Shown here: positions 1 to 64,000 of the stretch, in pieces | Position numbering within the stretch: the first letter of the stretch is position 1 | How the letters are laid out: each line of letters opens with the position of its first letter | DNA from: an uncultured Candidatus Saccharibacteria bacterium | GTDB taxonomy: Bacteria; Patescibacteriota; Saccharimonadia; Saccharimonadales; Saccharimonadaceae | Direction of reading: 5' to 3' | Length of the DNA stretch: 64,000 nt | Assembly (NCBI GenBank): GCA_964468665.1 | Contig: CAYXTS010000001.1 | Coordinates: 3,418-67,417 of the forward strand | The notes under the pieces: model-generated | The model's database searches: none | The model's input: the letters and a program-made list of their open reading frames with translations, nothing else | What the model was told of the DNA's origin: nothing | Position numbers and translations under genes: made by a program

Positions 1-76
1 AGTTGTTTGGCCATCTAGGGTTTTGGTTTTGGAATAGTGTGATATAATGGTTATATAAAAATTGAAAGGAGATAAA

Positions 77-655
77 ATGCCTACAGCTGGGATTATTATA
101 ATTGCGATTGTGGCGATTGTGATTTTGATTGTTGCGTTCGTGGCTGGTATTTACAATAGTTTAGTTAAATTGGATGAGCGGGTGAATGAAGCCTGGTCGG
201 ATATTACCGTTCAGCTTAAGTATCGTGCGGATTTGATTCCGAACGTGATTGAGACTGTAAAGGGGTATGCAAAACACGAAAAAGAAACTTTCCAAATGGT
301 GACTGAGGCCCGTACGGCTGCGATGGGAGCTAAAACCGTAAAGCAGGCTGCAGAGGCGGAGAATGCTATGCAGGGTGCACTTGGTAAGATTTTTGCAATT
401 GCGGAAGCTTATCCAGAGCTAAAAGCAAATGAGAATTTTAAGACTTTGCAAACACAATTGCAGGATACTGAAGACAAGATTCAGGCTGCGCGTAGATTTT
501 ACAATGCTGGGGCTAAGGATTTGAATACGAAGATTAAGACATTCCCAACTAATATTGTTAATAATATGATTGGTCATTTTAAACAGCGTGATTACTTTGA
601 AGTTGCCGATAGTGAGAAAGCTAGGATTGAGCAAGCTCCTGAAGTTAAGTTTTAA
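77..655 (+). CDS. lemA: LemA family protein
   Basis: N-terminal TM helix, then YNSLV..EAWSDITVQLKYRADLIPN and AEAYPELKANENF motifs. Adjacent to htpX. SD AAGGAG precedes ATG 77. Confidence 0.93.
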   Translation: MPTAGIIIIAIVAIVILIVAFVAGIYNSLVKLDERVNEAWSDITVQLKYRADLIPNVIETVKGYAKHEKETFQMVTEARTAAMGAKTVKQAAEAENAMQGALGKIFAIAEAYPELKANENFKTLQTQLQDTEDKIQAARRFYNAGAKDLNTKIKTFPTNIVNNMIGHFKQRDYFEVADSEKARIEQAPEVKF

Positions 656-729
656 AAACATAAGATTAAGATTTTTCCCTTATCTGTTAAAATGCGGTTT
701 AAGTTTTTAAAACATGAGGTTATATTGAA

Positions 730-1608
730 ATGTATAAGCAAATTGCCGAAAACAAACGCAAAACAATAATAATTATTATTGGTTTTGTGTTGTTGATTGG
801 AGTGATTGCTGGGATTTTTGCTTGGGTGTACAATGATTGGAAAATTGCACTATGGACTTTGCTTATTGCTACTCTTTATGCTATATTCCAATATTATTAC
901 GCGAGCTCGCTTGCGGTAGCGATGACGGGGGCTAAGGAAATTACAAAGAAGGATAATCCGAGATTTTATAATATTGTAGAAAATTTATCGATTACTACTG
1001 GGCTACCGATGCCGAAAGTGTATATTATTGACGACAAGGCTCCGAATGCATTTGCATCGGGGAGAGATCCAAAACATGCCTTGGTTGCGGCAACGACGGG
1101 TTTGCTTGATATTATGGATGATAAGGAATTGACGGCAGTGATGGCGCATGAGATGTCGCACGTTAAAAATTATGATATTCGGGTATCAATGATAGTGTTT
1201 GGATTGGTGTGCGTGATTGGCTTAATATCGGATTTGGCATTTCGGATGATGTTTTATGGTAATCGTCGCCAAAATAATGAGGGAAGTCCGATGGGGTATG
1301 CTTTGGTTTTGGTTGCGGCGATTTTGTCACCAATTGTAGCAGCTATAGCGCAAATGGCGGTATCTAGGCAGCGGGAGTATCTTGCGGATGCTTCGGCTGT
1401 TAATATCACAAGGTATCCAGAGGGGATGATTGGGGCGTTGAAAAAGTTACAAACGCATTCACAACCAATGAAAAGTCAGAATATAGCAACTGAAGCGATG
1501 TATATCAATAATCCACTTAGAAAGGGTTTTTTCAGCAATTTACTATCTTCGCATCCGCCGATTGAGAAGAGAATCGAGAGACTTGAACATGGCAAAACGA
1601 ACTTCTAA
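730..1608 (+). CDS. htpX: HtpX-like M48 zinc metalloprotease
   Basis: PNAFASG, AHEMSH (HExxH), SRQREYLAD and SHPP motifs plus TM segments. Confidence 0.93.
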   Translation: MYKQIAENKRKTIIIIIGFVLLIGVIAGIFAWVYNDWKIALWTLLIATLYAIFQYYYASSLAVAMTGAKEITKKDNPRFYNIVENLSITTGLPMPKVYIIDDKAPNAFASGRDPKHALVAATTGLLDIMDDKELTAVMAHEMSHVKNYDIRVSMIVFGLVCVIGLISDLAFRMMFYGNRRQNNEGSPMGYALVLVAAILSPIVAAIAQMAVSRQREYLADASAVNITRYPEGMIGALKKLQTHSQPMKSQNIATEAMYINNPLRKGFFSNLLSSHPPIEKRIERLEHGKTNF

Positions 1609-2623
1609 AAAGTCACGGTATAATACAAAGCATTTTCAAAAATTGAAGGATTTTGTTAAAGCAAAACGTAAAGAATGGCGGAGTCCGCACAAGTCCTTTA
1701 GGCGATCATATCGAGAAGATTATGCTAGGGAGATGGAGATTCCCGGCATTATGCATCATGTTTTTGCAACTTTTCGGATAATTTTTAAGAATTCTAGATT
1801 GTTTTTGCCGTTTCTTTTGATTTTGGTGGTTCTTAGCGCATTGTTTGTTGGGATTATGAGCGAGTCGAATTACGTGAGATTCCAGGATGTTCTGGACCAA
1901 ACGAGTGCACAAGTGGCGGGTAGTGACATTGGAAATGTAGCGAAAGCTGGGTTGCTTTTAATATCTACGATTACCACTGGGGGATTGTCTGGAGAATCAA
2001 GTGAGGCTGCGGTGGTGTTTGTGGTATTGATTATGTTGATGATTTGGTTGGTGACGATTTTCTTGTTGAGACATATTTTGGCGGGTCATAAAATTAAATT
2101 AAGAGATGCACTGTATAATGCGATGACACCGTTGATATCTACGTTGTTGATTTTTGTGGTGGTGGTTGTGCAGTGTATCCCGATTTTTGTTTTAATCATT
2201 GCTTATTCAGCGGCGGTACAGACGGAATTTTTGAGTACTCCGTTTTATGCGTTGGTGTTTTTTGTGTTTGCGGTGCTGATGTTGTTGCTTTCGGGATATT
2301 TGTTATCGTCGTCTATTATTGCTTTTTTGGCAGTTTCGGCTCCTGGTCTTTATCCGATGCAGGCTCTCCGAACGGCTTCAGAGTTAATGATGGGGCGGAG
2401 GGCGAGGTTTATCATTAGGATTATTGCATTGATTTTGGTGCTAGCGATTGTTTGGGTGATTGTGATGTTGCCTTTGATTTTGTTTGATTTATGGATGAAG
2501 AAATTTGAGTGGACGACGGGGATTCCGTTTGTGCCGATTTGTATGACGATTATGACGTGTTTTACTGGTATATATGTTACGGCGTATTTGTACTTGTATT
2601 ATCGTTGGTTATTGAAAGCATGA
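1589..2623 (+). CDS. multi-pass membrane protein of unknown function
   Basis: Long ORF with a basic N-terminus and about 6 hydrophobic helices. ATG 1589 overlaps the end of htpX. Confidence 0.7.
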   Translation: MAKRTSKKSRYNTKHFQKLKDFVKAKRKEWRSPHKSFRRSYREDYAREMEIPGIMHHVFATFRIIFKNSRLFLPFLLILVVLSALFVGIMSESNYVRFQDVLDQTSAQVAGSDIGNVAKAGLLLISTITTGGLSGESSEAAVVFVVLIMLMIWLVTIFLLRHILAGHKIKLRDALYNAMTPLISTLLIFVVVVVQCIPIFVLIIAYSAAVQTEFLSTPFYALVFFVFAVLMLLLSGYLLSSSIIAFLAVSAPGLYPMQALRTASELMMGRRARFIIRIIALILVLAIVWVIVMLPLILFDLWMKKFEWTTGIPFVPICMTIMTCFTGIYVTAYLYLYYRWLLKA

Positions 2624-4633
<2,010 letters not shown>

Positions 4634-4877
4634 CCGAGAGTAAGGATTTAAGCAGAATAAAATAAGCCCTAAAGGGCTTCTTTTAATATTTGGTGACCTC
4701 ACCGAGAGTAAGGATTTCACTATCGTGAAATCCTTTCCTTTCTGCGTCGTTCGGAAAAAGAAAAATGAATTTTTCTTTTTCACTCACTTCCTTGAAAGGG
4801 CGAACTTCGTTCGCCTCTCGGCGAGAATCGTAAAGTATAATAAAAATAAAGCCCTTTGGGCTTATTTTTATTATATT
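4634..4877 (-). repeat. duplicated tRNA-Glu 3' end and terminator (att-like scars) flanking a short palindromic insert
   Basis: atatttggtgacctcaccgagagt at 4686-4709 equals 4873-4896. ccgagagtaaggattt at 4634-4649 equals 4702-4717. The aagccc..gggctt hairpin also occurs twice. Confidence 0.8.
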
Positions 4878-4952
4878 TGGTGACCTCACCGAGAGTCGAA
4901 CTCGGATTGTCGGGATGAAAACCCGATGTACTAACCGTTATACTATGAGGCC
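4878..4952 (-). tRNA. tRNA-Glu(TTC)
   Basis: Reverse complement folds as a cloverleaf; anticodon arm TCGGG TT-TTC-AT CCCGA, GTTCGA T-loop, 3' CCA. Confidence 0.95.
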
Positions 4953-4993
4953 AATACACTATGAGTAGCGTAGTGATATTATAGCAAAAATTG

Positions 4994-5458
4994 TTAGAAA
5001 TCGCAAGCGTATGAGTATTCTATATGGTATGATTTTTGAGAATATGGTGGTTCAGGAAAATATTTGATGGATGTACGATTCTCGTCGCAGTATTTCTGGA
5101 CTAGAGTGATGGTGTTGGCATTTTTTTGGTAATCATAGAGCAGGATTTGGCGGAGGGCAAGGGGCGATATGCCGTATTCTTCGTATTTTGACATGACTTT
5201 TGCCAAATCTTCGGTCGAGGATGAAGCGCTAGTAGAAGCATATTCTTGATAAAGATAATTTTCATAGTAGTCTGTGGCAAGGGCGGAAATTTTGGATTTG
5301 ACGAGATTTTCTGGTTTAGTATAAATTGCAAAGACGAGACCAATAACGACAGTGATCATAGCTAGAATAATGACCATAATGATAACATTTTTTGGCGTAA
5401 AGAATTGACGTTTTCTACGATTAGTTTTTTTATGTTTTTTGTTATTGTGTCGTGCCAT
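4994..5458 (-). CDS. hypothetical membrane-anchored protein
   Basis: Basic N-terminus, single TM helix, two C-terminal Cys; -10-like TAAAAT 6 nt upstream. Confidence 0.75.
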   Translation of the reverse strand: MARHNNKKHKKTNRRKRQFFTPKNVIIMVIILAMITVVIGLVFAIYTKPENLVKSKISALATDYYENYLYQEYASTSASSSTEDLAKVMSKYEEYGISPLALRQILLYDYQKNANTITLVQKYCDENRTSIKYFPEPPYSQKSYHIEYSYACDF

Positions 5459-5503
5459 GTATGTATTTTATCATAAAAATAGAACTTATGGTAAGATAGT
5501 AAT

Positions 5504-6937
5504 ATGAGCAAATTATTTAAGAGAACAAAAATTTTAGCAACGATTGGTCCAGCTACGAATTCGGCGGAGAAAATTGAAAAAGTAATTATGGCTGGGGCGA
5601 ATGGTTGTAGACTTAACTGCTCGCATGGTTCGAATGAGGAGCGTGATCAGCAGATAAAATGGATTCGGGAAGCGGCAATAAAAAAAGGTCGGAGTGTGGC
5701 GATTTTGCAGGATTTGCAAGGGCCAAAAATCCGACTAGGTATGATAAAGGACAATCATTTGGATTTGAAAACGGGTGATGAGGTGATTTTGGAATCTAGA
5801 GAGTTTGAGCATGACGGTGGTTATACTGTGCCAGTACAATATAATTTGGCCGAGAGAGTAAAGGTAGGCGAGCCAATATCGATGTTTGATGGTAAAGTTA
5901 AGGGAGAGGTGATAGAGATTGTTTCTGATACGGCGATAAAAGTTGGGATTTTGAATGATGGATATGTAATGTCGAAAAAGGGATTAAACTTGCCAGAAAC
6001 GGATTTTGGTGGAGATATTCTAACCGAAAAAGATTTGGCTGATATTGAATATGGAGCTGGATGTGATTATGATTATGTTTCTTTATCTTTTGTACAATCT
6101 GCAAGTGATATTTTGAAATTGAAACAATTACTGCTTTCTTTGGGTTCTACTGCGAAGGTTATTGCGAAAATTGAGACAAAAAAAGCCATAGAAAGTGAGA
6201 AAAACCTTGAAGAAATAGTAAAGGCAGCGGATGGCATTATGGTGGCGAGAGGTGATATGGCGGTAGAAGCAGGTGCGGAGGTGGTGCCAATCATACAGAG
6301 GAAACTAATAGCGATGTGTCGTGCACATGCGAAACTTTGTATTGTGGCGACGCAGATGTTGTCCTCTATGGTGGATTCGCCAGAGCCAACTCGAGCGGAG
6401 GTGAGTGATGTAGCCACTGCGGTGGTGCAGGGTGCTGATGTTGTGATGCTTTCTGATGAAACAGCGAATGGAAATTATCCGATAGAGACAGTAGAAGAAA
6501 TGAAGAAAATCATTCTTTATACGCAGAATCATTCAAGAATTGCACCAATTTCGCAGTTGCCGGTAGGCGAGAAGTCTGAGGTCTATGACGCGATTTCTGA
6601 TGCTGCGGCTAGGTTGGCGGAAAGAATAGGGGCAGATGTAATAGTGTGCCAGACTGCATCTGGTGCAACTGCAATTACGATGGCGGCACAACGTCCTAAT
6701 CTACCAATAGTTTCGGTGACGCCAAATCAGAGGGTGGCGAATCAATTGGCACTAAATTATGCAAGTTCGGCATTTTATCGTCCGTATGCGGAAGATTTTG
6801 GTTTAAGGTTGGCAGAGGAGTTGAAGACATCTGGATATTTACAAACAAAAGAGGGTGAAAAGGACTTGTTGGCTGTAATTGTGTCTGGGGATAAGAATTT
6901 AATAGGCACGGATACGATAAAAGTTCGTAGAGTGTAG
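5504..6937 (+). CDS. pyk: pyruvate kinase
   Basis: RTKILATIGP, RLNCSHG, DLQGPKIR, DGIMVARGD, ATQML, VMLSDETA. Confidence 0.97.
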   Translation: MSKLFKRTKILATIGPATNSAEKIEKVIMAGANGCRLNCSHGSNEERDQQIKWIREAAIKKGRSVAILQDLQGPKIRLGMIKDNHLDLKTGDEVILESREFEHDGGYTVPVQYNLAERVKVGEPISMFDGKVKGEVIEIVSDTAIKVGILNDGYVMSKKGLNLPETDFGGDILTEKDLADIEYGAGCDYDYVSLSFVQSASDILKLKQLLLSLGSTAKVIAKIETKKAIESEKNLEEIVKAADGIMVARGDMAVEAGAEVVPIIQRKLIAMCRAHAKLCIVATQMLSSMVDSPEPTRAEVSDVATAVVQGADVVMLSDETANGNYPIETVEEMKKIILYTQNHSRIAPISQLPVGEKSEVYDAISDAAARLAERIGADVIVCQTASGATAITMAAQRPNLPIVSVTPNQRVANQLALNYASSAFYRPYAEDFGLRLAEELKTSGYLQTKEGEKDLLAVIVSGDKNLIGTDTIKVRRV

Positions 6938-6938
6938 A

Positions 6939-7991
6939 TTATTTTAGAATAGCTTCGAGGCCGGGCAGTTTTTTGCCGAGCAGAAATTCTAGAGCGGCAC
7001 CTCCGCCGGTAGAGATGAGGGAATAGCTTAGATTGGGATGAGATTCTATGAGGTTTTCTACAAAACCAGTAGTATCGCCACCGCAAATAACGGTAGTAGC
7101 ATTTTGATGTTCACCGATTAGTTCGGCTGTGATGGTGGAGGCGGTGGCATAGGCAGGGTCTTCGGCGTAACCTAAGAGTCCATTCCAGATGATAGTTTTA
7201 GCGTCTGTGATGTAATTTGTCAGCTTGGCGGTAGAGAGAGGGCCAATATCTAGTTTTTGGCCGGTTTGGTCTTCGTCAAAATCGTCAGCGACGGTGACGT
7301 TCTTATGATTTGGTTTATAACCGTCAGCGGCAATTTTGCCACCAACGAAGATTTGGTCGGCAAGTTTGGTGAATTTATCAATGAGTGGTTGTTTATCCTC
7401 TACTTTAGCGCCGCCGATAATGAGAAGAACTGGTTTTTCGGGATTTTTGGTGACGGATTCGAGATTGGTGATTTCTTTTTCAAGTAATAAGCCGGCATAA
7501 ACTGGGAGATGATTTTTGATGGCGTCGGTGGAGGCGTGAGCTCGGTGAATAACTGCAAAGCCGTCTTGGACAAAAGCGTCAGATTTGGTACTGTCGACGA
7601 TATTTTTAATAAACTCAGACGAATTGGCTTCTTCGCTTGGATCAAAACGGAGATTTTCGAGAAGGATGATTTTGGAATCTTTGGGTACGGAAATAGGCTC
7701 GTTGGAGTTTGGAAGGGCGGAGAAACTGACTTTTGTCTCAGGGAGGAGTTTTTGGAGGGATTTTGCGACTGGTGATAGGGTGTAGTCGGGATTATTTTTG
7801 CCTTCGGGGCGACCTAGATGTGAAATGATGAAAACTTTTTTGGCGCCGTGCTCTAGCAGGTAGCTGATGGTGGAGAGACTGGCACGAATACGAAGGTTGT
7901 TTTTTACTTTGCCATTCTCAAGCGGAACATTGTAATCTGTTCTAAGTAAAATGGTTTTATCTTTAACATCTAAATCTTTAATCGTTTTCAT
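6939..7991 (-). CDS. pgk: phosphoglycerate kinase
   Basis: LRTDYNVP, SHLGRP, LLENLRF, GGAKVEDK, STGGGAALE. Confidence 0.96.
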   Translation of the reverse strand: MKTIKDLDVKDKTILLRTDYNVPLENGKVKNNLRIRASLSTISYLLEHGAKKVFIISHLGRPEGKNNPDYTLSPVAKSLQKLLPETKVSFSALPNSNEPISVPKDSKIILLENLRFDPSEEANSSEFIKNIVDSTKSDAFVQDGFAVIHRAHASTDAIKNHLPVYAGLLLEKEITNLESVTKNPEKPVLLIIGGAKVEDKQPLIDKFTKLADQIFVGGKIAADGYKPNHKNVTVADDFDEDQTGQKLDIGPLSTAKLTNYITDAKTIIWNGLLGYAEDPAYATASTITAELIGEHQNATTVICGGDTTGFVENLIESHPNLSYSLISTGGGAALEFLLGKKLPGLEAILK

Positions 7992-8063
7992 AGGGAAATA
8001 TTACTATACAAGGTGGTGAAAATCAACTATTTACAAATATTCATCTCGTGATATAATGTTTTT

Positions 8064-9614
8064 ATGAAAAAGCAGAGGTCTTACCAACAGGTAATAGGGG
8101 AAACAATTGAACATATGCGTCTAGAAAAGGGTTGGACGCAGGAGGAGCTTGCTCGGGCGGTTGGGTCTAGCCAGTCGGCGATTCATCGGATTGAGAAGGG
8201 TGGTCAGAATGTTTCTCTTACGATGATAAAAAAGCTCTCAGAAGCTCTAGGGAATCAAATCCTCTCTATAAACGATTCGGTTTCGCAGAGTTTTCGAATA
8301 AATGGCGGTAGAGAATTGGCGGGAGAAATTACGATTAATACTTCGAAGAATGCAGCAGTTGGCTTACTTTGTGCGGCTTTACTGAATACAGGAAAGACTG
8401 TGCTGCATCGGATTGCACGAATTGAAGAGGTGTTTAGAATTATTGAAGTATTGGAGTCGATAGGAGTGAGGTGCCATTGGACGAACCGTCATAGGGACTT
8501 GGAGATTATATCACCACGTGAATTAAAATTGGAGGATATGGATGTTGAGGCGGCGAGAAAAACACGTTCGATTATTATGTTTTTGGGGCCACTTCTGCAT
8601 AGATACCCAAGATTTAAGATACCCTATGCAGGTGGGTGTTCTTTAGGAACGCGGACTGTGGAGCCACATCTTCAGGCATTAAAATCTTTTGGGCTGAAAG
8701 TGGACGCGGAGTGCAATAGTGGATTTTATGAGGTGGAAGTTAGTCAAGAAACTTTACATAAATACAGAGATAGATATATTGTATTAACGGAACGCGGTGA
8801 CACGGTGACAGAGAATGTGTTGATGGCGGCGGCACTTGCTCCAGGTAAAACTACGATTGTGGGGGCTTCACCGAATTATATGGTGCAGGATGTTTGTTTC
8901 TTCTTGGAGAAGTTAGGAGTAAAAATATCTGGGATTGGAACTACTAGATTGGTGGTGACTGGGCGACCAAGAATAGATGTTGAGGTGGATTATCATATTT
9001 CGGAAGATCCAATTGAGGCGATGTCTTTTATTGCTGCGGGGTTAGTAACACATTCCGAAATAACTTTGCTCAGAGCGCCGATTGAGTTTTTGGAAATTGA
9101 ATTAGAAGTGCTAAAAAGCATGAATGCGAAATATGAGAAAACAGCTGAATATTTATCGGCAAACGGCAGGACAAGATTAGTGGATTTGACTATCAAAAAG
9201 TCTGAGTTGGTTGCGCCGATTGACAAAATTCACCCGATGCCATTTCCGGGGCTTAATATTGATAATCTACCGTTCTTTTCGGTGATTGCAGCGGTGGCAG
9301 AAGGAAGGACTTTGATTCATGATTGGGTGTTTGAAAATCGTGCAGTTTATATTACTGAGCTTGCGAACTTGAATGTAAAAGTGGATCTTTTGGATGCCCA
9401 TCGAGTGTATATTGAGGGACCGACCAATTGGCGACCAGCGGAATTAGTGGCACCCCAAGCGCTTAGGCCGGCCGTGGTGGTACTTATCGGTATGTTGGCA
9501 GCTCCGGGGAAATCTATTCTTAGAAATGTATATCCAATTAACCGTGGTTATCAGGATTTTGCGGCGAGACTGAGGCATCTTGGGGCAGATATTGTACCAC
9601 TTACTGGAATATAA
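8064..9614 (+). CDS. murA: XRE-type HTH domain fused to UDP-N-acetylglucosamine 1-carboxyvinyltransferase
   Basis: N-terminal TQEELARAVGSSQSAIHRIEKG HTH, then SKNAA, PYAGGCSLGTR (catalytic Cys loop), FENR and RGY MurA motifs. Confidence 0.85.
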   Translation: MKKQRSYQQVIGETIEHMRLEKGWTQEELARAVGSSQSAIHRIEKGGQNVSLTMIKKLSEALGNQILSINDSVSQSFRINGGRELAGEITINTSKNAAVGLLCAALLNTGKTVLHRIARIEEVFRIIEVLESIGVRCHWTNRHRDLEIISPRELKLEDMDVEAARKTRSIIMFLGPLLHRYPRFKIPYAGGCSLGTRTVEPHLQALKSFGLKVDAECNSGFYEVEVSQETLHKYRDRYIVLTERGDTVTENVLMAAALAPGKTTIVGASPNYMVQDVCFFLEKLGVKISGIGTTRLVVTGRPRIDVEVDYHISEDPIEAMSFIAAGLVTHSEITLLRAPIEFLEIELEVLKSMNAKYEKTAEYLSANGRTRLVDLTIKKSELVAPIDKIHPMPFPGLNIDNLPFFSVIAAVAEGRTLIHDWVFENRAVYITELANLNVKVDLLDAHRVYIEGPTNWRPAELVAPQALRPAVVVLIGMLAAPGKSILRNVYPINRGYQDFAARLRHLGADIVPLTGI

Positions 9615-9687
9615 CCTCTTGGGGGAAAATTAGAGTTAAAATTATGATGGAAGTGAATTCCATTATAATTTTTGTTATAATGATGTA

Positions 9688-11883
9688 ATGAATAAAATTG
9701 TGGAGGGACTAAACGAGAGACAGAGAGAGGCAGTGGAGACGCTCTCCGGGCCTGTATTGATACTTGCGGGGGCGGGGTCGGGAAAAACCAAGACGCTGAC
9801 ACATCGGATTGCGAATTTGATCAAGTATGGAGTAGAACCTGGACGAATTCTTGCGGTAACGTTTACAAATAAGGCGGCGAAAGAGATGCGAGGGCGGTTG
9901 TGGAACTTGCTAAAGGATGTTCTGGGGACGGGGTCGACTCGGCTCGTCGTCACGGGCGAGTCGCCCCTCGCTACCTCGGTCGTAACCTCCGGAGCGCCCC
10001 GAGAACATCCTTTAGCAAGTTCTCAGGAGCCGCCGCGATCTTTCATGCCGTATATGGGGACGTTTCACGGGATTGCGGTGAGGATTCTGAGGATTGAAGC
10101 AGAGGCAATTGGACTGGATAGGAATTTTGTGATTTATGATACGGACGACCAGGTGTCTTTGATTCGGCGAGTGATGAAGGAGCTGAAATTATCAGACAAT
10201 AAACAATTAAAACCAAAATCTATTCAATCAATTATTTCTGGAGAGAAGAATGTTGGTAATGGACCGGAAGATTATGCTATGAAAGCTTTTTATCCGAATC
10301 AACAAAATATTGCGAAAATTTTCAAAAAATATGAGGAAGAAAAAGAAAAGGCAGGGGCATTAGATTTTGATGATTTGTTGTTAAAAGAGTTGGAACTTTT
10401 GCAGAATTATCCAGAAATTAGACAAAAATGGCAGGAGAAGTTTCGGCATATTTTAATTGATGAGTATCAGGACACTAATCAAGTACAGTATAATATTGTG
10501 AAGTTGTTAGTAAACAAAGAGCGAAATATTTGCGTGGTGGGGGATGATTGGCAGTCTATCTATTCGTGGCGAGGGGCGGATTTTACGAATATTTTGAATT
10601 TTGAGTGGGATTTTCCGGGCGCTAAGTGTATAAAACTGGAACAGAATTATCGGTCTACTGGAAATATTCTCGAAGCGGCTCAGAAAATTATCAATGAGAA
10701 CAAGACTCGGACGGAGAAGACTTTGTTTACGGAATCTGGCAAGGGTGAGCCGGTGGATATAGAGTCTTTGCAGGACGAAACAGCAGAGGCGAATTATGTG
10801 GCACTAAAGATTTTGAATATGCAGCGAGATTATGGTGATTTTAGTGATTTTGCGGTGCTGTATCGGACAAATGCGCAGTCGTATGCTTTTGAAAAGGCGT
10901 TTATAGATATGCATATTCCATATAAAATTGTGGGTGGGGTGAGATTTTATGATAGGAAGGAAGTAAAGGATGTTTTGGCGCTATTAAAACTCGTATTGAA
11001 TCAACGGGATAAGGTAAGTTTGGCTAGGGTAGTAAACAACGTGTTGTCTGGAGTGGGGGAGGCGTCGCTTGTTAAGGTGCTCACAGCGATGGATGCGGTG
11101 GAAGGGGCAAGACCGCTATTTGATGCAGACGTGCCGGAAGTGCTGAAGGCCGGAAAGGCTAAAAACGGGTTAATGCGACTAATTGGATTTTTGAAAAAAT
11201 GTCAAAATGAGACAAATGTCTCACAAAATACAGGGGTAAGTGACAATTTTGGTGGGATGATGAATGTAGGCGAGATGGTGAGACTGGCGGTGGAGTATTT
11301 TGATTTTAGGAAACTGACGGATGATGGTACGCCAAGTAGCGATGAGAGGATGGGGAATCTGGAAGTACTAGTGGCCAATGCGACGGCGTATGATAGCTTG
11401 GAGGAGTTTTTGGCGGATGCGAGTTTGATGTCGTCGGCGGATGAGTCATCGGCGAAAAACTCTGTGACTCTGATGACGCTCCATGCAGCGAAAGGATTGG
11501 AGTTTCCGGTGGTGTTTATTGTGGGGATGGAAGAGGGGTTGTTTCCAAGCGGACGAGTGCTAGAGAATAATGCAGAGTTAGAGGAGGAGCGGAGACTAAT
11601 GTATGTGGGGATGACGAGGGCGATGCAGAGATTGTTTTTGACTTATGCGGGCTCTAGGTATGCTTATGGAAATAGGAGCTACAATATGCCGTCTAGGTTT
11701 TTGATGGAATTAGGGTACAATCCGTACGGTTCAGCTGGATACAAAGATAGAAATGGGGATGGTTTTACAGATATGGACGGCGAAGGGAGCGCCTATAGAT
11801 TTTCCGACGATAGTGAGTTTTTGGACAGTGATTTTGAGGGTGATTTTGACCCGTTTCCAGATGATTTACTGGTGTATGAATGA
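9688..11883 (+). CDS. pcrA: UvrD/PcrA ATP-dependent DNA helicase with a ~40-aa palindromic-element insertion
   Basis: AGAGSGKT, TFTNKAA, IDEYQD, VGDDWQSIY, LEQNYRS, TLHAAKGLEF, EERRLMYVGMTRA. Confidence 0.96.
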   Translation: MNKIVEGLNERQREAVETLSGPVLILAGAGSGKTKTLTHRIANLIKYGVEPGRILAVTFTNKAAKEMRGRLWNLLKDVLGTGSTRLVVTGESPLATSVVTSGAPREHPLASSQEPPRSFMPYMGTFHGIAVRILRIEAEAIGLDRNFVIYDTDDQVSLIRRVMKELKLSDNKQLKPKSIQSIISGEKNVGNGPEDYAMKAFYPNQQNIAKIFKKYEEEKEKAGALDFDDLLLKELELLQNYPEIRQKWQEKFRHILIDEYQDTNQVQYNIVKLLVNKERNICVVGDDWQSIYSWRGADFTNILNFEWDFPGAKCIKLEQNYRSTGNILEAAQKIINENKTRTEKTLFTESGKGEPVDIESLQDETAEANYVALKILNMQRDYGDFSDFAVLYRTNAQSYAFEKAFIDMHIPYKIVGGVRFYDRKEVKDVLALLKLVLNQRDKVSLARVVNNVLSGVGEASLVKVLTAMDAVEGARPLFDADVPEVLKAGKAKNGLMRLIGFLKKCQNETNVSQNTGVSDNFGGMMNVGEMVRLAVEYFDFRKLTDDGTPSSDERMGNLEVLVANATAYDSLEEFLADASLMSSADESSAKNSVTLMTLHAAKGLEFPVVFIVGMEEGLFPSGRVLENNAELEEERRLMYVGMTRAMQRLFLTYAGSRYAYGNRSYNMPSRFLMELGYNPYGSAGYKDRNGDGFTDMDGEGSAYRFSDDSEFLDSDFEGDFDPFPDDLLVYE
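9903..10022 (+). mobile_element. family-A palindromic element, in frame in pcrA
   Basis: Perfect 21-bp inverted repeat gaacttgctaaaggatgttct/agaacatcctttagcaagttc around a GC-rich core. Shares cgtcgtcacggg and tacctcggtcgtaacctccgga with the pepN copy. Confidence 0.8.
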
Positions 11884-12006
11884 TGGGTGATGTGGAAAAG
11901 ATTTTGTAAAAAACTTAATAAAACTATTGCTTAAAATAAAAACAAGCATTATAATAAAGAGTATTAGAATGTTAAATTCAAAATAGATCATAGGAGAAAC
12001 AAAGAA

Positions 12007-15000
12007 GTGCATTTTTTGGGGCATAGAAGATGTGTAGAGATGGGGGGGATTGTCGCAGTGGCGGTGGGCGTCATCGGTTCTGCTTTGGGTGCTGCTCCGG
12101 TTTCCGCTTATACTACTTCTATTACTACATCTGGGACGGTCTCGGTGGATGTATCTTCTGCTGGTAATGGAGCAAGTCTCGGTACAGATAGTGTAGTAGT
12201 GAATTCCACTTGTCCGCTAGGCTATACTTTGTCCATTGGTGGTCCTAGTGATTCTAACTTATATAAGGGCGGGGACAGTACTAGTGGTTATGCCATTAAT
12301 GCTTCTTCTGGTACAGCTGCTAACCCTGTGCCTATATTAGGCAATAACTATACCAATACATGGGGTTATACTACAGCTAGCAGTCCTACGATTAATTCTA
12401 ATTTTATCGGTTTATCTAGCACTACGAACACAATAGCCACTAAATCATCCGCTTCCGCTAGCGGTGGAGATACGGTATCAGTCCATTATGGTGTATCGGC
12501 AGATAAATCCTTAGAGGCTGGACGCTATACTATGGCAAATAGTGGAGCGGTAACATACTATCTCATCCAAAATCCTAATTGTTCTATAGTAAACGTAGCT
12601 TATGATGGCAATAACGCTACTGCTGGCTCTATGGGTGCACTTGCCCACAACAATGTAGCAGAGAATAGTAGTATAAATCTCTATCCATCCAACTATTCTA
12701 AAAATGGCTATGGTTTTGCTGGCTGGTCTACTGAGCAAATAGATCCAGATGCTAGTAATGCCGCTACCCTTATTAGTACCGCAGCAGCAAATGGTAATAT
12801 CTATGGTCCTATGGCTACCATTACTGCAGATGCTAATTTCTTAAGTCATGCAACAGTATCAGGTAATAATCTAGTCGTAACATTATATGCCGTTTGGGTA
12901 AAGCCAGTCAATAACGCTACACTCCAGGGTTGGACTGGGTGCCCTAGTATGAACCAGGGTGACGTCATCGCGCTAAAAGATCAGCGTGACAGCAATGCCT
13001 ATGCTGTAGCTAAGCTAGCTGATGGTAACTGTTGGATGATAGAAAATCTACGGTTAGATGCCGAAAATACCAGAGGAGCAAGCAATATCGCTCTTTCACA
13101 AGGCTACAACACTACTAACTTCACTGGTCTAGCAGATGCAGAAAACACTAACTTCTCTGATTCCACTACTACTAACTACAAAAATACCAATACTGCCTAC
13201 TATGGTGCAGATAATAGTGGTGCAGAAATTATTATCTCAGCTTCAGATCATACTTATAATAGTACAGATTATTCTGGTTATCATTTCCCACGTTATAATA
13301 ATAGCAATACCTCTTCTCGCAATTCTTCTCCTAGTGATGGAACTACGGCATTATATTCTTACGGTAATTATTACACTTGGTCTGCCGTAGTTGCCGACAC
13401 TACATTCTATCATACTAACAACCAATCTGTTACTGATACCTCACTTTGTCCTAAGAACTGGCGTCTCCCACAAGGTGGTAATAAAACCAGAATTACATCA
13501 AATGATGATAATGACTTCTGGAACCTAACTGTAGATTATCTAAACGGTGGTACTAACCCTGCCAACTATGATAGTAACACACAACCATATTACACAGGAA
13601 CAGCAGAAGCCACTCCAGTAGCCAATAAACTTAGAAGTTATCCCAATAACTTCCTCTACTCCGGCAACTTCTATACGTCGTCAGCGAATTATAGAGGTAG
13701 TTACGGCTACTATTGGTCGTCTACTGCGGACGGTAACAGCAATAGCTACTACTTGTACCTGAATAGTTCCTACGTGTACCCAGGTACCAGTAGTAGCAAT
13801 AAGTCCCGCGGCAACAGTATTAGGTGTATAGCCATTACAGACTACACTGTCCATTTTGATGCTAATGGCGGAAGTGGGACAATGAGTAATCAGACAATAT
13901 CTGCTGGTGCAGCTACTGCGCTTTCTACTAATACCTTTACTCCACCAAATGCTGTTGCCATCTTTGATGGCTGGAACACAGCAGCTGATGGTAGTGGTAC
14001 TAGCTATACGGACGGCGAATCTGTAACCAATCTCACTACCGTAGGACAAACCATTACCCTCTATGCTCAATGGAAGACCTACTTATATAATGCTGTATCG
14101 GTTCAATCTAAAGGCAAGCAAACTAACGATACCAATACTACGACTGGCATCAAGACCAATCCTACTGCCCCTACTTCATCAGCTACAGTTTCTCCTAACT
14201 CTGGTGTCTATGAGTATGATAGTAGTGTATTCGGTGCAGATACTGATGGTACTAAGAGTGACAGCACTAAAGCTACCATCTACTACTACCGTGGCATTCT
14301 AGACAGTTATGGCAATACTAATACCAATGGTAGTGCAGGGCTCTCCGATGCTTATCCAAACTACGTCATTCTTTCTGCAAATGGTACCAAATCCACTTCT
14401 GATACCTGCTGGCGTATTATCCGTACTACTGGCTCTGGTGGTGTAAAGATGATTTATAACGGTCTTTGGACTGGGTCTACCTGTGCTAATGGTACTACCA
14501 GTACTAGAATTAGCTCACCTGTTACTACTAGTACATTTAATGGTACAGCTAGCACGCAAGCGCAGGCTCGTCAGGCTGTGCGTGTAGGTTACACCCATAA
14601 CAGTACTTATGCAACAACTTCAGGTTCTAATGTAGCGGTGGATACATTGTTTGGCAGTGATTCTAATTATTCTGTAAACGATGCCAATTCTACTGTTAAA
14701 GATAATATAGAGACTTGGTTTGGTGATACTTTAAGTGATTATGAGGGCATGTTGGAATCAAATGCTAATTATTGCAATGATCGTTCTGCCTTTACTACGA
14801 CAGCTGGGACTACTGCCACTTCTACTCTTTATTCATATACCACCTCTACTAGTACTGGTACTAGCTATAGAACTTATTTTGGGTCTTATGTCAGGAACAT
14901 GACCACCAATAAAGCCCCAAGTTTAGGATGTTCTCGTAGTACAGTAGATAGATATAGCACTAGTACTAGTGCTGGTGGTAATGGGCAGCTATCATCACCT

Positions 15001-16035
15001 GTGGCTTTAATTACGGCAGACGAAGCGAGCTTTGCTGGTTCTGGTAGTAGTACCGCTAGCCAGGGCTCCGGCTATAGTGCCAACTCGTTCCTTAGAACTG
15101 GCGATACATTTTGGACTATGTCGCCTTATTATCGTTCGGGTTCTTACGCTTATAATTTCTATATGAACGCTAACGGTTATATGACTTATGGGCGTGTTGA
15201 TACCCAATATGATATCCGCCCAGTCATCTCATTTAAAGAAGGCACTACGATCGCTTCTGGCTCTGGTATTGCTACGGATCCGTGGGTGGTGAAAGTAGAT
15301 ACTGGTGGTATTTCGTATATGCAGAATTTGACACCTGTAACTTGTCAGAAGAACGTGGGAGCAGATGGAATAGGTGATGAATTTACAGCTTACGATAAAC
15401 GTGACAACAAAGATTATACGGTTCGCTATATCAATGGTTCTTGTTGGATGACCCAAAATCTTCGTTTTACGGATACTTCGGTTTCTGTTGCCAAATCTAA
15501 TGTTACTACTGACAAAACCCTTACTTATTATAGTTTAGATTCTAGTGACTCGTCTTATAGTGGCCATTGTGATAGTACTAATGCTTATGATAATGCCTGC
15601 ATCAAGGATTCTGGTTCTACTTCTACTGGAGTGTGGTACAACTACTATGCTGCTACTGCTGGTACTATTGCTGGTTCTTCTAATAACACTAATGCTACGC
15701 AAGATATTTGCCCAAAAAATTGGCATCTACCTTCTGCTCCTAATACTACAAGTGGTACTGACTTTAATGAGTTAATAGGTAATACTAACTCTGGGTGGCA
15801 GAGTGCCACTGCTGGTCTTACTGCTTTTGGCGCTGTTGCTGGTGGTGCTTATTCTATGACTACGGGTTCACTTATTAATACTGGATACGGTTATTGGTGG
15901 TCTGCTACTGCGCGGACTACTACATCACGTAATAATATGCGTTATCTTAGTAGTAGTAATACCTTTAATGGTAATGATTACTATGGTCGGGATACTTTTG
16001 GATTCTATGTCCGTTGCGTTCTTAGCGATACATAA
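12007..16035 (+). CDS. large secreted/surface protein: FISUMP-like domain, InlB-B-type repeat, DUF6273-like lectin-fold domain, second FISUMP-like domain
   Basis: Signal/TM N-terminus. DGNCWMIENL..CPKNWRLP..GYYWSST..SIRC; HFDANGGSG..FDGWNTAADGSG..LYAQW; WTMSP..IRPVISF; GSCWMTQNL..CPKNWHLP..YVRC. SD AGGAGA before GTG. Confidence 0.8.
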   Translation: MHFLGHRRCVEMGGIVAVAVGVIGSALGAAPVSAYTTSITTSGTVSVDVSSAGNGASLGTDSVVVNSTCPLGYTLSIGGPSDSNLYKGGDSTSGYAINASSGTAANPVPILGNNYTNTWGYTTASSPTINSNFIGLSSTTNTIATKSSASASGGDTVSVHYGVSADKSLEAGRYTMANSGAVTYYLIQNPNCSIVNVAYDGNNATAGSMGALAHNNVAENSSINLYPSNYSKNGYGFAGWSTEQIDPDASNAATLISTAAANGNIYGPMATITADANFLSHATVSGNNLVVTLYAVWVKPVNNATLQGWTGCPSMNQGDVIALKDQRDSNAYAVAKLADGNCWMIENLRLDAENTRGASNIALSQGYNTTNFTGLADAENTNFSDSTTTNYKNTNTAYYGADNSGAEIIISASDHTYNSTDYSGYHFPRYNNSNTSSRNSSPSDGTTALYSYGNYYTWSAVVADTTFYHTNNQSVTDTSLCPKNWRLPQGGNKTRITSNDDNDFWNLTVDYLNGGTNPANYDSNTQPYYTGTAEATPVANKLRSYPNNFLYSGNFYTSSANYRGSYGYYWSSTADGNSNSYYLYLNSSYVYPGTSSSNKSRGNSIRCIAITDYTVHFDANGGSGTMSNQTISAGAATALSTNTFTPPNAVAIFDGWNTAADGSGTSYTDGESVTNLTTVGQTITLYAQWKTYLYNAVSVQSKGKQTNDTNTTTGIKTNPTAPTSSATVSPNSGVYEYDSSVFGADTDGTKSDSTKATIYYYRGILDSYGNTNTNGSAGLSDAYPNYVILSANGTKSTSDTCWRIIRTTGSGGVKMIYNGLWTGSTCANGTTSTRISSPVTTSTFNGTASTQAQARQAVRVGYTHNSTYATTSGSNVAVDTLFGSDSNYSVNDANSTVKDNIETWFGDTLSDYEGMLESNANYCNDRSAFTTTAGTTATSTLYSYTTSTSTGTSYRTYFGSYVRNMTTNKAPSLGCSRSTVDRYSTSTSAGGNGQLSSPVALITADEASFAGSGSSTASQGSGYSANSFLRTGDTFWTMSPYYRSGSYAYNFYMNANGYMTYGRVDTQYDIRPVISFKEGTTIASGSGIATDPWVVKVDTGGISYMQNLTPVTCQKNVGADGIGDEFTAYDKRDNKDYTVRYINGSCWMTQNLRFTDTSVSVAKSNVTTDKTLTYYSLDSSDSSYSGHCDSTNAYDNACIKDSGSTSTGVWYNYYAATAGTIAGSSNNTNATQDICPKNWHLPSAPNTTSGTDFNELIGNTNSGWQSATAGLTAFGAVAGGAYSMTTGSLINTGYGYWWSATARTTTSRNNMRYLSSSNTFNGNDYYGRDTFGFYVRCVLSDT

Positions 16036-16361
16036 CACCTGATGTATTTATATGAAATAATAAGTACTTGTGCGTTTATGGTTTATTGTAGAAAATAGGG
16101 ATGATCAAGAATTATTGGTAGTTTGGTTCGGGCTTTTGTTGACAATCCTTCCGCTGAAAATGGCGATACGCTTCGCATAGAAACCTATTCTGGTACTCTA
16201 TATATAAATTAAATGGTCACGCAGCTTATATATTTTCAAGTTCACAATCCACCTTTGATATTACAGTAACTACCAATATTGATGTCTTGATACAAAACGG
16301 CAACGTTTATGTGACTACGAGCTAGTAAGGATAGATGATGGTTGCACTAGGTTAACAAAAA

Positions 16362-16437
16362 TGGTCTGGGTGATCGGACTTGAACCGACGACCTCAGCGT
16401 CCCGAACGCTGCACGCTACCAACTGCGCTACACCCAG
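16362..16437 (-). tRNA. tRNA-Pro(CGG)
   Basis: Cloverleaf; anticodon arm CAGCG TT-CGG-GA CGCTG; 3' CCA. Confidence 0.94.
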
Positions 16438-16454
16438 ACAATGATGAATTTGTT

Positions 16455-16529
16455 TGGTCGGGGGTACCAGGATTGAACTGGCGACCTCACGCCCCCCAGA
16501 CGTGCGCGCTACCACTGCGCCAACCCCCG
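16455..16529 (-). tRNA. tRNA-Pro(GGG)
   Basis: Cloverleaf; anticodon arm CACGT CT-GGG-GG GCGTG; 3' CCA. Confidence 0.93.
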
Positions 16530-16554
16530 ATAACAGCCCGGTGAACCGGGCTAA

Positions 16555-17217
16555 TTATGAATTGCTGACATATTGATGAATGATGATCGTATCGTCATTT
16601 ATGTAATCATCGTAGGCGAGAATATAATCTACTACTAGTTGATTATCTTGATACGATGAAATTATGACTTCTGCATCGTCATGGTCGATAATCCCTTCGG
16701 GTATATCACCATTATAACCAAATCGGATTTTATATTCTGGTAGGGCAATGGACGTGGGTTGTAAATTGTGAGAGCGTCTATTGCCTAGGAGTTTAGGTGT
16801 GGATCTCGGCTGATAGAAAGAGATTTGTAGGTCACAAATGGAATCGTTACAAATTCTGAGATCATAGCCGGTTTTGTAGTTGTGCAGATATGTACAGAAT
16901 TGGCCGTCTGAAGTAACGAATGCCATAATGGGCTTCCAGAATCTGCTTTTAAGTAATTCTCGAAGGGCCTTGCTAGTGCTGGGATGGTTACGCAAAATAT
17001 CGTAATAGGTAGTTTTTGGGTTGTTCAAAGAACGAATTTTGATACCTAAAAGATTTTCTGGGTCGAAATGGCTACTGGAGATTAAGCGTCCATAGGTATA
17101 TTCAGTTTTAGGGCTGTAGCTTATTTGACTGGATTTTGCAATCAGTAATCCGCCGCCATTGACCCAACTGACATAATCTGGGGTGGTTTGATAGCGTACG
17201 AAAACTTTAGTTTCCAT
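16555..17217 (-). CDS. hypothetical protein
   Basis: 220-aa ORF with strong SD (AGGAGG) between tRNA-Pro genes; no motif recognised. Confidence 0.7.
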   Translation of the reverse strand: METKVFVRYQTTPDYVSWVNGGGLLIAKSSQISYSPKTEYTYGRLISSSHFDPENLLGIKIRSLNNPKTTYYDILRNHPSTSKALRELLKSRFWKPIMAFVTSDGQFCTYLHNYKTGYDLRICNDSICDLQISFYQPRSTPKLLGNRRSHNLQPTSIALPEYKIRFGYNGDIPEGIIDHDDAEVIISSYQDNQLVVDYILAYDDYINDDTIIIHQYVSNS

Positions 17218-17380
17218 GTTACACCTCCTATAATGATATCAGCAATTCGATTTTAATGTTCAATAATTGACTGTATTATACCATCTTTTTTGGGGTAATT
17301 GAAAAAAATAAAACACTTTGCCAGTGTTCTACTTATGATACGTATTTTGTGGAGCGATATGCTTTGTCCACGTCTTGATG

Positions 17381-17456
17381 TGGTCTGGGTGACAGGACTT
17401 GAACCTGCGACCTCGACTTCCCAAAAGTCGCGCGCTACCAACTGTGCTACACCCAG
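17381..17456 (-). tRNA. tRNA-Pro(TGG)
   Basis: Cloverleaf; anticodon arm CGACT TT-TGG-GA AGTCG; 3' CCA. Confidence 0.94.
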
Positions 17457-17522
17457 ATAGTGTTATTATATCACATTTTGGGTTTGTGTGGTATAATTTA
17501 CTTACGTAAAGGAGAATTATAA

Positions 17523-19445
17523 GTGGCAGGTAATATGACCAGCAATGCAAAAGGGAAACCTTCAGTAAATAACAAATCTAATACAGTTAGGAGCATTTTA
17601 TTCACTTTTGTTCTGGTTTGTTTTGGGGTTTTTCTGGTTGCAAATATGAACTATGGCGGTATTGAGAAAAAGGAAATTCCAATTTCGGAAGTAATCGCAA
17701 GAGCTAATGACCCAAAGGGGAATATTGCAAAAATTACAGTAACTGGTGATACTTTGGATATTACCCTGAAGGATAACGATCAGCCTACAGAAACATCCAG
17801 AAAAGATGGTGCGGGGACGCTCTACGACCAGGGTTTGATTAATTATTGTGATGGAATGGAGGCTGAAGAATTAAAGAAATGCCAAGATGAATATCCGATT
17901 ATAGAGTATAAGGAGGAAATTAATACTTGGGGGATAGTATTAGACGTGGCTTTGACAGTGTTACCGATCATTGCGATAGTAATTTTCTTTAGCTGGATGT
18001 TAAGGCAAGCTAATGCAGCTAATAATCAGTCAATGGCTTTTGGGAAGTCTCGAGCAAAACTATACGGGCCAGATAAGAAAAAAGTGACGTTCAAGGATGT
18101 AGCCGGAAATGAAGCTGCCAAGCAAGATTTAACGGAGATTGTAGATTTCTTAAAGAATCCGAAAAAATACGAAAAATTGGGCGCAAAGATACCGAGGGGT
18201 GTATTGCTTGCGGGTGACCCTGGTACTGGTAAGACATTAATGGCTCGTGCAGTAGCGGGCGAGGCGGATGTGCCATTTTTCTCGATTTCTGGGTCGGAGT
18301 TTGCGGAGATGTTTGTAGGTGTGGGGGCGAGCCGAGTACGAGATTTGTTCTCTAAGGCAAAGAAAAACGCTCCGTCGATTATCTTTATTGACGAGATAGA
18401 TGCGGTAGCACACAAACGTGATGCAAGGGGTGGAGCAGGGCGAGAAGATGAGCAGACTTTGAATCAGATTTTAGTAGAAATGGATGGATTCGATAATGAT
18501 TCTGGGGTGATCGTGATGGCGGCGACGAACCGAGTAGATATGCTAGATAAAGCATTGCTTCGTCCGGGGCGGTTTGATAGACACGTAAACGTGACATTAC
18601 CAGAGAGAAAAGATAGGTTGGAAATTTTGAAAGTTCATTTCAAAGGAAAGCCTGTAGAGGAGGATGTAGATCTCGAAGCATTAGCAAAGAAGACAGCTGG
18701 TTCTAGTGGGGCTGATCTTGCAAATGTTGCGAATGAGGCAGCGATTACGGCGGCTAGAGAGGGTCACAAGGCGATTTCAAATAAAGATGTAACTGAGGCG
18801 TTTGAGCGAGTAGCGATTGGGCCAGAGAGAAAATCTAAGGTAATGAACGACAAAGAAAAGAAAATTACAGCTTATCATGAGGCTGGGCATGCGATAGTAG
18901 GACATGTGCTTCCCGATTCGGATCCAGTGCATAAAGTTACAATAATTCCGAGAGGTGCTACGGGTGGTGTGACGTGGTTTTTGCCACCAGAGGATAGGAG
19001 CTATAAGAGTATTTATGAACTTAAGGATATTTTAGCAAGGGCGATGGGTGGACGTATAGCGGAAAAGTTAGTCTTTGGTAAGGACGCGGTTACGACTGGT
19101 GCATCATCTGATCTAAAAAATGTTGCAAGTTTATCTAAATCTATGATTGTGGAGGAAGGTATGGGTGATGGTTTGAGGAATATTGTATTTCCAGGAGAAG
19201 AAACAGGATATTATACGATAACAACTGGCAAGCCATATTCTGAGAAAACTGCAGAAGTGATTGATATGGAGATTAAGAAACTATCAGATGAGGCGGCAAG
19301 GAGGGCCGAGGAAGTGTTAAAAGCAAATAAAGCTATACTTGATAAGCTAGCAGAGGAGTTACTTGTACATGAAACGCTTGAAGAGACAGAGCTTGAGCCG
19401 ATTCTAAAAGGCACTAAATTACCAGCGAGTGCTAAATTGTATTGA
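17523..19445 (+). CDS. ftsH: ATP-dependent zinc metalloprotease FtsH
   Basis: Two TM helices, [31 protein letters not shown]. Confidence 0.97.
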
Positions 19446-19473
19446 CAATAAACAAGAATGAAAGGGTAATACG

Positions 19474-21984
19474 ATGGAAAGATTTTTGGATTATTTTGTA
19501 CCAGAGAGATATGTCTTGGATATCGTGATTGATAAGGAGAGAAAGACGATTGGTGGAGAGGTGCTAGTAGAGGGGGAGATTTTGGCAGAAATAGTGAAGT
19601 TTCATGTGGTGGAATTAGAGGTGGACTATGTGGAGGTGAATGGCAAAAAGGTGGAATTTAAATATGAAAATGGCGTTTTGAGCCTTTTTAAGGCTCCTCT
19701 GGGGAGTGGAGATATTAAAATAGGGTACCATGGCTCTCTAAATGAAAACATGGAAGGAGCGTATCTTTCTACCTATGAATATAAGGGAAAAACAGAGGTG
19801 ATTGTGGCAACACAGTTTGAATCGCATTATGCTAGAGAAGCATTCCCTTGTATCGATGAACCAGCAGCAAAAGCCGTATTTGAACTATCTATTTCTATTC
19901 CGGATGGTTCAAAAGATATAGTGTTGTCCAATATGCCAACAAAGGACGAACTAGAGATACGTTTATTCTCGGGCCGAGGTTCCTCGCTCCCGTCGTCACG
20001 GGGCTCGGACCCCTCATACCTCGGTCGTAACCTCCGGACGCCCTCGAATAAAGTATCTTCGGGTTCGTCTCCATGTTATCACACTATATCTTTTGAGCCG
20101 ACTCCGAGGATGTCTACATATTTACTAGCTTGGGTGGTTGGGCGTTTTCATGGCAAAACGGTGAAGAATAGTCATGGAGTGGAGATTACGACTTATGTGG
20201 CTATGAATCAGGATCTGGATTCGGTGGATTTTGCAAATGAGGTAGCGGCGAAGAGCTTGGAATTTTATGATGATAATTTTGGGGTACCGTATCCTTTGAG
20301 GAAGCTAGATCAAGTGGCATTGCCGGATTTTGAAGCAGGTGCGATGGAAAACTGGGGGTTGGTAACGTATCGTGAGTCAATGTTACTAATTGGAAAAACA
20401 GCAACTGTTAGTGACAAAAAGAGCGTAGCATTGACAGTAGCACATGAATTGTCGCATCAATGGTTTGGAGATTTGGTGACAATGGAATGGTGGGATGATT
20501 TGTGGTTGAATGAATCTTTTGCTAGTGTGATGGAATATTATGCTATCCAGGATATTTACCCGGAATTCAATATATTTGAGAGCTTTTTTACAAGAGATTG
20601 CTGTGCAGCGTTACTACGTGATGCATATACTGGAGTGCAGTCGGTACATCAAGACGTAAAAGACCCAGCGGAAATTGCTACTTTATTCGATTCTGCAATT
20701 GTGTATGCTAAGGGAGCGAGGCTGATGTTGATGCTGATTAGATTGATGGGTTGGGAAAGTTTTTGTAAAGGCATAAAGGATTATTTCAAAAAGTACCAGT
20801 ATAAAAATGCAGTAGGTGATGATTTATGGAGGAGCTTGAAGTCGTATGCGGATTTTGATCCGAAACAGATGATGCACGCATTTATTGATAGGCCGGGTTA
20901 TCCTGTCATAACGAATGAAGGTGAGGATTTTGAGAAGTTTTCACAAAAGCGGTTTTTGTTGGATGGGCCTCTTACGGATGAGAAATGGCCTTTGCCAAGA
21001 ATTACGGAGGATATGTCTGGACATTATGTTTTGAATTTGAATGAGAAAGAATTTGGTGAACGATTGGAGAACTATAATGAATTGGGGTTAGAGGAAAAAC
21101 TAAGACTTTTAATTGATAGAGATTTAATTACGAAATCTGGTATTCAGAGTGCTGTATCGCTATTTCCACTAGTAATGAAACTAAAAGATGAAGAATCGGC
21201 AGCAATTTGGAATAAAATAGTAGGGTTGATTGCTAATTTGAGAGTTTATTTTGATGATGATTCGGCTGAGGAGAAGATGCTGAAGGAGTTTGTTTTGAAA
21301 CTGATAGATAAAAAAATGGACAAGGTTGGAATTATGACATCTGATGATGACGACGAGAATATGATTCGGTTAAGAGCGAACTTGCTAGGATTAGATTATT
21401 TTGCGGAGGATAGGAAGAGGTTTGAGCAGCTTGCTAAGATGTATGAAAGCAATCCGAGTGAGATGGATAATGAAATTCGTTTTGATATTCTGAGTGCTAA
21501 GGTGTATTTAGACTCTAGTGTTGTGGATGGGTACATGAAGATTTATAAAAATGTAGTGGAACCAGACATAAAGTATGATTATTTAGCGGCGGCAACATTG
21601 GTACGGGGTGAAAAATACTTACAGAAGCTAGTGGGATTACTTGGTGATGTAAAGGTAGTAAAGCCACAGGACCAATTGCACTTGTTTGTCTATCTGTACC
21701 GGAACCCAAAATCCAGAGCACAGGTATTTGAGTGGCTGACAAAGAATTGGGATTTTGTGGAGAAAACGGGCGGGGAGAAAACACTAAGTGATTATCCAAT
21801 GCTGGTAGCACGAATGGCGCGAACTGAGGATGAGCTAGAGCGATTCGAAAGATTTTTCGGGCCGATGCGAGAAGAGCCAGCTCTTTCTAGGGCGATTGAA
21901 ATTGGTGAAAATGAAATAAGGGCCAGAATAAAGATGATTCAGGAAAACCAAGAAGCGGTAATTAACGAGTTAAAGAAGTATTAG
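19474..21984 (+). CDS. pepN: M1 family aminopeptidase N with palindromic-element insertion
   Basis: TQFESHYAREAFPCIDEP, GAMENWG, HELSH-x18-E, VYAKG. Confidence 0.95.
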   Translation: MERFLDYFVPERYVLDIVIDKERKTIGGEVLVEGEILAEIVKFHVVELEVDYVEVNGKKVEFKYENGVLSLFKAPLGSGDIKIGYHGSLNENMEGAYLSTYEYKGKTEVIVATQFESHYAREAFPCIDEPAAKAVFELSISIPDGSKDIVLSNMPTKDELEIRLFSGRGSSLPSSRGSDPSYLGRNLRTPSNKVSSGSSPCYHTISFEPTPRMSTYLLAWVVGRFHGKTVKNSHGVEITTYVAMNQDLDSVDFANEVAAKSLEFYDDNFGVPYPLRKLDQVALPDFEAGAMENWGLVTYRESMLLIGKTATVSDKKSVALTVAHELSHQWFGDLVTMEWWDDLWLNESFASVMEYYAIQDIYPEFNIFESFFTRDCCAALLRDAYTGVQSVHQDVKDPAEIATLFDSAIVYAKGARLMLMLIRLMGWESFCKGIKDYFKKYQYKNAVGDDLWRSLKSYADFDPKQMMHAFIDRPGYPVITNEGEDFEKFSQKRFLLDGPLTDEKWPLPRITEDMSGHYVLNLNEKEFGERLENYNELGLEEKLRLLIDRDLITKSGIQSAVSLFPLVMKLKDEESAAIWNKIVGLIANLRVYFDDDSAEEKMLKEFVLKLIDKKMDKVGIMTSDDDDENMIRLRANLLGLDYFAEDRKRFEQLAKMYESNPSEMDNEIRFDILSAKVYLDSSVVDGYMKIYKNVVEPDIKYDYLAAATLVRGEKYLQKLVGLLGDVKVVKPQDQLHLFVYLYRNPKSRAQVFEWLTKNWDFVEKTGGEKTLSDYPMLVARMARTEDELERFERFFGPMREEPALSRAIEIGENEIRARIKMIQENQEAVINELKKY
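19944..20070 (+). mobile_element. family-A palindromic element, in frame in pepN
   Basis: Arms agatac-g-tttattc/gaataaa-gtatct, extendable to ggacgaac/gttcgtct. 22-nt and 12-nt exact matches to the pcrA copy. Confidence 0.8.
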
Positions 21985-22033
21985 ATAATAGGGGATTCTA
22001 ACATAATGAGCAGATAGAATTTGCTTATTATGT

Positions 22034-22120
22034 TGGTCCCCGAGACAGGGGTTGAACCTGCACGTCCGTGAAGACACTAGCACCTGAAGCTAGCGCGTCT
22101 GCCAATTCCGCCACTCGGGG
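22034..22120 (-). tRNA. tRNA-Leu(CAG)
   Basis: Long variable arm; anticodon arm CTAGC TT-CAG-GT GCTAG; 3' CCA. Confidence 0.94.
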
Positions 22121-22141
22121 ATATAGAGATTATATCATAAA

Positions 22142-22171
22142 AATCCCCCAGCGAGTAAGTGCTGGGGGATT
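22142..22171. terminator. intrinsic terminator-like hairpin
   Basis: aatcccccagc...gctgggggatt inverted repeat downstream of the 22229-22558 ORF. Confidence 0.65.
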
Positions 22172-22228
22172 GAATTAAAGAAAAGCAAAAGCGTGGCGTG
22201 AACAGTGGGTATTGTGGTGGTTAGGTAG

Positions 22229-22558
22229 TTAGAAAGGAAATGAATGGGTATGGGTTGTGTCTGGGTTTGGGTTTTTGAGTTCACACCTTTCTTTGTAGCA
22301 AATCCAGTTTGCTACGGCTTTGCTTTTCTCTAATGTACAGAGCTCTTTTATTAGCTCTTCGTTTGTGCCGTAATACTTGGCCTCGAAGACAACATCTCTG
22401 TCTTCGATGAAGCTTTGGCTTGCTTCATTAAGAGGCAGGCGAGTTCCTTTCAGGACATGCCAAGCCTCGATTCTGAAACCGTTTTTTTGGAATAATTTGA
22501 TGGTTTCCTCGTAGCCGTCGACCTTGATGATGTCGACGAGAACTTGGCATTTTGCCAT
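22229..22558 (-). CDS. small hypothetical protein
   Basis: 109-aa ORF with purine-rich SD-like sequence upstream and a downstream hairpin. Confidence 0.6.
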   Translation of the reverse strand: MAKCQVLVDIIKVDGYEETIKLFQKNGFRIEAWHVLKGTRLPLNEASQSFIEDRDVVFEAKYYGTNEELIKELCTLEKSKAVANWICYKERCELKNPNPDTTHTHSFPF

Positions 22559-22682
22559 CTCTCGCTCACCTCTTTCTTAAAAATAGGTTTCTGATATAGT
22601 TTTATCACACTTTTATGAAAAATGCAATACTTTTATTGAGAGAAGTTTTTGTTATAATAGAATTAGAGAAATTGGAGGTAAT

Positions 22683-23816
22683 ATGATAAGTGTGAATTGT
22701 AGCCCGAAAGTGGACAAAGCTTCTCTTCCAAAGATTTTGGAGGAGATTTCAAAAGATGAAATGGGTGGTTGGACGGAGTTGCCGCGGGAATACGACAAAG
22801 ATGAATTTGATAGGATTAAGAAGGCGGCAGAGAAGATTAACGAGACTAGTGATTATTTAGTGTGTATTGGGATTGGAGGTTCGTATTTAGGACACAGGGC
22901 TATAATTGAGGCCTTAAGGCCAACTTCTAAAACTAAGATTGTTTATGCTGGAAATTCCTTGAGTAAGAGAGAGCTAGAACATGTAATGGCGGAGGTGGGT
23001 GATACTGATTTTTCTATTAATGTGATTTCGAAATCTGGTACTACGCTTGAGCCGGCGATTGCGTTTAATGCTTTTAAAGATAAGTTAATTCAAAAATACG
23101 GTAAGGAGGAAGCTAGTAAGAGGATTTTTGCAACGACTGATGCTAGCAAAGGGACGCTGCATGATGAGGCGGTAGCTGAGGGCTATGAAAGATTTGTGGT
23201 GCCGGATAATATCGGAGGACGGTATTCGGTGTTGACCGCGGTAGGACTGCTGCCACTTGCTGTATCAGGGGTAAATATAGATGAGCTGTTGAGTGGCGCA
23301 GTTGATGCTATGGAAAAAGATAGCGAGTCTATTGCGAAATATGCCTGGATGAGGTATGAACTTGGTGAAAAAGGATATGATACTGAGGTTTTTGCGAGTT
23401 TTGAGCCGGCAACTATGTATTTTAACGAGTGGTTGAAACAACTATTTGGAGAATCTGAGGGCAAGGATAAACAGGGTATTTTCCCAGCTTCAGTGATTTA
23501 TTCTACGGATTTGCATTCTTTGGGGCAGTTCATGCAGGATGGAAGACGGAACTTGTTCGAAACTATTATTGATTATCCGACGGATGAGATGAATGCGAAG
23601 GTTGTGCAGGCAGTAAAAATAGCACATAGAGAGGGTGGGATACCTGTGCTAGAGATAAAAGTTCCCTCGTTTGATGCGAGAGGGTTTGGTGAGCTGATTT
23701 ATTTCTTTGAACTTGCGTGTGCGATTTCGGCGAAATTGTTTGGGGTGAATCCGTTTGATCAGCCTGGGGTGGAGGCCTATAAAAATGAACTTAAAAAGTT
23801 GATGGCGGAGGGATGA
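22683..23816 (+). CDS. pgi: glucose-6-phosphate isomerase (short form)
   Basis: [42 protein letters not shown]. Confidence 0.95.
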
Positions 23817-24754
23817 TGAAAAAACGGGTGGTATTAGCACTGGGTGGGAATGCCTTGCAAAAAAATGGTGAGATGACGGCAGAGGCTCAAAAAGCGGTGG
23901 CGGCAGAAGTGGGGGAGGTAGTTGCGAGCTTAGCTGATAAATATGAGATTATTGTGGCGCATGGGAATGGTCCACAAGTGGGAAATATTTTGATTCACGA
24001 AGAGTCGGCCAGTACGGATAAGGCGCCAGCGATGCCACTCGAGACGGCGGTGGCAATGAGCCAGGGACAGATTGGTTATTGGTTGACACAGGCGATTAAC
24101 AATGCGTTTTTGAAGAGGGGTCGGAATGTTAAGGTGGTGACAATAGTGTCGCAAGTGGTGGTTGATAAAAAAGATGCGGCTTTTCGGCATCCGACGAAGC
24201 CGATTGGGCAATTTTACTCGCAAAAAGAGGCAGCTAAACTGGCTAAGGATAAGGGGTGGACAGTGAAAGAAGATGCTGGTCGGGGGTGGCGTAGAGTGGT
24301 AGCGTCGCCAAAGCCGGTTGATATTGTAGAGAAGAAAGCGATTTTGGATTTAGTGGAGGACGGAGTGATTGTGGTGGCAGCTGGTGGGGGAGGAATTCCG
24401 GTGTATCGGACGCGGGTGATGAAGCGATTAAAGGGGGTTGATGCAGTGATTGATAAAGATTTTGCGGCGGAGAAATTAGCAGAGTTGGTAAAAGCAGATA
24501 TTTTTGCATCGGTAACGGCGGTACCAAATGTGTATGTGAATTTTGGTTTGCCAGAGCAACAGGCTCTAGGGGAGGTTTCGGTAGATGAGGTGTTGGGATT
24601 AAAGAAATTTGGCTATTTTAAGGCTGGTTCGATGTTGCCAAAAGTAGAAGCGGCGGCGATGTTTGCTAAGAAAGGTGGAGTGGGTATTATTACAAATATT
24701 GAGAATTTGAAGCTTGCTTTGGTGGGTAAGGCGGGAACAATAGTCAAGAAATAA
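23813..24754 (+). CDS. arcC: carbamate kinase
   Basis: [43 protein letters not shown]. Confidence 0.95.
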
Positions 24755-24850
24755 TATCAACCTCTGTTAAAACGGTGGAAAACTTGTGGAAAAATGAATA
24801 ATTTTTTTGTTCAGAATTTTTGTTGTGCTTATGGTAATTTTCGTATATAA

Positions 24851-25876
24851 TTGGAGGGTATGGATGGGTACACGTTAACTAATAAAATGCCAACACGTAA
24901 GGATTTTATTGATACTGCAGATTTTGATCAGGCCGAGATGATGGATATAATTAGGACTTCTCGTATTGTACGTGAGTATATAAAATCTGGTAAATATTTA
25001 AATTCATTATTTCATAAGACTTTGGCTATGTTATTTGAACAGAAATCTACTAGAACGCGGGTTTCTTTTGAGGTGGCAATGGCACAACTTGGTGGACATG
25101 CATTGAATTTGGCGCCAGGGGCGATTCAACTAGGTGCACATGAAACGATTGAGGATACTGCTGTAGTGCTTGGAAGAATGTGTGATATGATAATGTCTCG
25201 AGTGGATAGGCATGAATCGATTGAGGCTTTGGCTAGGTTTGCCGATGTGCCAGTAATAAATGGTATGAGCGATAGGGTACATCCAACACAGGGGGTTGGT
25301 GATATGATTACTATATTTGATCATTGGCCAGAAGAGAAAAAATTTAATGATGTGAAGGTAGTTTTTGTGGGTGATGCGACTCAAGTTTGCAATACTCTTT
25401 GTGAAATGACTACCAAAATGGGAATGAATTTTGTGCATTATGGACCAGCTAACCATAAAATTTCTGATGAGTGGCTAGAAATTGGTAAGAAAAATGTTGA
25501 AAGATATGGTGGTTCTTGTGTTTGGAGCGAAGATCAGGAGATCTTGAGGGGTGCAGATTTTATTTATACAGATGTATGGTACGGATTATATGATAAAGAG
25601 ACACCAAAAGAGGAGTATATGAAAGACTTTTATCCGAAGTATCAAGTGAATGATGAAATGATGAGAATGACTGGGAATTTGAATTGCAAATTTATGCATT
25701 GTTTACCAGCAAATAGAAATGAAGAAGTAACTGATTCGGTATTGGATGGAGTAAATTCCATAGCGTGGGATGAGGCCGAGAATCGTTTGACGGCTCAGCG
25801 AGGACTTGTTTTGTATTTCGGTCGTGTAGCTCAAATCACTCTAGATTACATAAAACAACAAAAGGAGGTTAAATAA
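24851..25876 (+). CDS. aguB: putrescine carbamoyltransferase (start uncertain, 24851-24887)
   Basis: STRTR, HPTQ and HCLP transcarbamylase motifs. QLGAHETIEDT, VFVGDATQV, DVWYGLY and FYPKYQV recall the Enterococcus faecalis-type putrescine transcarbamylase. Adjacent to agmatine deiminase. Confidence 0.85.
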   Translation: MEGMDGYTLTNKMPTRKDFIDTADFDQAEMMDIIRTSRIVREYIKSGKYLNSLFHKTLAMLFEQKSTRTRVSFEVAMAQLGGHALNLAPGAIQLGAHETIEDTAVVLGRMCDMIMSRVDRHESIEALARFADVPVINGMSDRVHPTQGVGDMITIFDHWPEEKKFNDVKVVFVGDATQVCNTLCEMTTKMGMNFVHYGPANHKISDEWLEIGKKNVERYGGSCVWSEDQEILRGADFIYTDVWYGLYDKETPKEEYMKDFYPKYQVNDEMMRMTGNLNCKFMHCLPANRNEEVTDSVLDGVNSIAWDEAENRLTAQRGLVLYFGRVAQITLDYIKQQKEVK

Positions 25877-27327
25877 TGCCAAAGAAGAAAAGAAAATTTA
25901 GGCTGTTTTCTGCGGTGCTCGCGACAGTCTGTATAATTTTGGTTGCGGATGCAATTGCTCCAACAGCATCCATTGGTAATTCGATGTATGTTTGGTGGAT
26001 TATCATGCTACTAGGGTTTTTTATCCCCTATGGTTTAATATCTGCTGAGCTTGGCACACAGTACCCATCCGAGGGTGGTATGTATACTTGGATTAAGAAG
26101 GCTTTCGGAAAGAAATGGGCTTCTAGGGTTGCTTGGTTCTATTGGGTGAATTACCCACTGTGGATTGCTTCTCTTGCAGACCTTATTACAACAATGATAA
26201 TGCAGATGTTCGGCTTTGAAATGGAAATCTGGATGGTACTTGCAATTCAAGTATTCTACATTGCACTAGTTACCATACTTGGTATGCTTCGTATTTCACA
26301 ATCGGCATGGGTATCAAATTTTGGCGCAATTATCAAGTTCTTGATTCTTGGCGGTATTTCTGCGTTAGGCCTCTATGTATTCTTTACACAGGGAACTATG
26401 AACCCAATTGAAAGCTGGCATGATTTTATTCCGCTGGCAAGTGCTGATGGTGGAGTTGACTGGGCGGGTCTTTCATTTGTTTCGCTTATTATCTTTAATA
26501 TGCTTGGTTTTGAGGTGGTTGGTACTTTTGTGGATGATATGGATAAACCTAAAAGACAAATACCGCAAGCAATTATCCTTGGTGGTATCTTGATTGCGAT
26601 TTTCTATATTTTGCCGTCGTTTGGTATGGGTGTTGGTACGTCATTTGAAGAGATACAAACAAACACTGGTTTCCTGGATTCGTATGGAATATTAATGGCT
26701 AATGCTGGTATATCTGCAGCAGCAATTAAGTCAATTATTATTATCGTGGGCGGTGCTTTTATATTGACGCTTATTTCGAACATTTCCTCGTGGAATTTTG
26801 GTGTGTATTCCGTGATTGCTTATGCGGCCGAAGACGGTATGTTCCCGAAAACTTGGAAGAAGCGTAATCGTGATGGTGTTCCATATATGGTGGGAATTTG
26901 GACGGGGATAATTGCGGCGATTTTGGCGGTGGCTGGTATTGTTTTGGCTTATTGTTTTCCAGAATGGGAAGATGGTTCAAATATGTTTTGGGCATTCTTT
27001 GATTTGTCATTGGTATGTTTGTTATTATCTTATATTCCGATGTTTGCAGCATTTATCAAGTTACATAAAAATGGTAAGCAGGTCAAAAATGGCTATTGGA
27101 TTAAAGTTGGCCCAATAATGAGGTGGATAATGGGCATAGTACCATTACTGCTTCTTGGAATTTCTCTATTCTTTACTTTAATACCGGAATTTTCATGGGA
27201 AGCAATTGCGGATAATGCAACATTACTGGTTTCATCTGGCGTATGTGTTGTGGTGGGTGAGATTATGGTTTATAACATGATAAGGAAAGATGGAAGGAAA
27301 AAATTGTTGCGTAAGGCAAGTAGATAA
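25876..27327 (+). CDS. aguD: APC-family agmatine/putrescine antiporter
   Basis: About 12 TM helices, AELGTQYPSEGGMYTW, GFEVV; lies between aguB and aguA. Confidence 0.8.
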   Translation: MPKKKRKFRLFSAVLATVCIILVADAIAPTASIGNSMYVWWIIMLLGFFIPYGLISAELGTQYPSEGGMYTWIKKAFGKKWASRVAWFYWVNYPLWIASLADLITTMIMQMFGFEMEIWMVLAIQVFYIALVTILGMLRISQSAWVSNFGAIIKFLILGGISALGLYVFFTQGTMNPIESWHDFIPLASADGGVDWAGLSFVSLIIFNMLGFEVVGTFVDDMDKPKRQIPQAIILGGILIAIFYILPSFGMGVGTSFEEIQTNTGFLDSYGILMANAGISAAAIKSIIIIVGGAFILTLISNISSWNFGVYSVIAYAAEDGMFPKTWKKRNRDGVPYMVGIWTGIIAAILAVAGIVLAYCFPEWEDGSNMFWAFFDLSLVCLLLSYIPMFAAFIKLHKNGKQVKNGYWIKVGPIMRWIMGIVPLLLLGISLFFTLIPEFSWEAIADNATLLVSSGVCVVVGEIMVYNMIRKDGRKKLLRKASR

Positions 27328-27328
27328 A

Positions 27329-27360
27329 AAAACAGCTCCTATAAAAAGGAGCTGTTTTTT
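27329..27360. terminator. intrinsic terminator
   Basis: aaaaacagctcct-ataaa-aggagctgttttt perfect inverted repeat. Confidence 0.75.
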
Positions 27361-27396
27361 GTGCTATCATTATATATAGAAAAGGAGATAATACTT

Positions 27397-28491
27397 ATGA
27401 AACTTAATTCGACGCCGAAACAAGATGGATTTTATATGCCGTCGGAGCTTACGGAGCATAAATGTACTTATTTGCTTTGGCCAGAAAGGCCTGATAATTG
27501 GCGAGGTGGGGCGAAACCAGCTCAGAAGGCGTTTCGGGAAGTAGTGGAAAAGATTGCAAAACATGAGCCAGTAGTGCTTGGCGTTAATCAATCACAGTAT
27601 TCGCATGTGTTAGGGATGAATATGGAGAATGTTTCGGTAGTTGAGATCTCGAATAATGATTCATGGATTCGGGATACAGGGGCTACTATGGTAGTAAATG
27701 GTACTGGTGAGATAAGGGCAGTTGATTGGGGCTTTAATGGATACGGAGGATTAATAAATGGTATATATTTTCCTTGGGATCTGGATGACATGATTGCTGC
27801 AAAAATGGCCAATATTGAAGGCGTTGATAGATATCGTACAGATGGTTTTGTTTTGGAGGGAGGATCTATACATTCTGATGGGGAGGGGACTTTGCTCGTA
27901 ACGGAGGAAACATTACTTGATGAGGGCCGTAATCCAGGGAAGTCTAAAGAGGAGATCGAAAAATATCTATTAGATTATTGTGGAGCGGAAAAGGTGTTAT
28001 GGATTCCGTATGGTGTCTATAAAGATGAAGATACGAATGGACACGTAGATAATATTTGCCAATTTGTGGCTCCTGGTAAGGTAGTTTTGGCTTGGGAAGA
28101 TAATCCGTCTGATCCTCAACATGAGAGGTCGGTGCGAGATTTGGAGTATTTGGAGTCTGTTACGGATGCAAGGGGGCGAAAACTTGAAATTATTAAGGTT
28201 CATGTGCCGAATGTGATTACTATTACGAAAGAAGAATCTGAAGGTGTAGATGTGGTGGAGGGTACTTTCCCTCGCAACGAAGGAGATCGTTTGCCAGCAT
28301 CATATATTAATTATTATAATTGCAATGGCGCCGTTATTTTGCCGGTATTTGATGATCCTCATGACGAGGATGCTATGAAAATTTTGCAGGAGTGTTTCCC
28401 GGATAAGGTTATTGAAACGGTGTATGCGCGCGAAATACTACTTGGAGGTGGAAATATACATTGCATTACGCAGCAAGTTCCTAAAGCTTAA
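27397..28491 (+). CDS. aguA: agmatine deiminase
   Basis: WPERPDNW, DSWIRDTG, LEGGSIHSDGEGT, DTNGHVDN, GGGNIHCITQQ (catalytic Cys). SD AAGGAG before ATG 27397. Confidence 0.95.
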   Translation: MKLNSTPKQDGFYMPSELTEHKCTYLLWPERPDNWRGGAKPAQKAFREVVEKIAKHEPVVLGVNQSQYSHVLGMNMENVSVVEISNNDSWIRDTGATMVVNGTGEIRAVDWGFNGYGGLINGIYFPWDLDDMIAAKMANIEGVDRYRTDGFVLEGGSIHSDGEGTLLVTEETLLDEGRNPGKSKEEIEKYLLDYCGAEKVLWIPYGVYKDEDTNGHVDNICQFVAPGKVVLAWEDNPSDPQHERSVRDLEYLESVTDARGRKLEIIKVHVPNVITITKEESEGVDVVEGTFPRNEGDRLPASYINYYNCNGAVILPVFDDPHDEDAMKILQECFPDKVIETVYAREILLGGGNIHCITQQVPKA

Positions 28492-28514
28492 AGAACATAT
28501 GATATAATATGCTT

Positions 28515-30158
28515 ATGGATAAACTTTCATTTGATGGGCCCGTGGTCCTTGCGATTTTGGATGGGGTGGGATTAGCGCCGGATGGGCCGGGGAATGCGGT
28601 ATCGAAAGCGCGAACTCCGTTTTTAGGACAAGCAGCAAGAGAATATTTCCATGTAGCTTTGAACGCATCGGGAAAGGCAGTCGGACTTTTGCCTGGGCAG
28701 ATGGGAAATTCGGAAGTTGGTCATAATACGATGGGGGCAGGCAGAGTGTTCAAGCAGGGTATTGCTTATGTTGAAGAAGCTTTTGCTTCTGGGGAAGTGT
28801 TTAAATCTGATGCTTGGAAGGGTGCAATTACGAGAATTTTGAGCGAGAATAAGGTTAAACTTGACAATTCTGATAATATGTGGTATAATGGAGAGATTGA
28901 GCCTGCAACTTTGCATTTTGCAGGTATTTTTTCTGATGGTGGGGTGCATAGTCATATTTCACATTTGGAGCAGATGGTAGAGGAGGCTTACAAAGAAGGT
29001 GTACGCAGGATGCGAGTGCATGCGATTTTTGATGGGCGAGACACACCACCACAGTCTGAACCTAAATATATTCAGCGTTTCGAGAATTTTGTATCGAGGT
29101 TTCCTGATGCGGATATCAAAATCGCTTCGGGCGGTGGCAGACAGACAACTGTATCAGATAGATATGAGAATGATTGGGGCGTTGTAGCTAGGGGCTGGGA
29201 TATGATGGTGAATGGAGAGGCAGATTATTACTTTAAATCTGCCGAAGAGGGGATTGTGATGCTTCGAAGAATTAATCCTTCAGTACAGGATCAAGATTTG
29301 CCGGCTTTCGTGATTGTTGACAATAATGATAAGCCAGTTGGGAAAATTAATAAAGGTGATGTATTAATCTATTTTGATTTTAGAAAAGATAGGGCGATTG
29401 AGATTGCGCAGGCGTTTACTTATTGGGATTTTCCTTATTTTAATCGTGGTTCATATACGCCAGATGATGTGTATTTTGTAGGAATGACGGAGTATAATTC
29501 GGATACGCATGTTCCGGAACATCGGCTGATAGAGCCTGAAGAGATGAACGAGACTCTGAACTGGTTTCTTAGTAGTCGTGGGATTTCTCAACTTGCGGTG
29601 AGTGAGACGTTGAAGTTTGGGCATATAACGTATTATTTTGATGGGAATAGTTACGAGAAGCACCCAGGTGAGGAGTTTATCGAAATCGAGTCATTTAAGG
29701 ATTATTCGACGAATCGTCCATGGATGAAATCGGCGGATATTACAGATGTGGTAATTGAAAATCTTGAGAAGTTTAAGTTTATTAGGTTGAATTTTCCAAA
29801 TGGGGATATTGTTGGACATACTGCGGATATGGAAGCGACTATTATTTCAGTGGAGGCAACTGACTTATGTCTAGCACGGATTGCGAAAGAAGTTGATAGG
29901 CTCGGAGGGGTTTTAGTGATTGTAGCTGATCATGGAAATGCAGAAGAACTATTGGATTCTAACGGGGTAAAAAAGACTTCTCACACAATGAATCGTGTAC
30001 CGTGCATTATATACGATAACACTTTGAATCGTAGTAAGTATCGTATGGCATCACTTGACAGACCTGGGCTTTCTAATCTTGCCTCTACGATAGCATTATT
30101 GTTAGGGCAGAGTGATTATCCGGAATCTTGGGACCAGCCGCTGATTACTGTGCTATAA
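28515..30158 (+). CDS. gpmI: 2,3-bisphosphoglycerate-independent phosphoglycerate mutase
   Basis: ILDG, QMGNSEVGH, SDGGVHSH, DGRD, DRYE, DIVGHT, ADHGNAE. Confidence 0.96.
   Translation: MDKLSFDGPVVLAILDGVGLAPDGPGNAVSKARTPFLGQAAREYFHVALNASGKAVGLLPGQMGNSEVGHNTMGAGRVFKQGIAYVEEAFASGEVFKSDAWKGAITRILSENKVKLDNSDNMWYNGEIEPATLHFAGIFSDGGVHSHISHLEQMVEEAYKEGVRRMRVHAIFDGRDTPPQSEPKYIQRFENFVSRFPDADIKIASGGGRQTTVSDRYENDWGVVARGWDMMVNGEADYYFKSAEEGIVMLRRINPSVQDQDLPAFVIVDNNDKPVGKINKGDVLIYFDFRKDRAIEIAQAFTYWDFPYFNRGSYTPDDVYFVGMTEYNSDTHVPEHRLIEPEEMNETLNWFLSSRGISQLAVSETLKFGHITYYFDGNSYEKHPGEEFIEIESFKDYSTNRPWMKSADITDVVIENLEKFKFIRLNFPNGDIVGHTADMEATIISVEATDLCLARIAKEVDRLGGVLVIVADHGNAEELLDSNGVKKTSHTMNRVPCIIYDNTLNRSKYRMASLDRPGLSNLASTIALLLGQSDYPESWDQPLITVL
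28861..28889 (+). promoter_or_regulatory. consensus sigma70 promoter inside gpmI coding sequence
   Basis: TTGACA-17 nt-TATAAT with an extended -10 (tgtgg-tataat). Confidence 0.55.
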
Positions 30159-30165
30159 TGGGGGC

Positions 30166-31002
30166 ATGAAAATCTCTAAAGCAATTATACCGGTCGCTGG
30201 ATGGGGGACTAGGCGGCTGCCGATTACAAAAATTATCGAGAAATCAATGCTACCAGTGGGGAATCGGCCACTAGTGGACTACTCGGTACAAGATTTAATA
30301 AAAGCTGGGGTGAAAGATATCTATATGGTGATATCAAATGTTGAACCATGCCAGGTGCGGGAGTTTTATAAGGATAATTTAGCTTTGAACCAATATTTGG
30401 TTGAAAGGGGGAAAGAAGATAGGTTGACACTAGCTAAAACTTTGCCGGATGATGTGACGATTCATTATACGGTACAGGACCCTTCGGGTAAATATGGAAC
30501 GGCGGTGCCGATTGCGATGGTGGTAGAAGAATTCAAAATCGATGAGCCAGTGTTGGTGTTTATGGGGGATGATTTTATTTGGAATCCTGGGGGTGAGAGC
30601 GCAGCGGAGGCACTGATTCGGGTGGCTCGTGATGGAGAATCTGCGATACTTGGAGTGGAGGTTGAAAGAGGCAAGGTTGAGAAGTATGGTGTGTTGTCAG
30701 AAAAAGATGGTAAGTTGATTGGGGTAGTAGAAAAACCTACTCCGGAAGAAGCGCCATCAAATTTGATCAATGTGTCTAAGTATATTATGGCGCCAGATCT
30801 ACTGAATCGAATTGTAAAATATGTGGCTGAAAATGATTTTGGGCCGAAAGATCAGGAATACATGGTAACAGATCCGATTGATGAGTACATCAAGGATGGT
30901 GGTGTAATGCGGGTGGCGCCGACAAGTGGTGAGTATTTGGATGGGGGTTCGGTTGAAGGGTGGCTACACGCAAATAATGTAGTTTGTGGTGAGAAGAAAT
31001 AA
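30166..31002 (+). CDS. GalU-like sugar-phosphate nucleotidyltransferase
   Basis: KAIIPVAGWGTRRLP, K.MLPVGNRP, VEKP, YLDGGS. Confidence 0.85.
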   Translation: MKISKAIIPVAGWGTRRLPITKIIEKSMLPVGNRPLVDYSVQDLIKAGVKDIYMVISNVEPCQVREFYKDNLALNQYLVERGKEDRLTLAKTLPDDVTIHYTVQDPSGKYGTAVPIAMVVEEFKIDEPVLVFMGDDFIWNPGGESAAEALIRVARDGESAILGVEVERGKVEKYGVLSEKDGKLIGVVEKPTPEEAPSNLINVSKYIMAPDLLNRIVKYVAENDFGPKDQEYMVTDPIDEYIKDGGVMRVAPTSGEYLDGGSVEGWLHANNVVCGEKK

Positions 31003-32721
31003 TTATTTCTTCTCACTCTCAGCTAATTCTTTGGCCATGCGTTCGAGCTTGCGGAAGTCGGTTTTGCTAGCACGAGTAAGGGGGAGTTCATCTAGAAAGA
31101 CGACTTTGCGAGGAATTTCGTAATCTTTTAAAACGATGCGGCGCTTGCCGATATAGAAGGGGTCGGTGGCTTCTTTGGCGATTTTGCGGCGAGTTTCGTT
31201 GTTCTTGCCGATACCATCGTTTAAAACAACAAAAGCGCAAGAAGCCCAGCCAAGTTTTTTGTCTGGCATTTTGACGACATAACAACTTTTGACGACTTTG
31301 TTTCTGGCGACAGAGGCGCGGACGACTTCGTAGTAGACTTTTGCGGGTAGGGTATTAATGAAGAAAGTGGCTCGCCCAACTAGGGTGACAAAACCGGTTT
31401 CGGAAACCGCGGCGAGATCGCCGGTATTGATGAATTTTCTACCTTTGATTTTGCGGATTTTTTCTTCGGTAAGTTCGGGGCGATTAAAATAGCGCTTCAA
31501 AGTGTGTTTACCAGATACATAAAGGAGGCCAGTTTTGCCGAAATCGAGTTCTTCATTGGTTTCGGGGTCTAAAATTGCAACATGTGCGCCTGGGACTACT
31601 TTGCCGACAGTATCAGGGTGATAACTGGAGCCGACTGCAACAGTGATGGAACCAAGGCATTCGCCGACACCATAGCCGTTGCACATTTTGACGGTAGCGT
31701 TGTGCGCCTTAAAGTATTCGGCGATATCTAGGGATGCTTGTTTTTCTAAGCGTTCGCCGCCGGAGATGCACATTTTGACGGAGGAGAGGTCGATATCGTC
31801 GGGTAGGACTTTGGGTAGCATTTCAAAGAACAGTGGGACAGTTTGGAGGACATTGATATCCTTTCCTAGATAATACGGAAAATTGCTTTCGTCGATGTCT
31901 GGGGTGAGAATAACTGAGCTACCGCCGATGATTGGTGTCATGGTAGAAGTCCAAAATCCGTATGGACAGTCAAACTTAACAAACGAAAGCCATGTTTTGA
32001 TTTCTTTGTCCCACATTTTGATGCCAGAGGCGGCTTTGGAATATAGAGCAGCAGCGACGAGGGCTTTATTGGTGAACACCATGGGTTTTGGCCCAGAAGT
32101 GGAGCCAGAGGTAAAGGTAATAATGGCTTCGTTGTTGCCGCCAAACATGTTTTTGGGCATATAGCCTTTGTGTTCCTTGGCGACTTCACGAATAGTTTTG
32201 TGTCCAACCCACATGTGATCTAGGACGGACATTTCGATATCTTCTTCCTGGGTTTCATCTATATCGCCTTCGTCGATAAGCTTGCCGTCTAGATTGATGA
32301 TATGCTTGATGGGTTTGGCATCATGTTTTAATTCCTTGATGCGTTTGTCGTTGTATTTGTAGGTGACGACGAGTGGAGATTTGAACTCCTCAATGTAATG
32401 AAGCAAAGTTTCACGAGGGGTTTTTTCGTCTAGAAAACTGACAACGGCGCCGATTTTGTTGGCAGCTAAAAACAAAACAACATTGTCGTACATGGAGCGA
32501 CTGGTCGCGATTGTGATAATGTCGCCTTTCTTGATGCCGAGAGCTAGAAGTGCTTTTAGGACGATTTTACGGTCGTGTTTTAATTCGCGACGAGTGAAAT
32601 CGAATTCTTTTTGATTGATAACGATATCGTTCCAGTGACGGAAACTAGATAAATTATAGAGTGCCGAGATGCTCATGGGTGGCACAATGGGGTCTTTTTT
32701 CTGGCCTTTGATTTTTAACAT
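31003..32721 (-). CDS. class I adenylate-forming enzyme (acyl-CoA synthetase-like)
   Basis: FTSGSTSGPK P-loop, NGYGVGE, NTGDL, P..VVFLDELPLT..K. Confidence 0.85.
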   Translation of the reverse strand: MLKIKGQKKDPIVPPMSISALYNLSSFRHWNDIVINQKEFDFTRRELKHDRKIVLKALLALGIKKGDIITIATSRSMYDNVVLFLAANKIGAVVSFLDEKTPRETLLHYIEEFKSPLVVTYKYNDKRIKELKHDAKPIKHIINLDGKLIDEGDIDETQEEDIEMSVLDHMWVGHKTIREVAKEHKGYMPKNMFGGNNEAIITFTSGSTSGPKPMVFTNKALVAAALYSKAASGIKMWDKEIKTWLSFVKFDCPYGFWTSTMTPIIGGSSVILTPDIDESNFPYYLGKDINVLQTVPLFFEMLPKVLPDDIDLSSVKMCISGGERLEKQASLDIAEYFKAHNATVKMCNGYGVGECLGSITVAVGSSYHPDTVGKVVPGAHVAILDPETNEELDFGKTGLLYVSGKHTLKRYFNRPELTEEKIRKIKGRKFINTGDLAAVSETGFVTLVGRATFFINTLPAKVYYEVVRASVARNKVVKSCYVVKMPDKKLGWASCAFVVLNDGIGKNNETRRKIAKEATDPFYIGKRRIVLKDYEIPRKVVFLDELPLTRASKTDFRKLERMAKELAESEKK

Positions 32722-32798
32722 ATTACCTCGCTTTTATTGATTATATTGTAGCACATTTGTGGTATAATTATAAGCATAAGTAATTAGAAAGGGTTTTT

Positions 32799-33554
32799 AT
32801 GCAGCCAGAGAATAATATGCAAAATAGTGCTTCGGGCCCGAAGCTGGAAGCGGTAGTGGAAGAAGTTACTGCGATGGAAACTAAGCCGGTAGCTACTGAG
32901 CCGTCAAAAAGCGATATTGTTTTTAATGATAAACCGAAGAAAAACAGCAGCATGATTCTAGGGATGGTTTTATTAGCGATTTTGGCGATTGGTGGGATTG
33001 GATTTGGTGTTTGGGCGATGCTGGATGGGAATGCACAGAAAGAAAACTTGAATAATCAGATTAGTTCGTTAACGACACAAAATAATGAATTATTGGAACA
33101 GATTGGTGCAAGTGATAGTGATAATATTGTCGATGTGAATGCAGATTTAGATACTTGGGAATATTTTTCTAATAATTTATTAAAGAGGCCAATGATTGCA
33201 ACTGGTGGTTATTGGCATTATACTGGTTCTGATAATGAATATAAAATGGTTTCTGCTCATAAAGATGCAGAAGGGCAATTAACGATAAATATTAATGGGG
33301 AAGATGTATCAGCTGATGGTTTTGAAAATGTGATTTTGGTGTACTTCGTGCATTATGGGAATGGAGCCGATGCTTATTTTTATGTAATCGAAGTCGATGG
33401 TAGTGTTTATAGGATGGAGGTAGCTGAGGGGATGACTTATGAGCTAGAGAAGGTAGGTGATTACACAAAAATAATTTCGGTTGTTGAGAATGGTGATTTA
33501 AGTAATGATTTGATTGATATCAACGGGAATGTGTATAATTTAAGAGAACAATAG
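32799..33554 (+). CDS. membrane-anchored hypothetical protein (TM plus coiled coil), related to 54604-55257
   Basis: GGIGFGVW TM segment followed by a QISSLTTQ heptad. Confidence 0.7.
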   Translation: MQPENNMQNSASGPKLEAVVEEVTAMETKPVATEPSKSDIVFNDKPKKNSSMILGMVLLAILAIGGIGFGVWAMLDGNAQKENLNNQISSLTTQNNELLEQIGASDSDNIVDVNADLDTWEYFSNNLLKRPMIATGGYWHYTGSDNEYKMVSAHKDAEGQLTININGEDVSADGFENVILVYFVHYGNGADAYFYVIEVDGSVYRMEVAEGMTYELEKVGDYTKIISVVENGDLSNDLIDINGNVYNLREQ

Positions 33555-33616
33555 CTAAATAAAAAATCGTTATTTACGATTTTAATAATTTAATGAACAG
33601 AGAGTGTCAGCGTTAG

Positions 33617-33654
33617 CTGGCACTCTTGACATGGGAGTGCTAGTTTTATATAAT
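33617..33654 (+). promoter_or_regulatory. CIRCE (HrcA operator) overlapping the clpC sigma70 promoter
   Basis: CTGGCACTC-N9-GAGTGCTAG against consensus TTAGCACTC-N9-GAGTGCTAA; TTGACA 33626 and TATAAT 33649 with 17-nt spacer. Confidence 0.8.
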
Positions 33655-33663
33655 GGTCTTATA

Positions 33664-33749
33664 TGAACGGGTGGCGCCTGGAGGGGGACCCCAAAAATGT
33701 TTTACAAAGTAAAAATTTTGGGGGAGGAAAAGGCGACAGGACCCGTTCA
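33664..33749 (+). mobile_element. family-B palindromic element in the clpC 5' UTR
   Basis: Nested inverted repeats tgaacgggt/acccgttca, cgcct/aggcg, ccccaaaa/ttttgggg, ttttac/gtaaaa; homologous to 42000-42087. Confidence 0.75.
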
Positions 33750-33762
33750 GAGAGAGGATTAT

Positions 33763-36231
33763 ATGCAAGCAGAATTTAGTGAAATTATGAACCACTTGTC
33801 GGAAAATGCACGATTTGCCCTGCAGAAAGCCGATTTTTATAGTAAAAGATATAATAACGGATATATGGGGACGGAGCATTTGCTGCTCGGGATTATGTCA
33901 ATGGATAATTCTACTGGTGCAAAGATGATCCGTGAAGAGGGCGCTACGATGGAAGAAATGGAGAAGGCGCTTAATAAAGTAGCGGTAGAGGTGCCCGGTT
34001 CAGACATGGCAATGATGTCTTTGTCGGAGGCAGTGATTTTGACACTGCGGATGGCGCAAAATTATGTGAAAGAGCAGGGTTTAACGGTGATTGGGACAGA
34101 ACATATATTATATGCACTTTTGTCGCAACCAAATTCTAGAGCGTCTTTGATTTTGCAGGGGTTAAAAGTAGATAGTGAAAAGATTTTGGATGAAATTGAA
34201 GCTTTGGTAGAGGAACAAACTAAAGACGAAAGAATCAAAGCCGAAAGAGCTAAATATCTCAAAAAAACACCACTTAAATTTTTGAATCGTTATGGGAAAG
34301 ATTTGACCGAGGAGGCGAGAGTGGGGAAATTAGATGCGGTAATTGGACGTGAAAATGAGATTGAACGAGTGGTGACAGTATTATCAAGAAGGACGAAGTC
34401 TAATCCAGTACTCATTGGTGAGGCCGGTGTGGGTAAAACAGCAATTGTGGAAGGTCTTGCTACGAGGATTTCCAAAAATGAGGTGCCGGGTAATTTGATT
34501 GGCAAGCATATCTATCAAGTAGATTTGTCGTCGGTGGTAGCGGGGACAAAATTCAGAGGTGAGTTTGAAGAAAGAATTAAGGGGATTATTGACGAAGCGA
34601 CGGGAGATGATTCGATTTTGCTTTTTATTGATGAGATTCATTTGCTTTGTGGGGCGGGTTCTTCTGAAGGTTCGATGGACGCAGCAAATATTTTAAAACC
34701 AGCACTAGCACGAAACACGATTAATTTGATTGGCGCGACGACTTTAGATGAATATCGGAAAACGATTGAAAAGGACAAGGCGCTTTCTAGAAGATTTCAG
34801 ACCGTAATGGTAGAAGAGCCTTCGGCGGTAGTGACGCTCCGGATTTTGAAGGGGATTAAAAGTCACTATGAAAAACATCATGGCGTAGTGATTCCGGATA
34901 CGATTTTGGAAACTGCTATCACGATGAGTCAGCGTTATATCAACGATCGTTTTATGCCGGATAAAGTGATTGATATTATTGATGAAGCTTCAGCGATTGC
35001 AAAGGTGGCGGCAGATAAAAAGGGTGGTGGTAAATACAAGAAGTTGAAGATTGAAAAATCTACATTAGAAAATAAAATTACCGAAGCGGCTGAGAAAGAG
35101 GATTATGAAAAGGCGGCTAACTACAAAACAGAATTAGCGAAGTTAGAACAAGAAATTAAAAAATTAGAAAAAGCGGGCGTGAAGAAAACTGAAAATCCTA
35201 AGCTCACTGAAGAAAATTTGGCTACAGCGGTGTCTCTTAAAACTGGTATTCCAGTATCTAAAGTGCATGGGAGCGAAATGAAGATGTTGATGGGGCTCGA
35301 AGATCATATCAAAGAATCAATTATCGGACAGGATGAAGCGGTAAAAGCGGTAGCGAAAGCGATTCGTCGGGGCCGGTCGGGAATTACGGATTCAAAACGA
35401 CCAATTGGTTCTTTCCTTTTTATGGGTCCAACTGGTGTAGGCAAAACTGAGTTGGCACGAGTAATTGCACGAGAAGTGTTTGGGGGTGAAAATGCTTTGG
35501 TGAAAATTGACATGTCGGAATTCGGCGAAAAGCATAATGTATCGCGACTAGTGGGTGCGCCGGCGGGATATATTGGCTATGATGATGGCGGGAAATTAAC
35601 TGAGGCAGTACGACGTAAGCCTTATTCGGTAATTTTGTTTGATGAAATTGAAAAGGCGCATCCGGATGTATTTAATTTGCTTTTGCAGATTTTGGAGGAC
35701 GGAGTGTTGACGGATGGGCAAGGTAATAAAATTAAATTTAATAATACAATTGTGATTTTGACATCAAACCTAGGTTCGGCGGATATGTATAGAGAGGGCG
35801 AACTTGGTTTTACCGCAAAAACTGTTAAAGATAAGAAAGCGCTTGAGGAAGAATATGAAGAAAATAAGTCCTATGCGATGAAGGCGCTCAAAAAAGTGAT
35901 GCGTCCAGAACTAATTAATCGTTTGGATAATATATTAGTATTTCATGCTTTGACGAAAAAAGATGTAGAAAAGATTTTTGATAATTTGATTGATGACCTC
36001 AAGAAACGTTTAGCAGCGAAAGGCATCGGTATTAAGATTGATGACAAAGCAAAAGAATATTTAATTCGTGAGGGTTATGATCCGAAAAATGGAGCAAGGC
36101 CTCTTAGACGTAAGATTGAAGACGAAGTAGAGTCGCTGCTTTCGGAGGAGATTATTTCGGAGAATTTGAAAAAAGGTGATATTCCGGTTTTGAAATATGT
36201 TAATAAGAAATTAAAGTTAGTAAAGGAGTAA
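33763..36231 (+). CDS. clpC: ClpC/ClpB-family AAA+ chaperone
   Basis: Clp-N repeats (GTEHLLLG), [39 protein letters not shown]. Start set at ATG 33763 after GAGAGG. Confidence 0.95.
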
Positions 36232-36233
36232 AA

Positions 36234-36818
36234 ATGGCTAAAAATTATTTAGTACCGACAGTGGTAGAAGAAACTAATAAAGGTGAGAGAGCTTACGATA
36301 TTTATTCAAGGCTTCTCAATGATAGGATTGTGTTTTTGGGTGAGGATGTGAATCCTCATACAGCTAATTTGGTGATTGCGCAGTTACTATATCTTGCACA
36401 TGAGGATAATAAAAAACCGATTAAATTATATATTAATTCACCAGGCGGGTCAGTTTATGATGGGCTGGCAATCATTGATACGAAGAATTATATTTAGCCG
36501 GATGTGTAGACGATTTGGTTTGGCCTGCAGTCTTAGATGGGGGCGATGTTACTTAGCTCTGGTGCGAAGGGCAAGAGGTATTGTCTCCCAAATGCGCGGA
36601 TTATGATTCATCAGCCGTCATCTGGTACGGAAGGCAAAATTACCGACCAGGAGATTATGTTGCGTGAGGGTGTGTTTTTGAAAAAGCGTCTTGCAGAGAT
36701 TTTTGCCAAAAATACGGGCAAAGATTTGAAACAAGTGGAAAAAGATATGGATCGGGATAATTGGATGAGTGCAGAAGAAGCTTTGAAATATGGAATTATC
36801 GATAAAATAATAAAATAA
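36234..36818 (+). pseudogene. clpP: ClpP protease subunit with three in-frame TAG codons (likely local sequence error)
   Basis: [14 protein letters not shown] and MIHQP..G in one frame. TAG at 36495, 36507 and 36534; the last is at the catalytic Ser position. Confidence 0.85.
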
Positions 36819-37010
36819 ATCATAACATTAAGATTTAAAAACATAATGTTAAGTTTTTGAAACATAACATTATGTTTTTTGAATGGAATTTTTAGCTAAC
36901 AGGGGTGAAATTTATGAAAAAAATGCTTGCGTTTATTCAAAAAAAATGATAGGATGGACTTGTGTAAAGGTCAAACACAATATAAAAACAATAATTAAAA
37001 TAAAAACAAA

Positions 37011-40000
37011 ATGTCTCCACACTATAAAACAAATATTATTTTTGTGCATAAAGCAATCGTTAGTTTACTGATTGCCTTTGTTGCAAGCTTTATTATCAAC
37101 GAAAATTCTGTTTTGGCTTATTCTTCTTCTATTACTACTTCGGGATTGGTGCAAGTAGATGTGTCTTCTACTGGTAATGGCGCCAGTGTGGGAACTGATG
37201 ACGTGATGGTAAATTCTACTTGTCCTTTGGGTTATACTTTGACCATTGAGGGTCCGAGCGATAGTAATTTGTATAAGGGTGGTGACGACACAAGTAATTA
37301 TAGTATTGCTTCTTCTGCTGGTACCTCTGATAACCCACTTCCTATTATTGGTGATGACGGACAGGGGTATAGTTATATGAATACTTGGGGTTATACTACG
37401 GAGTCTGGAGCTACTTTTAAGTCGAATTTTATTGGCTTAACTAATACAGCTACTACCCTTGCCACCAAATCATCCGCTTCTGCTAGCGGTGGTGATACCG
37501 TATCGGTTCACTATGGCGTATCGGCAGATAAATCGTTGGAGGTTGGATTATACACTATGGCGAATAGTGGAGCAGTGACTTACTATCTTGTTCAGAATCC
37601 TAGTTGCTCTACGATTGATGTGGTATATGATGGGAATGATGCTTCGGATGGGTCTATGGGTACTTTGTCTCATAGTAATGTAGCGGAGAATAGTAGTTTA
37701 GACTTATATCCGTCAAACTATTCGCGGGATGGTTATGGTTTTGCTGGGTGGTCTACTGAGCAGATAGATCCAGATGCAAATAATGCTGCTACACTTATTA
37801 GTACCGCTGCAGCTAATGGTAATATCTATGGTCCAATGGCTACCATTACTGCAGATGCTAATTTCTTAAGTCATGCTACAGTATCAGGTAATAATCTAGT
37901 CGTAACATTATATGCCGTTTGGGTAAAGCCAGTTGATAATGCTACTTTGCAGGATTTTATTTGCCCAGATAATACTGTTATGCCAGTTGGATCGGTGATT
38001 GCTCTAAAAGATCAGCGTGACAGCAATGCCTATGCTGTAGCCAAACTAGCTGATGGTAATTGTTGGATGATAGAGAACTTACGTTTAGATAATACCAATA
38101 GCGATAATTCTACGGGTGCACTGGCACAAGGCTATCATGGTGATACTATATTCGACCCAGAACTCGGTGGTATCTTTGCTGGCCTAGCTGACCCAGAATT
38201 CGATACTTTTTCTGACACCGCTATGGCAAACAGCCTATATTATAGCGGCACTCCATCTGGTACAGCTAGCATTAATATTGGTACAGACCATCCAGGTTAC
38301 CGTATGCCTCGTTATAACAATGAGAATACTTCGTCTAGAGCTTCTAGCCCAACAGACGATAATGGTGCTATGTATAGCTACGGTAATTACTACACTTGGG
38401 CGGCAGCTATAGCTAATACTTTTGGTTACAGTAATACTTTTCCAACAGATGATAACGGAAACACTAGTGAAACTGCAGGTACTTCCATTTGTCCTAAAGG
38501 CTGGAAGTTGCCATATGGTAAGGATACCGATAATGGAGCAACAAAGGGAGGTTTTTATTATCTTGGTTCTCAAATGGGGGCAACAGCAAGTAGTGAGGCG
38601 AGCTCTAAAATTTGGCGGAGCTACCCTAACAACTTCCTTTACTCCGGCTATTATTATGGTTCGTCTGCCAGTTCTAGAGGTTCTAGGTATAGTTATGGAA
38701 TGCATAGCGGCGATGGCTACTATTGGACATCTACCGTATATAGTATTGCAGGCTCGTATTCGCTGCTCATAAATGATTCGGGTGTTGCACCGGGTACTGG
38801 TAGGCCAATTAAAACCAATGGGAACAGCATTAGGTGCCTCGCTATCACAGACTACACTGTTCACTTTGACGCCAATGGTGGTAGTGGCACTATGAGCGAC
38901 CAAACTATTAATGTAAATACAGCTACTGCTCTTACTTCCAATGCCTTTACTGCGCCTGCAAACAGTGTATTTGCTGGTTGGAACACAGCAGCTGATGGCG
39001 GTGGTACTAGCTATACGAATGGACAATCTGTCACAGATATTACTACACCAGGAAAAACCATTACGCTTTATGCTCAGTGGGAGCCTGTAGGTTATAATGT
39101 GAAAGTTAATTTTGCAGGTAATGGCGTGAGTAATGTAAGGTTTACGGCAAGTGGATATACGACTAGGGTTGTGTCTACGAGTGGTGGCACTGCTAATTTG
39201 GTAGCAGGGGTGCAATATACTGTTACAATGAATTTTGTTAATGCCAATAATTATGAATTTGATAGTTGGGCATTAAATAGCAGTAGCTATGGGACTTTGT
39301 CTTCGACATCTGTAAATCCGACTTATTTTACGCCAAATGCTAATAGTGGGAGTGCGATAATCACGGCTACTGGGAAAGTGAAAGTGGTTTATATGCAGGA
39401 TTTGACGCTTGCAAGTTGCCAGAAAAATGTAGGGTCGAATGGTATAGGTGATGAATTTACTGTATATGATAAACGAGATGACAAGGATTACACCGTGCGC
39501 TATATCAATGGTTCTTGTTGGATGACGCAAAACTTGCGGTTTACAGAAACATCTTTGAATCTTGAAACTTCTAACGTTGGTGTTAATAAAACTATTTCTT
39601 ATGGTGATTTGACTTCTGGTGATAGCAATGTGGTAGCTAGAATTCATGAATCGGGCGATGATACGATTGGTGTTTGGTATAATTACGCGGCAGCTTCGGC
39701 TATGTATATTGCTACGAATTCTAATAGTAACTATTCTAGCTATGACATTTGTCCGAAGAATTGGCATTTGCCGACTGGGCCTAATACTACCGCAGACACT
39801 GACCTTAATATGTTAATAGGTAATACAATTTCCGATTTCCAGGATTTAACTGCAGGATTAGATAGTTTTGTGGATATTAATGGTGGTATTTATAGTGGTG
39901 GTACGTTAGGAAGTTCTAGCCTTGGTGGTTGGTGGTCTGGTACGGCTGGAAGTACGACTACACGTTACGCATTGATTTATGATGGTACAAATAGAATTCC

Positions 40001-40094
40001 AATGGGGGATCATTATGTGGGTGGTTTGATTAGTGGGGATGAAACAGAGTCTAGAGGAAGTGGTATGTTTGTGCGATGCGTGCGCAGTTCATAA
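37011..40094 (+). CDS. large secreted/surface protein paralogous to 12007-16035 (two FISUMP-like domains, InlB-B-type repeat)
   Basis: Same N-terminal module, DGNCWMIENL, CPKGWKLP, NSIRC, HFDANGGSG, GSCWMTQNL, FVRC. Confidence 0.8.
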   Translation: MSPHYKTNIIFVHKAIVSLLIAFVASFIINENSVLAYSSSITTSGLVQVDVSSTGNGASVGTDDVMVNSTCPLGYTLTIEGPSDSNLYKGGDDTSNYSIASSAGTSDNPLPIIGDDGQGYSYMNTWGYTTESGATFKSNFIGLTNTATTLATKSSASASGGDTVSVHYGVSADKSLEVGLYTMANSGAVTYYLVQNPSCSTIDVVYDGNDASDGSMGTLSHSNVAENSSLDLYPSNYSRDGYGFAGWSTEQIDPDANNAATLISTAAANGNIYGPMATITADANFLSHATVSGNNLVVTLYAVWVKPVDNATLQDFICPDNTVMPVGSVIALKDQRDSNAYAVAKLADGNCWMIENLRLDNTNSDNSTGALAQGYHGDTIFDPELGGIFAGLADPEFDTFSDTAMANSLYYSGTPSGTASINIGTDHPGYRMPRYNNENTSSRASSPTDDNGAMYSYGNYYTWAAAIANTFGYSNTFPTDDNGNTSETAGTSICPKGWKLPYGKDTDNGATKGGFYYLGSQMGATASSEASSKIWRSYPNNFLYSGYYYGSSASSRGSRYSYGMHSGDGYYWTSTVYSIAGSYSLLINDSGVAPGTGRPIKTNGNSIRCLAITDYTVHFDANGGSGTMSDQTINVNTATALTSNAFTAPANSVFAGWNTAADGGGTSYTNGQSVTDITTPGKTITLYAQWEPVGYNVKVNFAGNGVSNVRFTASGYTTRVVSTSGGTANLVAGVQYTVTMNFVNANNYEFDSWALNSSSYGTLSSTSVNPTYFTPNANSGSAIITATGKVKVVYMQDLTLASCQKNVGSNGIGDEFTVYDKRDDKDYTVRYINGSCWMTQNLRFTETSLNLETSNVGVNKTISYGDLTSGDSNVVARIHESGDDTIGVWYNYAAASAMYIATNSNSNYSSYDICPKNWHLPTGPNTTADTDLNMLIGNTISDFQDLTAGLDSFVDINGGIYSGGTLGSSSLGGWWSGTAGSTTTRYALIYDGTNRIPMGDHYVGGLISGDETESRGSGMFVRCVRSS

Positions 40095-40115
40095 TAGTTG
40101 TGATATAATTTGAAT

Positions 40116-40544
40116 ATGAAAATATTGTGGACTGATGGGAGTGCAAGTCCGAATCCGGGGCCAGGAGGGTTTGCAGTGATTGAGGTTGATGACGATAATG
40201 CTCGTCCGGTAGTTTTGGGACGTGAAAAGAACACTACTAATATCAGGATGGAAGGTTCAGCGATGATTGCGGCGATTAAATATGCTGGGGATGAAGGTTG
40301 CGAAATCCATTCGGATTCGGAATTTTGGATTAATGTTCTGACAAAGTGGGCTGATGGTTGGGCAGCGAATGGTTGGAAGAAAAAGACCGGTGCGATTAAA
40401 AATTTAGACTTAGTGAAAGAATTATATGAATTATATAATAAATTTTCGGTGAAGTTGGTTTGGGAAAAGGGGCATGACGGGATAGAGTTCAATGAAATGG
40501 CAGATGAGTGGGCTAATAAAGCCAGACAAGGCAAAGAGTTGTGA
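40116..40544 (+). CDS. rnhA: ribonuclease HI
   Basis: TDGSASPNPGPGG, TNIRME, SDS, NLDL, W.KGH, NEMAD. Confidence 0.94.
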   Translation: MKILWTDGSASPNPGPGGFAVIEVDDDNARPVVLGREKNTTNIRMEGSAMIAAIKYAGDEGCEIHSDSEFWINVLTKWADGWAANGWKKKTGAIKNLDLVKELYELYNKFSVKLVWEKGHDGIEFNEMADEWANKARQGKEL

Positions 40545-40556
40545 TATAATTATCTC

Positions 40557-41894
40557 ATGAAACTATCAGAGGAACTTATTTATCGTGGCTTTATGGCCGA
40601 AACAACTATTGAAAATCCTGTGGATTTGGATACGAGAGAATCGAAAAAGTTCTATTGGGGAGCGGATCCGTCGGCAGATTCTTTGACAATTGGAAATTTG
40701 GCGGCCATTATGATGTGCGCGTGTTTTGTACGCCATGGGTATCAACCGTATCTGTTGGTAGGCGGAGCGACGGGACAAATTGGAGATCCGAAAGAAAATG
40801 GCGAAAGAGAATTGAAATCTCTAGACGAAGTAGAGCATAATAAACAATGTATCAAAAGGCAAGTTGAAAAGGTGATTAGTAATGCTACTTCTCGACTCGC
40901 GCCTGCGCGCCCGTCGTTACGGGGCTCCGGCGCTCATTTCGTTCCCGTTGTCGCGGACGGTCTCGAAGTAGCATTGCCTAATCACCTCAACGTGACTATG
41001 GTTGATAATTATGACTGGTTCAAGGATATGAAGTATTTGGATTTTTTGCGCGAAGTGGGGAAGGCGTTTTCGATGACGCAGCTCTTAGATAGGCAGTTTG
41101 TGCAGAATCGGATTGGTGAAGGTGGTTCGGGGATTTCTTATGCAGAGTTTTCGTATACTTTGATCCAGGGTTATGATTTCCTACATCTTTATCGTGAATA
41201 TGGCGTGGATTTGCAGCTTTGTGGAGCGGATCAATATGGTAATTGTACTTCGGGGATTCATTTGATTAGAAGATTAGAGGATGGAGTGGCGGATGTGTGG
41301 TCTACGCCGTTAGTGATAGATCCGGTGACGGGACGAAAATTCGGTAAGTCTGAAGGGAATGCGATTTGGCTGGCAGTTTCGGATAATGGCAGCGGAAACT
41401 ATACTTCGATTTTCGATTTTTATCAATTTTGGTTGAATCAGTCGGATGAAGCAGTAGAATATTTGATAAAGATTTATACGCTTTATGATAAGGAAACAAT
41501 TGAGGATATTTTGAAGCAACATTTAGAAGCGCCGGAAAAACGGATTGCGCAGCGAGCTTTGGCGCGGGGAGTGACGGAAGTTGTGCATGGTAAGGAGGCG
41601 GCAGAGGCGGTAGAGAATTTGACAGAAATATTGTTTAGTCGCGAAACGAATTTTGCGGAGTTTAGCGAGGATGAGATTTTGGAATTTGCGAAATATTTGC
41701 CGACAGAAAAAAAGGGCGTGATGTTGGTGGATGCTTTGGTGAATAATGGTTTGGCTGAATCAAAAAAGAAAGCACGGGAATTTATTGCGCAAGGGGCGAT
41801 TACGATTAATGGTGAAAAGATTAAAGACGATATCGAACTTAATCAAACAGCGATTATTAAAAAGGGTAAAAATAAGTTTTTGATTGTAAAATGA
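40557..41894 (+). CDS. tyrS: tyrosine--tRNA ligase with palindromic-element insertion
   Basis: GADPSADSLTIGN (HIGH-like), IQGYDF, GADQYGN, KFGKS, C-terminal S4-like domain. Confidence 0.96.
   Translation: MKLSEELIYRGFMAETTIENPVDLDTRESKKFYWGADPSADSLTIGNLAAIMMCACFVRHGYQPYLLVGGATGQIGDPKENGERELKSLDEVEHNKQCIKRQVEKVISNATSRLAPARPSLRGSGAHFVPVVADGLEVALPNHLNVTMVDNYDWFKDMKYLDFLREVGKAFSMTQLLDRQFVQNRIGEGGSGISYAEFSYTLIQGYDFLHLYREYGVDLQLCGADQYGNCTSGIHLIRRLEDGVADVWSTPLVIDPVTGRKFGKSEGNAIWLAVSDNGSGNYTSIFDFYQFWLNQSDEAVEYLIKIYTLYDKETIEDILKQHLEAPEKRIAQRALARGVTEVVHGKEAAEAVENLTEILFSRETNFAEFSEDEILEFAKYLPTEKKGVMLVDALVNNGLAESKKKAREFIAQGAITINGEKIKDDIELNQTAIIKKGKNKFLIVK
40870..40987 (+). mobile_element. family-A palindromic element, in frame in tyrS
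   Basis: Arms aggtgattag/ctaatcacct and aatgctacttc/gaagtagcatt; core cccgtcgttacggg. Confidence 0.75.
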
Positions 41895-43153
41895 AATATT
41901 TAGCAGTTCTAGGTAGACAACCGGAAATATCTATTGCAGAACTTGAAGCTATTTATGGTGGGGTTGAGCGAGTTTCGGATGTCTTAGTGTATTTTACATT
42001 GACGGGTGACGACTCTGGAAGGGGACCCCAAAATGTTTTGCGAAGCAAAAATTTTGGGGAGGGAGAAGAGTCGGCAGGACCCGTCGAGAGTATAAATAGA
42101 CTGGGTGGAGTTTTGAAACTCGCTGTGGTATTGGATCAGAAGCCATTAGAATATTTGCAAAATTTGTCAGATGGGAAGATTACGATTGGGGTGAGTGATT
42201 ATTCTGAAAAGGCGTCGAGGAAAAGTGCACAACAAGAAGCGTTGAAACTTAAGAAGATTCTAGTGAGGCATGGACGCTCAGTGCGCGTGGTTGAAAATAA
42301 AGATGCTACGCTATCGACGGCCACTTCTTTACATAATGGTTTGTCGGGGAAAAACGAGAGAAAAGTAGAACTAATTAAAGTTGACGATGATTGGTATAGG
42401 GTGATTGGTGTGCAAGATATTGATTTTTATGCGAAGCGTGATCAGGCTAGACCGGCGCGTGATGCTAGGGTAGGCATGCTTCCGCCGAAGCTGGCGCAGA
42501 TATTGATTAATTTATGTGGCCCACTTAAGTCTGGTTCTGTCGTTTTAGATCCATTTTGTGGAACTGGTGTAGTGCTTCAAGAAGCGTTGTTGATGGGCTA
42601 TCGTGTCTATGGAACGGATATTAGTGATAGGATGGTGGAGTATAGTAGGAAAAATCTTAATTGGCTAGTGAGAGATAAAAATAGTCATTTTGAGGGGGTC
42701 CGGAGCCTGGCAAGGCGAGGAGTAGCGCCAGCCGCCCGTGGCGACGGGCCGGCTGGACGCGCCCCGAAAAATGTTCTATTTTATCTCTCTGCTGGCGATG
42801 CAATTTCTTATACTTGGCAACAGCCTATCGATGCGGTGGCGTGTGAGGGATATCTTGGGAAACCATTCCCTAGAATCCCGACGGAAATGGAATTAAAAGA
42901 ACAGAAACAGGAATGCGGGGCGATTGTGAGAGGATTTCTAAAGAATTTGGCGGAACAGATTAAGTCTGGTACGCCGGTGGTGATAGCAGCGCCGGCGTGG
43001 CTGAGGGAAAATGGTGAGTATGAGAGGTTAGATATGCTTGACGATATTCCTGATATGGGGTATAATGTTAATAATAAAACGCAAGAGGGGCTTCTTTACC
43101 ATCGCGATGGTCAGGTTGTTGCGAGAGATATATTAATTTTAAGGAAAAAGTAA
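41891..43153 (+). CDS. class I SAM-dependent (probable RNA) methyltransferase carrying two palindromic inserts
   Basis: GMLPPKLAQILIN, VLDPFCGTG, GTDI, ACEGYLG. Confidence 0.8.
   Translation: MKYLAVLGRQPEISIAELEAIYGGVERVSDVLVYFTLTGDDSGRGPQNVLRSKNFGEGEESAGPVESINRLGGVLKLAVVLDQKPLEYLQNLSDGKITIGVSDYSEKASRKSAQQEALKLKKILVRHGRSVRVVENKDATLSTATSLHNGLSGKNERKVELIKVDDDWYRVIGVQDIDFYAKRDQARPARDARVGMLPPKLAQILINLCGPLKSGSVVLDPFCGTGVVLQEALLMGYRVYGTDISDRMVEYSRKNLNWLVRDKNSHFEGVRSLARRGVAPAARGDGPAGRAPKNVLFYLSAGDAISYTWQQPIDAVACEGYLGKPFPRIPTEMELKEQKQECGAIVRGFLKNLAEQIKSGTPVVIAAPAWLRENGEYERLDMLDDIPDMGYNVNNKTQEGLLYHRDGQVVARDILILRKK
42000..42087 (+). mobile_element. family-B palindromic element, in frame in the methyltransferase
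   Basis: Nested inverted repeats gacgggt/acccgtc, cgactct/agagtcg, ccccaaaa/ttttgggg, ttttgc-gaa-gcaaaa. Confidence 0.75.
42670..42789 (-). mobile_element. family-A palindromic element, reverse orientation, in frame in the methyltransferase
   Basis: Arms gagagataaaa/ttttatctctc and cattttgagggg/ccccgaaaaatg; reverse-complement core cccgtcgccacggg. Confidence 0.75.
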
Positions 43154-43426
43154 ATGTCACACGTAAAAGCTGGCGGTACCGCCAAGAATATTCATAATAA
43201 TGCTGGTCAGCGCCTTGGCGTGAAGCGTTTTGGTGGCCAGAAGGTGAAAAATGGTGAGGTATTAGTGCGTCAGACTGGTGCTACTAAGATTGCTGGTCCC
43301 GGCACTTATATGTCACGTAATTATACGATTCATGCCGCAAAGGATGGTGTGGTAACTTTTGTTAAGACGAAAAAAACGCATTTTTCTGGTAAATCATTAC
43401 CACGAGTTCGTGTTGAAGTTCGATAA
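43154..43426 (+). CDS. rpmA: 50S ribosomal protein L27
   Basis: MSHVKAGG, RLGVKRFGGQ, VRQ.G, HAAKDG.V.F. Confidence 0.95.
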   Translation: MSHVKAGGTAKNIHNNAGQRLGVKRFGGQKVKNGEVLVRQTGATKIAGPGTYMSRNYTIHAAKDGVVTFVKTKKTHFSGKSLPRVRVEVR

Positions 43427-43542
43427 TTTCTTATTGAATCCGCTATTTTAGTATTTTCTTTGGTTTATGTGCAGTGCTTTTGTTCAGTGAAGATACTAAT
43501 CTGGCGGATTTTGCTTGAGGAATTATGTGTTATAATTTGTCT

Positions 43543-44586
43543 ATGATAAAGGAAAAACGCTTAGGGTTTTCTTTTAGGACGGTTTTAATTATTCTGACCG
43601 TAGCTTTAGTGGCGTATGTTATATATTTGAATTGGCCAGATATTTTGGACACGCTTAATCATTTGCAAGAAACAAATGTCTTTGTTTTGTTACTTTTGAT
43701 ACCTGAACAGTTATTCATGTATTATGCTTGTGGACAGATATTCTTTTCTTATTTAAAGAATCAATACAATGTTAAACAATTTTCAAAAAAGGAAATGTTA
43801 AAAATATCGACGGAACTAAATTTCGTAAATCATGCGATACCAGTTGGCGGAATTGGTGGTTTGGCGTTTTTGACGTATCGTTTTTTGCCTTTTGGCGTTT
43901 CGGCGGGTCAGGCGAGCTTTTTGTATATTTTTAGATATGCAATTACTACCGTAATAAACTATTTGCAAGCTCTTGTTGCTATTATAGTTTTACTTGCTCT
44001 TAATTTGATTCCGGAACAGGCTAGATGGGTGATACCTGTTGCTTTAGTAATGAATATCGGAGTGTCGTTTGTCTTATGGTTTATTGTTTTTGTAGCAAGC
44101 AGTAAAAAGAGAATTGGGTTTTTTTCGGAGCTTGTGGTCAGATTTACTAGTTTTTTGATTAGAGTTGTGACTTTTGGACGTAGGAAGAGCTTATTTAATA
44201 ATAAAAAAATAAAAACTTATTTTTTGGATATACATGAGAATGTAAAAATTGCTAAAAAAAGTAAGAAAGATTTGAAAAAACCGATTCTTTGGGGTTTATG
44301 CTATAGTTTATTGGAGGTTGGAACTTATTGGATTGTCGCGTTATCTTTGGGAAGACCAGAACTTTTGCCATATATAATGATTGGGGAGGCAATTGGTTCG
44401 GTTTTTGATGGGATTGTACCTTATGGACTATATGAGTTAGGAATGGCGGGTGTGATGATTGCGTTAGGTGTGGATTTTCCGACGGCGACTATCGTAACCG
44501 TAATGACTCGGGTGATTACATTATTGTTTACTGTCATATCGGGTTCTTATCCTTACTATAAAGCAATAAAGGGAAAAAATGGATAG
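43543..44586 (+). CDS. lysylphosphatidylglycerol-synthase TM domain (UPF0104/flippase-like) membrane protein
   Basis: Multi-TM; N..IP.GGIGG, GLYELGM and R..T motifs. Confidence 0.7.
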   Translation: MIKEKRLGFSFRTVLIILTVALVAYVIYLNWPDILDTLNHLQETNVFVLLLLIPEQLFMYYACGQIFFSYLKNQYNVKQFSKKEMLKISTELNFVNHAIPVGGIGGLAFLTYRFLPFGVSAGQASFLYIFRYAITTVINYLQALVAIIVLLALNLIPEQARWVIPVALVMNIGVSFVLWFIVFVASSKKRIGFFSELVVRFTSFLIRVVTFGRRKSLFNNKKIKTYFLDIHENVKIAKKSKKDLKKPILWGLCYSLLEVGTYWIVALSLGRPELLPYIMIGEAIGSVFDGIVPYGLYELGMAGVMIALGVDFPTATIVTVMTRVITLLFTVISGSYPYYKAIKGKNG

Positions 44587-45736
44587 TTTTACTCCAACTG
44601 AATTTGTTAATACTGTAAACCAAACATTGGATTATGCGTATTCTAGTGTAACAATTACGGGTGAAGTAGCAAGCTTTAAAGTTAATCAGGGAAAATGGGT
44701 ATTTTTTGATTTAAAAGATGAGGAAACGAGCATTTCTTGTTTTATGGCGCTATGGAATTTGAGGATGCCATTAGAGGATGGTATGAAGGTAGAAGTAAAA
44801 GCGACTCCAAAACTTACGAAGTGGGGAAAGTTTTCTTTGACGGTTGACGCAATAAGGCCTGTGGGTGAAGGTTCTTTGAAAAAAGCCTATGAACTATTGA
44901 AAAAGAAACTTTCAAAGGAGGGATTGTTTGATGTTGGCAGAAAACGTGAAATATCTGACGATTTGACGAGTCTAGGGGTGATTTCATCTACACAGGCGGC
45001 GGGGTATGCGGATTTTGTAAAAATAATTAATGCTAGGTGGGGTGGGATTAAAATATACGTGGCACATACTCAAGTTCAGGGTTTGGACGCACCGGATCAG
45101 ATAATAAGAGCTTTGCGTTTTTTTAACGAGCGAAGCGAGGTGCAGGCGATTGCGATTTTGCGAGGTGGTGGTAGTGCCGATGATTTGTCGTGTTTTAATG
45201 ACGAGAGGCTAGTGAGGGAGGTAGCTGCCTCTAAGATTCCTGTTATTACGGGGATTGGTCATGAAGTAGACGAATCATTAGTAGATCTTGTAGCTGATGT
45301 GAGAGCATCAACGCCATCAAATGCTGCTGAAATGCTTACTCGTGATAGAGTAATGGAAAAAGAGAAACTAAAAAAAGTGGTGGATAGGATACGGCAAACT
45401 GTTTTGCAAGAAATACAGCGAGCAACTACCATAAACAAGGAAAAATTAGAGCGTGTTTCTGAGGGGATACTATCTAAATATATTCAGCCAATGTTGGAAT
45501 GGTGTGATTCTTCAGTTCAAAAATGCCATGATAGAATTATTGATGAGTGTGATTTGTGTGAGAATTCTTTAGAAAAGAATATGAAAATATTAGAAGCAGT
45601 TAATCCAGAGGTGGTTTTAAAAAGAGGATATGCAATTATGAGCGGTAAAATAGATTTGGATAATGTTGTAAAAATTACAACATTTAATCAAGAGATTGAG
45701 GCAAAAATTAATAAAATAATAGAAAGGAAAATATGA
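44579..45736 (+). CDS. xseA: exodeoxyribonuclease VII large subunit
   Basis: N-terminal OB fold, LRGGGSADDL, TGIGHEVD, RASTPSNAAE. Confidence 0.95.
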   Translation: MDSFTPTEFVNTVNQTLDYAYSSVTITGEVASFKVNQGKWVFFDLKDEETSISCFMALWNLRMPLEDGMKVEVKATPKLTKWGKFSLTVDAIRPVGEGSLKKAYELLKKKLSKEGLFDVGRKREISDDLTSLGVISSTQAAGYADFVKIINARWGGIKIYVAHTQVQGLDAPDQIIRALRFFNERSEVQAIAILRGGGSADDLSCFNDERLVREVAASKIPVITGIGHEVDESLVDLVADVRASTPSNAAEMLTRDRVMEKEKLKKVVDRIRQTVLQEIQRATTINKEKLERVSEGILSKYIQPMLEWCDSSVQKCHDRIIDECDLCENSLEKNMKILEAVNPEVVLKRGYAIMSGKIDLDNVVKITTFNQEIEAKINKIIERKI

Positions 45737-45930
45737 GTGAAAAAATAAGCTTGAACCAGAAGATAAAGAAATTGGATTCCGAGGTAGAGTGGTTTTATTC
45801 GGATGATTTTGAATTGGAGAAAGCAACAGAGAAATATAAGGAGGCTATGAAGCTTGCAAATGAGATAAAACATGATTTGGACGAGTTAAAAAATGAGATT
45901 GTGGTTTTGACAGAAGATTTTAGTAAATGA
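45733..45930 (+). CDS. xseB: exodeoxyribonuclease VII small subunit
   Basis: 65-aa helical ORF overlapping the xseA stop; LE.A...Y. Confidence 0.85.
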   Translation: MSEKISLNQKIKKLDSEVEWFYSDDFELEKATEKYKEAMKLANEIKHDLDELKNEIVVLTEDFSK

Positions 45931-45948
45931 TATGATATAATTAAGTTT

Positions 45949-46710
45949 ATGGATAATTCTCAAATGCCACCAGTTCAATCCCAACAACCTAATTTGCAGC
46001 CAATTGGTGCTTTTGGGCCTAGTGGTCCGGTATCGCAACAAGTTCAAGTTCCGGTTGCTCAGGGAAAAGATACAACTGGTTTGATTAAGACGATTGTGAT
46101 TATTATTGTTTCTTTGGTTGCGGTGACTTTTATTGGTTTGTTTATTTGGATGTTTTTGCAGTACAAGAGTGTAGATGATGATGTGCAAGGTAGAATTGAT
46201 GTTGCCGTGGCTGCCGCAAAAGATGAACAAGCACAAAAAGATGAGGCGGAATTTTCGGAGAGAGAAAAATATCCTCTTAAGACTTTTTCTGGTCCAGCGG
46301 ATTATGGGCAATTGACGTTCGAATATCCTAAGACATGGAGCGTGTATGTGGCGGCGGACGCTAGTAATGGTGGTGATTTTAGCGCGTATTTTAATCCAGC
46401 GCAGGTTGATACGGTTTCAAATAGCACTATAAATGCCCTTCGGGTGACAATTTTGGATAGAAATTTTGAGGATGTAACTTCCGAATACCAAAAATATGTG
46501 GAAAAAGAGGATTCTGGATTGACGGTGGAGTCGATAACTGTTTTCGATACGGCAGCTAATCGTTATGTCGGAAAAATACCCAACACCGATTTAAATGGAA
46601 TAATAGTAATTTTTAAGATTAGGGATAAGACTGCGGTTCTACGAACAGATTCGTTGTTGTTTACGGAAGATTTTGATAGCCTAATTGATACGGTCACATT
46701 TAACGCTTAG
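45949..46710 (+). CDS. membrane-anchored hypothetical protein
   Basis: Pro/Gln-rich N-terminus, single TM helix, F.YP..W motif. Confidence 0.7.
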   Translation: MDNSQMPPVQSQQPNLQPIGAFGPSGPVSQQVQVPVAQGKDTTGLIKTIVIIIVSLVAVTFIGLFIWMFLQYKSVDDDVQGRIDVAVAAAKDEQAQKDEAEFSEREKYPLKTFSGPADYGQLTFEYPKTWSVYVAADASNGGDFSAYFNPAQVDTVSNSTINALRVTILDRNFEDVTSEYQKYVEKEDSGLTVESITVFDTAANRYVGKIPNTDLNGIIVIFKIRDKTAVLRTDSLLFTEDFDSLIDTVTFNA

Positions 46711-46737
46711 ATATCAATTTGATGCTATAATATATGT

Positions 46738-47422
46738 ATGAGTGAGGAGGTAGACGGTATTTTGGTGGCTGCGCATGAGCTAAAGGAGCCGCTCGCGGTA
46801 CTTCGGCAGTTGGCACTTTCTTTTGATGGTATTAATGAAATGAACGAACAAATACGTTCAGAGATGATAAAAGTTTCGGAGAGGGCAATCAGACAAGTGA
46901 ACGATTTGGCAAAAATCCGACGGCTCGAGGACGGGCTGTTTATGATGGAACCGGTGGCGATTAGAGCAACTTGCGATGAAGTTACAAGGGAACTTGGCCA
47001 TTTGTTTATTCAGAATAAGAAAAACTTATTAGTAAAATATTCTAATCGAGTACGATTGGTGACGGCGAATCATGAGCTTTTAGTGAGTGTGATTTATAAT
47101 TTTTTAGCAAATGCCATGCATTATTCTGGAGAAGGGATGCGAACGGAATTAGTCGTAAAGGATAGTAATGACAAGGTAAAAGTAATTATAAGGGATTATG
47201 GGCCTGCTTTGCCGATTGACATATGGAAAGATATAAAGAAAGGGGTGGATAAAACGACCGAATTCTGTTGAAATGCGATCGGGGTCTTCGGCTTTAGGTC
47301 TTTATATTGCTTCGAGATTTTCCAAATATATGCATGCTAATATTGGGGCAGTAAGACATAGAGATGGCACGAGTTTTTATGTGGAGCTGCCGGTTTCCAA
47401 GCAGGCGAGTTTGTTTATATGA
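46738..47422 (+). pseudogene. cytoplasmic sensor histidine kinase with a +1 frameshift
   Basis: AHELKEPL H-box, NFLANA N-box, DYG. An extra G in gggg (47242-47245) shifts the frame away from GSSALGLYIA...FYVELP. Confidence 0.8.
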
Positions 47423-47766
47423 TTTTCATAATTGATGATAATGAGGAAATGGCGAGATGCATTGCTCGGGCGTGTCGGGTTGAGGTTCGGATTTTTTCCA
47501 ATGCGATTGAGGCGATGGACGAAATATCGAATGGCATTATCCCACAGTTGATTTTTTTGGATATTTTGTTGGATGGACCAGATGGTTTTACTTTTTTAAA
47601 TGAACTGGTTTCTTATGATGATACGGTGAAGATACCGGTAGTGATAGTTTCTTCTTTTGACTATTACAAATATGATTTAACTGAATATGGAGTGGTTGGA
47701 GTTTTAAATAAGGATACTATGTTACCGGAGGAGATAAGGCGGTATGTCGAGAATTATGTCAAGTAG
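47419..47766 (+). CDS. single-domain response regulator
   Basis: IIDD, LIFLDILL..PDG, VIVSS, conserved K. Confidence 0.88.
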   Translation: MIFIIDDNEEMARCIARACRVEVRIFSNAIEAMDEISNGIIPQLIFLDILLDGPDGFTFLNELVSYDDTVKIPVVIVSSFDYYKYDLTEYGVVGVLNKDTMLPEEIRRYVENYVK

Positions 47767-48436
47767 AGATATAAGAACACTTGCCTACGTCCTAAGAAGG
47801 ACAAACTATGGTGAAGCGGACCGGATATTAAACATTATTACTCCGACAGGAAAGATGTCGGTAGTTGCGAAGGGCGTAAGAAAAGAAAAATCGAAATTGG
47901 CCGGTGGGATAGAAATGTTTTCTCAAGTTGATTTGAACATTCATTGGGGTAAAGGTGAGATGGGGCTTGTAACTAGTGCTAGGATGGTAAAATATTTTGG
48001 CAATCTTTTAAAAGATTATAATAGGATGGAGCTAGCTGCTTTGATTTTAAAAAAGATTAGCATTGCTTCTGAAGGGTCAGATAATGCAGAATATTTCGAA
48101 ATAGTTACTCAGAGCCTGTCGGGATTAAATGATGGATTTGATATGAGGTTGGTGGAAAGTTGGTTTCTATTAAATTTAACAAAAGCGTCTGGTGTGGAGG
48201 TGAATTTATATAGAGATTCGGAAGGGAAGAAATTGATGCCAGAAAAGAAGTATTATTATGATGCGATGATGGAAGCATTTGTAGAGACTAGTAATGGAGA
48301 TGTGGGGTCTGATGAGATAAAGCTGTTGCGTTTGATGTGGACTACTAGACTTGATGTGGTGAATCGTATAAGAGATGTAGCAAAAATCTTATCAAAGGTT
48401 TTGAATCTTGCACGAATAATGAGTGGTGCGGTATAA
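47756..48436 (+). CDS. recO: DNA repair protein RecO
   Basis: LRRTNYGEADRIL, AKGVRK.KSKLAG. Confidence 0.92.
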   Translation: MSSRDIRTLAYVLRRTNYGEADRILNIITPTGKMSVVAKGVRKEKSKLAGGIEMFSQVDLNIHWGKGEMGLVTSARMVKYFGNLLKDYNRMELAALILKKISIASEGSDNAEYFEIVTQSLSGLNDGFDMRLVESWFLLNLTKASGVEVNLYRDSEGKKLMPEKKYYYDAMMEAFVETSNGDVGSDEIKLLRLMWTTRLDVVNRIRDVAKILSKVLNLARIMSGAV

Positions 48437-48460
48437 TATATCTATAAAAAGGAGAAAACA

Positions 48461-49093
48461 ATGGCAGATTTTAATAAGATTTTGACGCCGGGGGATTATG
48501 AAAAGGGTGAATTGAACGTAGTAATTGAAATACCCACTGGTTCGAATCACAAGATTGAGTGGGATAGAGAACATGCTTGTTTCATGTTGGATCGGGTGGA
48601 ACCGATGGCATTTGCGAAGCCATGCAACTATGGGTTTATTCCTCAGACATTAGACGAAGATGGTGATGAGCTTGATGTTCTGATGATTACAGAGCAGCCG
48701 CTTACTACTGGTATTTGGATGAGGGCGAGAATTCTTGGTGTAATGAGGTTTGTAGATGGTGGAGAAGTGGACGATAAAATTATTTGTGTACCAGAAGATG
48801 ATCGTAATAATGGAGATATCTATAAGAAATTGGAAGATTTACCGCAGCAGACTTTGAAGCAGATTGAATATCATTTTAATCATTATAAAGATTTAAAGAA
48901 GCCTGGTACAACCGAAGTAAAGGCTTTTGAAGGGATTGAATCGGCTAGAAAAATTATCGCAGCATCTATTGAGCGCTACGCTGATGCTCATCCTGAAATA
49001 AAATTAAAAAAGGGCATAAAGAATGCAGTCGAAGATGCAAAGGATGCAATATCTAGCACTATTGAGTCTGCAAAGAAAGCTGCAAAAAAATAA
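48461..49093 (+). CDS. ppa: family I inorganic pyrophosphatase
   Basis: EIP.GS..K.E, NYGFIPQT..EDGDELD, D.GEVDDK, FNHYK. Confidence 0.95.
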   Translation: MADFNKILTPGDYEKGELNVVIEIPTGSNHKIEWDREHACFMLDRVEPMAFAKPCNYGFIPQTLDEDGDELDVLMITEQPLTTGIWMRARILGVMRFVDGGEVDDKIICVPEDDRNNGDIYKKLEDLPQQTLKQIEYHFNHYKDLKKPGTTEVKAFEGIESARKIIAASIERYADAHPEIKLKKGIKNAVEDAKDAISSTIESAKKAAKK

Positions 49094-49164
49094 TTAGATT
49101 GAGCTTGAACGATAGTTAATAAAGAAGTGGCGCATATAATTATGTGCCACTTTGTTTTTGGTTA

Positions 49165-49677
49165 TTATTGTTCGGTTTCGTCTTGTTCAGGTATGTTTGT
49201 GTCTTCGGATGCGTCTGTGTTGTTTGAAGATTTCGTAATGTATTCGATTTGGTTTTTGACGTCCGAGGCGGAAAGATTTTCATATTCGGAATTTACTGCG
49301 GTGAGGATGACATAGTTTCCGTTTATAGTAATATCTTTAAAAGTACCGTCTTCGGTGTTTGATTTGAAATAATCATAGGCTGCTTTGGCAGACGTTTCGT
49401 CTGGGTATTGATAATAGGCTTTAAGGTCGGTGATGTTGTCGCCAGAATAGTAGTAGACTAGGTGGGTTTTGACAGGATTGTATTTTTCGTCATTCATTGA
49501 AACGTCGTCTTCGCCTAGCGTTAAGACATATTTGGTTCTATCAGAGACAAAAAACGAGTCATTTATGGATTTATTCTGAGTGGTAAGAATTATTATTGTG
49601 ATTGCAATGATTAACACTATTGCAACGCAGACACCGATAATTATAGGTTTTTTGTTAATGCTCGTTTTTTCAGCCAT
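49165..49677 (-). CDS. membrane-anchored hypothetical protein
   Basis: N-terminal TM helix; SD AAGGAG before ATG 49677. Confidence 0.7.
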   Translation of the reverse strand: MAEKTSINKKPIIIGVCVAIVLIIAITIIILTTQNKSINDSFFVSDRTKYVLTLGEDDVSMNDEKYNPVKTHLVYYYSGDNITDLKAYYQYPDETSAKAAYDYFKSNTEDGTFKDITINGNYVILTAVNSEYENLSASDVKNQIEYITKSSNNTDASEDTNIPEQDETEQ

Positions 49678-49731
49678 AAAATCTCCTTTATACCGATAAT
49701 TATAGCACAAAAGCTTTGGCTGATAGTTTAA

Positions 49732-51075
49732 TTATAGTTCGTTGATTTTGACGCGAGATTGTTCAGTAGTGTCGCGATCTCGGACGGTGACGGTGTCGTC
49801 TGAAAGGGTATCAAAATCGATAACTACGCATTTAGGCGTACCGATTTCATCTTGTTTGCGGTAGCGTTTGCCAATGTTGCCAGAATCATCCCATGTAACG
49901 TTGCCATATTTTTGACGTAAAGTTTTGTAAACCTCTTTGGCTTTTTCTACTAGTTCTGATTTATTTTTGAGAAGCGGAGAAACGCAGAATTTATAAGGAG
50001 CAAGAGTTTCGGGGAGTTTTAGAACAATTCGTTTTTCGTTATTGATTTCGTCTTCGGTGTATGCGGAAGCTAAGACGGCCAGGAATAGGCGTTCAACACC
50101 AATGGATGGTTCGATGACGTGTGGAATGAAGGTTTCATTGGTGGTTTTGTCGCGGTATTCCATGGATTTACCAGATGCCTTGGCGATATTTAAAAGATCG
50201 AAATCAGTGCGATAAGCTAATCCCATGAGCTCTTCTTGACCGTTCGGATAGTCGAACATGAAATCGATGGTGCGCTTCGAATAATGCGCTCTGTCTTCGG
50301 CTGGAACTTCTAGTTCATGGATGTTGGTTTTTGGTAGTTGAATAATGTTTTCTAGGAACTCATGTTGGGATTTACGCATGGATTCGAAATTTTCTTCCCA
50401 GGTAGTAGGATTGACAAAATACTCAATTTCCATTTGAGAACATTCGCGATCGCGCAAGATAAAATCGCGAGGGCTAATTTCGTTTCGGAAGGCTTTGCCT
50501 TGTTGGGCAAGACCGAATGGGAGATTTGGATAAATAGTATCGATGATATTTTTGTAGTTCGTAAAGATACCTTGGGCGGTTTCGGGACGGAGATAGGCAA
50601 TATTTTTTGCGGCTTGTTCTTGATTGTCGTCTGGCAAAACTGCTCCAACGTGAGTCATAAACATCATATTGAATTTGCGAATTGGCCCCCAATTTTCTTT
50701 GTTACAAACTGGGCATTTTGTGTGAGTGGCTAAAAATTCTTCGGTAGTAACTGATTCGTTTATACCATCTGCGATTTTGTCAGCACGGAAGCGAGATTTA
50801 CATTCTTTACACTCGACTAGTGGGTCGGCAAATGTTGCAGTGTGACCGGATGCTTCCCATGTTTTTGGATTCATTAGGATGGCTGCGTCGATACCATAAA
50901 TGTCATCACGGTCTTCTACGAAAAATTTCCACCAGGCATCCATAATATTCTTTTTTAGCATTACGCCTAGAGGTCCAAAATCCCAGGTGCCGGCAAAGCC
51001 GCCATAAACGTCGGAACCAGGAAAGATAAAGCCACGACGCTTGCATAGACTAACAATATCTTCTAATTTATTCAT
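49732..51075 (-). CDS. glyQS: glycine--tRNA ligase (alpha2 type)
   Basis: LCKRRGF, YLRPETAQG, FRNEISPR, HVIEPSIG, YRKQDEIG. Confidence 0.95.
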   Translation of the reverse strand: MNKLEDIVSLCKRRGFIFPGSDVYGGFAGTWDFGPLGVMLKKNIMDAWWKFFVEDRDDIYGIDAAILMNPKTWEASGHTATFADPLVECKECKSRFRADKIADGINESVTTEEFLATHTKCPVCNKENWGPIRKFNMMFMTHVGAVLPDDNQEQAAKNIAYLRPETAQGIFTNYKNIIDTIYPNLPFGLAQQGKAFRNEISPRDFILRDRECSQMEIEYFVNPTTWEENFESMRKSQHEFLENIIQLPKTNIHELEVPAEDRAHYSKRTIDFMFDYPNGQEELMGLAYRTDFDLLNIAKASGKSMEYRDKTTNETFIPHVIEPSIGVERLFLAVLASAYTEDEINNEKRIVLKLPETLAPYKFCVSPLLKNKSELVEKAKEVYKTLRQKYGNVTWDDSGNIGKRYRKQDEIGTPKCVVIDFDTLSDDTVTVRDRDTTEQSRVKINEL

Positions 51076-51157
51076 AATGTAATTATAACTCTGAATGATG
51101 TTTTTCTCAATGTTGAACTGTAAAAATAGAATAAGAAGTTATGGTATTATATATAAT

Positions 51158-52933
51158 ATGAGAGAGAAAAATAGTGTGAATATAAAAAGAACGTTGTATT
51201 ATTTCTGGAAAGTTTTGATGCAATATAAGTTCCGTACTATATTGATTTTGCTTTTGGTGCCGGCTTGGGTTTTCATTTCTAATGTTGTGGTACCATTTGG
51301 GACATCGGAAATTGTTGGAAAATTATCATCAGGGGATTTTGAAATATCTAATTATGTATCAATACTATTGTTGACGATTGTTCCAGCTACTATGAATAAT
51401 CTTTTTGTGGTTCGAGCAATTGATTGGTTGGATTGGTCTTTGGATGCAAAGTGTGGGCAGTATTTGAGTAAAATGGCCTTTGACGCGGTCGTGAATCAAT
51501 CGATGACATTCCATAGTGAGCATTTTTCTGGTTCTTTGACATCTGCAGCTAATAAATTACCGAACTCATTTATCTCGTTGAAATCGTCTTTCGTGTGGGA
51601 TATTTATCCTTTAGCTTTGACGCTTATTTATTCTGTGGGGGCGGCGGCGGTAGTGTGTCTACCATTTGCATTGATTTTGGTGTTATACGCTATTGTTTAT
51701 ATGGCGATTGCAATAATAACATATTACAAGACAATGCATTATGATTCGGCACTGGCGGAGGCGGAAAACAAGCAAACTGGCCAATTAGCGGATTCAATTA
51801 CGAATGAAATATCAGTGAAATCATACGCTAGGGAGGATTATGAGCGAGCTAGGTTTGGTAGGGCGACGCACAGGACATATGATGCTACTTTTGGTGTGGC
51901 AAAGGTATCATTTTGGCGGAATTTATCAATGAACACGGTGAATATGATAACATTCGCAGCCCTTCTTGTTTTGATTGTAATGAGTCATGATTTATTTGGG
52001 CTTGGTATTTCTAGTATTGTGTTCTTGTATTCGGTTTCGAATTCTTTGTTAAATAGAGTATGGACTATAAATCATATTTTGCGAGGCATGAATAGGTCGT
52101 TTGGTAATGCGAGCGAGATGGTGAGAATTCTTGATTTGCCTTATATTATTGATGATAAGAGTGATGTACGATTGGAAGTGAAAGATGGCGTAGTGGAATT
52201 TAGTCATATTGATTTTAAACATTTTAAGCAGAAAACTAAACTTTTTGATGATTTTAATTTGGGGATTCCAGCCGGGAAGAGTGTAGGTCTTGTGGGGGTA
52301 TCTGGTTCTGGTAAGACGACTTTGACGAAATTATTATTGCGTTTCGATGATGTAACTGCGGGTGCAATATATATTGACGGAAAAGATATAAAAGATGTAA
52401 CACAGAATAGTTTGCGTGAAGCAATTGCATATGTTCCGCAGGAATCATCACTTTTCCATAGATCGATTTTTGAGAATATTGCTTATGGGAAACCTGACGC
52501 GTCTATGGACGAAGTAAGAAAAGCAGCACGTTTGGCCAATGCAGATGATTTTATTCGTGATTTGCCAGACGGTTATGATACTCTTGTTGGAGAGAGAGGA
52601 GTAAAATTATCTGGTGGACAAAGGCAGAGAATAGCAATTGCGCGCGCAATTTTAAAAAATGCACCGATTTTAGTATTGGACGAAGCTACTTCGGCGCTTG
52701 ATTCGGAATCGGAGGCGTTGATTCAAGAGGCATTGGCAAACTTGATGAAGGGCCGGACATCGATAGTGGTGGCGCATAGATTGTCGACTATCGCTGGTCT
52801 TGATGAGATTGTGGTGTTGGATGGTGGAAAAATTGTAGAACAAGGTTCGCATAAGGATTTGCTGGCTAAACGTGGTGAGTATCATAAGTTATGGTCTAGG
52901 CAGAGTGGGGCATTTCTTAAAGAAACAAAATAA
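51158..52933 (+). CDS. ABC exporter, fused permease and ATP-binding domains
   Basis: TM domain, then GVSGSGKT, LSGGQRQR, LVLDEATS, VAHRLST. Confidence 0.92.
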   Translation: MREKNSVNIKRTLYYFWKVLMQYKFRTILILLLVPAWVFISNVVVPFGTSEIVGKLSSGDFEISNYVSILLLTIVPATMNNLFVVRAIDWLDWSLDAKCGQYLSKMAFDAVVNQSMTFHSEHFSGSLTSAANKLPNSFISLKSSFVWDIYPLALTLIYSVGAAAVVCLPFALILVLYAIVYMAIAIITYYKTMHYDSALAEAENKQTGQLADSITNEISVKSYAREDYERARFGRATHRTYDATFGVAKVSFWRNLSMNTVNMITFAALLVLIVMSHDLFGLGISSIVFLYSVSNSLLNRVWTINHILRGMNRSFGNASEMVRILDLPYIIDDKSDVRLEVKDGVVEFSHIDFKHFKQKTKLFDDFNLGIPAGKSVGLVGVSGSGKTTLTKLLLRFDDVTAGAIYIDGKDIKDVTQNSLREAIAYVPQESSLFHRSIFENIAYGKPDASMDEVRKAARLANADDFIRDLPDGYDTLVGERGVKLSGGQRQRIAIARAILKNAPILVLDEATSALDSESEALIQEALANLMKGRTSIVVAHRLSTIAGLDEIVVLDGGKIVEQGSHKDLLAKRGEYHKLWSRQSGAFLKETK

Positions 52934-52941
52934 TATTAGTT

Positions 52942-54279
52942 TTAGTTGTTGGCCCAGAAATCTTCTGGATTGGAAACGACTTCGATATTAATGGTATTTT
53001 CTTCTCCGGTAGTGAAATTTTTGGCCTTTAAAGTTTTGGCGCCGATTTCTGATTCACCTATAACGATACCGTGTTTAGCAATTTTGGCAGCATATCCTAG
53101 TTTGTCACCAAGTTTCTTGTCGGTGAGTACGGTGGTGGAGGTGAGGTTTTTTTCACGGATTTTTTGCGCAACATTTAATGCTTCATCGAACTCGTGTTCT
53201 GTGACTGGGATGACGGCATAGTCTACGAGTTCTTCAGACGGAGATGAGAGCAGTTCCTTTTCGTTGAGGATGTAGAAAAGACGGGTTAGGCCAATGGAGC
53301 CGCCAACGCCAGGGAATGATTTGTCTGAAAAGTATTTAGTGAGATTTTCGTATTTGCCTCCACCACAAACGGAACCAATATTTTTATATTCTGGTAAAAT
53401 GAATTCGAATACCGTACCAGTATAGTAATCTAGGCCACGGACAATTTTGAGGTCAGCGGCAACTTGATTCTCTAGTCCTAGAGATTCTAATAGATATAAT
53501 ACTTGGTCTAGCTCATTGACACCTTCTGTGAAGGTGCTATTACTGATATCAAGATTATTGAGCGAAGAGATAACTGATGAGCGATTGCCGTTTAGTTCTA
53601 TGAGGGAAAGGATATTTTTGACGGTGGATTTATCAAGTTGAAGTTCTTCAAGACTGACTTTGGTTTGTTCTGGAGTGACTTTTTCGGCGTGATCGATGAT
53701 GTTTAGTATTTCTGTGGTGAGTGAAGTGAGGTTGTATGCCTCCATGAAACCTGTGAGGATTTTGCGGTTACTAATGCGTGCGAGCACGGATGTGTTTAGA
53801 TTGAATGATTTGAAGGTGTCAAGTAAGGTGGAGATAACATCCGCATCATATGCAATTGGTAGAGTTGTACGACCAATAACGTCAATATCGCATTGGTAAA
53901 ACTCACGGAACCTACCTTTTTGGGCGCGTTCGCCGCGAAAGTTGGTGCCGATTTGAGAAACTTTGAAAGGGAAATCAAGGTCGTTTTCGTGTTCTATAAT
54001 ATAACGTGATAGAGGTACGGTATGGTCAAAACGTAGGGCTTGATTTGCGGAGTCGGTGGACTCGGATGTTTTGATAACTTTGTATATTTGTTTTTCGGTA
54101 TCTCCACCAGCTTTGGCGAGTAGGATGTCGGTGCGTTCGATAAACGGAGTCTCTATTTCAAAAAAACCATGGGACTTATAAGATTCTGCAATTTTGGCTT
54201 TGAGGCCATTGAATATTGCTTGTGTTTTGGGTAGTAGCTCTTGGGTACCAGAAATTGGAGAGGTATTAATAGCTTTCAT
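52942..54279 (-). CDS. hisS: histidine--tRNA ligase
   Basis: LRFDHT, GRFREFYQCD, VRGLDYYTG, GGG.Y, GGSIG. Confidence 0.96.
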   Translation of the reverse strand: MKAINTSPISGTQELLPKTQAIFNGLKAKIAESYKSHGFFEIETPFIERTDILLAKAGGDTEKQIYKVIKTSESTDSANQALRFDHTVPLSRYIIEHENDLDFPFKVSQIGTNFRGERAQKGRFREFYQCDIDVIGRTTLPIAYDADVISTLLDTFKSFNLNTSVLARISNRKILTGFMEAYNLTSLTTEILNIIDHAEKVTPEQTKVSLEELQLDKSTVKNILSLIELNGNRSSVISSLNNLDISNSTFTEGVNELDQVLYLLESLGLENQVAADLKIVRGLDYYTGTVFEFILPEYKNIGSVCGGGKYENLTKYFSDKSFPGVGGSIGLTRLFYILNEKELLSSPSEELVDYAVIPVTEHEFDEALNVAQKIREKNLTSTTVLTDKKLGDKLGYAAKIAKHGIVIGESEIGAKTLKAKNFTTGEENTINIEVVSNPEDFWANN

Positions 54280-54319
54280 ACTTTTAATTATAACATAGGT
54301 ATGGTATAATGTGGAGTAT

Positions 54320-54395
54320 GGTTCTGTAGCTCAGTTGGTAGAGCAGAGGCCTGAAGAGCCTTGTGTCGCTGGTTCAAGTCCAGCCGGAACCACCA
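54320..54395 (+). tRNA. tRNA-Phe(GAA)
   Basis: Anticodon arm GAGGC CT-GAA-GA GCCTT; GTTCAA; 3' CCA. Confidence 0.94.
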
Positions 54396-54603
54396 CACTT
54401 TATATAATTCGGCATTTTGGCCGATTTTTTAGTGGTAATTATCTGTTAAGTACCCTGCAGCAATAGTATGTAATTTTGAACCATTTTTGCAACAAAAAAC
54501 TGTCAAAAATGCGATTTTTACCTCTGTTAAAATGTCTGTTAATACCCTAAACAATTTGATTGCAAAAACACCCACAGCTAAACTATGGGTGTTTTTTGAA
54601 TAA

Positions 54604-55257
54604 TTACAAATCTACAAAGTTGCCATCAGTATCTACAATGACAATTTTATGGCCACCTTGTGTCGTGATATTTCTCACGAGCACTGCCTTGGAAGTAGCA
54701 GCAACTTCTTCTGCAACAGGGTTTTCAGTATCATTAACATCCTTAACGACGCCGACCGAGCCATCATCTTTCACGAAATAAAGCGAAGGGGCACCACCAT
54801 TGCCTTCCCATAAGAAATCCGCAAATATGACGTTTGATGCTATTGTGTATTTGTTGTCTTTCTCTAATATCAAATCTCCATCACTATTTATATACGCATA
54901 GGCTGTTCCATTACCGAAATTACTAGATTTAAAACCATAGGTTGAATCGCCAAGATTCTTTATATTGGTTAAAATATTAGTAGAAAAGGACTTGCTGCCA
55001 TCATCAGTATCTATATCTACGATGGTTGATGTTTCATCTTTTTTAGCCGTTCTGAGTTCCTCAATCTGAGTTTTTAAATTGGATATTTGACTATCTTTAT
55101 CAGAAACTTGCATTATACCGTAAACGCCAAACCCAATACCACAAACCGCCACGATACAAGCAATTGCTGTAGCAATTTTTAACCCGTTGCTTCCATTTTG
55201 CTTATTATTTTCTGCCACGGGCACTGTTGGTGTATTAGTGTCTGAATTTTGTTCCAT
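54604..55257 (-). CDS. membrane-anchored hypothetical protein, related to 32799-33554
   Basis: CGIGFGVY TM segment plus QISNLKTQ heptad. Confidence 0.7.
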   Translation of the reverse strand: MEQNSDTNTPTVPVAENNKQNGSNGLKIATAIACIVAVCGIGFGVYGIMQVSDKDSQISNLKTQIEELRTAKKDETSTIVDIDTDDGSKSFSTNILTNIKNLGDSTYGFKSSNFGNGTAYAYINSDGDLILEKDNKYTIASNVIFADFLWEGNGGAPSLYFVKDDGSVGVVKDVNDTENPVAEEVAATSKAVLVRNITTQGGHKIVIVDTDGNFVDL

Positions 55258-55594
55258 TATTATCCTTTCATTTATTCTTACGTTTTATTATAGCACATTC
55301 ATAATCTAATTTTGCCTTCAAATCCTTTCGATAGATTGTTAATGTCTGCCCAATTCGCCCCCACTACGCATTAAGATACGGCCAAAAAATAGCCTCGTAT
55401 CTGCGATGCGAGCCCAGCAAGATCCACTAAACTTTAAATAAGATGTAGCCTGACGAAAAGAATTGATTATGAAAAGGATTTCAGGCACATGTCCTGAAAT
55501 CTTTTTGGGCACGATTGCCGCATATGTTACGGCTTCTTATCTTAATTTTTTAGGACATCGAAAAAGGCAGGACCTTGCCTTTTTCGTCCTGCCT

Positions 55595-56491
55595 TTACTT
55601 CTTGAAGTAGTTGATGTCTAGCTTAATACCGTTTGACTCGTAGATTTGAGCTATAGCATCAAGCCAGTCGTTGATGTTCACGCCTTCATGTTTGGCGGCG
55701 TGAGAGATGATATCCATTTCAACGTTGCTTGCCTCTTTGACGTCTTTGATGGTGGCATTACCGTTGCCATGGGCAATATACAGAGAAATGTTAAGTTTCT
55801 CTGCCATACCGGCTTCAGTGGAACCATCAATCAGATCGATAATGCGATTTTCGCAGATTGCTTGAATGACTTCCTCTTCTCCATAGATATCCGCCAACAT
55901 GCGTACGCAAAGGACGGATTCCTGATAAGAAGCAATGACGTCAAGACCGAGTTCGTCACAGATCTGAATCGTAAGCCAATCAACGAGACCTTCAACAATC
56001 ATGGAGTCATCTGCGTCATTCCGGTTAGGGACGAGAGAGTGAATCACTTCGTGGATGAGACAATATGCTTTTTGCGCATCCGATGTCACATAAAATTGCG
56101 GCAGAATGTAAACATTGTTGCTATCTTCGTCGTAAAACGCGATATATGAGGAAAAGATAACAACTTCCTCAGCCGACATTGTGCTGACGTCGCTTTCGCT
56201 AATGTCGAGCTCGTATACATTCTGAAGCTTTCCGAACTTCTCCCAATCCAAGTACTCGGAATGAGGTATGGTAGTTTTGATGGCATTCTTGACGGTATCG
56301 AGTAGACCATCGTAGTTAGTGGAAGCATCCGCTTTGGCATAAGCCTTGACGTAGTCCATTGCATTGACAGTTTCGGCGATAGCATCGACATCCCACTCAT
56401 CAGCGTATTTGTAGGCGCTGGTAGTGGAGGAACATGCGGTCATGGTCATTATGACAACCAAAAGAATAATAGCGTTTGTAATTTTTTTCAT
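55595..56491 (-). CDS. putative lipoprotein zinc metallopeptidase (gluzincin-like)
   Basis: Lipobox-like MTAC, HEVIH, downstream EGL. Many C-ending codons, unlike flanking genes. Confidence 0.7.
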   Translation of the reverse strand: MKKITNAIILLVVIMTMTACSSTTSAYKYADEWDVDAIAETVNAMDYVKAYAKADASTNYDGLLDTVKNAIKTTIPHSEYLDWEKFGKLQNVYELDISESDVSTMSAEEVVIFSSYIAFYDEDSNNVYILPQFYVTSDAQKAYCLIHEVIHSLVPNRNDADDSMIVEGLVDWLTIQICDELGLDVIASYQESVLCVRMLADIYGEEEVIQAICENRIIDLIDGSTEAGMAEKLNISLYIAHGNGNATIKDVKEASNVEMDIISHAAKHEGVNINDWLDAIAQIYESNGIKLDINYFKK

Positions 56492-56789
56492 TGGGGGGGG
56501 GTTCTCCTTTCTGAATCATTTTTAGGGGTATGTCCTTTCTGGAAGGTCCTCCGAAAAAAATGCTATTCATATCGTACTACTTCATGGAAAAGAGCTAATT
56601 TGACGGATCGATTGTGTGGATCGACGTCCATTCTTTTGTATTATATCATACTTTAATAAAAAAGTCAATACTATCTATGCCTTTAGTGGATTAGCAACAA
56701 TCCCATTTTTTTCTATATACTGTTAAAGCCTGGTAAATTAAGCCCCACCAGATTTTATATAACTTAGCATTTTCGCCGATTTTGTTGTG

Positions 56790-57560
56790 TTAGTTAATCT
56801 CGGCACATACTGCGTAATGATCAGAAAAATTATCGATTTTGGAAACTTGTTTACTCTGTAAATCCTTGTTAATGAGAATGTAATCCATTTGAATTGCGCC
56901 ACGTTTTTCGTAGTAATCCTTAGTTGTCGGTTCATTGATAATATTTTTTACGATTCCACGAATACTAGGTACTAAATCGAACAGTTTTTCAGTGTTAAAG
57001 TCACCTGCTACCACTAAATTACTATCAGAGTACTTTTTAATTATTTCTTCAAGCGGCTTGTACGATTCTGGATAGTCAAATTCGGTTCTTCCGAATGGCG
57101 CAAATGCCATAGCATGTCCAGTAATGATGCTGTATTTCTTTCCTTGTATTTCTACTCCTACCTTAATAATGCCTTTATCAAATGAATGATAAACTATGCC
57201 AGACGAACTCGTCTTCGTCATATCTGGATTCCCAAATAGTGTCAATTCTTTATCAATAATTTTATATTTTGAAAAAATCGCAACTCCAACTCGGCCACCA
57301 TCAAACAAATATGAATCATATGTGTCGTAAGTGCAATAATACTTTAAATGTGTTCGCTGTGTTATTTGCTTACTTATCGATTCCACACCGTCAACATATG
57401 CTGGATATTCTTGAAAGCATACCACATCAAAATCATTTTCATTGATTATGTTTATCATCTCCTCAATGTTTGCATTGTTCACGGTATCCGCAGTTTCTTG
57501 ATTATCCAAATTGGTTGTGATTCCTGTAAATTCATTTACATTCCAAGTTGCGATTTTCAT
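56790..57560 (-). CDS. endonuclease/exonuclease/phosphatase (EEP) family protein
   Basis: TWNV, FQE, AGDFN, DYIL, SDH. Confidence 0.9.
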   Translation of the reverse strand: MKIATWNVNEFTGITTNLDNQETADTVNNANIEEMINIINENDFDVVCFQEYPAYVDGVESISKQITQRTHLKYYCTYDTYDSYLFDGGRVGVAIFSKYKIIDKELTLFGNPDMTKTSSSGIVYHSFDKGIIKVGVEIQGKKYSIITGHAMAFAPFGRTEFDYPESYKPLEEIIKKYSDSNLVVAGDFNTEKLFDLVPSIRGIVKNIINEPTTKDYYEKRGAIQMDYILINKDLQSKQVSKIDNFSDHYAVCAEIN

Positions 57561-57701
57561 TTTTTGTCCTTCGTTTCTATATTTATTATATCATGGGTTG
57601 TAAGCTGATAATTTCTCCCTATTAGCTCTTTATAGACTGTTAATATCTGAGTAATTCGTCCCCACTATTCATGCTAGAATTAGTCATTCTAGCGGTTTTT
57701 A

Positions 57702-58346
57702 TTATTTCTCGACAAAATCAACGGCCATCTTTAAGACTTCAGGCTCTTCAGTTGCGGTAAAATGAAATCCTCTAGAATGCACCAATCGTAACTGACCATT
57801 TAGTTTTTCTGCAAGGTATTTCATACATGGCAATCTGTAGTCCGCATCATTATCTGTCCCTAAAATTATACATTTCTTAAATTTTGGCGTAATCTGCGTA
57901 AAATCATATTTAAAATCAAACCCCGCTAAATACTGTTTTCTCTTACCAGTGCGACGGTCAAACTCAAAATCTTCCGTCCAAAATTGCTTCTCTAGGCCAC
58001 TTGGTGCCACCAATCCTAAACCGAAAATTGCCGATGGGAGTTTTTCTAGTGTTTTCATTGCTACCACTCCGCCAAGACTATGCCCTAACAGAATAGTCTT
58101 TTCGTTAAAGACGACGTTTTTTATCACATACTCAACTTGTTTGCGTTCTGATGGCGTATCGGTACCAGGCAGCTCTGGAAGTTGCACTTCGTAACCTAAA
58201 TGTTCTAATTGATTTTTAAGCCACGGGAAAAATTCCGTATCGCCGTGTTCAGTGTAGCCGTGCAAGATTACAAAATTATAATCATCTAGAAAACTAGGTG
58301 AAGATACACTCCAAGCAATGCTGTCATGCTGGGGTTTTTCATTCAT
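57702..58346 (-). CDS. alpha/beta hydrolase (RBBP9/YdeN-like)
   Basis: ILHGY, WLKNQLE, GHSLGG, C-terminal His. Confidence 0.85.
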   Translation of the reverse strand: MNEKPQHDSIAWSVSSPSFLDDYNFVILHGYTEHGDTEFFPWLKNQLEHLGYEVQLPELPGTDTPSERKQVEYVIKNVVFNEKTILLGHSLGGVVAMKTLEKLPSAIFGLGLVAPSGLEKQFWTEDFEFDRRTGKRKQYLAGFDFKYDFTQITPKFKKCIILGTDNDADYRLPCMKYLAEKLNGQLRLVHSRGFHFTATEEPEVLKMAVDFVEK

Positions 58347-58507
58347 ATCTTAATTATAGCACTCAAAATCAAAGGCTGAGAAAACCTTTGCAATTATTCA
58401 GGGTTTTTGTTTGTAGTTTTTTATGTAGTGTTATATTTGAACGATTTGTCTTCGGTTTTAAGTATAGACACAAAAAGCCCCGACTGGCTGTCGGGGACTT
58501 TTTGTTT

Positions 58508-58990
58508 TTAGATAAGTTCGGAGTTGTGGAATTCGCGTTTCAGATAGAACCAGCGATGCTGACTAAGCTTACCGGTATGGATCATGTCGCCTAACATTAG
58601 AAACATGTAGGCGTTGTGATCATCTGAGTAGAAGTAGTACTTGCTACCGGAAATGGTGGTGGCGCACATGAGATTATGCGGAATACCGTTATGGTTACCG
58701 CACTCGATTCTCTCGATTGATTCAATGTATGAAGTAAAAATTTCATCGCCGTTGTTGAATCCTTTGCGTCCAAATACCTTGCCGCCCAGAATGCATTTTC
58801 CGGGAATCTCGAGCTTGTCAGTATTGGATTTTTCCCAGAAGTTAGTGAATGCTTTCGCGACGGTTGTGCGGTTGTCGTAGCCATCGGTTTTACGGAAATA
58901 GAGTTCTCATTCTTTAATTATGGGACTATATGCCGTGTTGGCTATCTCATTAGTTTCTTTCAAGACATTGCCTATAGTTTCAATATTCAT
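58508..58990 (-). pseudogene. 161-codon ORF with an in-frame TGA at codon 28 (not in the ORF track)
   Basis: Hand translation MNIETIG...PIIKE*ELYFRK...GGKVFGRKGFNNGDEIFTS...NSELI*; SD GGAGG 8 nt upstream. Confidence 0.7.
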
Positions 58991-59481
58991 AGCATAAACC
59001 TCCGTAAAAATAGTTTTTGAGATATACAAAAATTTAGACTAAAATCTAAAACTAAAAAGGGTGTAACAGGCGGAAAACCGCAAAAGAAATAGAAACTTCT
59101 CCTTTCTAAAAACTTTTTAATATACTAACACCTTGGTGTCAGATTATGTCTGACACTCGATTTCTTAATTATAGCACATTTGTATTTTTGTCAATATATA
59201 ATGCTAATGTTTGCCTGATTTACCTTATATTGCTAGAGTTGGTGAGAGACAGATGGGTGACTGGTTGGTTTTTGATTGGTAGCGTTTTCGGGTCAAAAGC
59301 TAGCGATGCTAGATAAATTGAACAGGCGTATCTTCAGAATCTTTATGTTGACGAGGGTTTTTGCAAAATTAGTTAAATTTATATCTATGATTTTGTTATA
59401 TAGGTTAAATAAAATAAGACAGAAGGTGAGTTTTTGTGATAATTTTTGTTTTTGTGGTATAATAGTGAATGTTGGTGCTAT

Positions 59482-59558
59482 GGGCGGTTAGCTCAGTTGG
59501 CTAGAGCGCGTCTTTGACGTAGACGAGGTCACAGGTTCGACTCCTGTATCGCCCACCA
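59482..59558 (+). tRNA. tRNA-Val(GAC)
   Basis: Anticodon arm CGTCT TT-GAC-GT AGACG; 3' CCA. Confidence 0.94.
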
Positions 59559-59657
59559 TTATAGCAAAAAACTTTGGACCTTTGCGCGTAAGCGCATTTT
59601 TTATTGCCGAGCAGAGTTCGGAATATAAGCGAAAGTGAGGCCCCAAGGTGCGGGGGT

Positions 59658-60383
59658 TTATTGTTTTGATTTACATCTAAAGATTACAGAAGAAACGATT
59701 ACTGTCGCAATAGTATAAACAATAATGATTAGTATGTTTCGTGGTTCAATTATTGATATGTTATTATTCAAAACTCCATTAATTATCCTTACTAAGCTTT
59801 CAAACGGTAAAAACTCACAGAACTTTGCGAACACATCGCCCACCATTTCGGATGGAAAATACATTCCGCTCGTAAAACAGACTAACTGCACGACGATACT
59901 CCCTACTCCACCTGTGGCTTTTTCGCTCACTAGGCTCCCAATTAAAATCCCAAGTGTAATAAAGAATATCGAGATAAATAGAGTTGCGATTATTGCTAAA
60001 ATTATACCAAAATTGAATGCTAACCCCATCATACACGCTACGCCAAAGAATAAAATATTCTGAATCAAAATAATCGGAAAAAGTGAAAGAACATAACCGA
60101 AAATATAATCACTAGCCTTCATCGGTGAAGCACCGAGTCGCATGAGGAGTGCTGAGTCGCGGTCCTTTGCTACTAGTGTTGCCGTAAATAAAGTAATAAA
60201 TGAAAGCCCAAAAATTACAATACCTGGAGTAAAATTCTCTAATCTATAATTTTCACTCGGAATATTAAATTGCTGGAAAATAAAAAGTAAAAATAGCGGT
60301 AAAATAATTTCAAATACCAGCGCTAACGGATCACGAATTAGCTCTTTGAAATTTCGCACGGCAAAATTAAGCATACGACTCAT
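59658..60383 (-). CDS. ABC-2 type transporter permease
   Basis: Six TM helices, TSGMYFP, LP.ES. Confidence 0.88.
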   Translation of the reverse strand: MSRMLNFAVRNFKELIRDPLALVFEIILPLFLLFIFQQFNIPSENYRLENFTPGIVIFGLSFITLFTATLVAKDRDSALLMRLGASPMKASDYIFGYVLSLFPIILIQNILFFGVACMMGLAFNFGIILAIIATLFISIFFITLGILIGSLVSEKATGGVGSIVVQLVCFTSGMYFPSEMVGDVFAKFCEFLPFESLVRIINGVLNNNISIIEPRNILIIIVYTIATVIVSSVIFRCKSKQ

Positions 60384-61102
60384 TTTTCTTCTCCTGTGGC
60401 GATCTTTACGAAAGCGTCCTCAAAGTTTTTAGTTTTTGCTTTCCTAATTAGCTCTTTCGCAGTTCCAACCTCAACTATTTTTCCATTCTTCATAATTCCG
60501 ATACGATCTGATAAACTTTCGGCTTCTTCCATATAATGTGTGGTGAGAATGATTGTGATTTTGCCTTTCAAACACTCAATCAGTCGCCAAAGCTCTTTTC
60601 TAGCAATCACATCCAGTCCTAGCGTCGGCTCATCAAGAAACAAGATCTCCGGATCGTTTACTAGTGCTAGCGCAATCGAAAGCCGCCTTTGTAGGCCACC
60701 AGAGAGAGTCTTTGCTTTTTGATTCTTTATCGATTCCAACTTGAAATCTTTAATAAGCTCGGCAATTTTTTTAGACTTATTATTGATTTGATACACGCCC
60801 GCCATAAAATCCAGATTTTCATAGACGGTCAGATTTGGTGCAATCGCAGTTTCCTGTGGCGAAACGTTTATTTTAGATTTTATTTCTGCTGAATATTTCC
60901 GTATATCAAGTCCTAGTATTTTTATATTACCAGATGTAGGCTCCACTAATCCGGTCAGCATTTTAATTGTCGTAGTTTTTCCAGCACCGTTCGTGCCGAG
61001 CAGAGCAAAAAGCTCACCATGTTTGATTTTTAGGTTAAGTTTGTCGACGGCAATTTTATCCTTATATTTTTTGGTTAAGTCAGAAATTTCAATCACATTC
61101 AT
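60380..61102 (-). CDS. ABC transporter ATP-binding protein
   Basis: GTNGAGKT, LSGG, FLDEPT, TTHYM. Confidence 0.93.
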   Translation of the reverse strand: MNVIEISDLTKKYKDKIAVDKLNLKIKHGELFALLGTNGAGKTTTIKMLTGLVEPTSGNIKILGLDIRKYSAEIKSKINVSPQETAIAPNLTVYENLDFMAGVYQINNKSKKIAELIKDFKLESIKNQKAKTLSGGLQRRLSIALALVNDPEILFLDEPTLGLDVIARKELWRLIECLKGKITIILTTHYMEEAESLSDRIGIMKNGKIVEVGTAKELIRKAKTKNFEDAFVKIATGEEK

Positions 61103-61103
61103 A

Positions 61104-61295
61104 CTAACTTGGCATTATCTTATTAAAGTTGCTTTCTAGAACTTCGGATTTTACGATTGCCATCCCTTTTTTCTTATCGCAAAGTACTACCACCGAATCG
61201 CCAGGTTTAATATTAAACATATCTCTGGCTTCTTTTGGGATTACGATTTGACCTTTTTCGCCAACCTTAGATATTCCAACGAATTTATCTTTCAC
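61104..61295 (-). CDS. AbrB/MazE/SpoVT-type DNA-binding protein
   Basis: KVGEKGQIVIPKEARDMFNIKPGD swapped-hairpin motif upstream of an ABC pair. Confidence 0.88.
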   Translation of the reverse strand: MKDKFVGISKVGEKGQIVIPKEARDMFNIKPGDSVVVLCDKKKGMAIVKSEVLESNFNKIMPS

Positions 61296-61556
61296 ATTCT
61301 ATCCTTTTGGTATGAATAGTTATACTTTTCATACTACTATGATACGCCTATCATATAAGAAGTCAAGCCCGACCTATAGATATCGAGTACTCATAGATTA
61401 GTTATTAGAAAGATAATCGTATTGAGATTATAGTTTTCCGGCGGAGCAGGCGGGGAAAACTTGCAAAAGTCCCCCATTATTTGAGATTTGTGGTATAATA
61501 GTTTCTGGTGGTGTTATAGCTGCACCAAAACTGCAAAAGTCCACTATTTACAATTT

Positions 61557-61633
61557 GGGTCGGTAGCTCAGCTGGTTAGAGCACGGGCCTTTTAAGCCCG
61601 GTGTCGAGGGTTCGAGCCCCTCCCGACTCACCA
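61557..61633 (+). tRNA. tRNA-Lys(TTT)
   Basis: Anticodon arm CGGGC CT-TTT-AA GCCCG; 3' CCA. Confidence 0.94.
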
Positions 61634-61804
61634 AAAAGGTAAAACGAACCTGGAAGGTTCTTTTTTGTTTTTTGCAAATTACGAAGCAATAATCAGGATG
61701 TAATGCAGCTAATTTTTGTACTTGTTATTATATTAGATATATGTTATAATATGAATGTTTTGGGCTATAAGAAAACCATGTTCTTTAAAAAAGGAGGAGA
61801 TAAT

Positions 61805-62932
61805 ATGTCTAATGTTCTCGTAAATAATGGTATTCAGATTACGTCTGAAATTGGAGAATGGTATTCTCTCGCATCAAAGTATGGAGTTTCTCCGCAAGAA
61901 GTTGGTCTCATTGATTTTAATCGGACCGGCGTGTGCCTTGACGACAATGACGTCAAAGTAGGATTTAGGACTCGTTTCAATGGTACTTTGTTTTATGGTA
62001 ATGATCTATCATGGTTTGCTTTACCGGTAAGAAGCTACGAGGATTCAAATTTCCATATTCAGGACGGGAAGGTGTTTTTCAAAAAATTCCAAATCGGTAC
62101 TATCGATAAGCCGGTACTTGATACCTGTGATACTTCGTATCAGAGGGGGAGAAAGCTTCTCAATCTCAATAGCCGTAGTAGAAGCAATTGCGCTGGATGC
62201 AAGGCTTGTGTTCATAATGATAAAGCTTTGTATGATGACACCGTAATCAAAGATAAGCATGAGCTTCGTACTGCAGATGAAATTGAGGACTTTTTTCGCA
62301 AAAAGGAGAGACTTGGTGTCAGGATTGATGAACTTGATCAGATCGCAGTTGTAACAGGTTTATTCTCGAATGAGCAAGAGGTCCTTGAACATATGAGCAT
62401 AGTCTATAACGTTGCGGTTGGGTATGGATTCCATGGTGAGCTTATGTATTTCGGGTGTCAGTTGATGAGCGGTTCTGCGCTTAAAGAGTTTTCTAAGTTT
62501 GGGAAAACTGCCATCGTGTTTGCCATAGATAATTTTACTAAGAGAAAGGAAAACCTTTCAATGGTAAAATCTGGTTATGAACTTGAAGATTTTTATGCAT
62601 CTATGAGCTTGGCAAAGTCTTATGGAATCGAAACTACTTTCGCTTATATTGTGGGTGTTGATGATTTGCGTGCGATTGCTAAAAACTTTAATTACTTTTT
62701 TAACGTTTGTACTAGGTTCCCGGTCGTGAATATTTTTCAGATCCAAACGAATTTGCAGGCACAAGTATTACATGATGATGCACGAGTACTTGAGTATTAT
62801 ATTCAAGCTCGTTTGATAATGGAAAAAATATTTAAAGACAGCAATATGCGTCCGAGACGCTGGGAGAACTATCGTCCTCTTTGGTATCGCGAATTTAGCG
62901 ATGAGTGCCTTGACGTGAAGGCATATGGTTAA
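61805..62932 (+). CDS. radical-SAM-like Fe-S protein
   Basis: Cys triad C-x2-C-x2-C (NCAGCKAC) followed by barrel-like segments (AYIVG, VNIFQ). SD AAGGAGG before ATG 61805. Confidence 0.55.
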   Translation: MSNVLVNNGIQITSEIGEWYSLASKYGVSPQEVGLIDFNRTGVCLDDNDVKVGFRTRFNGTLFYGNDLSWFALPVRSYEDSNFHIQDGKVFFKKFQIGTIDKPVLDTCDTSYQRGRKLLNLNSRSRSNCAGCKACVHNDKALYDDTVIKDKHELRTADEIEDFFRKKERLGVRIDELDQIAVVTGLFSNEQEVLEHMSIVYNVAVGYGFHGELMYFGCQLMSGSALKEFSKFGKTAIVFAIDNFTKRKENLSMVKSGYELEDFYASMSLAKSYGIETTFAYIVGVDDLRAIAKNFNYFFNVCTRFPVVNIFQIQTNLQAQVLHDDARVLEYYIQARLIMEKIFKDSNMRPRRWENYRPLWYREFSDECLDVKAYG

Positions 62933-62964
62933 AAAGACCCCCGGAAACACCGGGGGCTTTTTTT
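62931..62964. terminator. bidirectional intrinsic terminator
   Basis: aaaaagacccccgg-aaaca-ccgggggctttttt between convergent genes. Confidence 0.75.
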
Positions 62965-63943
62965 AACGAAGTTTTGATATTAATTTTTTGATTTCATTAT
63001 GACTTAGCCCTAATTTTTCTAAGTATTTTATTGTAGAGTTAATTAAATCGTTGAGGTTTGCGCCATTGATGTGGTGAAGAATTTTTTTTATAGTATCGTC
63101 TTTTAGATAATCATATCTTTTTGGATTGTCATCATAGGTTATTCTGTTATTATTCTCATAACTTATCATGTAATCCGACATTATTTCTTCAGCACTCATT
63201 CCGTACAGGGATTGAAGAATGGCACAGACAAAACCGCTTCGTCTTTTTCCGGCTCGACAATGAATCATACAGGGTGTTTCCGACTCTATTATTAATTTCA
63301 TAGCAGTTAGGATAGAATATTCAAATTCCTTTGAATAGAGGCCGGAGTCATTGCCAATCGGGTATATTTTACAATTTCGTAAGACATCTATTTCATCATC
63401 GTCTAATAGCGTAACTAAATCATTATATTCTTTGGCGGTATCTGCCATATTTATGATTGTTTTTATGCCAAACTTTTTTACACATGATCGAACCGATTTT
63501 GCACGATGATATGCATCGTCGACGGGGCTAGATGAGCGGTAGAAATGGTTGGAACCTTGGAATAGTGGCCTAAAATTGGCAAATGATTCTTCTGATTCGT
63601 AAAATTTCCTATCGCTGATTTCAGTAAACGAATATGCATTCTCTTTTTCCCAATAATATCCGTGGAGTTTTAGATCAATATAAATATTTTGCCCTTTGTA
63701 GAGATTATATTTTTCTTTTGCGCTTCCATTTCTTATCGCTAAGAAAACGGTGTTGTCTTTAAGTACCAAGACAGTTCCAAACATTTTGCAATATAGACCA
63801 CTATGGAATGGGACTTTTTCTAGCGTTTGCTCGTTCACGGTGATTGTCAATGAGTCACCAAGATTGAAAATACCACCCTTAAAATCTTTATTTTCTAAAT
63901 GAGCGTTTCCTTTTTCGTCAATAAAAACTATTCTTGTCTTCAA
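62963..63943 (-). CDS. protein-tyrosine-phosphatase-fold protein with an N-terminal beta domain (SAM hydroxide adenosyltransferase C-terminal-like)
   Basis: NFR, FYRSS, HCRAGKRRSG (CX5R), DY..S; N-terminal IDEKGN...LAIRNGSA. Confidence 0.7.
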   Translation of the reverse strand: MKTRIVFIDEKGNAHLENKDFKGGIFNLGDSLTITVNEQTLEKVPFHSGLYCKMFGTVLVLKDNTVFLAIRNGSAKEKYNLYKGQNIYIDLKLHGYYWEKENAYSFTEISDRKFYESEESFANFRPLFQGSNHFYRSSSPVDDAYHRAKSVRSCVKKFGIKTIINMADTAKEYNDLVTLLDDDEIDVLRNCKIYPIGNDSGLYSKEFEYSILTAMKLIIESETPCMIHCRAGKRRSGFVCAILQSLYGMSAEEIMSDYMISYENNNRITYDDNPKRYDYLKDDTIKKILHHINGANLNDLINSTIKYLEKLGLSHNEIKKLISKLR

Positions 63944-64000
63944 CTTCGTTACCCCCTATGTTAATGTGCGTTTAGTTTTTATATAATATCATATTTTAAT

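What the first reader, a model, noticed from the sequence alone, without database searches (positions are those of the whole stretch)
9903..42789. Family of ~120-nt palindromic elements inserted in frame into core genes (RPE-like system in a probable Saccharibacterium)
Seen: four GC-rich inserts, each a long terminal inverted repeat around an inner cccgt-N4-acggg hairpin, interrupt pcrA (9903-10022), pepN (19944-20070), tyrS (40870-40987) and a methyltransferase (42670-42789, reverse strand). The pcrA and pepN copies share exact 22-nt (tacctcggtcgtaacctccgga) and 12-nt (cgtcgtcacggg) blocks. The outer arms differ between copies but stay self-complementary. The shared core is translated as LVVTG (pcrA), PSSRG/PSLRG (pepN, tyrS) and ARGDG (antisense), so nucleic-acid structure is conserved and the peptide is not. 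All four ORFs stay open. Known: Rickettsia palindromic elements insert in frame into proteins, and REP/REPIN elements are moved by HUH (RAYT) transposases. Inference: this is a non-autonomous mobile family that adds about 35-40 aa loops to essential enzymes, or is removed at the RNA level. I do not know of it being described in CPR bacteria.
Basis: partly seen in the sequence, partly recalled or inferred. Interest (0 to 1): 0.9.

Follow-up and report, generated by a model that had tools for sequence, protein, structure and literature searches.

The report
In-frame hairpin elements with target-copied stems
A gut Saccharibacterium (Candidatus Nanosyncoccus) carries about 20 copies of a small GC-rich hairpin element sitting in frame inside essential genes, and at the sites that could be resolved its long outer stem is an inverted copy of the neighbouring gene sequence, which points to an unusual way of spreading with no transposase found.

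Summary
All four inserts are at the stated coordinates, fold far better than shuffles (z -5 to -7.7) and leave their ORFs open.

They belong to a family with 20 copies in this 816-kb genome. Hosts include IleRS, AlaRS, LeuRS x2, ValRS, TyrRS, PcrA, PepN, QueA x2, Obg, TatD and PriA. The family is in 34 of 37 Ca. Nanosyncoccus genomes searched and in none of 24 other genera of the order.

Each copy has a conserved core of 63-73 nt (72% GC) that folds as a three-way junction. The core sits on a 22-34 bp stem whose sequence is specific to each copy.

Insert-free alleles exist. At pcrA (DNA level), tyrS and alaS, one stem arm is native gene sequence and the other is its inverted copy. What was added is therefore core plus an inverted duplicate of 17-28 nt of flank: 93 nt in pcrA and 102 nt in tyrS.

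Every in-gene copy keeps the frame. In the PcrA model the insert is a disordered loop.

No Y1/RAYT, rve or DDE_Tnp_1 transposase tracks the family, so the REP/RAYT idea fails. Removal at the RNA level is unlikely.

My best reading is an RPE-like selfish element that is translated as a loop. It probably spreads by template switching with fold-back synthesis, and alleles are then shuffled by recombination. The spreading mechanism is inferred, not shown.

The parts
9903..10022 (+). pcrA copy, whole hairpin (subfamily A1, sense to the ORF). Arms are 9903-9930 and 9995-10022.
9932..10024 (+). The 93 nt of the pcrA copy that are absent from the insert-free allele: the core plus an inverted copy of about 27 nt of the upstream native sequence (9903-9931).
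   Evidence: DNA alignment A4 of empty L179, filled L181 and the window; proteins P0069 and P0002
19944..20070 (+). pepN copy: arm 19944-19973, core 19974-20040, arm 20041-20070. It lies between LSNM and ISFEPTPxMSTYL, where M1 aminopeptidase structures have only 12 residues.
40871..40986 (+). tyrS copy (subfamily C): upstream arm 40871-40894 is native (encodes VISNA), core 40895-40961, downstream arm 40962-40986 is the inverted copy. The locus is 102 nt longer than the empty alleles.
42670..42789 (-). Methyltransferase copy (subfamily B), antisense to the + strand ORF 41891-43153.
9688..11883 (+). Host ORF pcrA/uvrD helicase. The insert occupies residues 78-112, between motif Ia (TFTNKAA) and motif Ib (GTFH).
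40557..41894 (+). Host ORF tyrS. The insert lies between positions matching residues 108 and 121 of the B. stearothermophilus TyrRS chain 2ts1.

Best explanation
This is a non-autonomous selfish DNA family restricted to the genus Candidatus Nanosyncoccus (Saccharibacteria G3). The mobile unit is a GC-rich core of about 65-70 nt. It has a short basal stem (TTCTCGGG / CCCGAGAA), hairpin 1 with an invariant CCCGTCGYYACGGG tip, and a second hairpin that defines subfamilies A, B and C. At the three sites that could be resolved, an insertion adds the core plus an inverted copy of 17-28 nt of the adjacent target. This gives each copy its own 22-34 bp outer stem (shown). Copies that survive inside genes are those that add a multiple of 3 nt with no stop codon, and they lie between secondary-structure elements. 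They are most likely translated as disordered loops of about 31-34 aa rich in Arg, Ala, Gly, Pro and Ser (inferred from frame conservation and a structure model). I found no dedicated transposase. The mechanism I favour is replication or repair copy-choice: a nascent strand switches to a donor copy, copies the core, snaps back on its own basal stem, copies its own flank, and then returns to the original template (inferred, about 40%). Filled, empty and flipped alleles are afterwards exchanged between strains by homologous recombination, and the same tolerant loops are occupied again and again (the recombination tract and recurrent occupancy are shown).
For: Size and spread of the family: 20 copies in the genome, 34 of 37 genus genomes with 1-34 copies each, and 0 of 24 other genera. 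Record titles name Ca. Nanosyncoccus. Anatomy: core GC 0.72 against genome 0.41, and the variable parts of the arms are only 29.5% identical between copies, even where cores are identical as in alaS and leuS_b. Target-derived arm, pcrA: the empty allele reads ...GATTTGTTGCAAGATGTTTCAGGGACGG|AGGAGCC, and the filled allele has the same left flank followed by core + CGCCCCGAGAACATCTTGCAAACAAATC (the reverse complement of that flank) + TCA. Target-derived arm, tyrS: the upstream arm encodes VISN, matching VISSN in empty alleles. Target-derived arm, alaS: the downstream arm ETRCRLSG aligns with EGRKTLSG of A. aeolicus AlaRS 3htz. Frame: all 17-18 in-gene copies in G000 are open, and 67 copies in other genomes have at least 40 open codons on both sides, 40 sense and 27 antisense. 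Loop position: PcrA residues 78-112 have pLDDT about 30 and sit between a helix and a strand with pLDDT about 90. The TyrRS, AlaRS and PepN inserts fall in gaps relative to solved chains. No transposase: Y1 in 2 of 41 genomes, rve in 6 of 41, DDE_Tnp_1 in 1 of 41, none in G000, and RT presence is uncorrelated with copy number. Structure maintained at the nucleic-acid level: 98.4% paired, 257 double-change cells, covariation score 0.448 against 0.101 in shuffles (0 of 500 as high) and at most 0.085 in slid controls. Template switching is known to create and repair perfect stems in a single event (PMC8794818). Dynamics: the state of the one PcrA site changes at least 32 times over 118 homologues. 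A filled/empty pair that is 96% identical overall has its mismatches clustered around the site. The same core occurs in both orientations between the same basal stems.
Against: No de novo insertion was caught. The closest filled/empty pair (P0002/P0069) is only 88% identical as protein, and on the tree P0069 could be a secondary loss. Its TTTCAGGGACGG resembles the element's own 5' basal stem, so it may be an excision footprint rather than a pristine target. The arm that is native is the 5' arm in pcrA and tyrS but the 3' arm in alaS, so no fixed polarity supports one specific mechanism. In queA neither arm is recognisably native. Automated scoring of 29 sites against G000 empty alleles was uninformative and often favoured 'both arms foreign'. 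Only four transposase or RT families were tested, and the genome is about 93% complete. Translation is inferred, because no RNA or protein data were available. Core conservation between some orthologous copies (8% against 27% in the flanks) hints at a nucleic-acid function that I cannot name.
Confidence: 0.65

Rival explanations
1. It is a classical MITE or REP-like element that is cut and pasted in trans by a transposase (RAYT/IS200 Y1, a DDE enzyme, or an unrecognised enzyme of the bacterium, its host or a phage). Under this view the arms are terminal inverted repeats.
For: The element is a short repeated palindrome with a conserved basal inverted repeat (TTCTCGGG/CCCGAGAA) that could be a recognition site. 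Some genomes of the genus do carry Y1, rve or DDE genes. Only four families were tested.
Against: The arms outside the basal stem are copy-specific (29.5% identity) and one arm is native gene sequence. No direct target duplication is visible at pcrA or tyrS. Y1 is in 2 of 41 genomes, rve in 6 of 41 and DDE_Tnp_1 in 1 of 41, whereas the element is in about 92% of genomes, and G000 has none.
Confidence: 0.15
2. The inserts are removed or skipped at the RNA level, for example by RNase III-type cutting of the long stem followed by ligation, by intron-like excision, or by ribosomal bypass. The proteins would then be insert-free.
For: The stems are very stable, 22-34 bp, and bring the two junctions together. 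Nucleotide structure is conserved while the peptide is not.
Against: Every in-gene copy keeps the frame and has no stop, in three frames and both orientations, which excision would make unnecessary. Only about 32% of frames across an element are open by chance. Removing the whole hairpin would delete native conserved residues: VISN in TyrRS, WxLL in PcrA, RLSG in AlaRS. There is no Rfam intron or ribozyme match. Old copies decay as ordinary coding loops.
Confidence: 0.07
3. The core is a functional nucleic-acid signal kept by selection, for example a binding or processing site that tunes mRNA stability or translation of housekeeping genes, or a DNA recombination or uptake signal. Under this view it is not purely selfish DNA.
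For: Hairpin 1 has an invariant tip and strong covariation. The G000 and P0002 pcrA cores differ by 8% while the flanks differ by 27%. Many hosts are aminoacyl-tRNA synthetases and other housekeeping genes.
Against: Copy number ranges from 0 to 34 between sister genomes, and 3 genomes have none. Orientation relative to transcription is mixed, 40 sense and 27 antisense. Other orthologous cores diverge as fast as their flanks (21-36% against 29-39%). Empty alleles of the same genes are common. Large essential genes are simply the biggest targets in an 0.8-Mb genome.
Confidence: 0.12
4. The inserts are an assembly or binning artefact, such as chimeric joins at a repeat.
For: Three contigs of this MAG end inside a copy (C22, C51, C57), and Logan contigs break inside the core at 9981.
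Against: Contigs from four runs cross the left pcrA junction into the core with no differences. The same inserts at the same sites are found in independent assemblies from ENA, NCBI and JGI, including Ca. Nanosyncoccus alces.
Confidence: 0.01

Closest known systems
Rickettsia palindromic elements (RPEs)
   Same: Both are short palindromic repeats in a reduced, host-dependent bacterium. Both are inserted many times in frame into unrelated housekeeping genes, are predicted to sit in positions compatible with the fold, and have no known transposase (PMC10969869, plus my own knowledge of Ogata et al. 2000).
   Different: The sequence is unrelated and the phylum is different (Saccharibacteria/CPR). 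RPE copies are reported to encode a conserved peptide, whereas here the core is read in three frames and both orientations. Here the outer stem is copy-specific and, where resolved, copied from the target, which is not a described RPE feature.
REP/REPIN elements with RAYT (Y1/HUH) transposases, and IS200/IS605 derivatives
   Same: Both are hairpin-based repeats whose structure, not coding content, is conserved.
   Different: REPs are extragenic and depend on a resident RAYT. Here copies are mostly intragenic, and Y1 transposases are absent from G000 and from 39 of 41 genus genomes.
Classical bacterial MITEs (Correia, ERIC, BOX, RUP, QMITE)
   Same: Both are small non-autonomous repeats, occasionally in frame within ORFs.
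   Different: MITEs have family-wide TIRs and direct target-site duplications and derive from an IS. Here the TIR-like arms differ in every copy, no direct duplication was seen, and no parent IS was found.
Template-switch (quasipalindrome) mutations and fold-back priming
   Same: An inverted copy of adjacent sequence is created next to a small hairpin, which gives a perfect stem in one step. Compensatory GC-to-CG changes are consistent with intrastrand templating (PMC8794818; my own knowledge of the quasipalindrome work of Ripley and of Lovett).
   Different: Those are sporadic mutations, not a propagating family. Here a specific conserved core is carried to many loci.

Membership tests
RPE-like in-frame palindromic elements (functional class) | Repeated palindromic element of about 100-150 bp, in many copies per genome | tested here: met
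   20 copies in G000. Hairpins are 116-144 nt in 13 of the 16 full-length copies measured.
RPE-like in-frame palindromic elements (functional class) | Inserted in frame in unrelated protein-coding genes, with the ORF kept open | tested here: met
RPE-like in-frame palindromic elements (functional class) | Insert is translated and tolerated on the protein surface | tested here: inconclusive
   The PcrA model shows a disordered loop at residues 78-112, but the model as a whole is only moderate (mean pLDDT 67). The inserts fall in gaps relative to solved homologues. No RNA or protein data were available.
Rickettsia RPE families proper | Sequence homology to RPE-1 to RPE-10, and Rickettsiales host | tested here: not met
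   The host is Ca. Nanosyncoccus. Rfam gave no family match. A direct comparison with RPE sequences was not run.
REP/REPIN-RAYT | Resident Y1 (RAYT/IS200) transposase | tested here: not met
   PF01797 has 0 hits in G000 and hits in 2 of 41 genus genomes. The control genomes were detected.
REP/REPIN-RAYT | Extragenic location | tested here: not met
   17-18 of 20 copies lie inside long ORFs.
Classical MITE | Terminal inverted repeats shared by all copies | tested here: not met
   Only the 8-9 nt basal stem is shared. Outer arms are 29.5% identical between copies.
Classical MITE | Direct target-site duplication | tested here: not met
   None at pcrA (A4) or tyrS. An inverted duplication is found instead.
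Classical MITE | Related autonomous IS encoding a transposase | tested here: not met
   rve is in 6 of 41 genomes, DDE_Tnp_1 in 1 of 41, Y1 in 2 of 41, and none is in G000. Other families were not tested.
Self-splicing introns, ribozymes or inteins | Match to a known intron or ribozyme RNA family | tested here: not met
   Rfam at gathering thresholds finds only tRNAs in the window. The permissive scan of 12 copies finds only ALIL at 19.8 bits against a gathering score of 50. Intein motifs were not searched; at 31-34 aa the inserts are, to my knowledge, too short for an intein.
Template-switch / fold-back products | New sequence is the reverse complement of immediately adjacent sequence | tested here: met
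   pcrA at the DNA level, tyrS and alaS.

The most novel reading that the evidence does not exclude
A new class of transposase-free 'snap-back' selfish DNA. A small GC-rich hairpin core is copied into new sites by polymerase template switching and then builds its own long stem by fold-back copying of the target. It would therefore propagate using only the host replisome, and it would seed new surface loops in essential proteins of a CPR bacterium.
Probability: 0.35. Interest if true: 0.9.

Novelty: new variant of a known kind. Interest (0 to 1): 0.75.

Why it matters
In-frame palindromic elements are known in detail almost only from Rickettsia, and how they move has been open for 25 years. This is an independent case in the Candidate Phyla Radiation. 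It has hundreds of copies across many sequenced genomes, abundant filled, empty and flipped alleles, and a junction signature (an inverted rather than direct target duplication) that makes the insertion mechanism testable. It also shows how 0.8-Mb epibiont genomes with almost no transposases still generate protein length variation in aminoacyl-tRNA synthetases and helicases. It explains part of the contig fragmentation of these MAGs. It also warns annotators that 30-aa 'lineage-specific loops' in CPR proteins can be mobile DNA.

Tried and rejected
- Automated choice between 'upstream arm native', 'downstream arm native' and 'both arms foreign'. I tried it on 29 filled sites in other genomes against G000 empty alleles, at the DNA level and the protein level. 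The DNA scores were dominated by length effects. The protein scores were dominated by imprecise arm boundaries and low loop similarity. I discarded both and used hand-checked cases instead.
- Reads. Four gut-metagenome DNA runs hold the locus, but Logan contigs break inside the core. They show no clean empty allele of this strain. No RNA run was found.
- RAYT/IS200 partner: rejected.
- Reverse transcriptase partner: RTs are common in the genus, absent from G000 and uncorrelated with copy number.
- DDE transposases: rare.
- Rfam: no family.
- Adaptation of the core to be stop-free in all frames: rejected, with 3.76 of 6 frames open against 4.01 in composition-matched shuffles.
- Origin in a GC-rich host such as Actinobacteria: the pattern hits in Streptomyces, Mycobacterium and similar genomes do not match the element profile and are chance matches.
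- Fixed polarity of the native arm relative to the element: rejected, because pcrA and tyrS keep the 5' arm and alaS keeps the 3' arm.
- Strong within-genome concerted evolution: not clearly supported.
Full report
**1. Observation**

The four inserts are real and sit at the stated coordinates. An inverted-repeat scan returns 28-nt arms at 9903-9930/9995-10022 (93% complementary) and at 42670-42697/42762-42789.

Each region folds into a long outer stem capped by a three-way junction. The energies are -58 to -81 kcal/mol, z is -5.0 to -7.7, and no shuffle does as well.

The exact 22-nt and 12-nt blocks shared by the pcrA and pepN copies are present. All four host ORFs are open, and the core is read in different frames and orientations. 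Rfam finds only tRNAs in the window.

**2. Size and range of the family**

The window is C1:3418-67417 of an 816-kb, 60-contig genome with 41% GC. An iterated nhmmer profile finds 20 copies, and 17-18 of them lie inside long ORFs. The hosts are:

- IleRS, AlaRS, LeuRS (two copies), ValRS (two or three copies, with the gene split across contigs at an element) and TyrRS
- PcrA, PepN and QueA (two copies)
- Obg, TatD and PriA
- two methyltransferases

A covariance model (R1) finds the element in 34 of 37 genomes of the same genus, with 1-34 copies each. It finds none in 24 other genera of the same order.

A pattern scan of species-representative genomes names the hosts as Candidatus Nanosyncoccus / Candidatus Saccharibacteria from ruminant and human gut and mouth. 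Its hits in high-GC Actinobacteria and other phyla do not match the element profile, so they are chance matches.

I found no paper describing such elements in Saccharibacteria or Patescibacteria.

**3. Anatomy**

- The core is 63-73 nt and 72% GC.
- It has a short conserved basal stem (TTCTCGGG / CCCGAGAA, often with a TC/TC internal loop).
- Hairpin 1 has an invariant CCCGTCGYYACGGG tip.
- A second hairpin defines three subfamilies.
- Outside the basal stem lies a 22-34 bp stem with host-like composition.
- The sequence of that outer stem is unrelated between copies (29.5% pairwise identity). This holds even for alaS and leuS_b, whose cores are identical.

On 112 distinct copies, hairpin 1 is 98.4% paired. 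Nine of its 13 pairs show changes on both sides, mostly GC-to-CG swaps. The covariation score is 0.448, against 0.101 in shuffles (0 of 500 as high) and at most 0.085 when partners are slid. That alignment was fitted to the model, which inflates the figures somewhat.

**4. What was actually inserted**

Insert-free alleles are common. Three sites could be resolved.

*tyrS.* Most genus genomes lack residues of about 110-144. The empty alleles read ..E(N/R)V(I/V)(S/R)..|(D/N)V(I/T)..DNYDWF. This genome reads ..EKVISNA[TSR..core..LEVALPNHL]NVTMVDNYDWF. The upstream arm (GGTGATTAGTAATGCT) is therefore native, and the downstream arm is its reverse complement. The net gain is 102 nt.

*pcrA.* Among 120 database homologues I found P0069 (empty) and P0002 (filled). 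They are 88% identical outside gaps, and I fetched their DNA. The alignment shows:

- empty: ...GATTTGTTGCAAGATGTTTCAGGGACGG|AGGAGCC
- filled: the same left flank, followed by the core, then CGCCCCGAGAACATCTTGCAAACAAATC (the reverse complement of that flank, with one mismatch and two 1-nt insertions), then TCA, then the right flank

This is 93 nt in all. It corresponds to window 9932-10024.

*alaS.* The native arm is the downstream one. ETRCRLSGHDLFKLQDTYGFP aligns with [21 protein letters not shown] of A. aeolicus AlaRS, and 33 extra residues lie before it.

So an insertion is the core plus an inverted duplicate of one flank, with no direct target duplication. Which arm is native is not fixed relative to the element.

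Caveats:
- P0069 may be a secondary loss. Its TTTCAGGGACGG looks like the element's own basal stem.
- In queA neither arm is recognisably native.
- My automated tests of arm origin failed.

**5. Translated or removed?**

Every in-gene copy keeps the frame. That is 17-18 copies in G000 and 67 copies in other genomes with at least 40 open codons on both sides, 40 sense and 27 antisense. Only about 32% of frames across an element are stop-free by chance.

The core is no more stop-free than composition-matched shuffles (3.76 against 4.01 open frames of 6). The pattern is therefore a selection filter on insertions, not an adaptation of the element.

Removing the whole hairpin from the RNA would delete native conserved residues.

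In an AlphaFold model of PcrA, residues 78-112 have pLDDT of about 30 and no secondary structure. They lie between helix 61-78 and strand 123-125, which have pLDDT of about 90. The model as a whole is only moderate (mean pLDDT 67, pTM 0.47). The TyrRS, AlaRS and PepN inserts fall in gaps relative to solved chains.

No RNA runs were available, so translation remains an inference.

**6. Not an artefact**

Logan contigs of four metagenome runs cross the left pcrA junction into the core without a difference. Independent assemblies carry the same inserts.

**7. Mobilising enzyme**

| Family | Genus genomes with a hit (of 41) | In G000 |
|---|---|---|
| Y1_Tnp | 2 | no |
| rve | 6 | no |
| DDE_Tnp_1 | 1 | no |
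| RVT_1 | 31 | no |

RVT_1 is also missing from several high-copy genomes and present in zero-copy ones. None of the four tracks an element that is present in about 92% of genomes.

**8. Dynamics**

On a tree of 118 PcrA homologues, the state of this single site changes at least 32 times. The states are:

- empty
- family A sense in two frames
- family A antisense
- three other insert families

P0075 (filled) and P0110 (empty) are 96% identical overall, but their mismatches cluster in the first 400 nt around the site. That is a recombination tract.

P0076 and P0087 carry the same subfamily-B core in opposite orientations between the same basal stems. Either the core flips between its inverted arms or it re-inserts.

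Orthologous pcrA cores range from 8% divergence (flanks 27%) to 36% (flanks 36-39%), so fresh and decayed copies coexist.

**9. Mechanism**

Shown:
- a repeated core
- copy-specific, target-derived inverted arms at three sites
- frame-preserving survivors located in loops
- no common transposase
- recurrent site occupancy
- recombinational exchange of alleles

Inferred: the element spreads by polymerase template switching to a donor copy, followed by fold-back on the basal stem and copying of the nascent flank. This is a known way to create perfect stems and paired 'compensatory' changes in one event (PMC8794818). I put about 40% on this specific mechanism, about 15% on an unrecognised enzyme, and under 10% on RNA-level removal.

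**10. Comparison with known systems, and verdict**

The system works like the Rickettsia palindromic elements, which are in-frame palindromic repeats in housekeeping genes of a reduced genome (PMC10969869). It is not a member of those families. It also fails the defining tests for REP/RAYT elements and for classical MITEs.

The target-copied stem and the apparent absence of a transposase are the new features. My verdict is a new variant of a known kind, of high interest.

Noticed in passing
window 33666-33749 (clpC 5' UTR), window 42001-42085 (N-terminal part of the methyltransferase ORF); also G000 C3:~27311(-), C3:~5240(-), C10:~6299: A second, unrelated nested-hairpin family ('family B'), about 85 nt long, with 5 copies in the genome: GACGGGTG..GGAAGGGGACCCCAAAATGTTTTGC..GCAAAAATTTTGGGG..ACCCGTC. 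Unlike family A, its outer stem (GACGGGT/ACCCGTC) is conserved between copies. The queA copy is truncated where a family-A copy sits, so this looks like a nested insertion.
   Followed up: partly
PcrA homologues P0052, P0065, P0068, P0070, P0085 and others; G000 C4 ~11430-11500 (tatD): At least three further insert families occupy the same PcrA loop in other Nanosyncoccus genomes. Their peptides are ..GHTQGRSAEL....SSSGLEFSSTSYAG..VRNIRVENSNQ.. (the NIRVENSNQ motif is also in this genome's TatD, next to the family-A copy) and ..GGGGRNTSFEGPKTWASAPERPEKE...
   Followed up: no
G000 contig ends C22:1-75, C51:1-89, C57:1578-1650: Three contigs of the MAG end inside an element copy. The valS gene appears to be split between C57 and C51 at a copy. 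The elements are therefore a cause of assembly fragmentation in these genomes.
   Followed up: partly
L179 (P0069) against L181 (P0002), pcrA site: The 'empty' allele keeps TTTCAGGGACGG plus two extra codons compared with another empty lineage (P0110: GATGTAGCTGGTGAACCG). This may be a footprint of an in-frame excision rather than a never-occupied site.
   Followed up: partly
genus genomes G001-G064: Reverse-transcriptase genes of about 375-400 aa occur in 31 of 41 Nanosyncoccus genomes, though not in this assembly. A first-stage note proposes a DGR-type variable repeat at window 13663-13833. No RT was found in G000 to go with it.
   Followed up: no
L074 (contig JAZQJE010000005.1, labelled Acutalibacteraceae MAG): A 2.4-kb contig binned as a Firmicute carries a typical family-A copy inside a gene whose best match is a G000 ORF. 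It is probably a mis-binned Saccharibacteria contig.
   Followed up: no
L014:28-68, L015:56-96 (alaS and leuS_b copies): A sub-threshold Rfam match of hairpin 1 to the ALIL pseudoknot (19.8 bits, gathering score 50, E 0.015). I treated it as chance.
   Followed up: no

Follow-up and report, generated by a model that had tools for sequence, protein, structure and literature searches.

The DGR targets closest to the locus described here are those of 'category d', which carry DUF1566, DUF823 or Fib_succ_major motifs with variable repeats (VRs) of the CLec2 type and of which LdtA of Legionella is an example (Wu et al. 2018, PMC5758913). Remote targets have also been described, for example seven in Treponema denticola (PMC4891356, PMC5758913), and retrohoming is considered to require cis elements located 3′ of the VR (PMC8144416, PMC3240598). 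Within the genus of the organism studied here, the congener G098 has a DGR on L051 formed by a template repeat (TR, 8058-8284), a reverse transcriptase (RT, 8349-9500), an HTH accessory gene (9501-10526) and a target (11463-13421), with 10 further TR-like copies in the same genome.

The locus lies in the window, by which we mean the whole stretch of 64,000 nucleotides that was analysed, from an uncultured Candidatus Saccharibacteria bacterium. Its features are the following.

12007-16035, forward strand: P0001, gene of a 1342-aa surface protein (ORF list and translation; PF09603 45.7 bits, PF09479 41.8 bits, TIGR02145 75.8 bits).
12892-13842, forward strand: d1, a FISUMP/Fib_succ_major-like domain, aa 296-612 (PF09603, E = 2e-6, 28.6 bits; 52 congener homologues aligned).
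13650-13828, forward strand: TR-templated stretch (the VR), 84.9% identical over 179 nt to the TR of congener G098 (L051 8058-8236).
13843-14070, forward strand: InlB B-repeat (Flg_new), aa 613-688 (PF09479).
15085-15228, forward strand: second VR-type module, aa 1027-1074, FLRTGDTFW..RPVI (local alignment to the L011 TR peptide).
15391-16035, forward strand: d2, the C-terminal FISUMP domain (PF09603 at aa 1142-1338).

P0001 resembles the category d targets (PMC5758913) in that its VR is placed at the C-terminal end of a Fib_succ_major-like surface-protein domain and its variable codons are the AAY codons of the TR; the skeleton ...YWSST...SY.L.L.SS.V.PGT....K..G.S[IV]RC is common to both. It differs from them in that TR, RT and accessory gene are all missing from its genome, the protein continues for about 730 residues beyond the VR instead of stopping there, and TR homology is missing on the 3′ side. 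As in the remote targets of T. denticola, the VR is not beside any cassette and belongs to a multi-copy target family, but the feature by which those targets are defined, a TR within their own genome that differs from the VR by A-to-N changes alone, is not found here. We consider that 13650-13828 is a genuine DGR-written VR which is now orphaned and probably static (probability about 0.72), and the sequence comparisons do not support an active remote target.

From a hydrophobic N-terminus, P0001 runs through a conserved N-terminal region, d1, the InlB/Flg_new repeat, a middle region of ~400 aa and d2. The whole protein is above the curated cut-offs of PF09603 (33.9 bits) and TIGR02145 (41.65 bits), with matches in 3 stretches. 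The residues N, S, T, Y and G are abundant throughout. When d1 was scanned alone its score fell under the 33.9-bit cut-off, yet positions 5-186 of the 187 of the profile were covered, and for this reason it is regarded as a divergent FISUMP member. The AF2 model of d1 had a pLDDT of 88.3 and a pTM of 0.89. In a Foldseek search of this model against the PDB no match was obtained at E ≤ 0.001, the best one being the C-terminal domain of Legionella Lcl (E = 0.067), and a profile search of d1 against PDB sequences gave 0 matches. By analogy with targets in the literature (PMC5758913), d1 may adopt a C-type-lectin (CLec) fold. The VR forms the C-terminal end of this domain, and the InlB B-repeat starts directly after ...SIRC-IA, in place of the stop codon and the 3′ TR-homologous region of canonical targets. 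Farther downstream, the module at 15085-15228 appears to be a family-level homologue of another DGR target type of the genus (L011 TR/VR); taking into account its many non-Asn changes, the relation to the L011 TR is considered old or family-level only. The end of d2 resembles a third type of DGR VR (L020 TR), also at the family level only, with 17 non-Asn changes and a blastn identity of 73% over 45 nt.

The VR covers 179 nt (window 13650-13828, aa 549-608 of the 1342-aa ORF 12007-16035), and the segment 13663-13827 encodes, in frame with that ORF, the peptide GNFYTSSANYRGSYGYYWSSTADGNSNSYYLYLNSSYVYPGTSSSNKSRGNSIRC (aa 553-609). A sequence-only reading of this DNA had proposed an internal DGR-type repeat at this place from its codon pattern, and both the segment and its internal position are borne out by the frame of the ORF. 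It had counted 8 TAC among 11 Tyr codons; there are in fact 10 Tyr codons, 7 TAC and 3 TAT. The bias towards TAC itself stands, as the TAC/TAT ratio of 7/3 compares with 21/67 elsewhere in the gene (Fisher p = 0.005) and with 1818/5610 in long ORFs genome-wide (p = 0.003). Regarding the NNC/NNT signal that had been pointed out, the enrichment of C over T was confirmed, third-position C (C3) being 0.39-0.40 in the segment versus 0.19 (p = 0.001), whereas NNC/NNT as such is unremarkable, since Y3 is 0.74 in the segment versus 0.72 in the remainder of the gene. The segment is the highest C3 peak of the gene, which has two more peaks at 0.38-0.40. The genome otherwise prefers NNT.

It could be argued that this composition has nothing to do with a DGR and that the Tyr/Ser/Asn richness and the TAC bias come from selection on binding loops or from local composition, the likeness to a TR being paralogy. 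The richness of the whole protein in the residues mentioned above, the two additional C3 peaks and the presence of other paralogues with only weak TR likeness agree with such an explanation. Nevertheless, the mismatch, codon and divergence comparisons with the TR of G098 (TR98), described below, come close to refuting it, and we regard it as hardly credible.

TR98 is the nearest TR known, there being no closer one available for the comparison of A bias. The VR has 27 mismatches to it, 19 of which are on TR adenines, so the mismatch rate is 19/63 at TR-A positions versus 8/116 at non-A positions (p = 1e-4). Three of the 8 non-A mismatches (TCG to AGC) are common to the VR of congener G248. At the codon level, 16/23 TR Asn codons are changed versus 0/36 of the other codons (p = 2e-9), and all 16 amino-acid differences are at Asn codons; the change is A-only in 15/16 of them and every product is a residue accessible from AAY. 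The homology starts at TR base 8058, which is the exact 5′ end of the TR and the same base as in G098's own TR/VR pair. Perfect matches of 19-22 nt to TR98 are present at both ends of the stretch, and outside it the identity is at chance level on both sides (12/60 nt upstream and 19/70 downstream). The variable positions coincide with the AAY codons of TR98 and are reachable by adenine-only change, as in a DGR VR. Thus, the adenine-only derivation that had been proposed from a hypothetical AAC/AAT template holds against the real TR of a congener, and the presence of an internal DGR-type repeat in a FISUMP-like domain is supported by the same fit. Considering that the match to the real TR of a related species fails mainly at adenines, the stretch was once rewritten by a DGR. 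Paralogy predicts neither the mismatch bias at A positions nor residue changes restricted to Asn codons, nor does it predict the sharp start at the 5′ end of the TR. The 8 non-A mismatches may reflect a slightly different TR in the lineage of the organism rather than decay. In their number they are similar to those of the secondary VRs of G098, which have 7-15, and the 5′ boundary and the invariant residues are also the same; the stretch is found in a different species and, unlike the cognate VR of G098, has no homology past SIRC.

The age of the written stretch was estimated from the synonymous differences with TR98, which affect 4/35 of the codons with identical residues (11%). Between the same two genomes, whose housekeeping genes have 72-76% nucleotide identity, the synonymous divergence was 45% in pcrA, 52% in the murA-like gene and 47% in the d1 body. 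The divergence of the VR is about four-fold lower than in those comparison genes (p = 6e-5 and 1e-4), a difference from the flanking domain and the housekeeping genes that paralogy does not predict either. Given the 11% of the VR versus the 45-52% of housekeeping genes, the VR was written long after the species split.

Such a strong and young footprint, with an NNC bias that has so far survived the preference of the genome for NNT, would also be seen if the VR were an active remote target, still rewritten by a TR98-like cassette that is carried by a mobile element or by a contig missing from the assembly or from the bin. The cassette would act through the 19-22 nt perfect matches at the ends, or it would have its own TR with a 3′ end matching the Flg_new junction. 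The assembly has 816 kb in 60 contigs and is 92.8% complete, and the DGR cassettes of congeners are often at contig ends, so a cassette could be missed or unbinned. We consider this reading unlikely, however, in view of the searches of the genome, the invariance of the VR and its 3′ side. The RVT_1 profile, which found RTs in 34/61 relatives, gave 0 matches in the 816-kb assembly, the best tblastn hit of the G098 RT in this genome had an E of 0.56, and the Avd profile (PF05635) gave 0 matches in it. The HTH accessory of G098 matched in the genome by its N-terminal HTH alone, to an HTH-Fic gene on C31; this gene, beside the C31 paralogue, was considered as a remnant of a DGR accessory and rejected, as it encodes an HTH-Fic protein similar in the HTH part alone. 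In the window and in the rest of the genome, short-word blastn with the segment found no near-copy, an all-against-all comparison of the 816 kb by blastn for A- or T-biased imperfect repeats gave no A-biased pair, and the TRs of congeners matched coding paralogues and nothing else. The FISUMP paralogues of the genome (C19, C31, C6, C22, C4, C2, P0002 and d2) were also tried as hidden TRs or fresh VRs and discarded, with 59-71% identity to sampled TRs and a weak A bias. The place corresponding to the insertion of the G098 cassette was located by synteny.

7992-8063, no strand assigned: empty site, spacer between PGK and a murA-like gene (blastn synteny of L051 against the genome).

Between the homologues of these two genes G098 has a DGR island of ~7.5 kb (PIN, TR, RT, HTH accessory, target and Fic, named by Pfam), which is absent here. 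The sequence-only reading had envisaged a working remote target, with a near-copy of the segment next to an RT/Avd pair elsewhere in the genome; neither the near-copy nor RT, Avd or TR was found anywhere in the 816-kb assembly, and that part of the proposal is not sustained. Probably, the DGR was lost rather than missed.

The A-specific hypervariation that the sequence-only reading had proposed to look for did not show in the comparison of four assemblies. The VR is 100% identical in the window, L117, L118 and L114, of which L117 is a strain that differs outside the VR by 3 SNPs over 21.9 kb, an invariance that is read from consensus contigs, where minor variants are hidden, and from assemblies that may stem from related samples. 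Contigs of 33-69 kb pass through the VR unbroken, and the assemblies do not break at the variable codons. Both observations go against an active target.

The same can be said of the 3′ side of the VR. Its TR homology stops at 13828, at the conserved SIRC motif, and it does not have the ~50 nt of 3′ TR homology of canonical VRs. In the cognate VR of G098 the TR homology continues to 8284, ~50 nt past SIRC and across the stop codon, in the first set of RT loci the TR/VR alignments that read in long ORFs extend 13-54 nt beyond the stop in 11/14 cases, and in congeners the homologous VR ends 0-8 residues before it. It is the fusion to an InlB-type repeat that leaves the VR without this region, which is carried by all canonical VRs of the family. 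The 3′ flank DNA of the window, G098 and G106 was folded in search of a hairpin or cruciform, and all z-scores were near 0.

The end of TR homology exactly at the conserved SIRC motif is, in turn, compatible with a recombination patch, in which ~13060-13830 would have been copied from a canonical C-terminal DGR target by crossovers in the conserved ...CWMIENLRLD and ...GNSIRC, and the VR would never have been written in P0001. This is a sub-variant of the orphan reading, since the place of homing alone differs, and it seems to us possible but doubtful. A paralogue in the same window bears on it.

38688-38849, forward strand: internal VR-like segment of the paralogue P0002 (gene 37011-40094), from alignment to TR98.

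This segment has the same SIRC-[IL]AITDYTVHFDANGG junction as P0001, with 90% amino-acid identity between both in the junction window, and it is far more decayed: it differs from TR98 at 26/49 A and 26/78 non-A positions and has a 10-aa insertion (non-A mismatch of 33% versus 7% in the P0001 VR). P0001 resembles P0002 over its first ~345 aa and once more from the junction onward, and in between it is like the canonical targets of the C19/C31/G098 type, as a patch would be. Domain shuffling is evident in many Saccharibacteria proteins, and intragenic recombination of target modules has been proposed by Roux et al. (PMC8144416), which also speaks for a patch. On the other hand, the present genome has no donor gene with such a VR, the nearest paralogues of the segment being 67-71% identical, and an internal VR belonging to the same TR type is also present in G248, within a d1 body that is similar, so the recombination event would have to recur or be old. 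The fresher VR of P0001 despite the common junction would fit writing after the fusion, into a VR already internal, unless it is a gene-conversion patch; it is also a point in favour of an active target.

The VR was also compared with those of its relatives. RVT_1 matches were obtained in 28/36 congeners of the first sample, and an A-biased TR/VR pair (≥83% of mismatches at A) with the VR reading in a long target ORF was present in 14/20 of the RT loci fetched. The targets end in the FISUMP-type W[ST]..[VIL]RC motif in 12/14 cases and are of another, '..VRP' type in 2/14; most of the RT loci examined in the genus have clean TR/VR pairs in which the VR is the segment homologous to the one described here. 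Over 52 homologous domains, the entropy was 2.88 bits at the TR-Asn columns versus 1.11 elsewhere (p = 1.6e-10). Multi-repeat InlB proteins dominated a broad protein search made with aa 470-760, which nevertheless recovered Saccharibacteria fusion proteins, and matches across the d1-to-Flg_new junction were found in several dozen of 301 congeners. The internal FISUMP-to-InlB fusions (P0061 of G248, P0118 and P0037 of G275, P0109, and C10 of G106) have the same architecture as P0001, but their junction sequences differ and each copy has its own set of residues at the TR-Asn positions. In the C10 protein of G106 the internal VR is followed by a Flg_new-like repeat and fits the resident TR, from which it differs at 23 A and 5 non-A positions, as an active internal target would; against this, it has a 3-nt indel relative to its TR, which indicates that it is itself drifting. 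When internal VRs were compared with resident TRs in the eight congeners having both, G106 was the only one with a matching TR subtype.

Equally fresh VRs exist in near-complete genomes without RT, which is a precedent for orphaned VRs and a further argument against an active target. In G095, which is 99% complete and lacks an RT, a VR departs from TR98 at 27 A and only 2 non-A positions, and G248, also 99% complete and lacking an RT, has an internal TR98-type VR with mismatches at 27/63 A and 10/120 non-A positions; TR98-type VRs are also present in G027 and G031, where a TR of that type is absent. One could imagine, although we find it quite improbable, that TR98-type cassettes travel horizontally through many Saccharibacteria species as islands or episomes, rewrite the FISUMP domains they meet there, even internal ones without the canonical 3′ cis region, and are then lost, leaving fresh VRs in genomes without RT such as the present one, G095, G248, G027 and G031.

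Under the reading of an orphaned VR, a past DGR with a TR nearly like that of G098 (peptide ...NFNTSSANNRGSNGNYWSSTANNNNNSYNLNLNSSNVNPGTNNNNKNNGNSIRC) would have given adenine-mutagenised cDNA, and this would have overwritten the C-terminal binding face of a FISUMP-type domain, turning AAY codons into TAC, GAC, GGT, AGC, TCC and CGC. We infer that retrohoming took place in the lineage of the organism; its site may have been P0001 itself or a canonical C-terminal target, the VR being moved by recombination afterwards in the latter case. Later the DGR would have disappeared. The domain is now part of a 1342-aa modular surface protein, joined to an InlB-type repeat directly after ...SIRC. Considering that there is no RT, accessory gene or TR in the assembly and no 3′ cis region, and that the VR is invariant in the sampled populations, it would now be a fixed, Tyr/Ser-rich putative ligand-binding surface and not a site of ongoing hypermutation. 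Presumably, its role is the adhesion of an epibiotic bacterium to host cells or particles.

The footprint of a DGR can therefore be recognised from the codon pattern and then checked against the template of another species. For annotation, this means that a VR-like sequence alone does not imply an active DGR target. In this genus the templates have diverged far less between species than the housekeeping genes, and near-perfect VRs occur in near-complete genomes without any RT. If the cassettes were mobile as indicated above, an internal VR could be a site of homing even with no intergenic IMH-type element, and the whole repertoire of the genus would be serviced by a shared, transient retroelement. 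In large mosaic adhesin-like proteins, binding sites written by a DGR can persist as fixed modules after the retroelement is gone.

The segment under study belongs to P0001, a surface-protein gene, whose features and paralogue in the window are the following:

12007-16035, plus strand: P0001, ORF of 1342 aa, which contains the segment
start of the protein: hydrophobic N-terminus, followed by a conserved N-terminal region
aa ~296-612: d1, a divergent FISUMP / Fib_succ_major domain
aa 613-688: InlB B-repeat (Flg_new)
between Flg_new and d2: middle region of ~400 aa
aa 1129-1342: d2, the C-terminal FISUMP domain
37011-40094: P0002, paralogue with the same architecture and the same junction, ...SIRC[IL]AITDYTVHFDANGGSG

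P0001 was recognized by Pfam PF09603 (45.7 bits) and PF09479 (41.8 bits), and by NCBIfam TIGR02145 in three stretches (75.8 bits). In a profile scan d1 by itself reached 28.6 bits (E=2e-6, profile positions 5-186 of 187), and the segment is its C-terminal end. Flg_new comes directly after it, and the internal position proposed by the sequence-only reading was confirmed. Three modules follow one another in P0001, and to each corresponds a different homologous DGR VR type of the genus (the d1 type, the '..FW..SP...VRP' type of locus L011 and the '..WWSST...YVRC' type of locus L020). The modules at aa 1027-1074 (15085-15228) and at the C-terminus (15830-16035) showed family-level likeness only to those other types, and a fresh TR footprint was seen in d1 only. 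Downstream, a 220-aa ORF sits between two direct repeats of 82 nt (82% identical; 16362-16443 and 17381-17462), which are tRNA-gene-like on the minus strand. GC-rich palindromic repeats were found at 33685-33752 and 42021-42090 (GGGACCCCAAAAATGTTTT...AAAATTTTGGGGGAGG).

The peptide and codons of the segment were as previously described, except that it holds 10 Tyr codons, 7 TAC and 3 TAT, instead of 8 TAC among 11. This TAC/TAT ratio differed from that in the rest of P0001 (21/67, p=0.005) and in long ORFs genome-wide (1818/5610, p=0.003). Third-position C was 0.39-0.40 versus 0.19 elsewhere in P0001 (p=0.001); the segment is the top peak of the gene, with two other peaks at 0.38-0.40. Of the NNC/NNT pattern formerly proposed, the NNC excess held, while pyrimidine endings were not enriched (0.74 versus 0.72); what stands out is therefore NNC, against the NNT preference of the genome.

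A DNA search with 13560-13900 as query over 101 congeners led to genome G098, whose locus L051 (contig C49) carries a DGR:

8058-8284: TR98, the template repeat, adjoined by the RT
8349-9500: RT (RVT_1, 39.5 bits), followed by an HTH accessory ORF
11463-13421: cognate target, a 652-aa FISUMP protein that holds the VR

The cognate VR differs from TR98 at TR adenines in 28 of 29 mismatches. The stretch 13650-13828 aligned with TR98 ungapped over 179 nt at 84.9% identity, and mismatches fell on 19 of the 63 A positions and 8 of the 116 others (p=1e-4). The peptides are NFNTSSANNRGSNGNYWSSTANNNNNSYNLNLNSSNVNPGTNNNNKNNGNSIRC for TR98 and NFYTSSANYRGSYGYYWSSTADGNSNSYYLYLNSSYVYPGTSSSNKSRGNSIRC for P0001. 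Sixteen of 23 Asn codons were changed and none of the 36 others (p=2e-9); in 15 of the 16 the change was adenine-only, and the products (Y, D, G, S, R) are all reachable from AAY. Homology starts at the same TR98 base as in the TR/VR pair of G098, and the 60 nt upstream were at chance level (12/60 identical). The adenine-only derivation from an AAC/AAT-rich template was thus reproduced against a real TR, and the comparison strongly supports a DGR origin of the stretch, a DGR-type VR in a FISUMP-like domain as had been proposed.

By HMM, RVT_1 matches were present in 34 of 61 relatives; within the genus, the figure was 28 of the 36 genomes sampled. In 15 of the 20 RT loci fetched from those detected, two imperfect repeat copies were present and at least 83% of the mismatches between them fell on adenines of one of the two; in 14 of the 15 the VR was within a long target ORF. 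Twelve of these targets had the FISUMP-type motif W[ST]...[VIL]RC at their end, with 0-6 residues between it and the stop, and the remaining two were of the '..VRP' type; the TR/VR alignment extended 13-54 nt beyond the stop codon in 11 of 14. The segment of d1 is homologous to this part of the FISUMP-type target domains, of which the target of G017 is an example (...KLRTFPNNFVYSGYVNVSSVVYRGSYGYYWSATASSLFNAYYFSFYGAYVYPGTNDINKYVGRAVRCLVGS at the C-terminus, then the stop). Among 52 homologous genus domains, column entropy was 2.88 bits at TR-Asn positions versus 1.11 elsewhere (p=1.6e-10).

Many genus DGRs have the TR inverted relative to the VR and target (L051 8058-9500; L017-L021, L024, L028, L030), at 2.2-3.3 kb from the VR, and in G098 it is inverted relative to the RT also; others show the usual direct order, VR then TR, about 450-500 nt apart. 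In the own genome, a canonical FISUMP paralogue is followed immediately downstream by the gene for an HTH-Fic protein (motif HPFSDGNGRTGR; C31:3429-4355, minus strand), whose 68% identical orthologue in G021 (L020 11725-12639) lies ~1.3 kb from a DGR TR. Fic and PIN genes flank the G098 island too.

The age of the stretch was measured by synonymous differences among identical-residue codons, own genome versus G098:

pcrA: 45% differ
murA-like gene: 52% differ
d1 body upstream of the VR: 47% differ
templated stretch versus TR98: 4 of 35 differ (11%; p=6e-5 versus pcrA, p=1e-4 versus the d1 body)

Given these values, the stretch was written long after the two genomes split, from a TR98-like template. 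It follows that TRs of this type pass from species to species or are under unusual constraint. Three of the 8 non-A mismatches are a single Ser codon switch, TCG to AGC, common to the internal VR of G248, so that a variant TR is probably behind it. The remaining five, all synonymous, are G:C-to-A:T transitions of the kind that drift would produce in an AT-rich genome.

The AF2 model of d1 was confident (pLDDT 88.3, pTM 0.89). No significant match was obtained in the PDB by Foldseek (best E=0.067) or by profile search against PDB sequences; therefore the C-type-lectin assignment of d1 rests on the literature, where Fib_succ_major-type VRs are grouped as CLec2 (PMC5758913).

The stretch had also been read as a remote target, for which a non-coding near-copy beside an RT/Avd pair would be expected elsewhere in the genome. 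The own assembly (816 kb, 60 contigs) is 92.8% complete, and absence is judged accordingly. Neither the RVT_1 HMM nor tblastn with the RT of G098 as query detected an RT in it; PF05635 was likewise unmatched, and scans of the assembly for a near-copy of the segment or for a repeat pair with A bias came back empty. The G098 island (~7.5 kb; PIN gene, TR, RT, HTH gene, target, Fic gene) lies between PGK and murA-like genes, and in the window this site is empty, the two genes being adjacent (7992-8063). TR98 homology stops at 13828, right after ...SIRC, at the start of Flg_new; canonical VRs have ~50 nt more, across the stop codon. Retrohoming is held to require cis elements located 3' of the VR, which is given as the reason why VRs rarely occur anywhere but at the C-terminus (PMC8144416, PMC3240598). 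The VR, spanned unbroken by contigs of 33-69 kb, showed no base difference in three further assemblies, L117 (ERZ28019072), L118 (ERZ28018966) and L114 (Logan SRR12529053), and L117 had 3 differences from the window in 21.9 kb, all outside P0001, although the samples may not be independent, and consensus contigs mask minor variants. Other assemblies of the species break inside P0001 at 12160-12183 and 13700, in stretches common to paralogues (N-terminal region; YGYYWSST core) and not at variable codons. These several independent lines give no support to an active remote target in this genome, and the stretch is best read as an orphaned VR, probably static, within a mosaic surface protein.

P0001 and P0002 are alike up to ~aa 345 and from the junction on; in between, d1 of P0001 is similar to canonical C-terminal targets. 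Non-A mismatch to TR98 was 7% in the P0001 VR versus 33% in that of P0002, the former being much fresher. These data fit a patch route, in which recombination at the conserved CWMIENLRLD and GNSIRC motifs brought in, from a canonical target, a patch containing a newly written VR; homing in situ into a VR that was already internal fits as well.

VRs of d1 type in the first fetched loci were all C-terminal. Among 301 congeners, several dozen had protein matches across the d1-to-Flg_new junction, and further Saccharibacteria proteins had them too; 11 of 20 tested genomes with such a match had no RT. Genomes with comparable VRs were as follows:

G248 (protein P0061), 99% complete: no RT; internal TR98-type VR, 27/63 A and 10/120 non-A mismatches
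G095, 99% complete: no RT; TR98-type VR, 27 A and only 2 non-A mismatches
G031, 98% complete: RT present, its TR of another type; ten TR98-type VRs
G027, 97% complete: no RT; one TR98-type VR
G106, 94% complete: RT present; resident TR matches the internal VR, with 23 A and 5 non-A mismatches and a 3-nt indel

The indel indicates that the internal VR of G106 is drifting. The TR98-type copies of G031 are on C16, C42, C26, C24, C41, C34, C43 and C15, at 80-84% identity to TR98, and its sole TR found is of a different type (L013). The G095 VR is at C9:1060-1243 (L059), in a genome of 10 contigs with no RVT_1 match, and TR98 is from another species; this suggests that the DGR island of G095 was lost very recently or is an unbinned mobile island. 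Considering the RT-less genomes with TR98-type VRs, orphaned DGR-written VRs are common in the genus, that of P0001 among them, and how such genomes acquire VRs so close to the TR of another species is a side issue of interest.

Follow-up and report, generated by a model that had tools for sequence, protein, structure and literature searches.

Based on genome interpretation, gut-dwelling members of Candidatus Nanosyncoccus (G3 Saccharibacteria) very probably possess a functional agmatine deiminase system (AgDS) that traces back to one old gain. Genes encoding a carbamate kinase (CK), a putrescine carbamoyltransferase (PTC), an antiporter and an agmatine deiminase were identified between pgi and gpmI in a stretch of 64,000 nucleotides (hereafter the window). 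The original prediction had described a complete AgDS in a CPR-like genome; profile scores and matches to the Enterococcus faecalis enzymes bear out the former, and the source genome was assigned to Ca. Nanosyncoccus within the Saccharibacteria. In this genome, arcC, the PTC gene, aguD and aguA are each present as a single copy.

Organization of the AgDS locus

The four open reading frames (ORFs) occupy positions 23813-28491 of the window and are, as originally described, contiguous and flanked by pgi and gpmI; all are intact and encoded on the + strand. On its left, the insertion site is bordered by the glucose-6-phosphate isomerase gene pgi (22683..23816, +; NF010697, 491 bits, cut-off 443), the stop codon of which shares four bases (ATGA) with the start of the carbamate kinase gene arcC/aguC (23813..24754, +; TIGR00746, 371.5 bits, cut-off 358.25). 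Downstream follow aguB/ptcA, encoding the PTC of 338 amino acids (24860..25876, +), aguD, encoding a putative agmatine/putrescine antiporter of 483 amino acids (25876..27327, +; PF13520), and aguA, encoding the agmatine deiminase of 364 amino acids (27397..28491, +; TIGR03380, 522.8 bits, cut-off 381.8). The right flank is represented by the phosphoglycerate mutase gene gpmI (28509..30158, +; TIGR01307, 369.6 bits). Two start codons of the first ORF call were corrected, namely TTG 24851 to ATG 24860 (preceded by GGAGGG) for the PTC and GTG 27361 to ATG 27397 (preceded by GGAGA) for AguA.

Across 95 surveyed loci, aguD is always located between the PTC gene and aguA, except for loci ending at a contig edge and two loci in which one gene was not called. 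Moreover, aguA lies directly 5' of gpmI in most surveyed AgDS loci of the genus; in the remaining ones, ADS (arginine deiminase system) genes or other cargo are inserted or the contig ends. Family searches of the neighboring ORFs revealed no regulator gene adjoining the cluster, in agreement with the earlier remark that AguR is not adjacent. The sole neighbor without a function is an ORF of 109 amino acids (22229-22558, - strand), for which family searches returned no match.

Upstream of the PTC gene, a promoter-like element (TTGTGC-17 nt-TATAAT; 24823..24851, +) was read from the sequence, its TATAAT ending 8 nt 5' of the ATG. In 10 relatives, the same element (GCTTGYGYTT...TATAAT) precedes whichever transcarbamylase gene, that of the PTC or of an ornithine carbamoyltransferase (OTC), follows arcC, and this conservation points to a promoter. 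A generic promoter/terminator scan predicted sites no more numerous than in shuffled sequence. Between aguD and aguA, a perfect 14-bp hairpin (27327..27360, no strand) flanked by an A-run and a T-run is terminator- or attenuator-like. In most ruminant-clade relatives, the same spacer harbors hairpins of unrelated sequence, and such hairpins are absent in deeper clades. A terminator-like hairpin at this position counts against reading the cluster as a functional AgDS, as does the location of the kinase gene, which does not follow aguA as in canonical operons.

Specificity of the transcarbamylase

Judged by its sequence features, the transcarbamylase encoded in the window is a true PTCase. The putrescine type had originally been proposed from the motifs QLGAHETIEDT, GDATQV, DVWYGLY and FYPKYQV, all of which lie within the translation of 24851-25876. 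PTCs are recognized by a Gln two residues before STRT, where OTCs possess Lys, and by the 230-loop DVW(Y/W)(G/W)(V/L/I)x, which replaces the SMG loop of OTCs (Polo et al. 2012, PMC3282769). The window PTC carries both features, namely FEQKSTRTR and DVWYGLY. Among the Nanosyncoccus PTCs, Q50, M125, Y233 and L270 are present in 85/85 and DVWYGLY in 82/85 sequences, whereas the compared OTCs feature K, L, G and L at the four matching positions. Furthermore, the specificity residues are identical to those of the E. faecalis PTC.

The best-scoring profile is TIGR04384 (putrescine carbamoyltransferase) with 462 bits, which does not reach the cut-off of 500; the alignment spans model positions 1-311 of 330. 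In direct comparison, 385 bits were obtained against the E. faecalis PTCase vs. 237 bits against the best OTC, and the identity to Firmicutes PTCs, including the E. faecalis and Listeria enzymes, amounts to 56-57%. Phylogenetically, the Nanosyncoccus PTCs form one clade (100% support), which is united with the PTCs of E. faecalis, E. raffinosus, Listeria and L. backii in a clade supported by an SH-aLRT value of 97%; the OTCs of Nanosyncoccus, which are 34-38% identical to the window PTC, fall outside. A grouping with OTCases, named in the original prediction as a refuting outcome, is thus not borne out. In a fold search with the PTC, the top 20 matches were all PTCase.

In published PTCs, the C-terminus is extended by approximately 20 residues that form helix 13 and carry the motif 330-(L/f/v/i/m)xx(F/Y/L/M/v)(L/i/m) (PMC3282769). 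The window PTC also extends past the OTC end, with a helix predicted at residues 324-336 (pLDDT 81-91). However, unlike in E. faecalis, this feature is reduced: helix 13 lacks about five residues and the C-terminal tail as a whole about 13, and the protein ends before the position of the 330-LxxFL motif, which is absent. After deletion of helix 13, the E. faecalis PTC retained nearly full activity (PMC3282769). The short C-terminal helix accounts for the sub-cut-off TIGR04384 score and hence for the naming of most orthologues as 'ornithine carbamoyltransferase' in databases.

Agmatine deiminase, antiporter and predicted pathway

AguA exceeds the cut-off of the equivalog model TIGR03380 by 141 bits and aligns end-to-end with the E. 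faecalis agmatine deiminase AgDI (2jer) at 385 bits. The C-terminal GGGNIHCITQQ is identical in both enzymes and TNGHVD and (V/I)RD are conserved; the catalytic cysteine of this family (PF04371/TIGR03380) is present, and the motif residues presumably play the roles known from the 2jer structure. Identity to Firmicutes AguA proteins is 49-60%. AguD, an APC-superfamily protein with predicted transport function encoded between transcarbamylase and deiminase, is 39-41% identical over its full length (323-350 bits) to permeases in the aguD position of E. faecalis, Listeria and L. backii. This identity and the gene position suggest agmatine/putrescine as its substrate.

Neither OTC, arcA and arcE nor N-carbamoylputrescine amidase and arginine decarboxylase of either PLP family were found in the window's genome. 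Since an internal arginine decarboxylase and alternative routes are missing, agmatine would have to be imported and, with no OTC, the kinase would receive carbamoyl phosphate from the PTC alone. The activities of the enzymes, the direction of transport and the role of the AgDS in physiology are predicted as follows. AguD would exchange external agmatine for putrescine, AguA would hydrolyze agmatine to N-carbamoylputrescine and NH3, the PTC would convert N-carbamoylputrescine to putrescine and carbamoyl phosphate by phosphorolysis, and the kinase would transfer the phosphate group to ADP, yielding ATP, CO2 and NH3. The net gain per agmatine would be one ATP and two NH3, and an organism otherwise nearly devoid of energy metabolism may thus gain ATP at the substrate level as well as a buffer against pH changes. 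No RNA runs containing the cluster genes were found; the runs in which they occur are all gut-metagenome DNA runs.

Alternative explanations

The transcarbamylase might instead represent a catabolic OTC within a variant arginine/ornithine pathway. This interpretation could draw on the OTC model TIGR00658, which the protein matches above its cut-off (317.7 vs. 280.85 bits) while staying under that of the PTC model, on the database names of the orthologues and on the poor, but present, use of ornithine by the E. faecalis PTC itself (PMC3282769). It is nevertheless very improbable, as the score against the PTC model is 144 bits higher than that against the OTC model and its shortfall is explained by the short C-terminus, every specificity residue is of the PTC type, the protein is placed inside the PTC clade and distant from the genus's own OTCs, aguD and aguA always flank it, and arginine deiminase is absent from the genome. 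That another guanidino amine is the true substrate is only slightly less improbable: AguD is just about 40% identical to characterized antiporters, but the AguA score far above the equivalog cut-off, its similarity to Firmicutes enzymes including the structurally solved 2jer and the unchanged putrescine-site residues of the PTC argue for agmatine.

A supply of cellular putrescine for polyamines, rather than energy and pH homeostasis, is an unlikely purpose of the genes. Putrescine is a product of the pathway as well, and plants and some bacteria also employ AguA to initiate the biosynthesis of putrescine. However, the biosynthetic partner N-carbamoylputrescine amidase is absent, its place being taken by a phosphorolytic PTC, a kinase and an APC transporter of the exchange type; moreover, no arginine decarboxylase for an internal agmatine supply was found, and the kinase is kept solely in genomes with a deiminase module. 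Finally, the chance that the cluster came from a Firmicutes genome through misbinning or misassembly is negligible. The closest characterized homologues originate from Bacillota and the source genome is a metagenome-assembled genome (92.8% complete) with an estimated contamination of 4.2%, but the cluster resides within a 69-kb contig with conserved saccharibacterial genes on either side, matches the genome in GC skew and GC content (0.410 vs. 0.409), recurs in the same arrangement in at least 80 independent Saccharibacteria assemblies, and encodes proteins only 39-60% identical to their Firmicutes counterparts.

Distribution within Saccharibacteria

AguA was detected in 19/37 and 11/19 sampled Nanosyncoccus members (29/53 unique genomes), but in 0/24 other families of the order and in 0/~160 other genera of the class. 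PTC is encoded in at least 80 species genomes of Nanosyncoccus, Ca. Nanosyncoccus alces included. Among the genera sampled, AgDS is an old trait of about half of the Nanosyncoccus species and confined to this genus. In the unbiased sample of 37 genomes, AguA and ArcA are anti-associated (Fisher p = 0.04), a nominal, descriptive value that ignores kinship. The literature search revealed no report on agmatine catabolism in Saccharibacteria. The proviso that the cluster might already be known as widespread applies at the genome level within the genus, but no paper describing it was found.

Evolution of the pgi-gpmI site

With high probability, the aguB-aguD-aguA genes together with the pgi-linked kinase entered the space between pgi and gpmI a single time, in an early ancestor of Nanosyncoccus, and subsequently were inherited mostly vertically. 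In empty-site relatives, pgi directly adjoins gpmI, and the same adjacency occurs in a sister genus. Rooting of the gpmI tree places the empty-site species at the base (96%), and each of the three remaining clades includes AgDS, with the reservation that most loci of this tree were chosen for PTC presence, which may bias loss counts and the basal placement of the empty-site species. Furthermore, identities of PTC, AguD and AguA correlate with gpmI identity (rho 0.80-0.86), and the near-equal GC content of cluster and genome likewise fits vertical inheritance. The original view of a cluster foreign to the lineage is supported by its restriction to one of about 160 genera of the class and by the empty site of the basal species. 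A separate acquisition is contradicted by its age, its occurrence in at least 80 species and identities tracking gpmI. Likewise, AgDS is not separate from ADS, since it shares the locus and the orthologous kinase with the ADS of sister species.

Four states of the pgi-gpmI site were observed in Nanosyncoccus, namely empty, ADS only, AgDS only and both. Exactly one CK is encoded in each of the 28 genomes with AguA and/or ArcA, and none in the nine genomes with neither. The 52 Nanosyncoccus kinases form a clade with 100% support in which those of AgDS-only, ADS-only and 'both' genomes are intermixed, and the window CK is 81.7% identical to that of an ADS-only genome (G002). Given one orthologous CK whichever module is present, the AgDS of this genome does not represent a separate, self-contained acquisition. 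In sister species, a kinase-less arcB-arcA-arcE module makes use of this kinase and this locus, so that a single kinase is shared and AgDS, ADS, both or neither accompany it depending on the species. In one clade arcC is unlinked from aguBDA, and it occurs in two, mostly clade-specific orientations; inverted repeats flanking arcC, sought as an explanation for the latter, were not found.

More tentatively, the single pgi-anchored CK might act as a hub, with kinase-less aguB-aguD-aguA and arcB-arcA-arcE cassettes being gained, lost and exchanged at the pgi-gpmI site. If so, each species would adapt the way it makes ATP off the host to whichever guanidino substrate is on offer in its gut niche or from its host bacterium, and in AgDS-only species like that of the window, ATP not derived from glycolysis would mainly stem from the fermentation of agmatine. 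Concerning the order of events, either sequence may apply. One is a grafting of aguBDA onto an older ADS with kinase; the reverse order, AgDS first, was suggested by AgDS in all three major clades and by a pgi-linked ADS that had seemed restricted to the ruminant crown clade, but kinase-less arcB-arcA-arcE modules also occur outside this clade at other sites (G015, G035). The Nanosyncoccus CK clade groups weakly (SH-aLRT 84) with ADS kinases of sister genera, in a tree with thin Firmicutes sampling.

Regarding the donor, the best 80 loci in a scan of named species genomes were all from Saccharibacteria, and the nearest 50%-identity PTC representatives are singletons from metagenomes, several of which show chimerism or frameshifts. 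In the tree, all sampled canonical PTCs together form the sister group of the Nanosyncoccus PTC clade, at a node without support. Therefore, no donor can be named.

Comparison with known systems

The Nanosyncoccus AgDS comprises the same four functions as aguBDAC of E. faecalis, also known from Streptococcus, Listeria and lactobacilli, with identities to Firmicutes proteins of 56-57% (PTC), 49-60% (AguA), 39-41% (AguD) and 47% (CK). Of the canonical order aguB-aguD-aguA-aguC with adjacent AguR, for which E. faecalis and E. raffinosus served as references, the transcarbamylase-antiporter-deiminase part is shared by Nanosyncoccus. In contrast, the kinase gene is located upstream and joined to the pgi end, or unlinked in one clade, instead of downstream of aguA, an AguR-type regulator is absent beside the genes, and the bearer is an ultrasmall CPR episymbiont.

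The ADS of mammal-associated Saccharibacteria such as Nanosynbacter lyticus TM7x was horizontally acquired by animal-associated lineages only (Tian et al. 2022, PMC8764695). Both systems follow the same logic, in that a deiminase, a phosphorolytic transcarbamylase, a kinase and an antiporter would yield ATP and NH3 for an episymbiont with a reduced genome, and in Nanosyncoccus they have one locus and one kinase in common. AgDS is distinct in its predicted substrate, agmatine instead of arginine, and in the family of its deiminase (PF04371), the clade of its transcarbamylase and the type of its antiporter (APC as opposed to the YfcC/ArcE type of ADS). In Listeria monocytogenes (lmo0036-lmo0043), the deiminase pathways for arginine and agmatine depend on a single kinase, lmo0039 (PMC6282059), and the same is assumed for Nanosyncoccus genomes with both modules. 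Unlike the combined Listeria locus with its single shared transcarbamylase lmo0036, these genomes keep separate OTC and PTC as well as two antiporters, and the modules vary among species.

Implications

Saccharibacteria possess very few ways to make ATP. ADS was reported to help oral TM7x stay viable and infective off the host, and its acquisition was associated with the colonization of mammals by Saccharibacteria (PMC8764695). Nanosyncoccus from gut and rumen harbors a second pathway of this type, for agmatine, in about half of the sampled species and often in place of ADS. Agmatine is released in quantity by gut bacteria. It is a concrete candidate nutrient for the cultivation of G3 Saccharibacteria, and the AgDS predicts release of putrescine and ammonia into the local community. 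The originally proposed export of putrescine to the host bacterium is speculative.

According to Tian et al. 2022, most G3 genomes encode all four ADS genes, and agmatine is not mentioned (PMC8764695). PTCs named OTC could inflate such counts: since the Nanosyncoccus PTCs score just below the NCBI threshold and are mostly named OTC, surveys relying on 'OTC + CK' may record AgDS genomes as ADS-positive.

Gene Content of the pgi–gpmI Interval

Six consecutive plus-strand open reading frames occupy positions 22683–30158 of the window and, as anticipated by the original prediction, comprise a contiguous agmatine deiminase system (AgDS) cluster between pgi (22683–23816) and gpmI (28509–30158). The first cluster gene, arcC (23813–24754), encodes a carbamate kinase (TIGR00746, 371.5 bits; cut-off 358.25). 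It is followed by the transcarbamylase gene (24860–25876), the APC permease gene aguD (25876–27327) and the agmatine deiminase gene aguA (27397–28491; TIGR03380, 522.8 bits; cut-off 381.8). Based on a reading of the junctions, the transcarbamylase start was moved from 24851 to the ATG at 24860, which is preceded by GGAGGG and yields a 338-aa protein as in the databases, and the aguA start from 27361 to the ATG at 27397, preceded by GGAGA. The solved structure closest to AguA is the agmatine deiminase of E. faecalis (2jer, 385 bits), with an identical C-terminal GGGNIHCITQQ. The permease reached 323–350 bits against AguD-position transporters of Firmicutes versus approximately 120 bits against the TyrP and GadC models. 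In the Firmicutes clusters compared (E. faecalis, Listeria, Loigolactobacillus backii and E. raffinosus), the order is ptcA, APC permease, aguA and arcC, the Listeria record stopping after aguA, whereas arcC comes first in the window. Identities to these clusters amount to 56–57% for the transcarbamylase, 39–41% for the permease (full length), 49–60% for AguA and 47% for the kinase.

The source genome (816 kb in 60 contigs, 92.8% complete) belongs to Candidatus Nanosyncoccus, the G3 Saccharibacteria, as deduced from named relatives. The latter comprise ruminant gut MAGs, mouse-gut MAGs and Ca. N. alces, and the sequencing runs containing the stretch are gut metagenomes. Of the genus members, 19 of 37 encoded AguA in one sample and 11 of 19 in another, corresponding to 29 of 53 unique genomes; none was found in 24 other families of the order or in approximately 160 other genera of the class. 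A survey of Saccharibacteria, as originally proposed, revealed at least 80 species-level genomes carrying the transcarbamylase, at 68–87% identity.

Identity of the Transcarbamylase

The transcarbamylase matched best to TIGR04384, the model for putrescine carbamoyltransferase (PTC), with a sub-threshold score of 462 bits (cut-off 500), and obtained a far lower score of 317.7 bits with the ornithine carbamoyltransferase (OTC) model. Its closest solved structure is the E. faecalis PTCase (3txx/4a8h, 385 bits), the best OTC reaching 237 bits. All motifs named in the original prediction (QLGAHETIEDT, GDATQV, DVWYGLY and FYPKYQV) were found in the translation. Three traits define PTCs (Polo et al. 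2012, PMC3282769): Gln50 and the 230-loop DVWYGLY, which replace the OTC lysine and the SMG loop, respectively, and a helix 13 at the C-terminus that bears the 330-LxxFL motif. In an alignment of 85 Nanosyncoccus PTCs, Q50, M125, Y233 and L270 are present in all, and the exact DVWYGLY in 82; the four OTCs compared (three from Nanosyncoccus, one from Bacillus thuringiensis) carry K, L and G in place of Q50, M125 and Y233. Moreover, a tree of 148 transcarbamylases placed the Nanosyncoccus PTCs in a single clade (100% support), which, as the putrescine-type assignment required, groups with four Firmicutes PTCs (97%), the OTCs of the genus being placed elsewhere. The top 20 fold matches of an AlphaFold model (pLDDT 84, pTM 0.87) were all E. 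faecalis PTCase. The PTC assignment predicts that putrescine would be strongly preferred over ornithine as substrate.

The third trait is only partially present: a helix is predicted at residues 324–336, and the tail falls approximately 13 residues short of its E. faecalis counterpart, ending before the 330 motif. Accordingly, the TIGR04384 alignment ends at model position 311 of 330. The short tail accounts for the sub-threshold score and also for the naming of Nanosyncoccus orthologues at NCBI, which is inconsistent: mostly ‘ornithine carbamoyltransferase’ and in a few cases ‘putrescine carbamoyltransferase’ (protein entries P0018, P0032, P0044, P0054, P0088 and P0092 against P0114 and P0118). 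Mixed OTC/PTC naming was likewise observed for Vibrio relatives. Since E. faecalis PTC remains nearly fully active upon deletion of helix 13 (PMC3282769), the short tail would not be expected to cause loss of function.

Locus States and a Shared Carbamate Kinase

Comparison of 95 loci revealed four states. In the empty state, pgi directly adjoins gpmI (genomes G003, G022, G020 and G009). The arginine deiminase system (ADS) occurs alone as pgi-arcC-arcB-arcA-arcE-gpmI (e.g., G002), and the AgDS alone as pgi-arcC-aguB-aguD-aguA-gpmI (the window and many others). Both modules are present in G011, G031 and further genomes, where aguBDA is either preceded or followed by the ADS genes. The order aguB-aguD-aguA did not vary among those of the 95 loci with all three genes. 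In a mouse-gut clade, the aguBDA module lies between ruvB and gpmI, and pgi-arcC is kept as a pair elsewhere in the genome.

Exactly one carbamate kinase was found in each of 28 genus members encoding AguA and/or ArcA, and none in the nine members encoding neither. In total, 52 pgi-linked kinases form a clade with 100% support that mixes AgDS-only, ADS-only and ‘both’ genomes. The window kinase shares 81.7% identity with its counterpart in the ADS-only genome G002 and 77–80% with the kinases of AgDS-only species at similar gpmI distance. Based on these comparisons, one kinase is predicted to be common to the AgDS and ADS modules in Nanosyncoccus. A precedent is Listeria, with lmo0039 assigned to both pathways (PMC6282059).

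A second, TM7x-like ADS operon (arcA-arcB-arcE-arcC) with its own kinase, approximately 50% identical to the pgi-linked one, is carried by a few further Nanosyncoccus species as well as by sister genera. In G018 it lies at another site (locus L036), and arcE-adjacent kinases of this type occur in G309, G305 and G317 (L137, L148 and L154). In the kinase tree, the TM7x-like kinases of these four genomes group with those of sister genus g28, suggesting that this type of ADS was acquired independently.

Several further variations were observed at the locus. Large inserted open reading frames of 532–1576 aa, without an assigned function, lie between arcC and the PTC gene in L039, L061, L078, L080, L082 and L084, and the pgi–gpmI interval is therefore a general cargo hot spot. 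The arcC gene is inverted in approximately 13 surveyed loci, mostly clade by clade; a tRNA-Leu(CAG) lies between pgi and inverted arcC in L027 (4712–4798) and L042 (2732–2818), and no inverted repeats flanking arcC were found at the loci examined. The pgi product measures 377–392 aa in cassette genomes of the crown (ruminant) clade, versus 424–426 aa where the site is empty (compared at window 22683–23816, L031 3856–5130 and L032 9309–10586). The alignment of the short form to NF010697 is divided into two stretches, suggesting an internal deletion of approximately 45 aa. Among relatives, the open frame of gpmI spans approximately 500 to 628 aa, and its alignment is split in G010, G014, G016 and G023.

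Age and Origin of the Cluster

The original prediction regarded the cluster as a separate horizontal acquisition. An insertion between pgi and gpmI is retained, as a probable single old event; its separateness is not, since the kinase is common to the ADS module and identities track those of gpmI. The latter applies to PTC, AguD and AguA (Spearman 0.80–0.86). Furthermore, GC content is 0.410 for the cluster and 0.409 for the genome, and pgi and gpmI are likewise adjacent in one sister genus. When a gpmI tree was rooted on sister genera, species with an empty site branched at its base (96%); the other 65 genomes form three well-supported clades, all containing AgDS. Most loci in this tree had been picked for the presence of PTC. 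These sequence data are read as one old pgi–gpmI insertion that was probably then inherited vertically, with rearrangements and losses. As kinase-less ADS modules were also found outside the crown clade, either module may have arrived first. The transcarbamylase tree and the nearest PTC representatives identified no PTC donor.

Proposed Metabolic Role and Novelty

The agmatine pathway of E. faecalis is established textbook chemistry. The genome under study encodes single copies of arcC, PTC, aguD and aguA; at 92.8% completeness, OTC, arcA, arcE, N-carbamoylputrescine amidase and arginine decarboxylase of either PLP family are absent. Given the missing decarboxylase, agmatine would be taken up from outside through AguD. 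Lacking the amidase, PTC would be the sole processor of N-carbamoylputrescine and, lacking OTC, the kinase’s sole source of carbamoyl phosphate. By homology to the E. faecalis pathway, each agmatine would yield one ATP, two NH3, CO2 and one exported putrescine.

Full-text literature searches combining agmatine terms with Saccharibacteria, Nanosyncoccus or Patescibacteria returned nothing relevant. The key ADS paper reports all four ADS genes in most G3 genomes and mentions neither agmatine nor putrescine (PMC8764695), and both are likewise unmentioned in a large 2024 genome survey. New findings are the AgDS in a CPR genus, the AgDS/ADS exchange around one kinase and the systematic misnaming of PTC.

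Regulatory and Structural Features

The pgi stop codon overlaps the arcC start (ATGA), and for this reason arcC is probably co-transcribed with pgi. Directly upstream of the transcarbamylase gene following arcC, whichever its type, GCTTGYGYTT and TATAAT separated by approximately 17 nt are conserved in 10 relatives. In the window, this putative promoter (24823–24851) ends 8 nt short of the PTC ATG. The spacing between the −10 box and the ATG is 7 nt in several relatives, which suggests a leaderless or near-leaderless transcript, predicted to start at about 24858 in the window. The aguD–aguA spacer contains a perfect hairpin of 14 bp accompanied by a T-run. Most ruminant-clade relatives carry hairpins of unrelated sequence in this spacer, and none was found there in deeper Nanosyncoccus clades. 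As noted originally, no AguR-like regulator is encoded nearby in the window.

GC-rich palindromic inserts (approximately 100–150 nt, −46 to −62 kcal/mol) occur in cassette spacers of some species, namely between aguD and aguA in L035/L043, L044, L074, L050 and L066 and between arcC and PTC in L035. A perfect TTGACA, 17 nt, TATAAT arrangement (12/12, with TG) is located within the coding sequence of gpmI (28861–28889). Long open reading frames in the inspected part (15–36 kb) are nearly all on the plus strand. GC skew is very strong and uniform over positions 1–54000 (+0.2 to +0.44 per kb) and collapses after approximately 54 kb.

Follow-up and report, generated by a model that had tools for sequence, protein, structure and literature searches.

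A family of mobile palindromic DNA elements, in frame within genes and in intergenic spacers, of Candidatus Nanosyncoccus

Two palindromic stretches in the window analysed here, 64,000 nucleotides from an uncultured Candidatus Saccharibacteria bacterium, are members of a family of mobile palindromic DNA elements of 75-100 nt. One of them, copy A, lies in the leader of clpC, the other, copy B, inside a methyltransferase gene (Table 1). A single covariance model, R1, matches both sites, and in the 816 kb Candidatus Nanosyncoccus (Saccharibacteria) bin G000 it gives 27 matches, with one further copy cut by a contig end. We propose that the family represents selfish palindromic DNA, non-autonomous and multiplying both inside Candidatus Nanosyncoccus genomes and from one such genome to another, whose survivors are the in-frame or intergenic copies, a reading to which we assign a probability of about 0.78. 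An earlier note on this DNA had already suggested a second mobile structured palindromic family, to be followed up by a covariance-model search with covariation statistics. The suggestion is borne out: the genome holds 27 to 28 copies, their stems covary, and the two sites are not both ancestral.

Table 1. Features of the two element copies and their surroundings (positions in the window).
Feature	Position	Strand	Remarks
CIRCE-like repeat GCACTC-N9-GAGTGC	33620-33640	+	overlaps -35 hexamer; direct reading
Consensus sigma-70 promoter TTGACA-17-TATAAT, upstream of copy A	33626..33654	+	12/12 matches
Copy A, model match	33659..33755	+	R1 76.6 bits, E 4e-16; hairpin 33664-33749
Copy A, P1	33664-33672/33741-33749	+	
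Copy A, P2	33675-33679/33731-33735	+	
clpC CDS	33763..36231	+	Clp_N-type N-terminus from 33763, GAGAGAGGA before
Copy B host, 420 aa methyltransferase	41891..43153	+	UPF0020/RMKL-like and N6_N4_Mtase matches
Copy B, model match	41994..42093	+	R1 94.1 bits, E 2e-20; hairpin 41999-42087; P3 42026-42059
Copy B, P1 5' arm TTGACGGGT	41999..42007	+	pairs with 42079-42087
Copy B, P2 5' arm CGACTCT, hypervariable	42010..42016	+	pairs with 42067-42073
Copy B, purine-rich internal loop (GGAAGGGGA 5', AGGGAGA 3'), conserved	42017..42066	+	encloses P3
Copy B, P3 apical hairpin, loop GCGAAGC (42040-42046)	42026-42059	+	
Copy B, asymmetric loop, 3' side GCAGG	42074..42078	+	faces GA at 42008-42009

The anatomy of the element is fixed: an outer stem (P1), an asymmetric GA/GCAGG loop, a hypervariable stem (P2), then a loop rich in purines and, at the apex, an exchangeable hairpin (P3). 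Every copy is predicted to fold into one long hairpin, with energies from -35 to -60 kcal/mol. The near-invariant GGCAGGACCC block, which includes GCAGG, consists of columns that are invariant or more than 90% conserved, and the termini read CAT-SGR-CGGGTGAC...GGCAGGACCCG-YCS-AG. The nested layout that the earlier note described for both stretches can be read directly in the sequence, as can the loops TGGA(G/A)GGGGA and CAGGACCCG shared by both copies and the compensatory pairs ttttac/gtaaaa versus ttttgc/gcaaaa and cgcct/aggcg versus cgactct/agagtcg. The heptamer GCGAAGC, which had also been singled out, is present in copy B but is one of several apical loop variants and not conserved.

Covariation was assessed on 105 distinct copies from six genomes and from metagenome-assembled loci. 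In this set, 94.5% of the P1/P2 cells are paired, compared with 71.9% in shuffles, and 374 cells carry double changes, compared with 100; the P1/P2 covariation score of 0.574 (0.157 shuffled) was reached by 0 of 500 shuffles, with slid controls at 0.03-0.10. P1 is 96.3% paired and shows both-sided changes in 5 of its 9 pairs, with a fixed inner GGGT/ACCC and four to five outer pairs that vary and covary, while both-sided changes occur at all seven P2 pairs, with up to four standard pair types per position. At least three types of P3 exist and can replace one another; inside each type the loops are near-invariant, and P2 and P3 types combine as mosaics across copies. Where orthologous copies differ, both the substitutions and the indels are compensatory, and nearly all differences between near-identical copies are paired changes. 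The element would be one long imperfect hairpin whose stems need pairing only and may drift by compensatory changes, whose apical hairpin would be exchangeable, and whose GA/GCAGG and GGAGGGGGA/AGGAGAA loops and GGGT/ACCC foot are probable recognition features for the mobilising machinery. Further observations concern the ends and folds: near-identical cores bear differing self-complementary outer triplets, locus-specific inverted repeats beyond P1 are about twice as frequent as in controls, and sense folds are often stabler than antisense folds.

About 70% of the copies lie inside open reading frames, with hosts that include ArgRS (three copies), IleRS, TypA, Tgt, Tdk, YchF, ExoIII, TlyA and a class-V aminotransferase (cysteine desulfurase-like). 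Each intragenic copy keeps the reading frame of its host and contains no stop in it; the remaining copies all sit in true intergenic spacers. On average, 4.2 of the six frames of a copy are open, against 3.1-3.3 in shuffles, and the intergenic copies behave likewise. Aligned to the solved BipA and TGT structures, the TypA and Tgt inserts fall between secondary-structure elements. Genic inserts would add a Gly/Pro/Ser/Glu-rich stretch of 24-28 aa to a protein surface loop and are presumably read through; a look for RNA-seq evidence turned up no RNA run containing the locus. That they are instead removed from expression, as introns or by ribosome bypassing like that of the mitochondrial 'byps' or T4 gene 60, is extremely unlikely; stable hairpins inside essential genes would suit such a removal, but the frame preservation and freedom from stops of all intragenic copies would then be needless. 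In gene-dense genomes, selfish copies would survive only as intergenic filler or as stop-free, frame-preserving inserts. The rule that the genic core length is a multiple of three proved false (30, 6 and 19 copies have core lengths of 0, 1 and 2 modulo 3), and the same rule for core plus outer stem was inconsistent; in the cleanest cases, the net insert equals the core plus 3 or 4 nt. The junctions of identical copies showed no direct repeat indicative of a target-site duplication.

Copy B illustrates the genic insertions. It lies in frame in an N-terminal loop of its UPF0020/RMKL-like host and encodes TGDDSGRGPQNVLRSKNFGEGEESAGPV, as the earlier note had recognized, although the insert comprises about 28 rather than 30 aa. 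It shares 98.8% identity with the copy that lies at the 3' terminus of tdk (contig C31). Comparison of 57 species found the methyltransferase loop empty in most of them (e.g. G004), and in other species the loop carries the element at six or more differing positions and orientations.

The element has spread through some ruminant-gut Saccharibacteria. Its distribution among the congeners is patchy, the model finding nothing in 13 of 24, one to three copies in others and 11-15 in five. In the other families of the order, matches are weak and sporadic (17 of 401 genomes). At the IleRS site, about 17 of the 24 congeners examined have the empty version, D-IDG-EHF, and three have a filled one; empty and filled sites also compare cleanly in PBP-like, TypA and Tgt loops. 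The patchy distribution together with orthologous sites that are empty in most species implies that the element is mobile. At strain level, no empty sites for the methyltransferase and ArgRS copies were found in the four metagenomes that contain the genome; the clpC leader alone gave element-free junctions there, which came from related organisms and whose short sides measured 23-29 nt. A pattern scan of viral contigs in IMG/VR gave three matches, none confirmed by the model.

Several comparisons bear on how, and how recently, the copies came to their sites. Unrelated loci carry copies that are 97-100% identical. Two species with 72% identity between their IleRS genes, and only 46% at third codon positions, have IleRS copies that are 95% identical. 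This high identity ends at the element boundaries, and the two species are not nearest relatives of one another. Judged by sequence identity, the spread of the element is recent. DNA uptake with homologous recombination or gene conversion, acting on alleles that bear an insert and between copies, could have served as the main route between genomes instead of transposition, with arm-to-arm repair in the extruded hairpin yielding the apparent covariation. Such a route would fit the insert-specific flanks (AYV..H / R..AH[LV]) that IleRS carriers share and empty alleles lack, the differing interior between the same termini in the IleRS of G006, the P2/P3 mosaics, the near-identical copies that differ almost solely by paired changes, and G·T mismatches being as frequent as A·C (see below). 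It cannot, however, seed non-homologous loci, where near-identical copies nevertheless exist, and no recombination tract is visible in IleRS beyond the element; we therefore regard it as improbable.

The same IleRS copy could also speak for selection in place, as its identity is kept although flanking synonymous sites are saturated. If the element served its host as DNA, say by binding a protein of the nucleoid, of replication or of repair, it would be more than merely selfish; such a role would agree with the hairpin being kept in orthologous copies by compensatory substitutions and indels, and with an orientation that, like that of some chromosome-organizing motifs, tracks the replication strand. 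Yet about half of the sampled congeners lack copies, so the element is dispensable, the copies sit in arbitrary loops of unrelated proteins, and the IleRS carriers form no clade, which fits repeated acquisition better than long retention. We consider host benefit quite improbable and retain the selfish element as our reading.

Does the element act as DNA or as RNA? The earlier note had left both options, ssDNA and RNA, and our data support the former better, since orientation tracks GC skew and not gene direction. The strand reading GGGTGAC...GGCAGGACCC is the C-rich strand in 49 of 61 copies, and in 25 of the 29 with |skew| of 0.1 or more, regardless of gene direction, the replication strand being deduced from the local GC skew in a bin that is fragmented. 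Within contigs, orientation is uniform (C3 9/9, C4 3/3, C10 3/3), the skew of the copy-rich C3 being weak and gene-discordant. Relative to host-gene transcription, 31 of the 44 genic copies are sense and 13 antisense. The stems contain G·T and A·C mismatches in about equal numbers (25 and 22), giving no sign of an RNA-type wobble tolerance on one strand. Rfam returned no family at gathering or permissive thresholds; at the gathering threshold, the window gave tRNAs only, and the best permissive matches on copy B (E 0.3-2) were to unrelated lncRNA models. Together, the evidence points to the DNA rather than the RNA level.

Copy A lies between the clpC promoter and start codon. A functional RNA, acting as a 5'-UTR riboregulator or thermometer at clpC and as RNA structures in other transcripts, would accord with the position of copy A, which heads the predicted clpC transcript right after a consensus promoter, with its stable fold (-36.4 kcal/mol, in the family architecture, z-score -4.5) and with the often stabler sense folds. 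Nonetheless, 4 nt separate this very stable hairpin from GAGAGAGGA and 13 nt separate it from the AUG, leaving Shine-Dalgarno sequence (SD) and AUG unpaired with it, whereas an RNA thermometer of the ROSE or fourU type needs SD and/or AUG inside a marginally stable hairpin. The thermosensor proposed in the earlier note is thus unsupported. The antisense genic copies, G·U pairs that are not favoured over A·C and the lack of an Rfam family also speak against functional RNA, as do the clpC leaders of relatives, a comparison that the earlier note had suggested: contigs of related organisms from the same metagenomes skip 33655-33761 and have AGGGG or AGAGG there instead, and the clpC of such organisms reads TATAAT-N6-ATG, free of the element. 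A functional RNA is accordingly highly unlikely, and nothing indicates that the element regulates clpC. Under the selfish reading, the clpC copy would be one such insertion, which gave a promoter-ATG junction of leaderless type a leader of 100 nt with the hairpin at its start; any effect on clpC, such as that of a stabilizing 5' stem, would be incidental. The clpC reading frame is also open upstream through copy A, to 33667.

What could mobilize the element? Y1_Tnp/RAYT (PF01797) gave no match in G000 and five element-rich congeners, with the control genomes detected, and the sole Y1_Tnp match among 26 genomes was in an element-free one. TnpB was absent as well, and both enzymes were rejected as mobilizers. 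G000 contains no IS-like multicopy ORF and no multicopy transposase-like ORF; its multicopy ORFs, encoding RNase Y, T4SS and pilus ATPases, DnaJ and similar proteins, lie on near-duplicate contigs and thus reflect a strain mixture and not IS elements. A search for solitary ends in G000, as an autonomous long version would leave, gave only one internally deleted remnant, on C4.

Reverse transcriptase (RT) genes, in turn, are common in the genus (19 of 26 genomes), which would allow retroposition of an RNA intermediate with RT provided in trans. Group II intron retrotransposition likewise prefers one replication strand. RT presence, however, does not track element copy number, as RT is missing from G000 and G012, both rich in the element, but occurs in G003 and G004, which lack it, and a strand-specific wobble signature is absent; retroposition is therefore very improbable. 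For the selfish DNA element, insertion would most likely proceed via single-stranded DNA at the replication fork. It is possible, if unlikely, that this movement follows an undescribed mechanism, strand-specific and hairpin-recognizing, that needs no known HUH/Y1, TnpB, DDE or RT enzyme. A replication or repair enzyme of the host might be responsible, or else a fold-back/template-switch reaction, and such a mechanism could explain the outer triplets, the net insert of the core plus one arm (3-4 nt) and the excess of outer inverted repeats.

Finally, we would like to compare the element with known systems. Its closest analogue is the Rickettsia palindromic elements (RPEs), combined with a strand bias like that of REPINs and IS200. 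RPEs are in-frame palindromic elements (Ogata et al. 2000, 2002, as cited in PMC10969869). Shared features are short multicopy palindromes in a small reduced genome, a long hairpin, no known transposase, and in-frame insertion into unrelated housekeeping genes that leaves the ORF intact, with an added peptide that fits the protein fold. The likeness is one of anatomy and insertion: RPEs have Rickettsia hosts and span ~100-150 nt, whereas the present hosts are Saccharibacteria/CPR, another phylum, with elements of 75-100 nt, a strong GC-skew orientation bias and a defined architecture of three stems and two loops. REP/REPIN-RAYT systems are similarly non-autonomous imperfect hairpins with conserved unpaired bases, covarying stems, dozens of copies and no target duplication, but REPs are extragenic, carry a GTAG-type tag and go with an encoded RAYT, whereas most of our copies are intragenic, flanked by CAT...AG, and no element-rich genome has a Y1_Tnp gene.

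An orientation bias towards the lagging-strand template is the signature of IS200/IS605 single-stranded DNA transposition (PMC5027513), although replication-related bias also occurs in several other IS families (PMC3971601). IS200/IS605 and their miniatures, which move by single-stranded 'peel and paste' (PMC5027513, PMC6006769), share hairpin dependence, the lack of target duplication, a conserved short left-junction sequence and an orientation tied to the replication strand, here from skew only; they differ in having separate subterminal hairpins at either end and in needing TnpA, whereas our element has a single hairpin and neither TnpA nor TnpB. Classical MITEs (Correia, RUP, Nezha, ERIC) are small non-autonomous repeats with inverted termini as well, some within ORFs and some altering the expression of neighbouring genes, but they come with a target-site duplication and a DDE-transposase-bearing parent IS; here, neither was found. 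With integron attC sites the element shares only a logic, namely folded single-strand recognition with asymmetric extrahelical bases, free stem sequence and strand specificity; RYYYAAC/GTTRRRY core sites and cassette arrays are absent, and the copies are dispersed inside genes.

To our knowledge, protein-coding palindromes have so far been described as peculiar to Rickettsia, and a literature search gave no paper linking Saccharibacteria or Patescibacteria with such elements. The family shows the same phenomenon occurring independently in an ultrasmall, epibiotic member of the CPR, one genome of which carries at least two such families. The elements reshape loops in aminoacyl-tRNA synthetases, translation GTPases and tRNA-modifying enzymes, and they explain contig breaks in these MAGs. 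The signal of 'CPR-specific insertions' in conserved proteins may in good part be selfish DNA, which bears on annotation, phylogenomics and structure prediction for these lineages. With more than 100 copies, clean empty sites and a strong strand bias, the family is a tractable one that could help to show how RPE-like elements move.

The two palindromic stretches described in the earlier note, one in the clpC leader (copy A) and one in a methyltransferase gene (copy B), were placed correctly; they have the nested layout described there and are 86% identical. By convention, the strand reading GGGTGAC...GGCAGGACCC is taken as the sense strand. In copy B, a basal stem P1 (TTGACGGGT/ACCCGTCGA) leads through an asymmetric loop (5' GA, 3' GCAGG) to a middle stem P2 (CGACTCT/AGAGTCG), a purine-rich internal loop (GGAAGGGGA/AGGGAGA) and an apical hairpin P3 (CCCCAAAATGTTTTGC-GAA-GCAAAAATTTTGGGG); copy A repeats this layout with different letters in P2 and P3. 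Across the whole 816-kb, 60-contig assembly (G000, a Candidatus Saccharibacteria MAG from ruminant gut with the genus label Candidatus Nanosyncoccus), BLAST and iterated nhmmer gave 24 copies of this family, family B, and the covariance model R1, trained on 22 of them, found 27 plus one truncated at a contig end. All share the three-stem rod as their common fold: the GGGT/ACCC base of P1, the GA facing GGCAGG and the purine-rich loop are invariant, P2 is hypervariable, and P3 occurs in at least three unrelated types. An Rfam search returned no matching family. For covariation scoring, 112 matches, 105 of them distinct, were taken from six genomes plus other loci and realigned to the model. Among the 105 distinct copies, 94.5% of P1 and P2 cells were paired versus 71.9% in column shuffles, with 374 versus 100 double-change cells and a covariation score of 0.574 versus 0.157, a value that none of 500 shuffles attained; slid controls scored 0.03-0.10. 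Fitting the alignment to the model biases it towards pairing, but the effect size and the folds of individual copies make the stems secure.

Coordinates of family-B copies and associated features (G000, this genome bin; G012, a congener; C numbers, contigs; L numbers, loci)
Feature	Location	Remarks
CIRCE-like inverted repeat	window 33613-33643	GCACTC-N9-GAGTGC, flanked by TTAGCTG.../...CTAG; lies across the clpC -35 hexamer
clpC promoter	window, 3' end at 33654	perfect TTGACA-17-TATAAT
Copy A	window 33664-33749	hairpin starts 10 nt after the promoter end and finishes 13 nt before the ATG
Methyltransferase N-terminal loop	window 41950-42090	insertion hotspot over 57 species (loci L038-L094)
Copy B	window 41999-42087	in the methyltransferase gene
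Family-A insert, same gene	window 42693-42790	residues ~262-293, missing from many orthologues; metagenome depth 10-50x that of the flanks
Partial element 5' end, IleRS	G000 C3:2205-2230	GACGGACGGGTT, just upstream of a full copy
ArgRS gene	G000 C3:26978-28960	family B at sites 1, 2 and 3
Element remnant	G000 C4:~37560-37600 (minus)	internal deletion, CATCGACGG joined to CAGCCGGCAGGACCCGTCGAGAG
Family A nested in a family-B copy	G000:C10:6270-6424	queA
Flank inverted repeat	G000:C10:10606	13 nt
Paired identical copies	L103 (G012:C18) 3987-4072 and 4417-4502	86 nt each, 100% identical, 430 bp apart
Collinear regions	G000 C2:8-14 kb, C17:1.7-7.5 kb, C39:0.3-3.8 kb	RNase Y-like ORF (90-92% identity) and neighbours

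About 70% of copies lie within long ORFs, every one in frame and free of stops, in both orientations; the remainder sit in true intergenic spacers and occupy nearly the whole spacer. The hosts include arginyl-tRNA synthetase (three copies), isoleucyl-tRNA synthetase, TypA/BipA, tRNA-guanine transglycosylase (Tgt), thymidine kinase (tdk), a class-V aminotransferase (cysteine desulfurase-like), an ExoIII-family nuclease and a TlyA/FtsJ methyltransferase, together with YchF, an oligoribonuclease, an RsuA-type pseudouridine synthase and QueA, these four identified by reading of the sequence. Alignment to solved structures places the 24-residue TypA insert in a hairpin turn of domain II and the Tgt insert in a loop preceding a barrel strand. 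Gly, Pro, Ser and Glu are abundant in the peptides that the element encodes. Elements average about 4.2 stop-free frames of six, versus 3.1-3.3 in composition-matched shuffles, and since intergenic copies show this as well, openness belongs to the element itself and not just to survivors.

Had the sites been ancestral and vertically conserved, the case for mobility would fall; what we found were empty orthologous sites and copies of 97-100% identity at unrelated loci, such as copy B and the tdk copy. Of 24 congeneric species besides G000, 13 gave no match, six gave 1-3 and five gave 11-15, and an order-wide scan, with at most ten candidates scored per genome, yielded weak matches in just 17 of 401 genomes. 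In orthologues of the copy-B methyltransferase from 57 species, the majority have no family-B copy, and the remainder carry it at no fewer than six positions, in either orientation, all inside one N-terminal loop; in that loop, other species have at least two unrelated insert types (for example GVEWHQMSFSGRSS..., GSCQISSSISQKF...), and the loop also occurs shortened, as ELEMSDFCTDINRLGG. The IleRS site is empty (...EFD-IDG-EHF...) in about 17 of 24 congeners examined and filled in G000 and two congeners, G006 and G017. G000 and G017 have copies with 95% identity in genes that are 72% identical overall and 46% at third codon positions, and several species without the element are closer to G000 than the other carriers are. 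In G012, one of two identical copies lies directly upstream of priA and the other within it, antisense and in frame.

In contigs of related organisms from the same metagenomes (X1-X4), clpC position 33654 is joined to 33762 via AGGGG or AGAGG, giving a leaderless-type TATAAT-N6-ATG junction (TATAAT-AGGGGT-ATG or TATAAT-AGAGGT-ATG). Because these relatives join TATAAT to the ATG without the element, copy A is an insertion that made a 100-nt clpC leader with its purine-rich SD, GAGAGAGGA, between hairpin and ATG. The suggestion that copy A serves as a thermosensor found no support, as the predicted fold pairs neither SD nor AUG with the element; a 5' stem that stabilises clpC mRNA is a possible role. 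A CIRCE-type operator instead of CtsR on clpC would be an unusual arrangement.

Outside the core (CGGGT...ACCCG), conservation continues as A-Y-A-T-S-G-R to the left and Y-C-S-A-G-A to the right, and the two identical copies at priA agree exactly over CATGGA-core-TCCAGA and show no direct repeat beyond it. Outer triplets differ between near-identical cores, each self-complementary (GGA/TCC, CGA/TCG, GAG/CTC, AGG/CCT), and the cleanest empty-site comparisons give a net insert of core plus 3 or 4 nt (81 = 78+3, 78 = 74+4, 72 = 69+3). Further out from P1, locus-specific inverted repeats, such as ATATAAT...ATTATAT around copy A, occur at about twice the control frequency in 81 copies from all loci; runs of at least 7 nt flank 10 of the 81, versus 2-5 in controls (three same-locus, one swapped-flank). 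Possibly the element inserted into small palindromes already there, an inverted duplication was made on insertion, or several events befell the same site. At IleRS, both G000 and G006 have a partial 5' end before a complete copy, which suggests one site hit repeatedly.

Does the structure act as DNA or RNA? Gene orientation, mismatches and GC skew all favour DNA. Copies are sense to the host gene in 31 cases and antisense in 13, and mismatches in P1 and P2 divide evenly between G·T (25) and A·C (22), so neither strand has RNA-style wobble tolerance. Orientation is uniform within contigs (C3, 9/9 minus; C4, 3/3 minus; C10, 3/3 plus) and tracks local GC skew, not the direction of genes: the sense strand is the locally C-rich one in 24 of 28 copies in G000 and in 26 of 33 in G006, G012, G015 and G017, and at |skew| ≥ 0.1 in 25 copies against 4. 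With this cut-off, genes on the C-rich strand contain 10 sense and 0 antisense copies, and genes on the G-rich strand 4 sense and 8 antisense. Targeting of the lagging-strand template is a hallmark of single-strand IS200/IS605 transposition (PMC5027513), but replication-linked bias is present in other IS families too (PMC3971601); the bias thus implicates the replication fork, its direction inferred from GC skew on a fragmented bin, and no single enzyme. Most G000 contigs, C1, C8, C27 and C28 among them, have extreme skew (about ±0.3). On C3 the skew is weak and at odds with gene orientation; the read depth of C3 matches that of C1, which makes a common source organism probable. C3 and C18 have about 91% of coding on the minus strand and a slightly positive skew nonetheless, reflecting either genes on the lagging strand or a recent inversion.

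No candidate mobiliser emerged from Y1_Tnp/RAYT, TnpB or reverse transcriptase in genomes of the genus, or from multicopy ORFs in G000. G000 and all element-rich genomes lack Y1_Tnp/RAYT (PF01797), whose sole match among 26 genomes lies in one without the element, and the TnpB zinc-ribbon family has 0/26. Reverse-transcriptase genes occur in 19 of the 26, often two or more per genome, yet they are missing from G000 and G012 and found in element-free genomes. Comparison of G000 ORFs gave no IS-like multicopy ORF; the multicopy ORFs are housekeeping genes on near-duplicate, collinear contigs, which indicates that the bin probably mixes closely related strains. Three IMG/VR pattern matches to viral contigs were not upheld by the model.

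Between close copies, nearly every difference is a paired change, and orthologous IleRS and ArgRS copies differ by compensatory changes, among them not only substitutions but also one-base indels. Selection could act on competent master copies or on resident copies, or arms could repair each other within an extruded hairpin; each would account for this. The G006 IleRS site has the termini and flanks of other carriers and a different interior. In ArgRS, family B occupies site 2 in both G000 and G006, and at sites 1 and 3, filled by family B in G000, G006 (L126) has inserts resembling the unrelated palindromic family A (SRNP[H/Y]EDFEVSEPC[N/D]DRRERTRS); either permissive loops are few or elements displace one another.

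The closest in behaviour are the Rickettsia palindromic elements, which, as outlined in PMC10969869, are likewise palindromic, sit in frame in many housekeeping targets and have no known transposase. Conserved unpaired bases, strand bias and the lack of target duplication recall REPIN and IS200-like elements, but family B lacks the enzyme that defines those families. Family B is a new family, and a literature search for such elements in this phylum found no report; how it moves is the interesting part of the finding.
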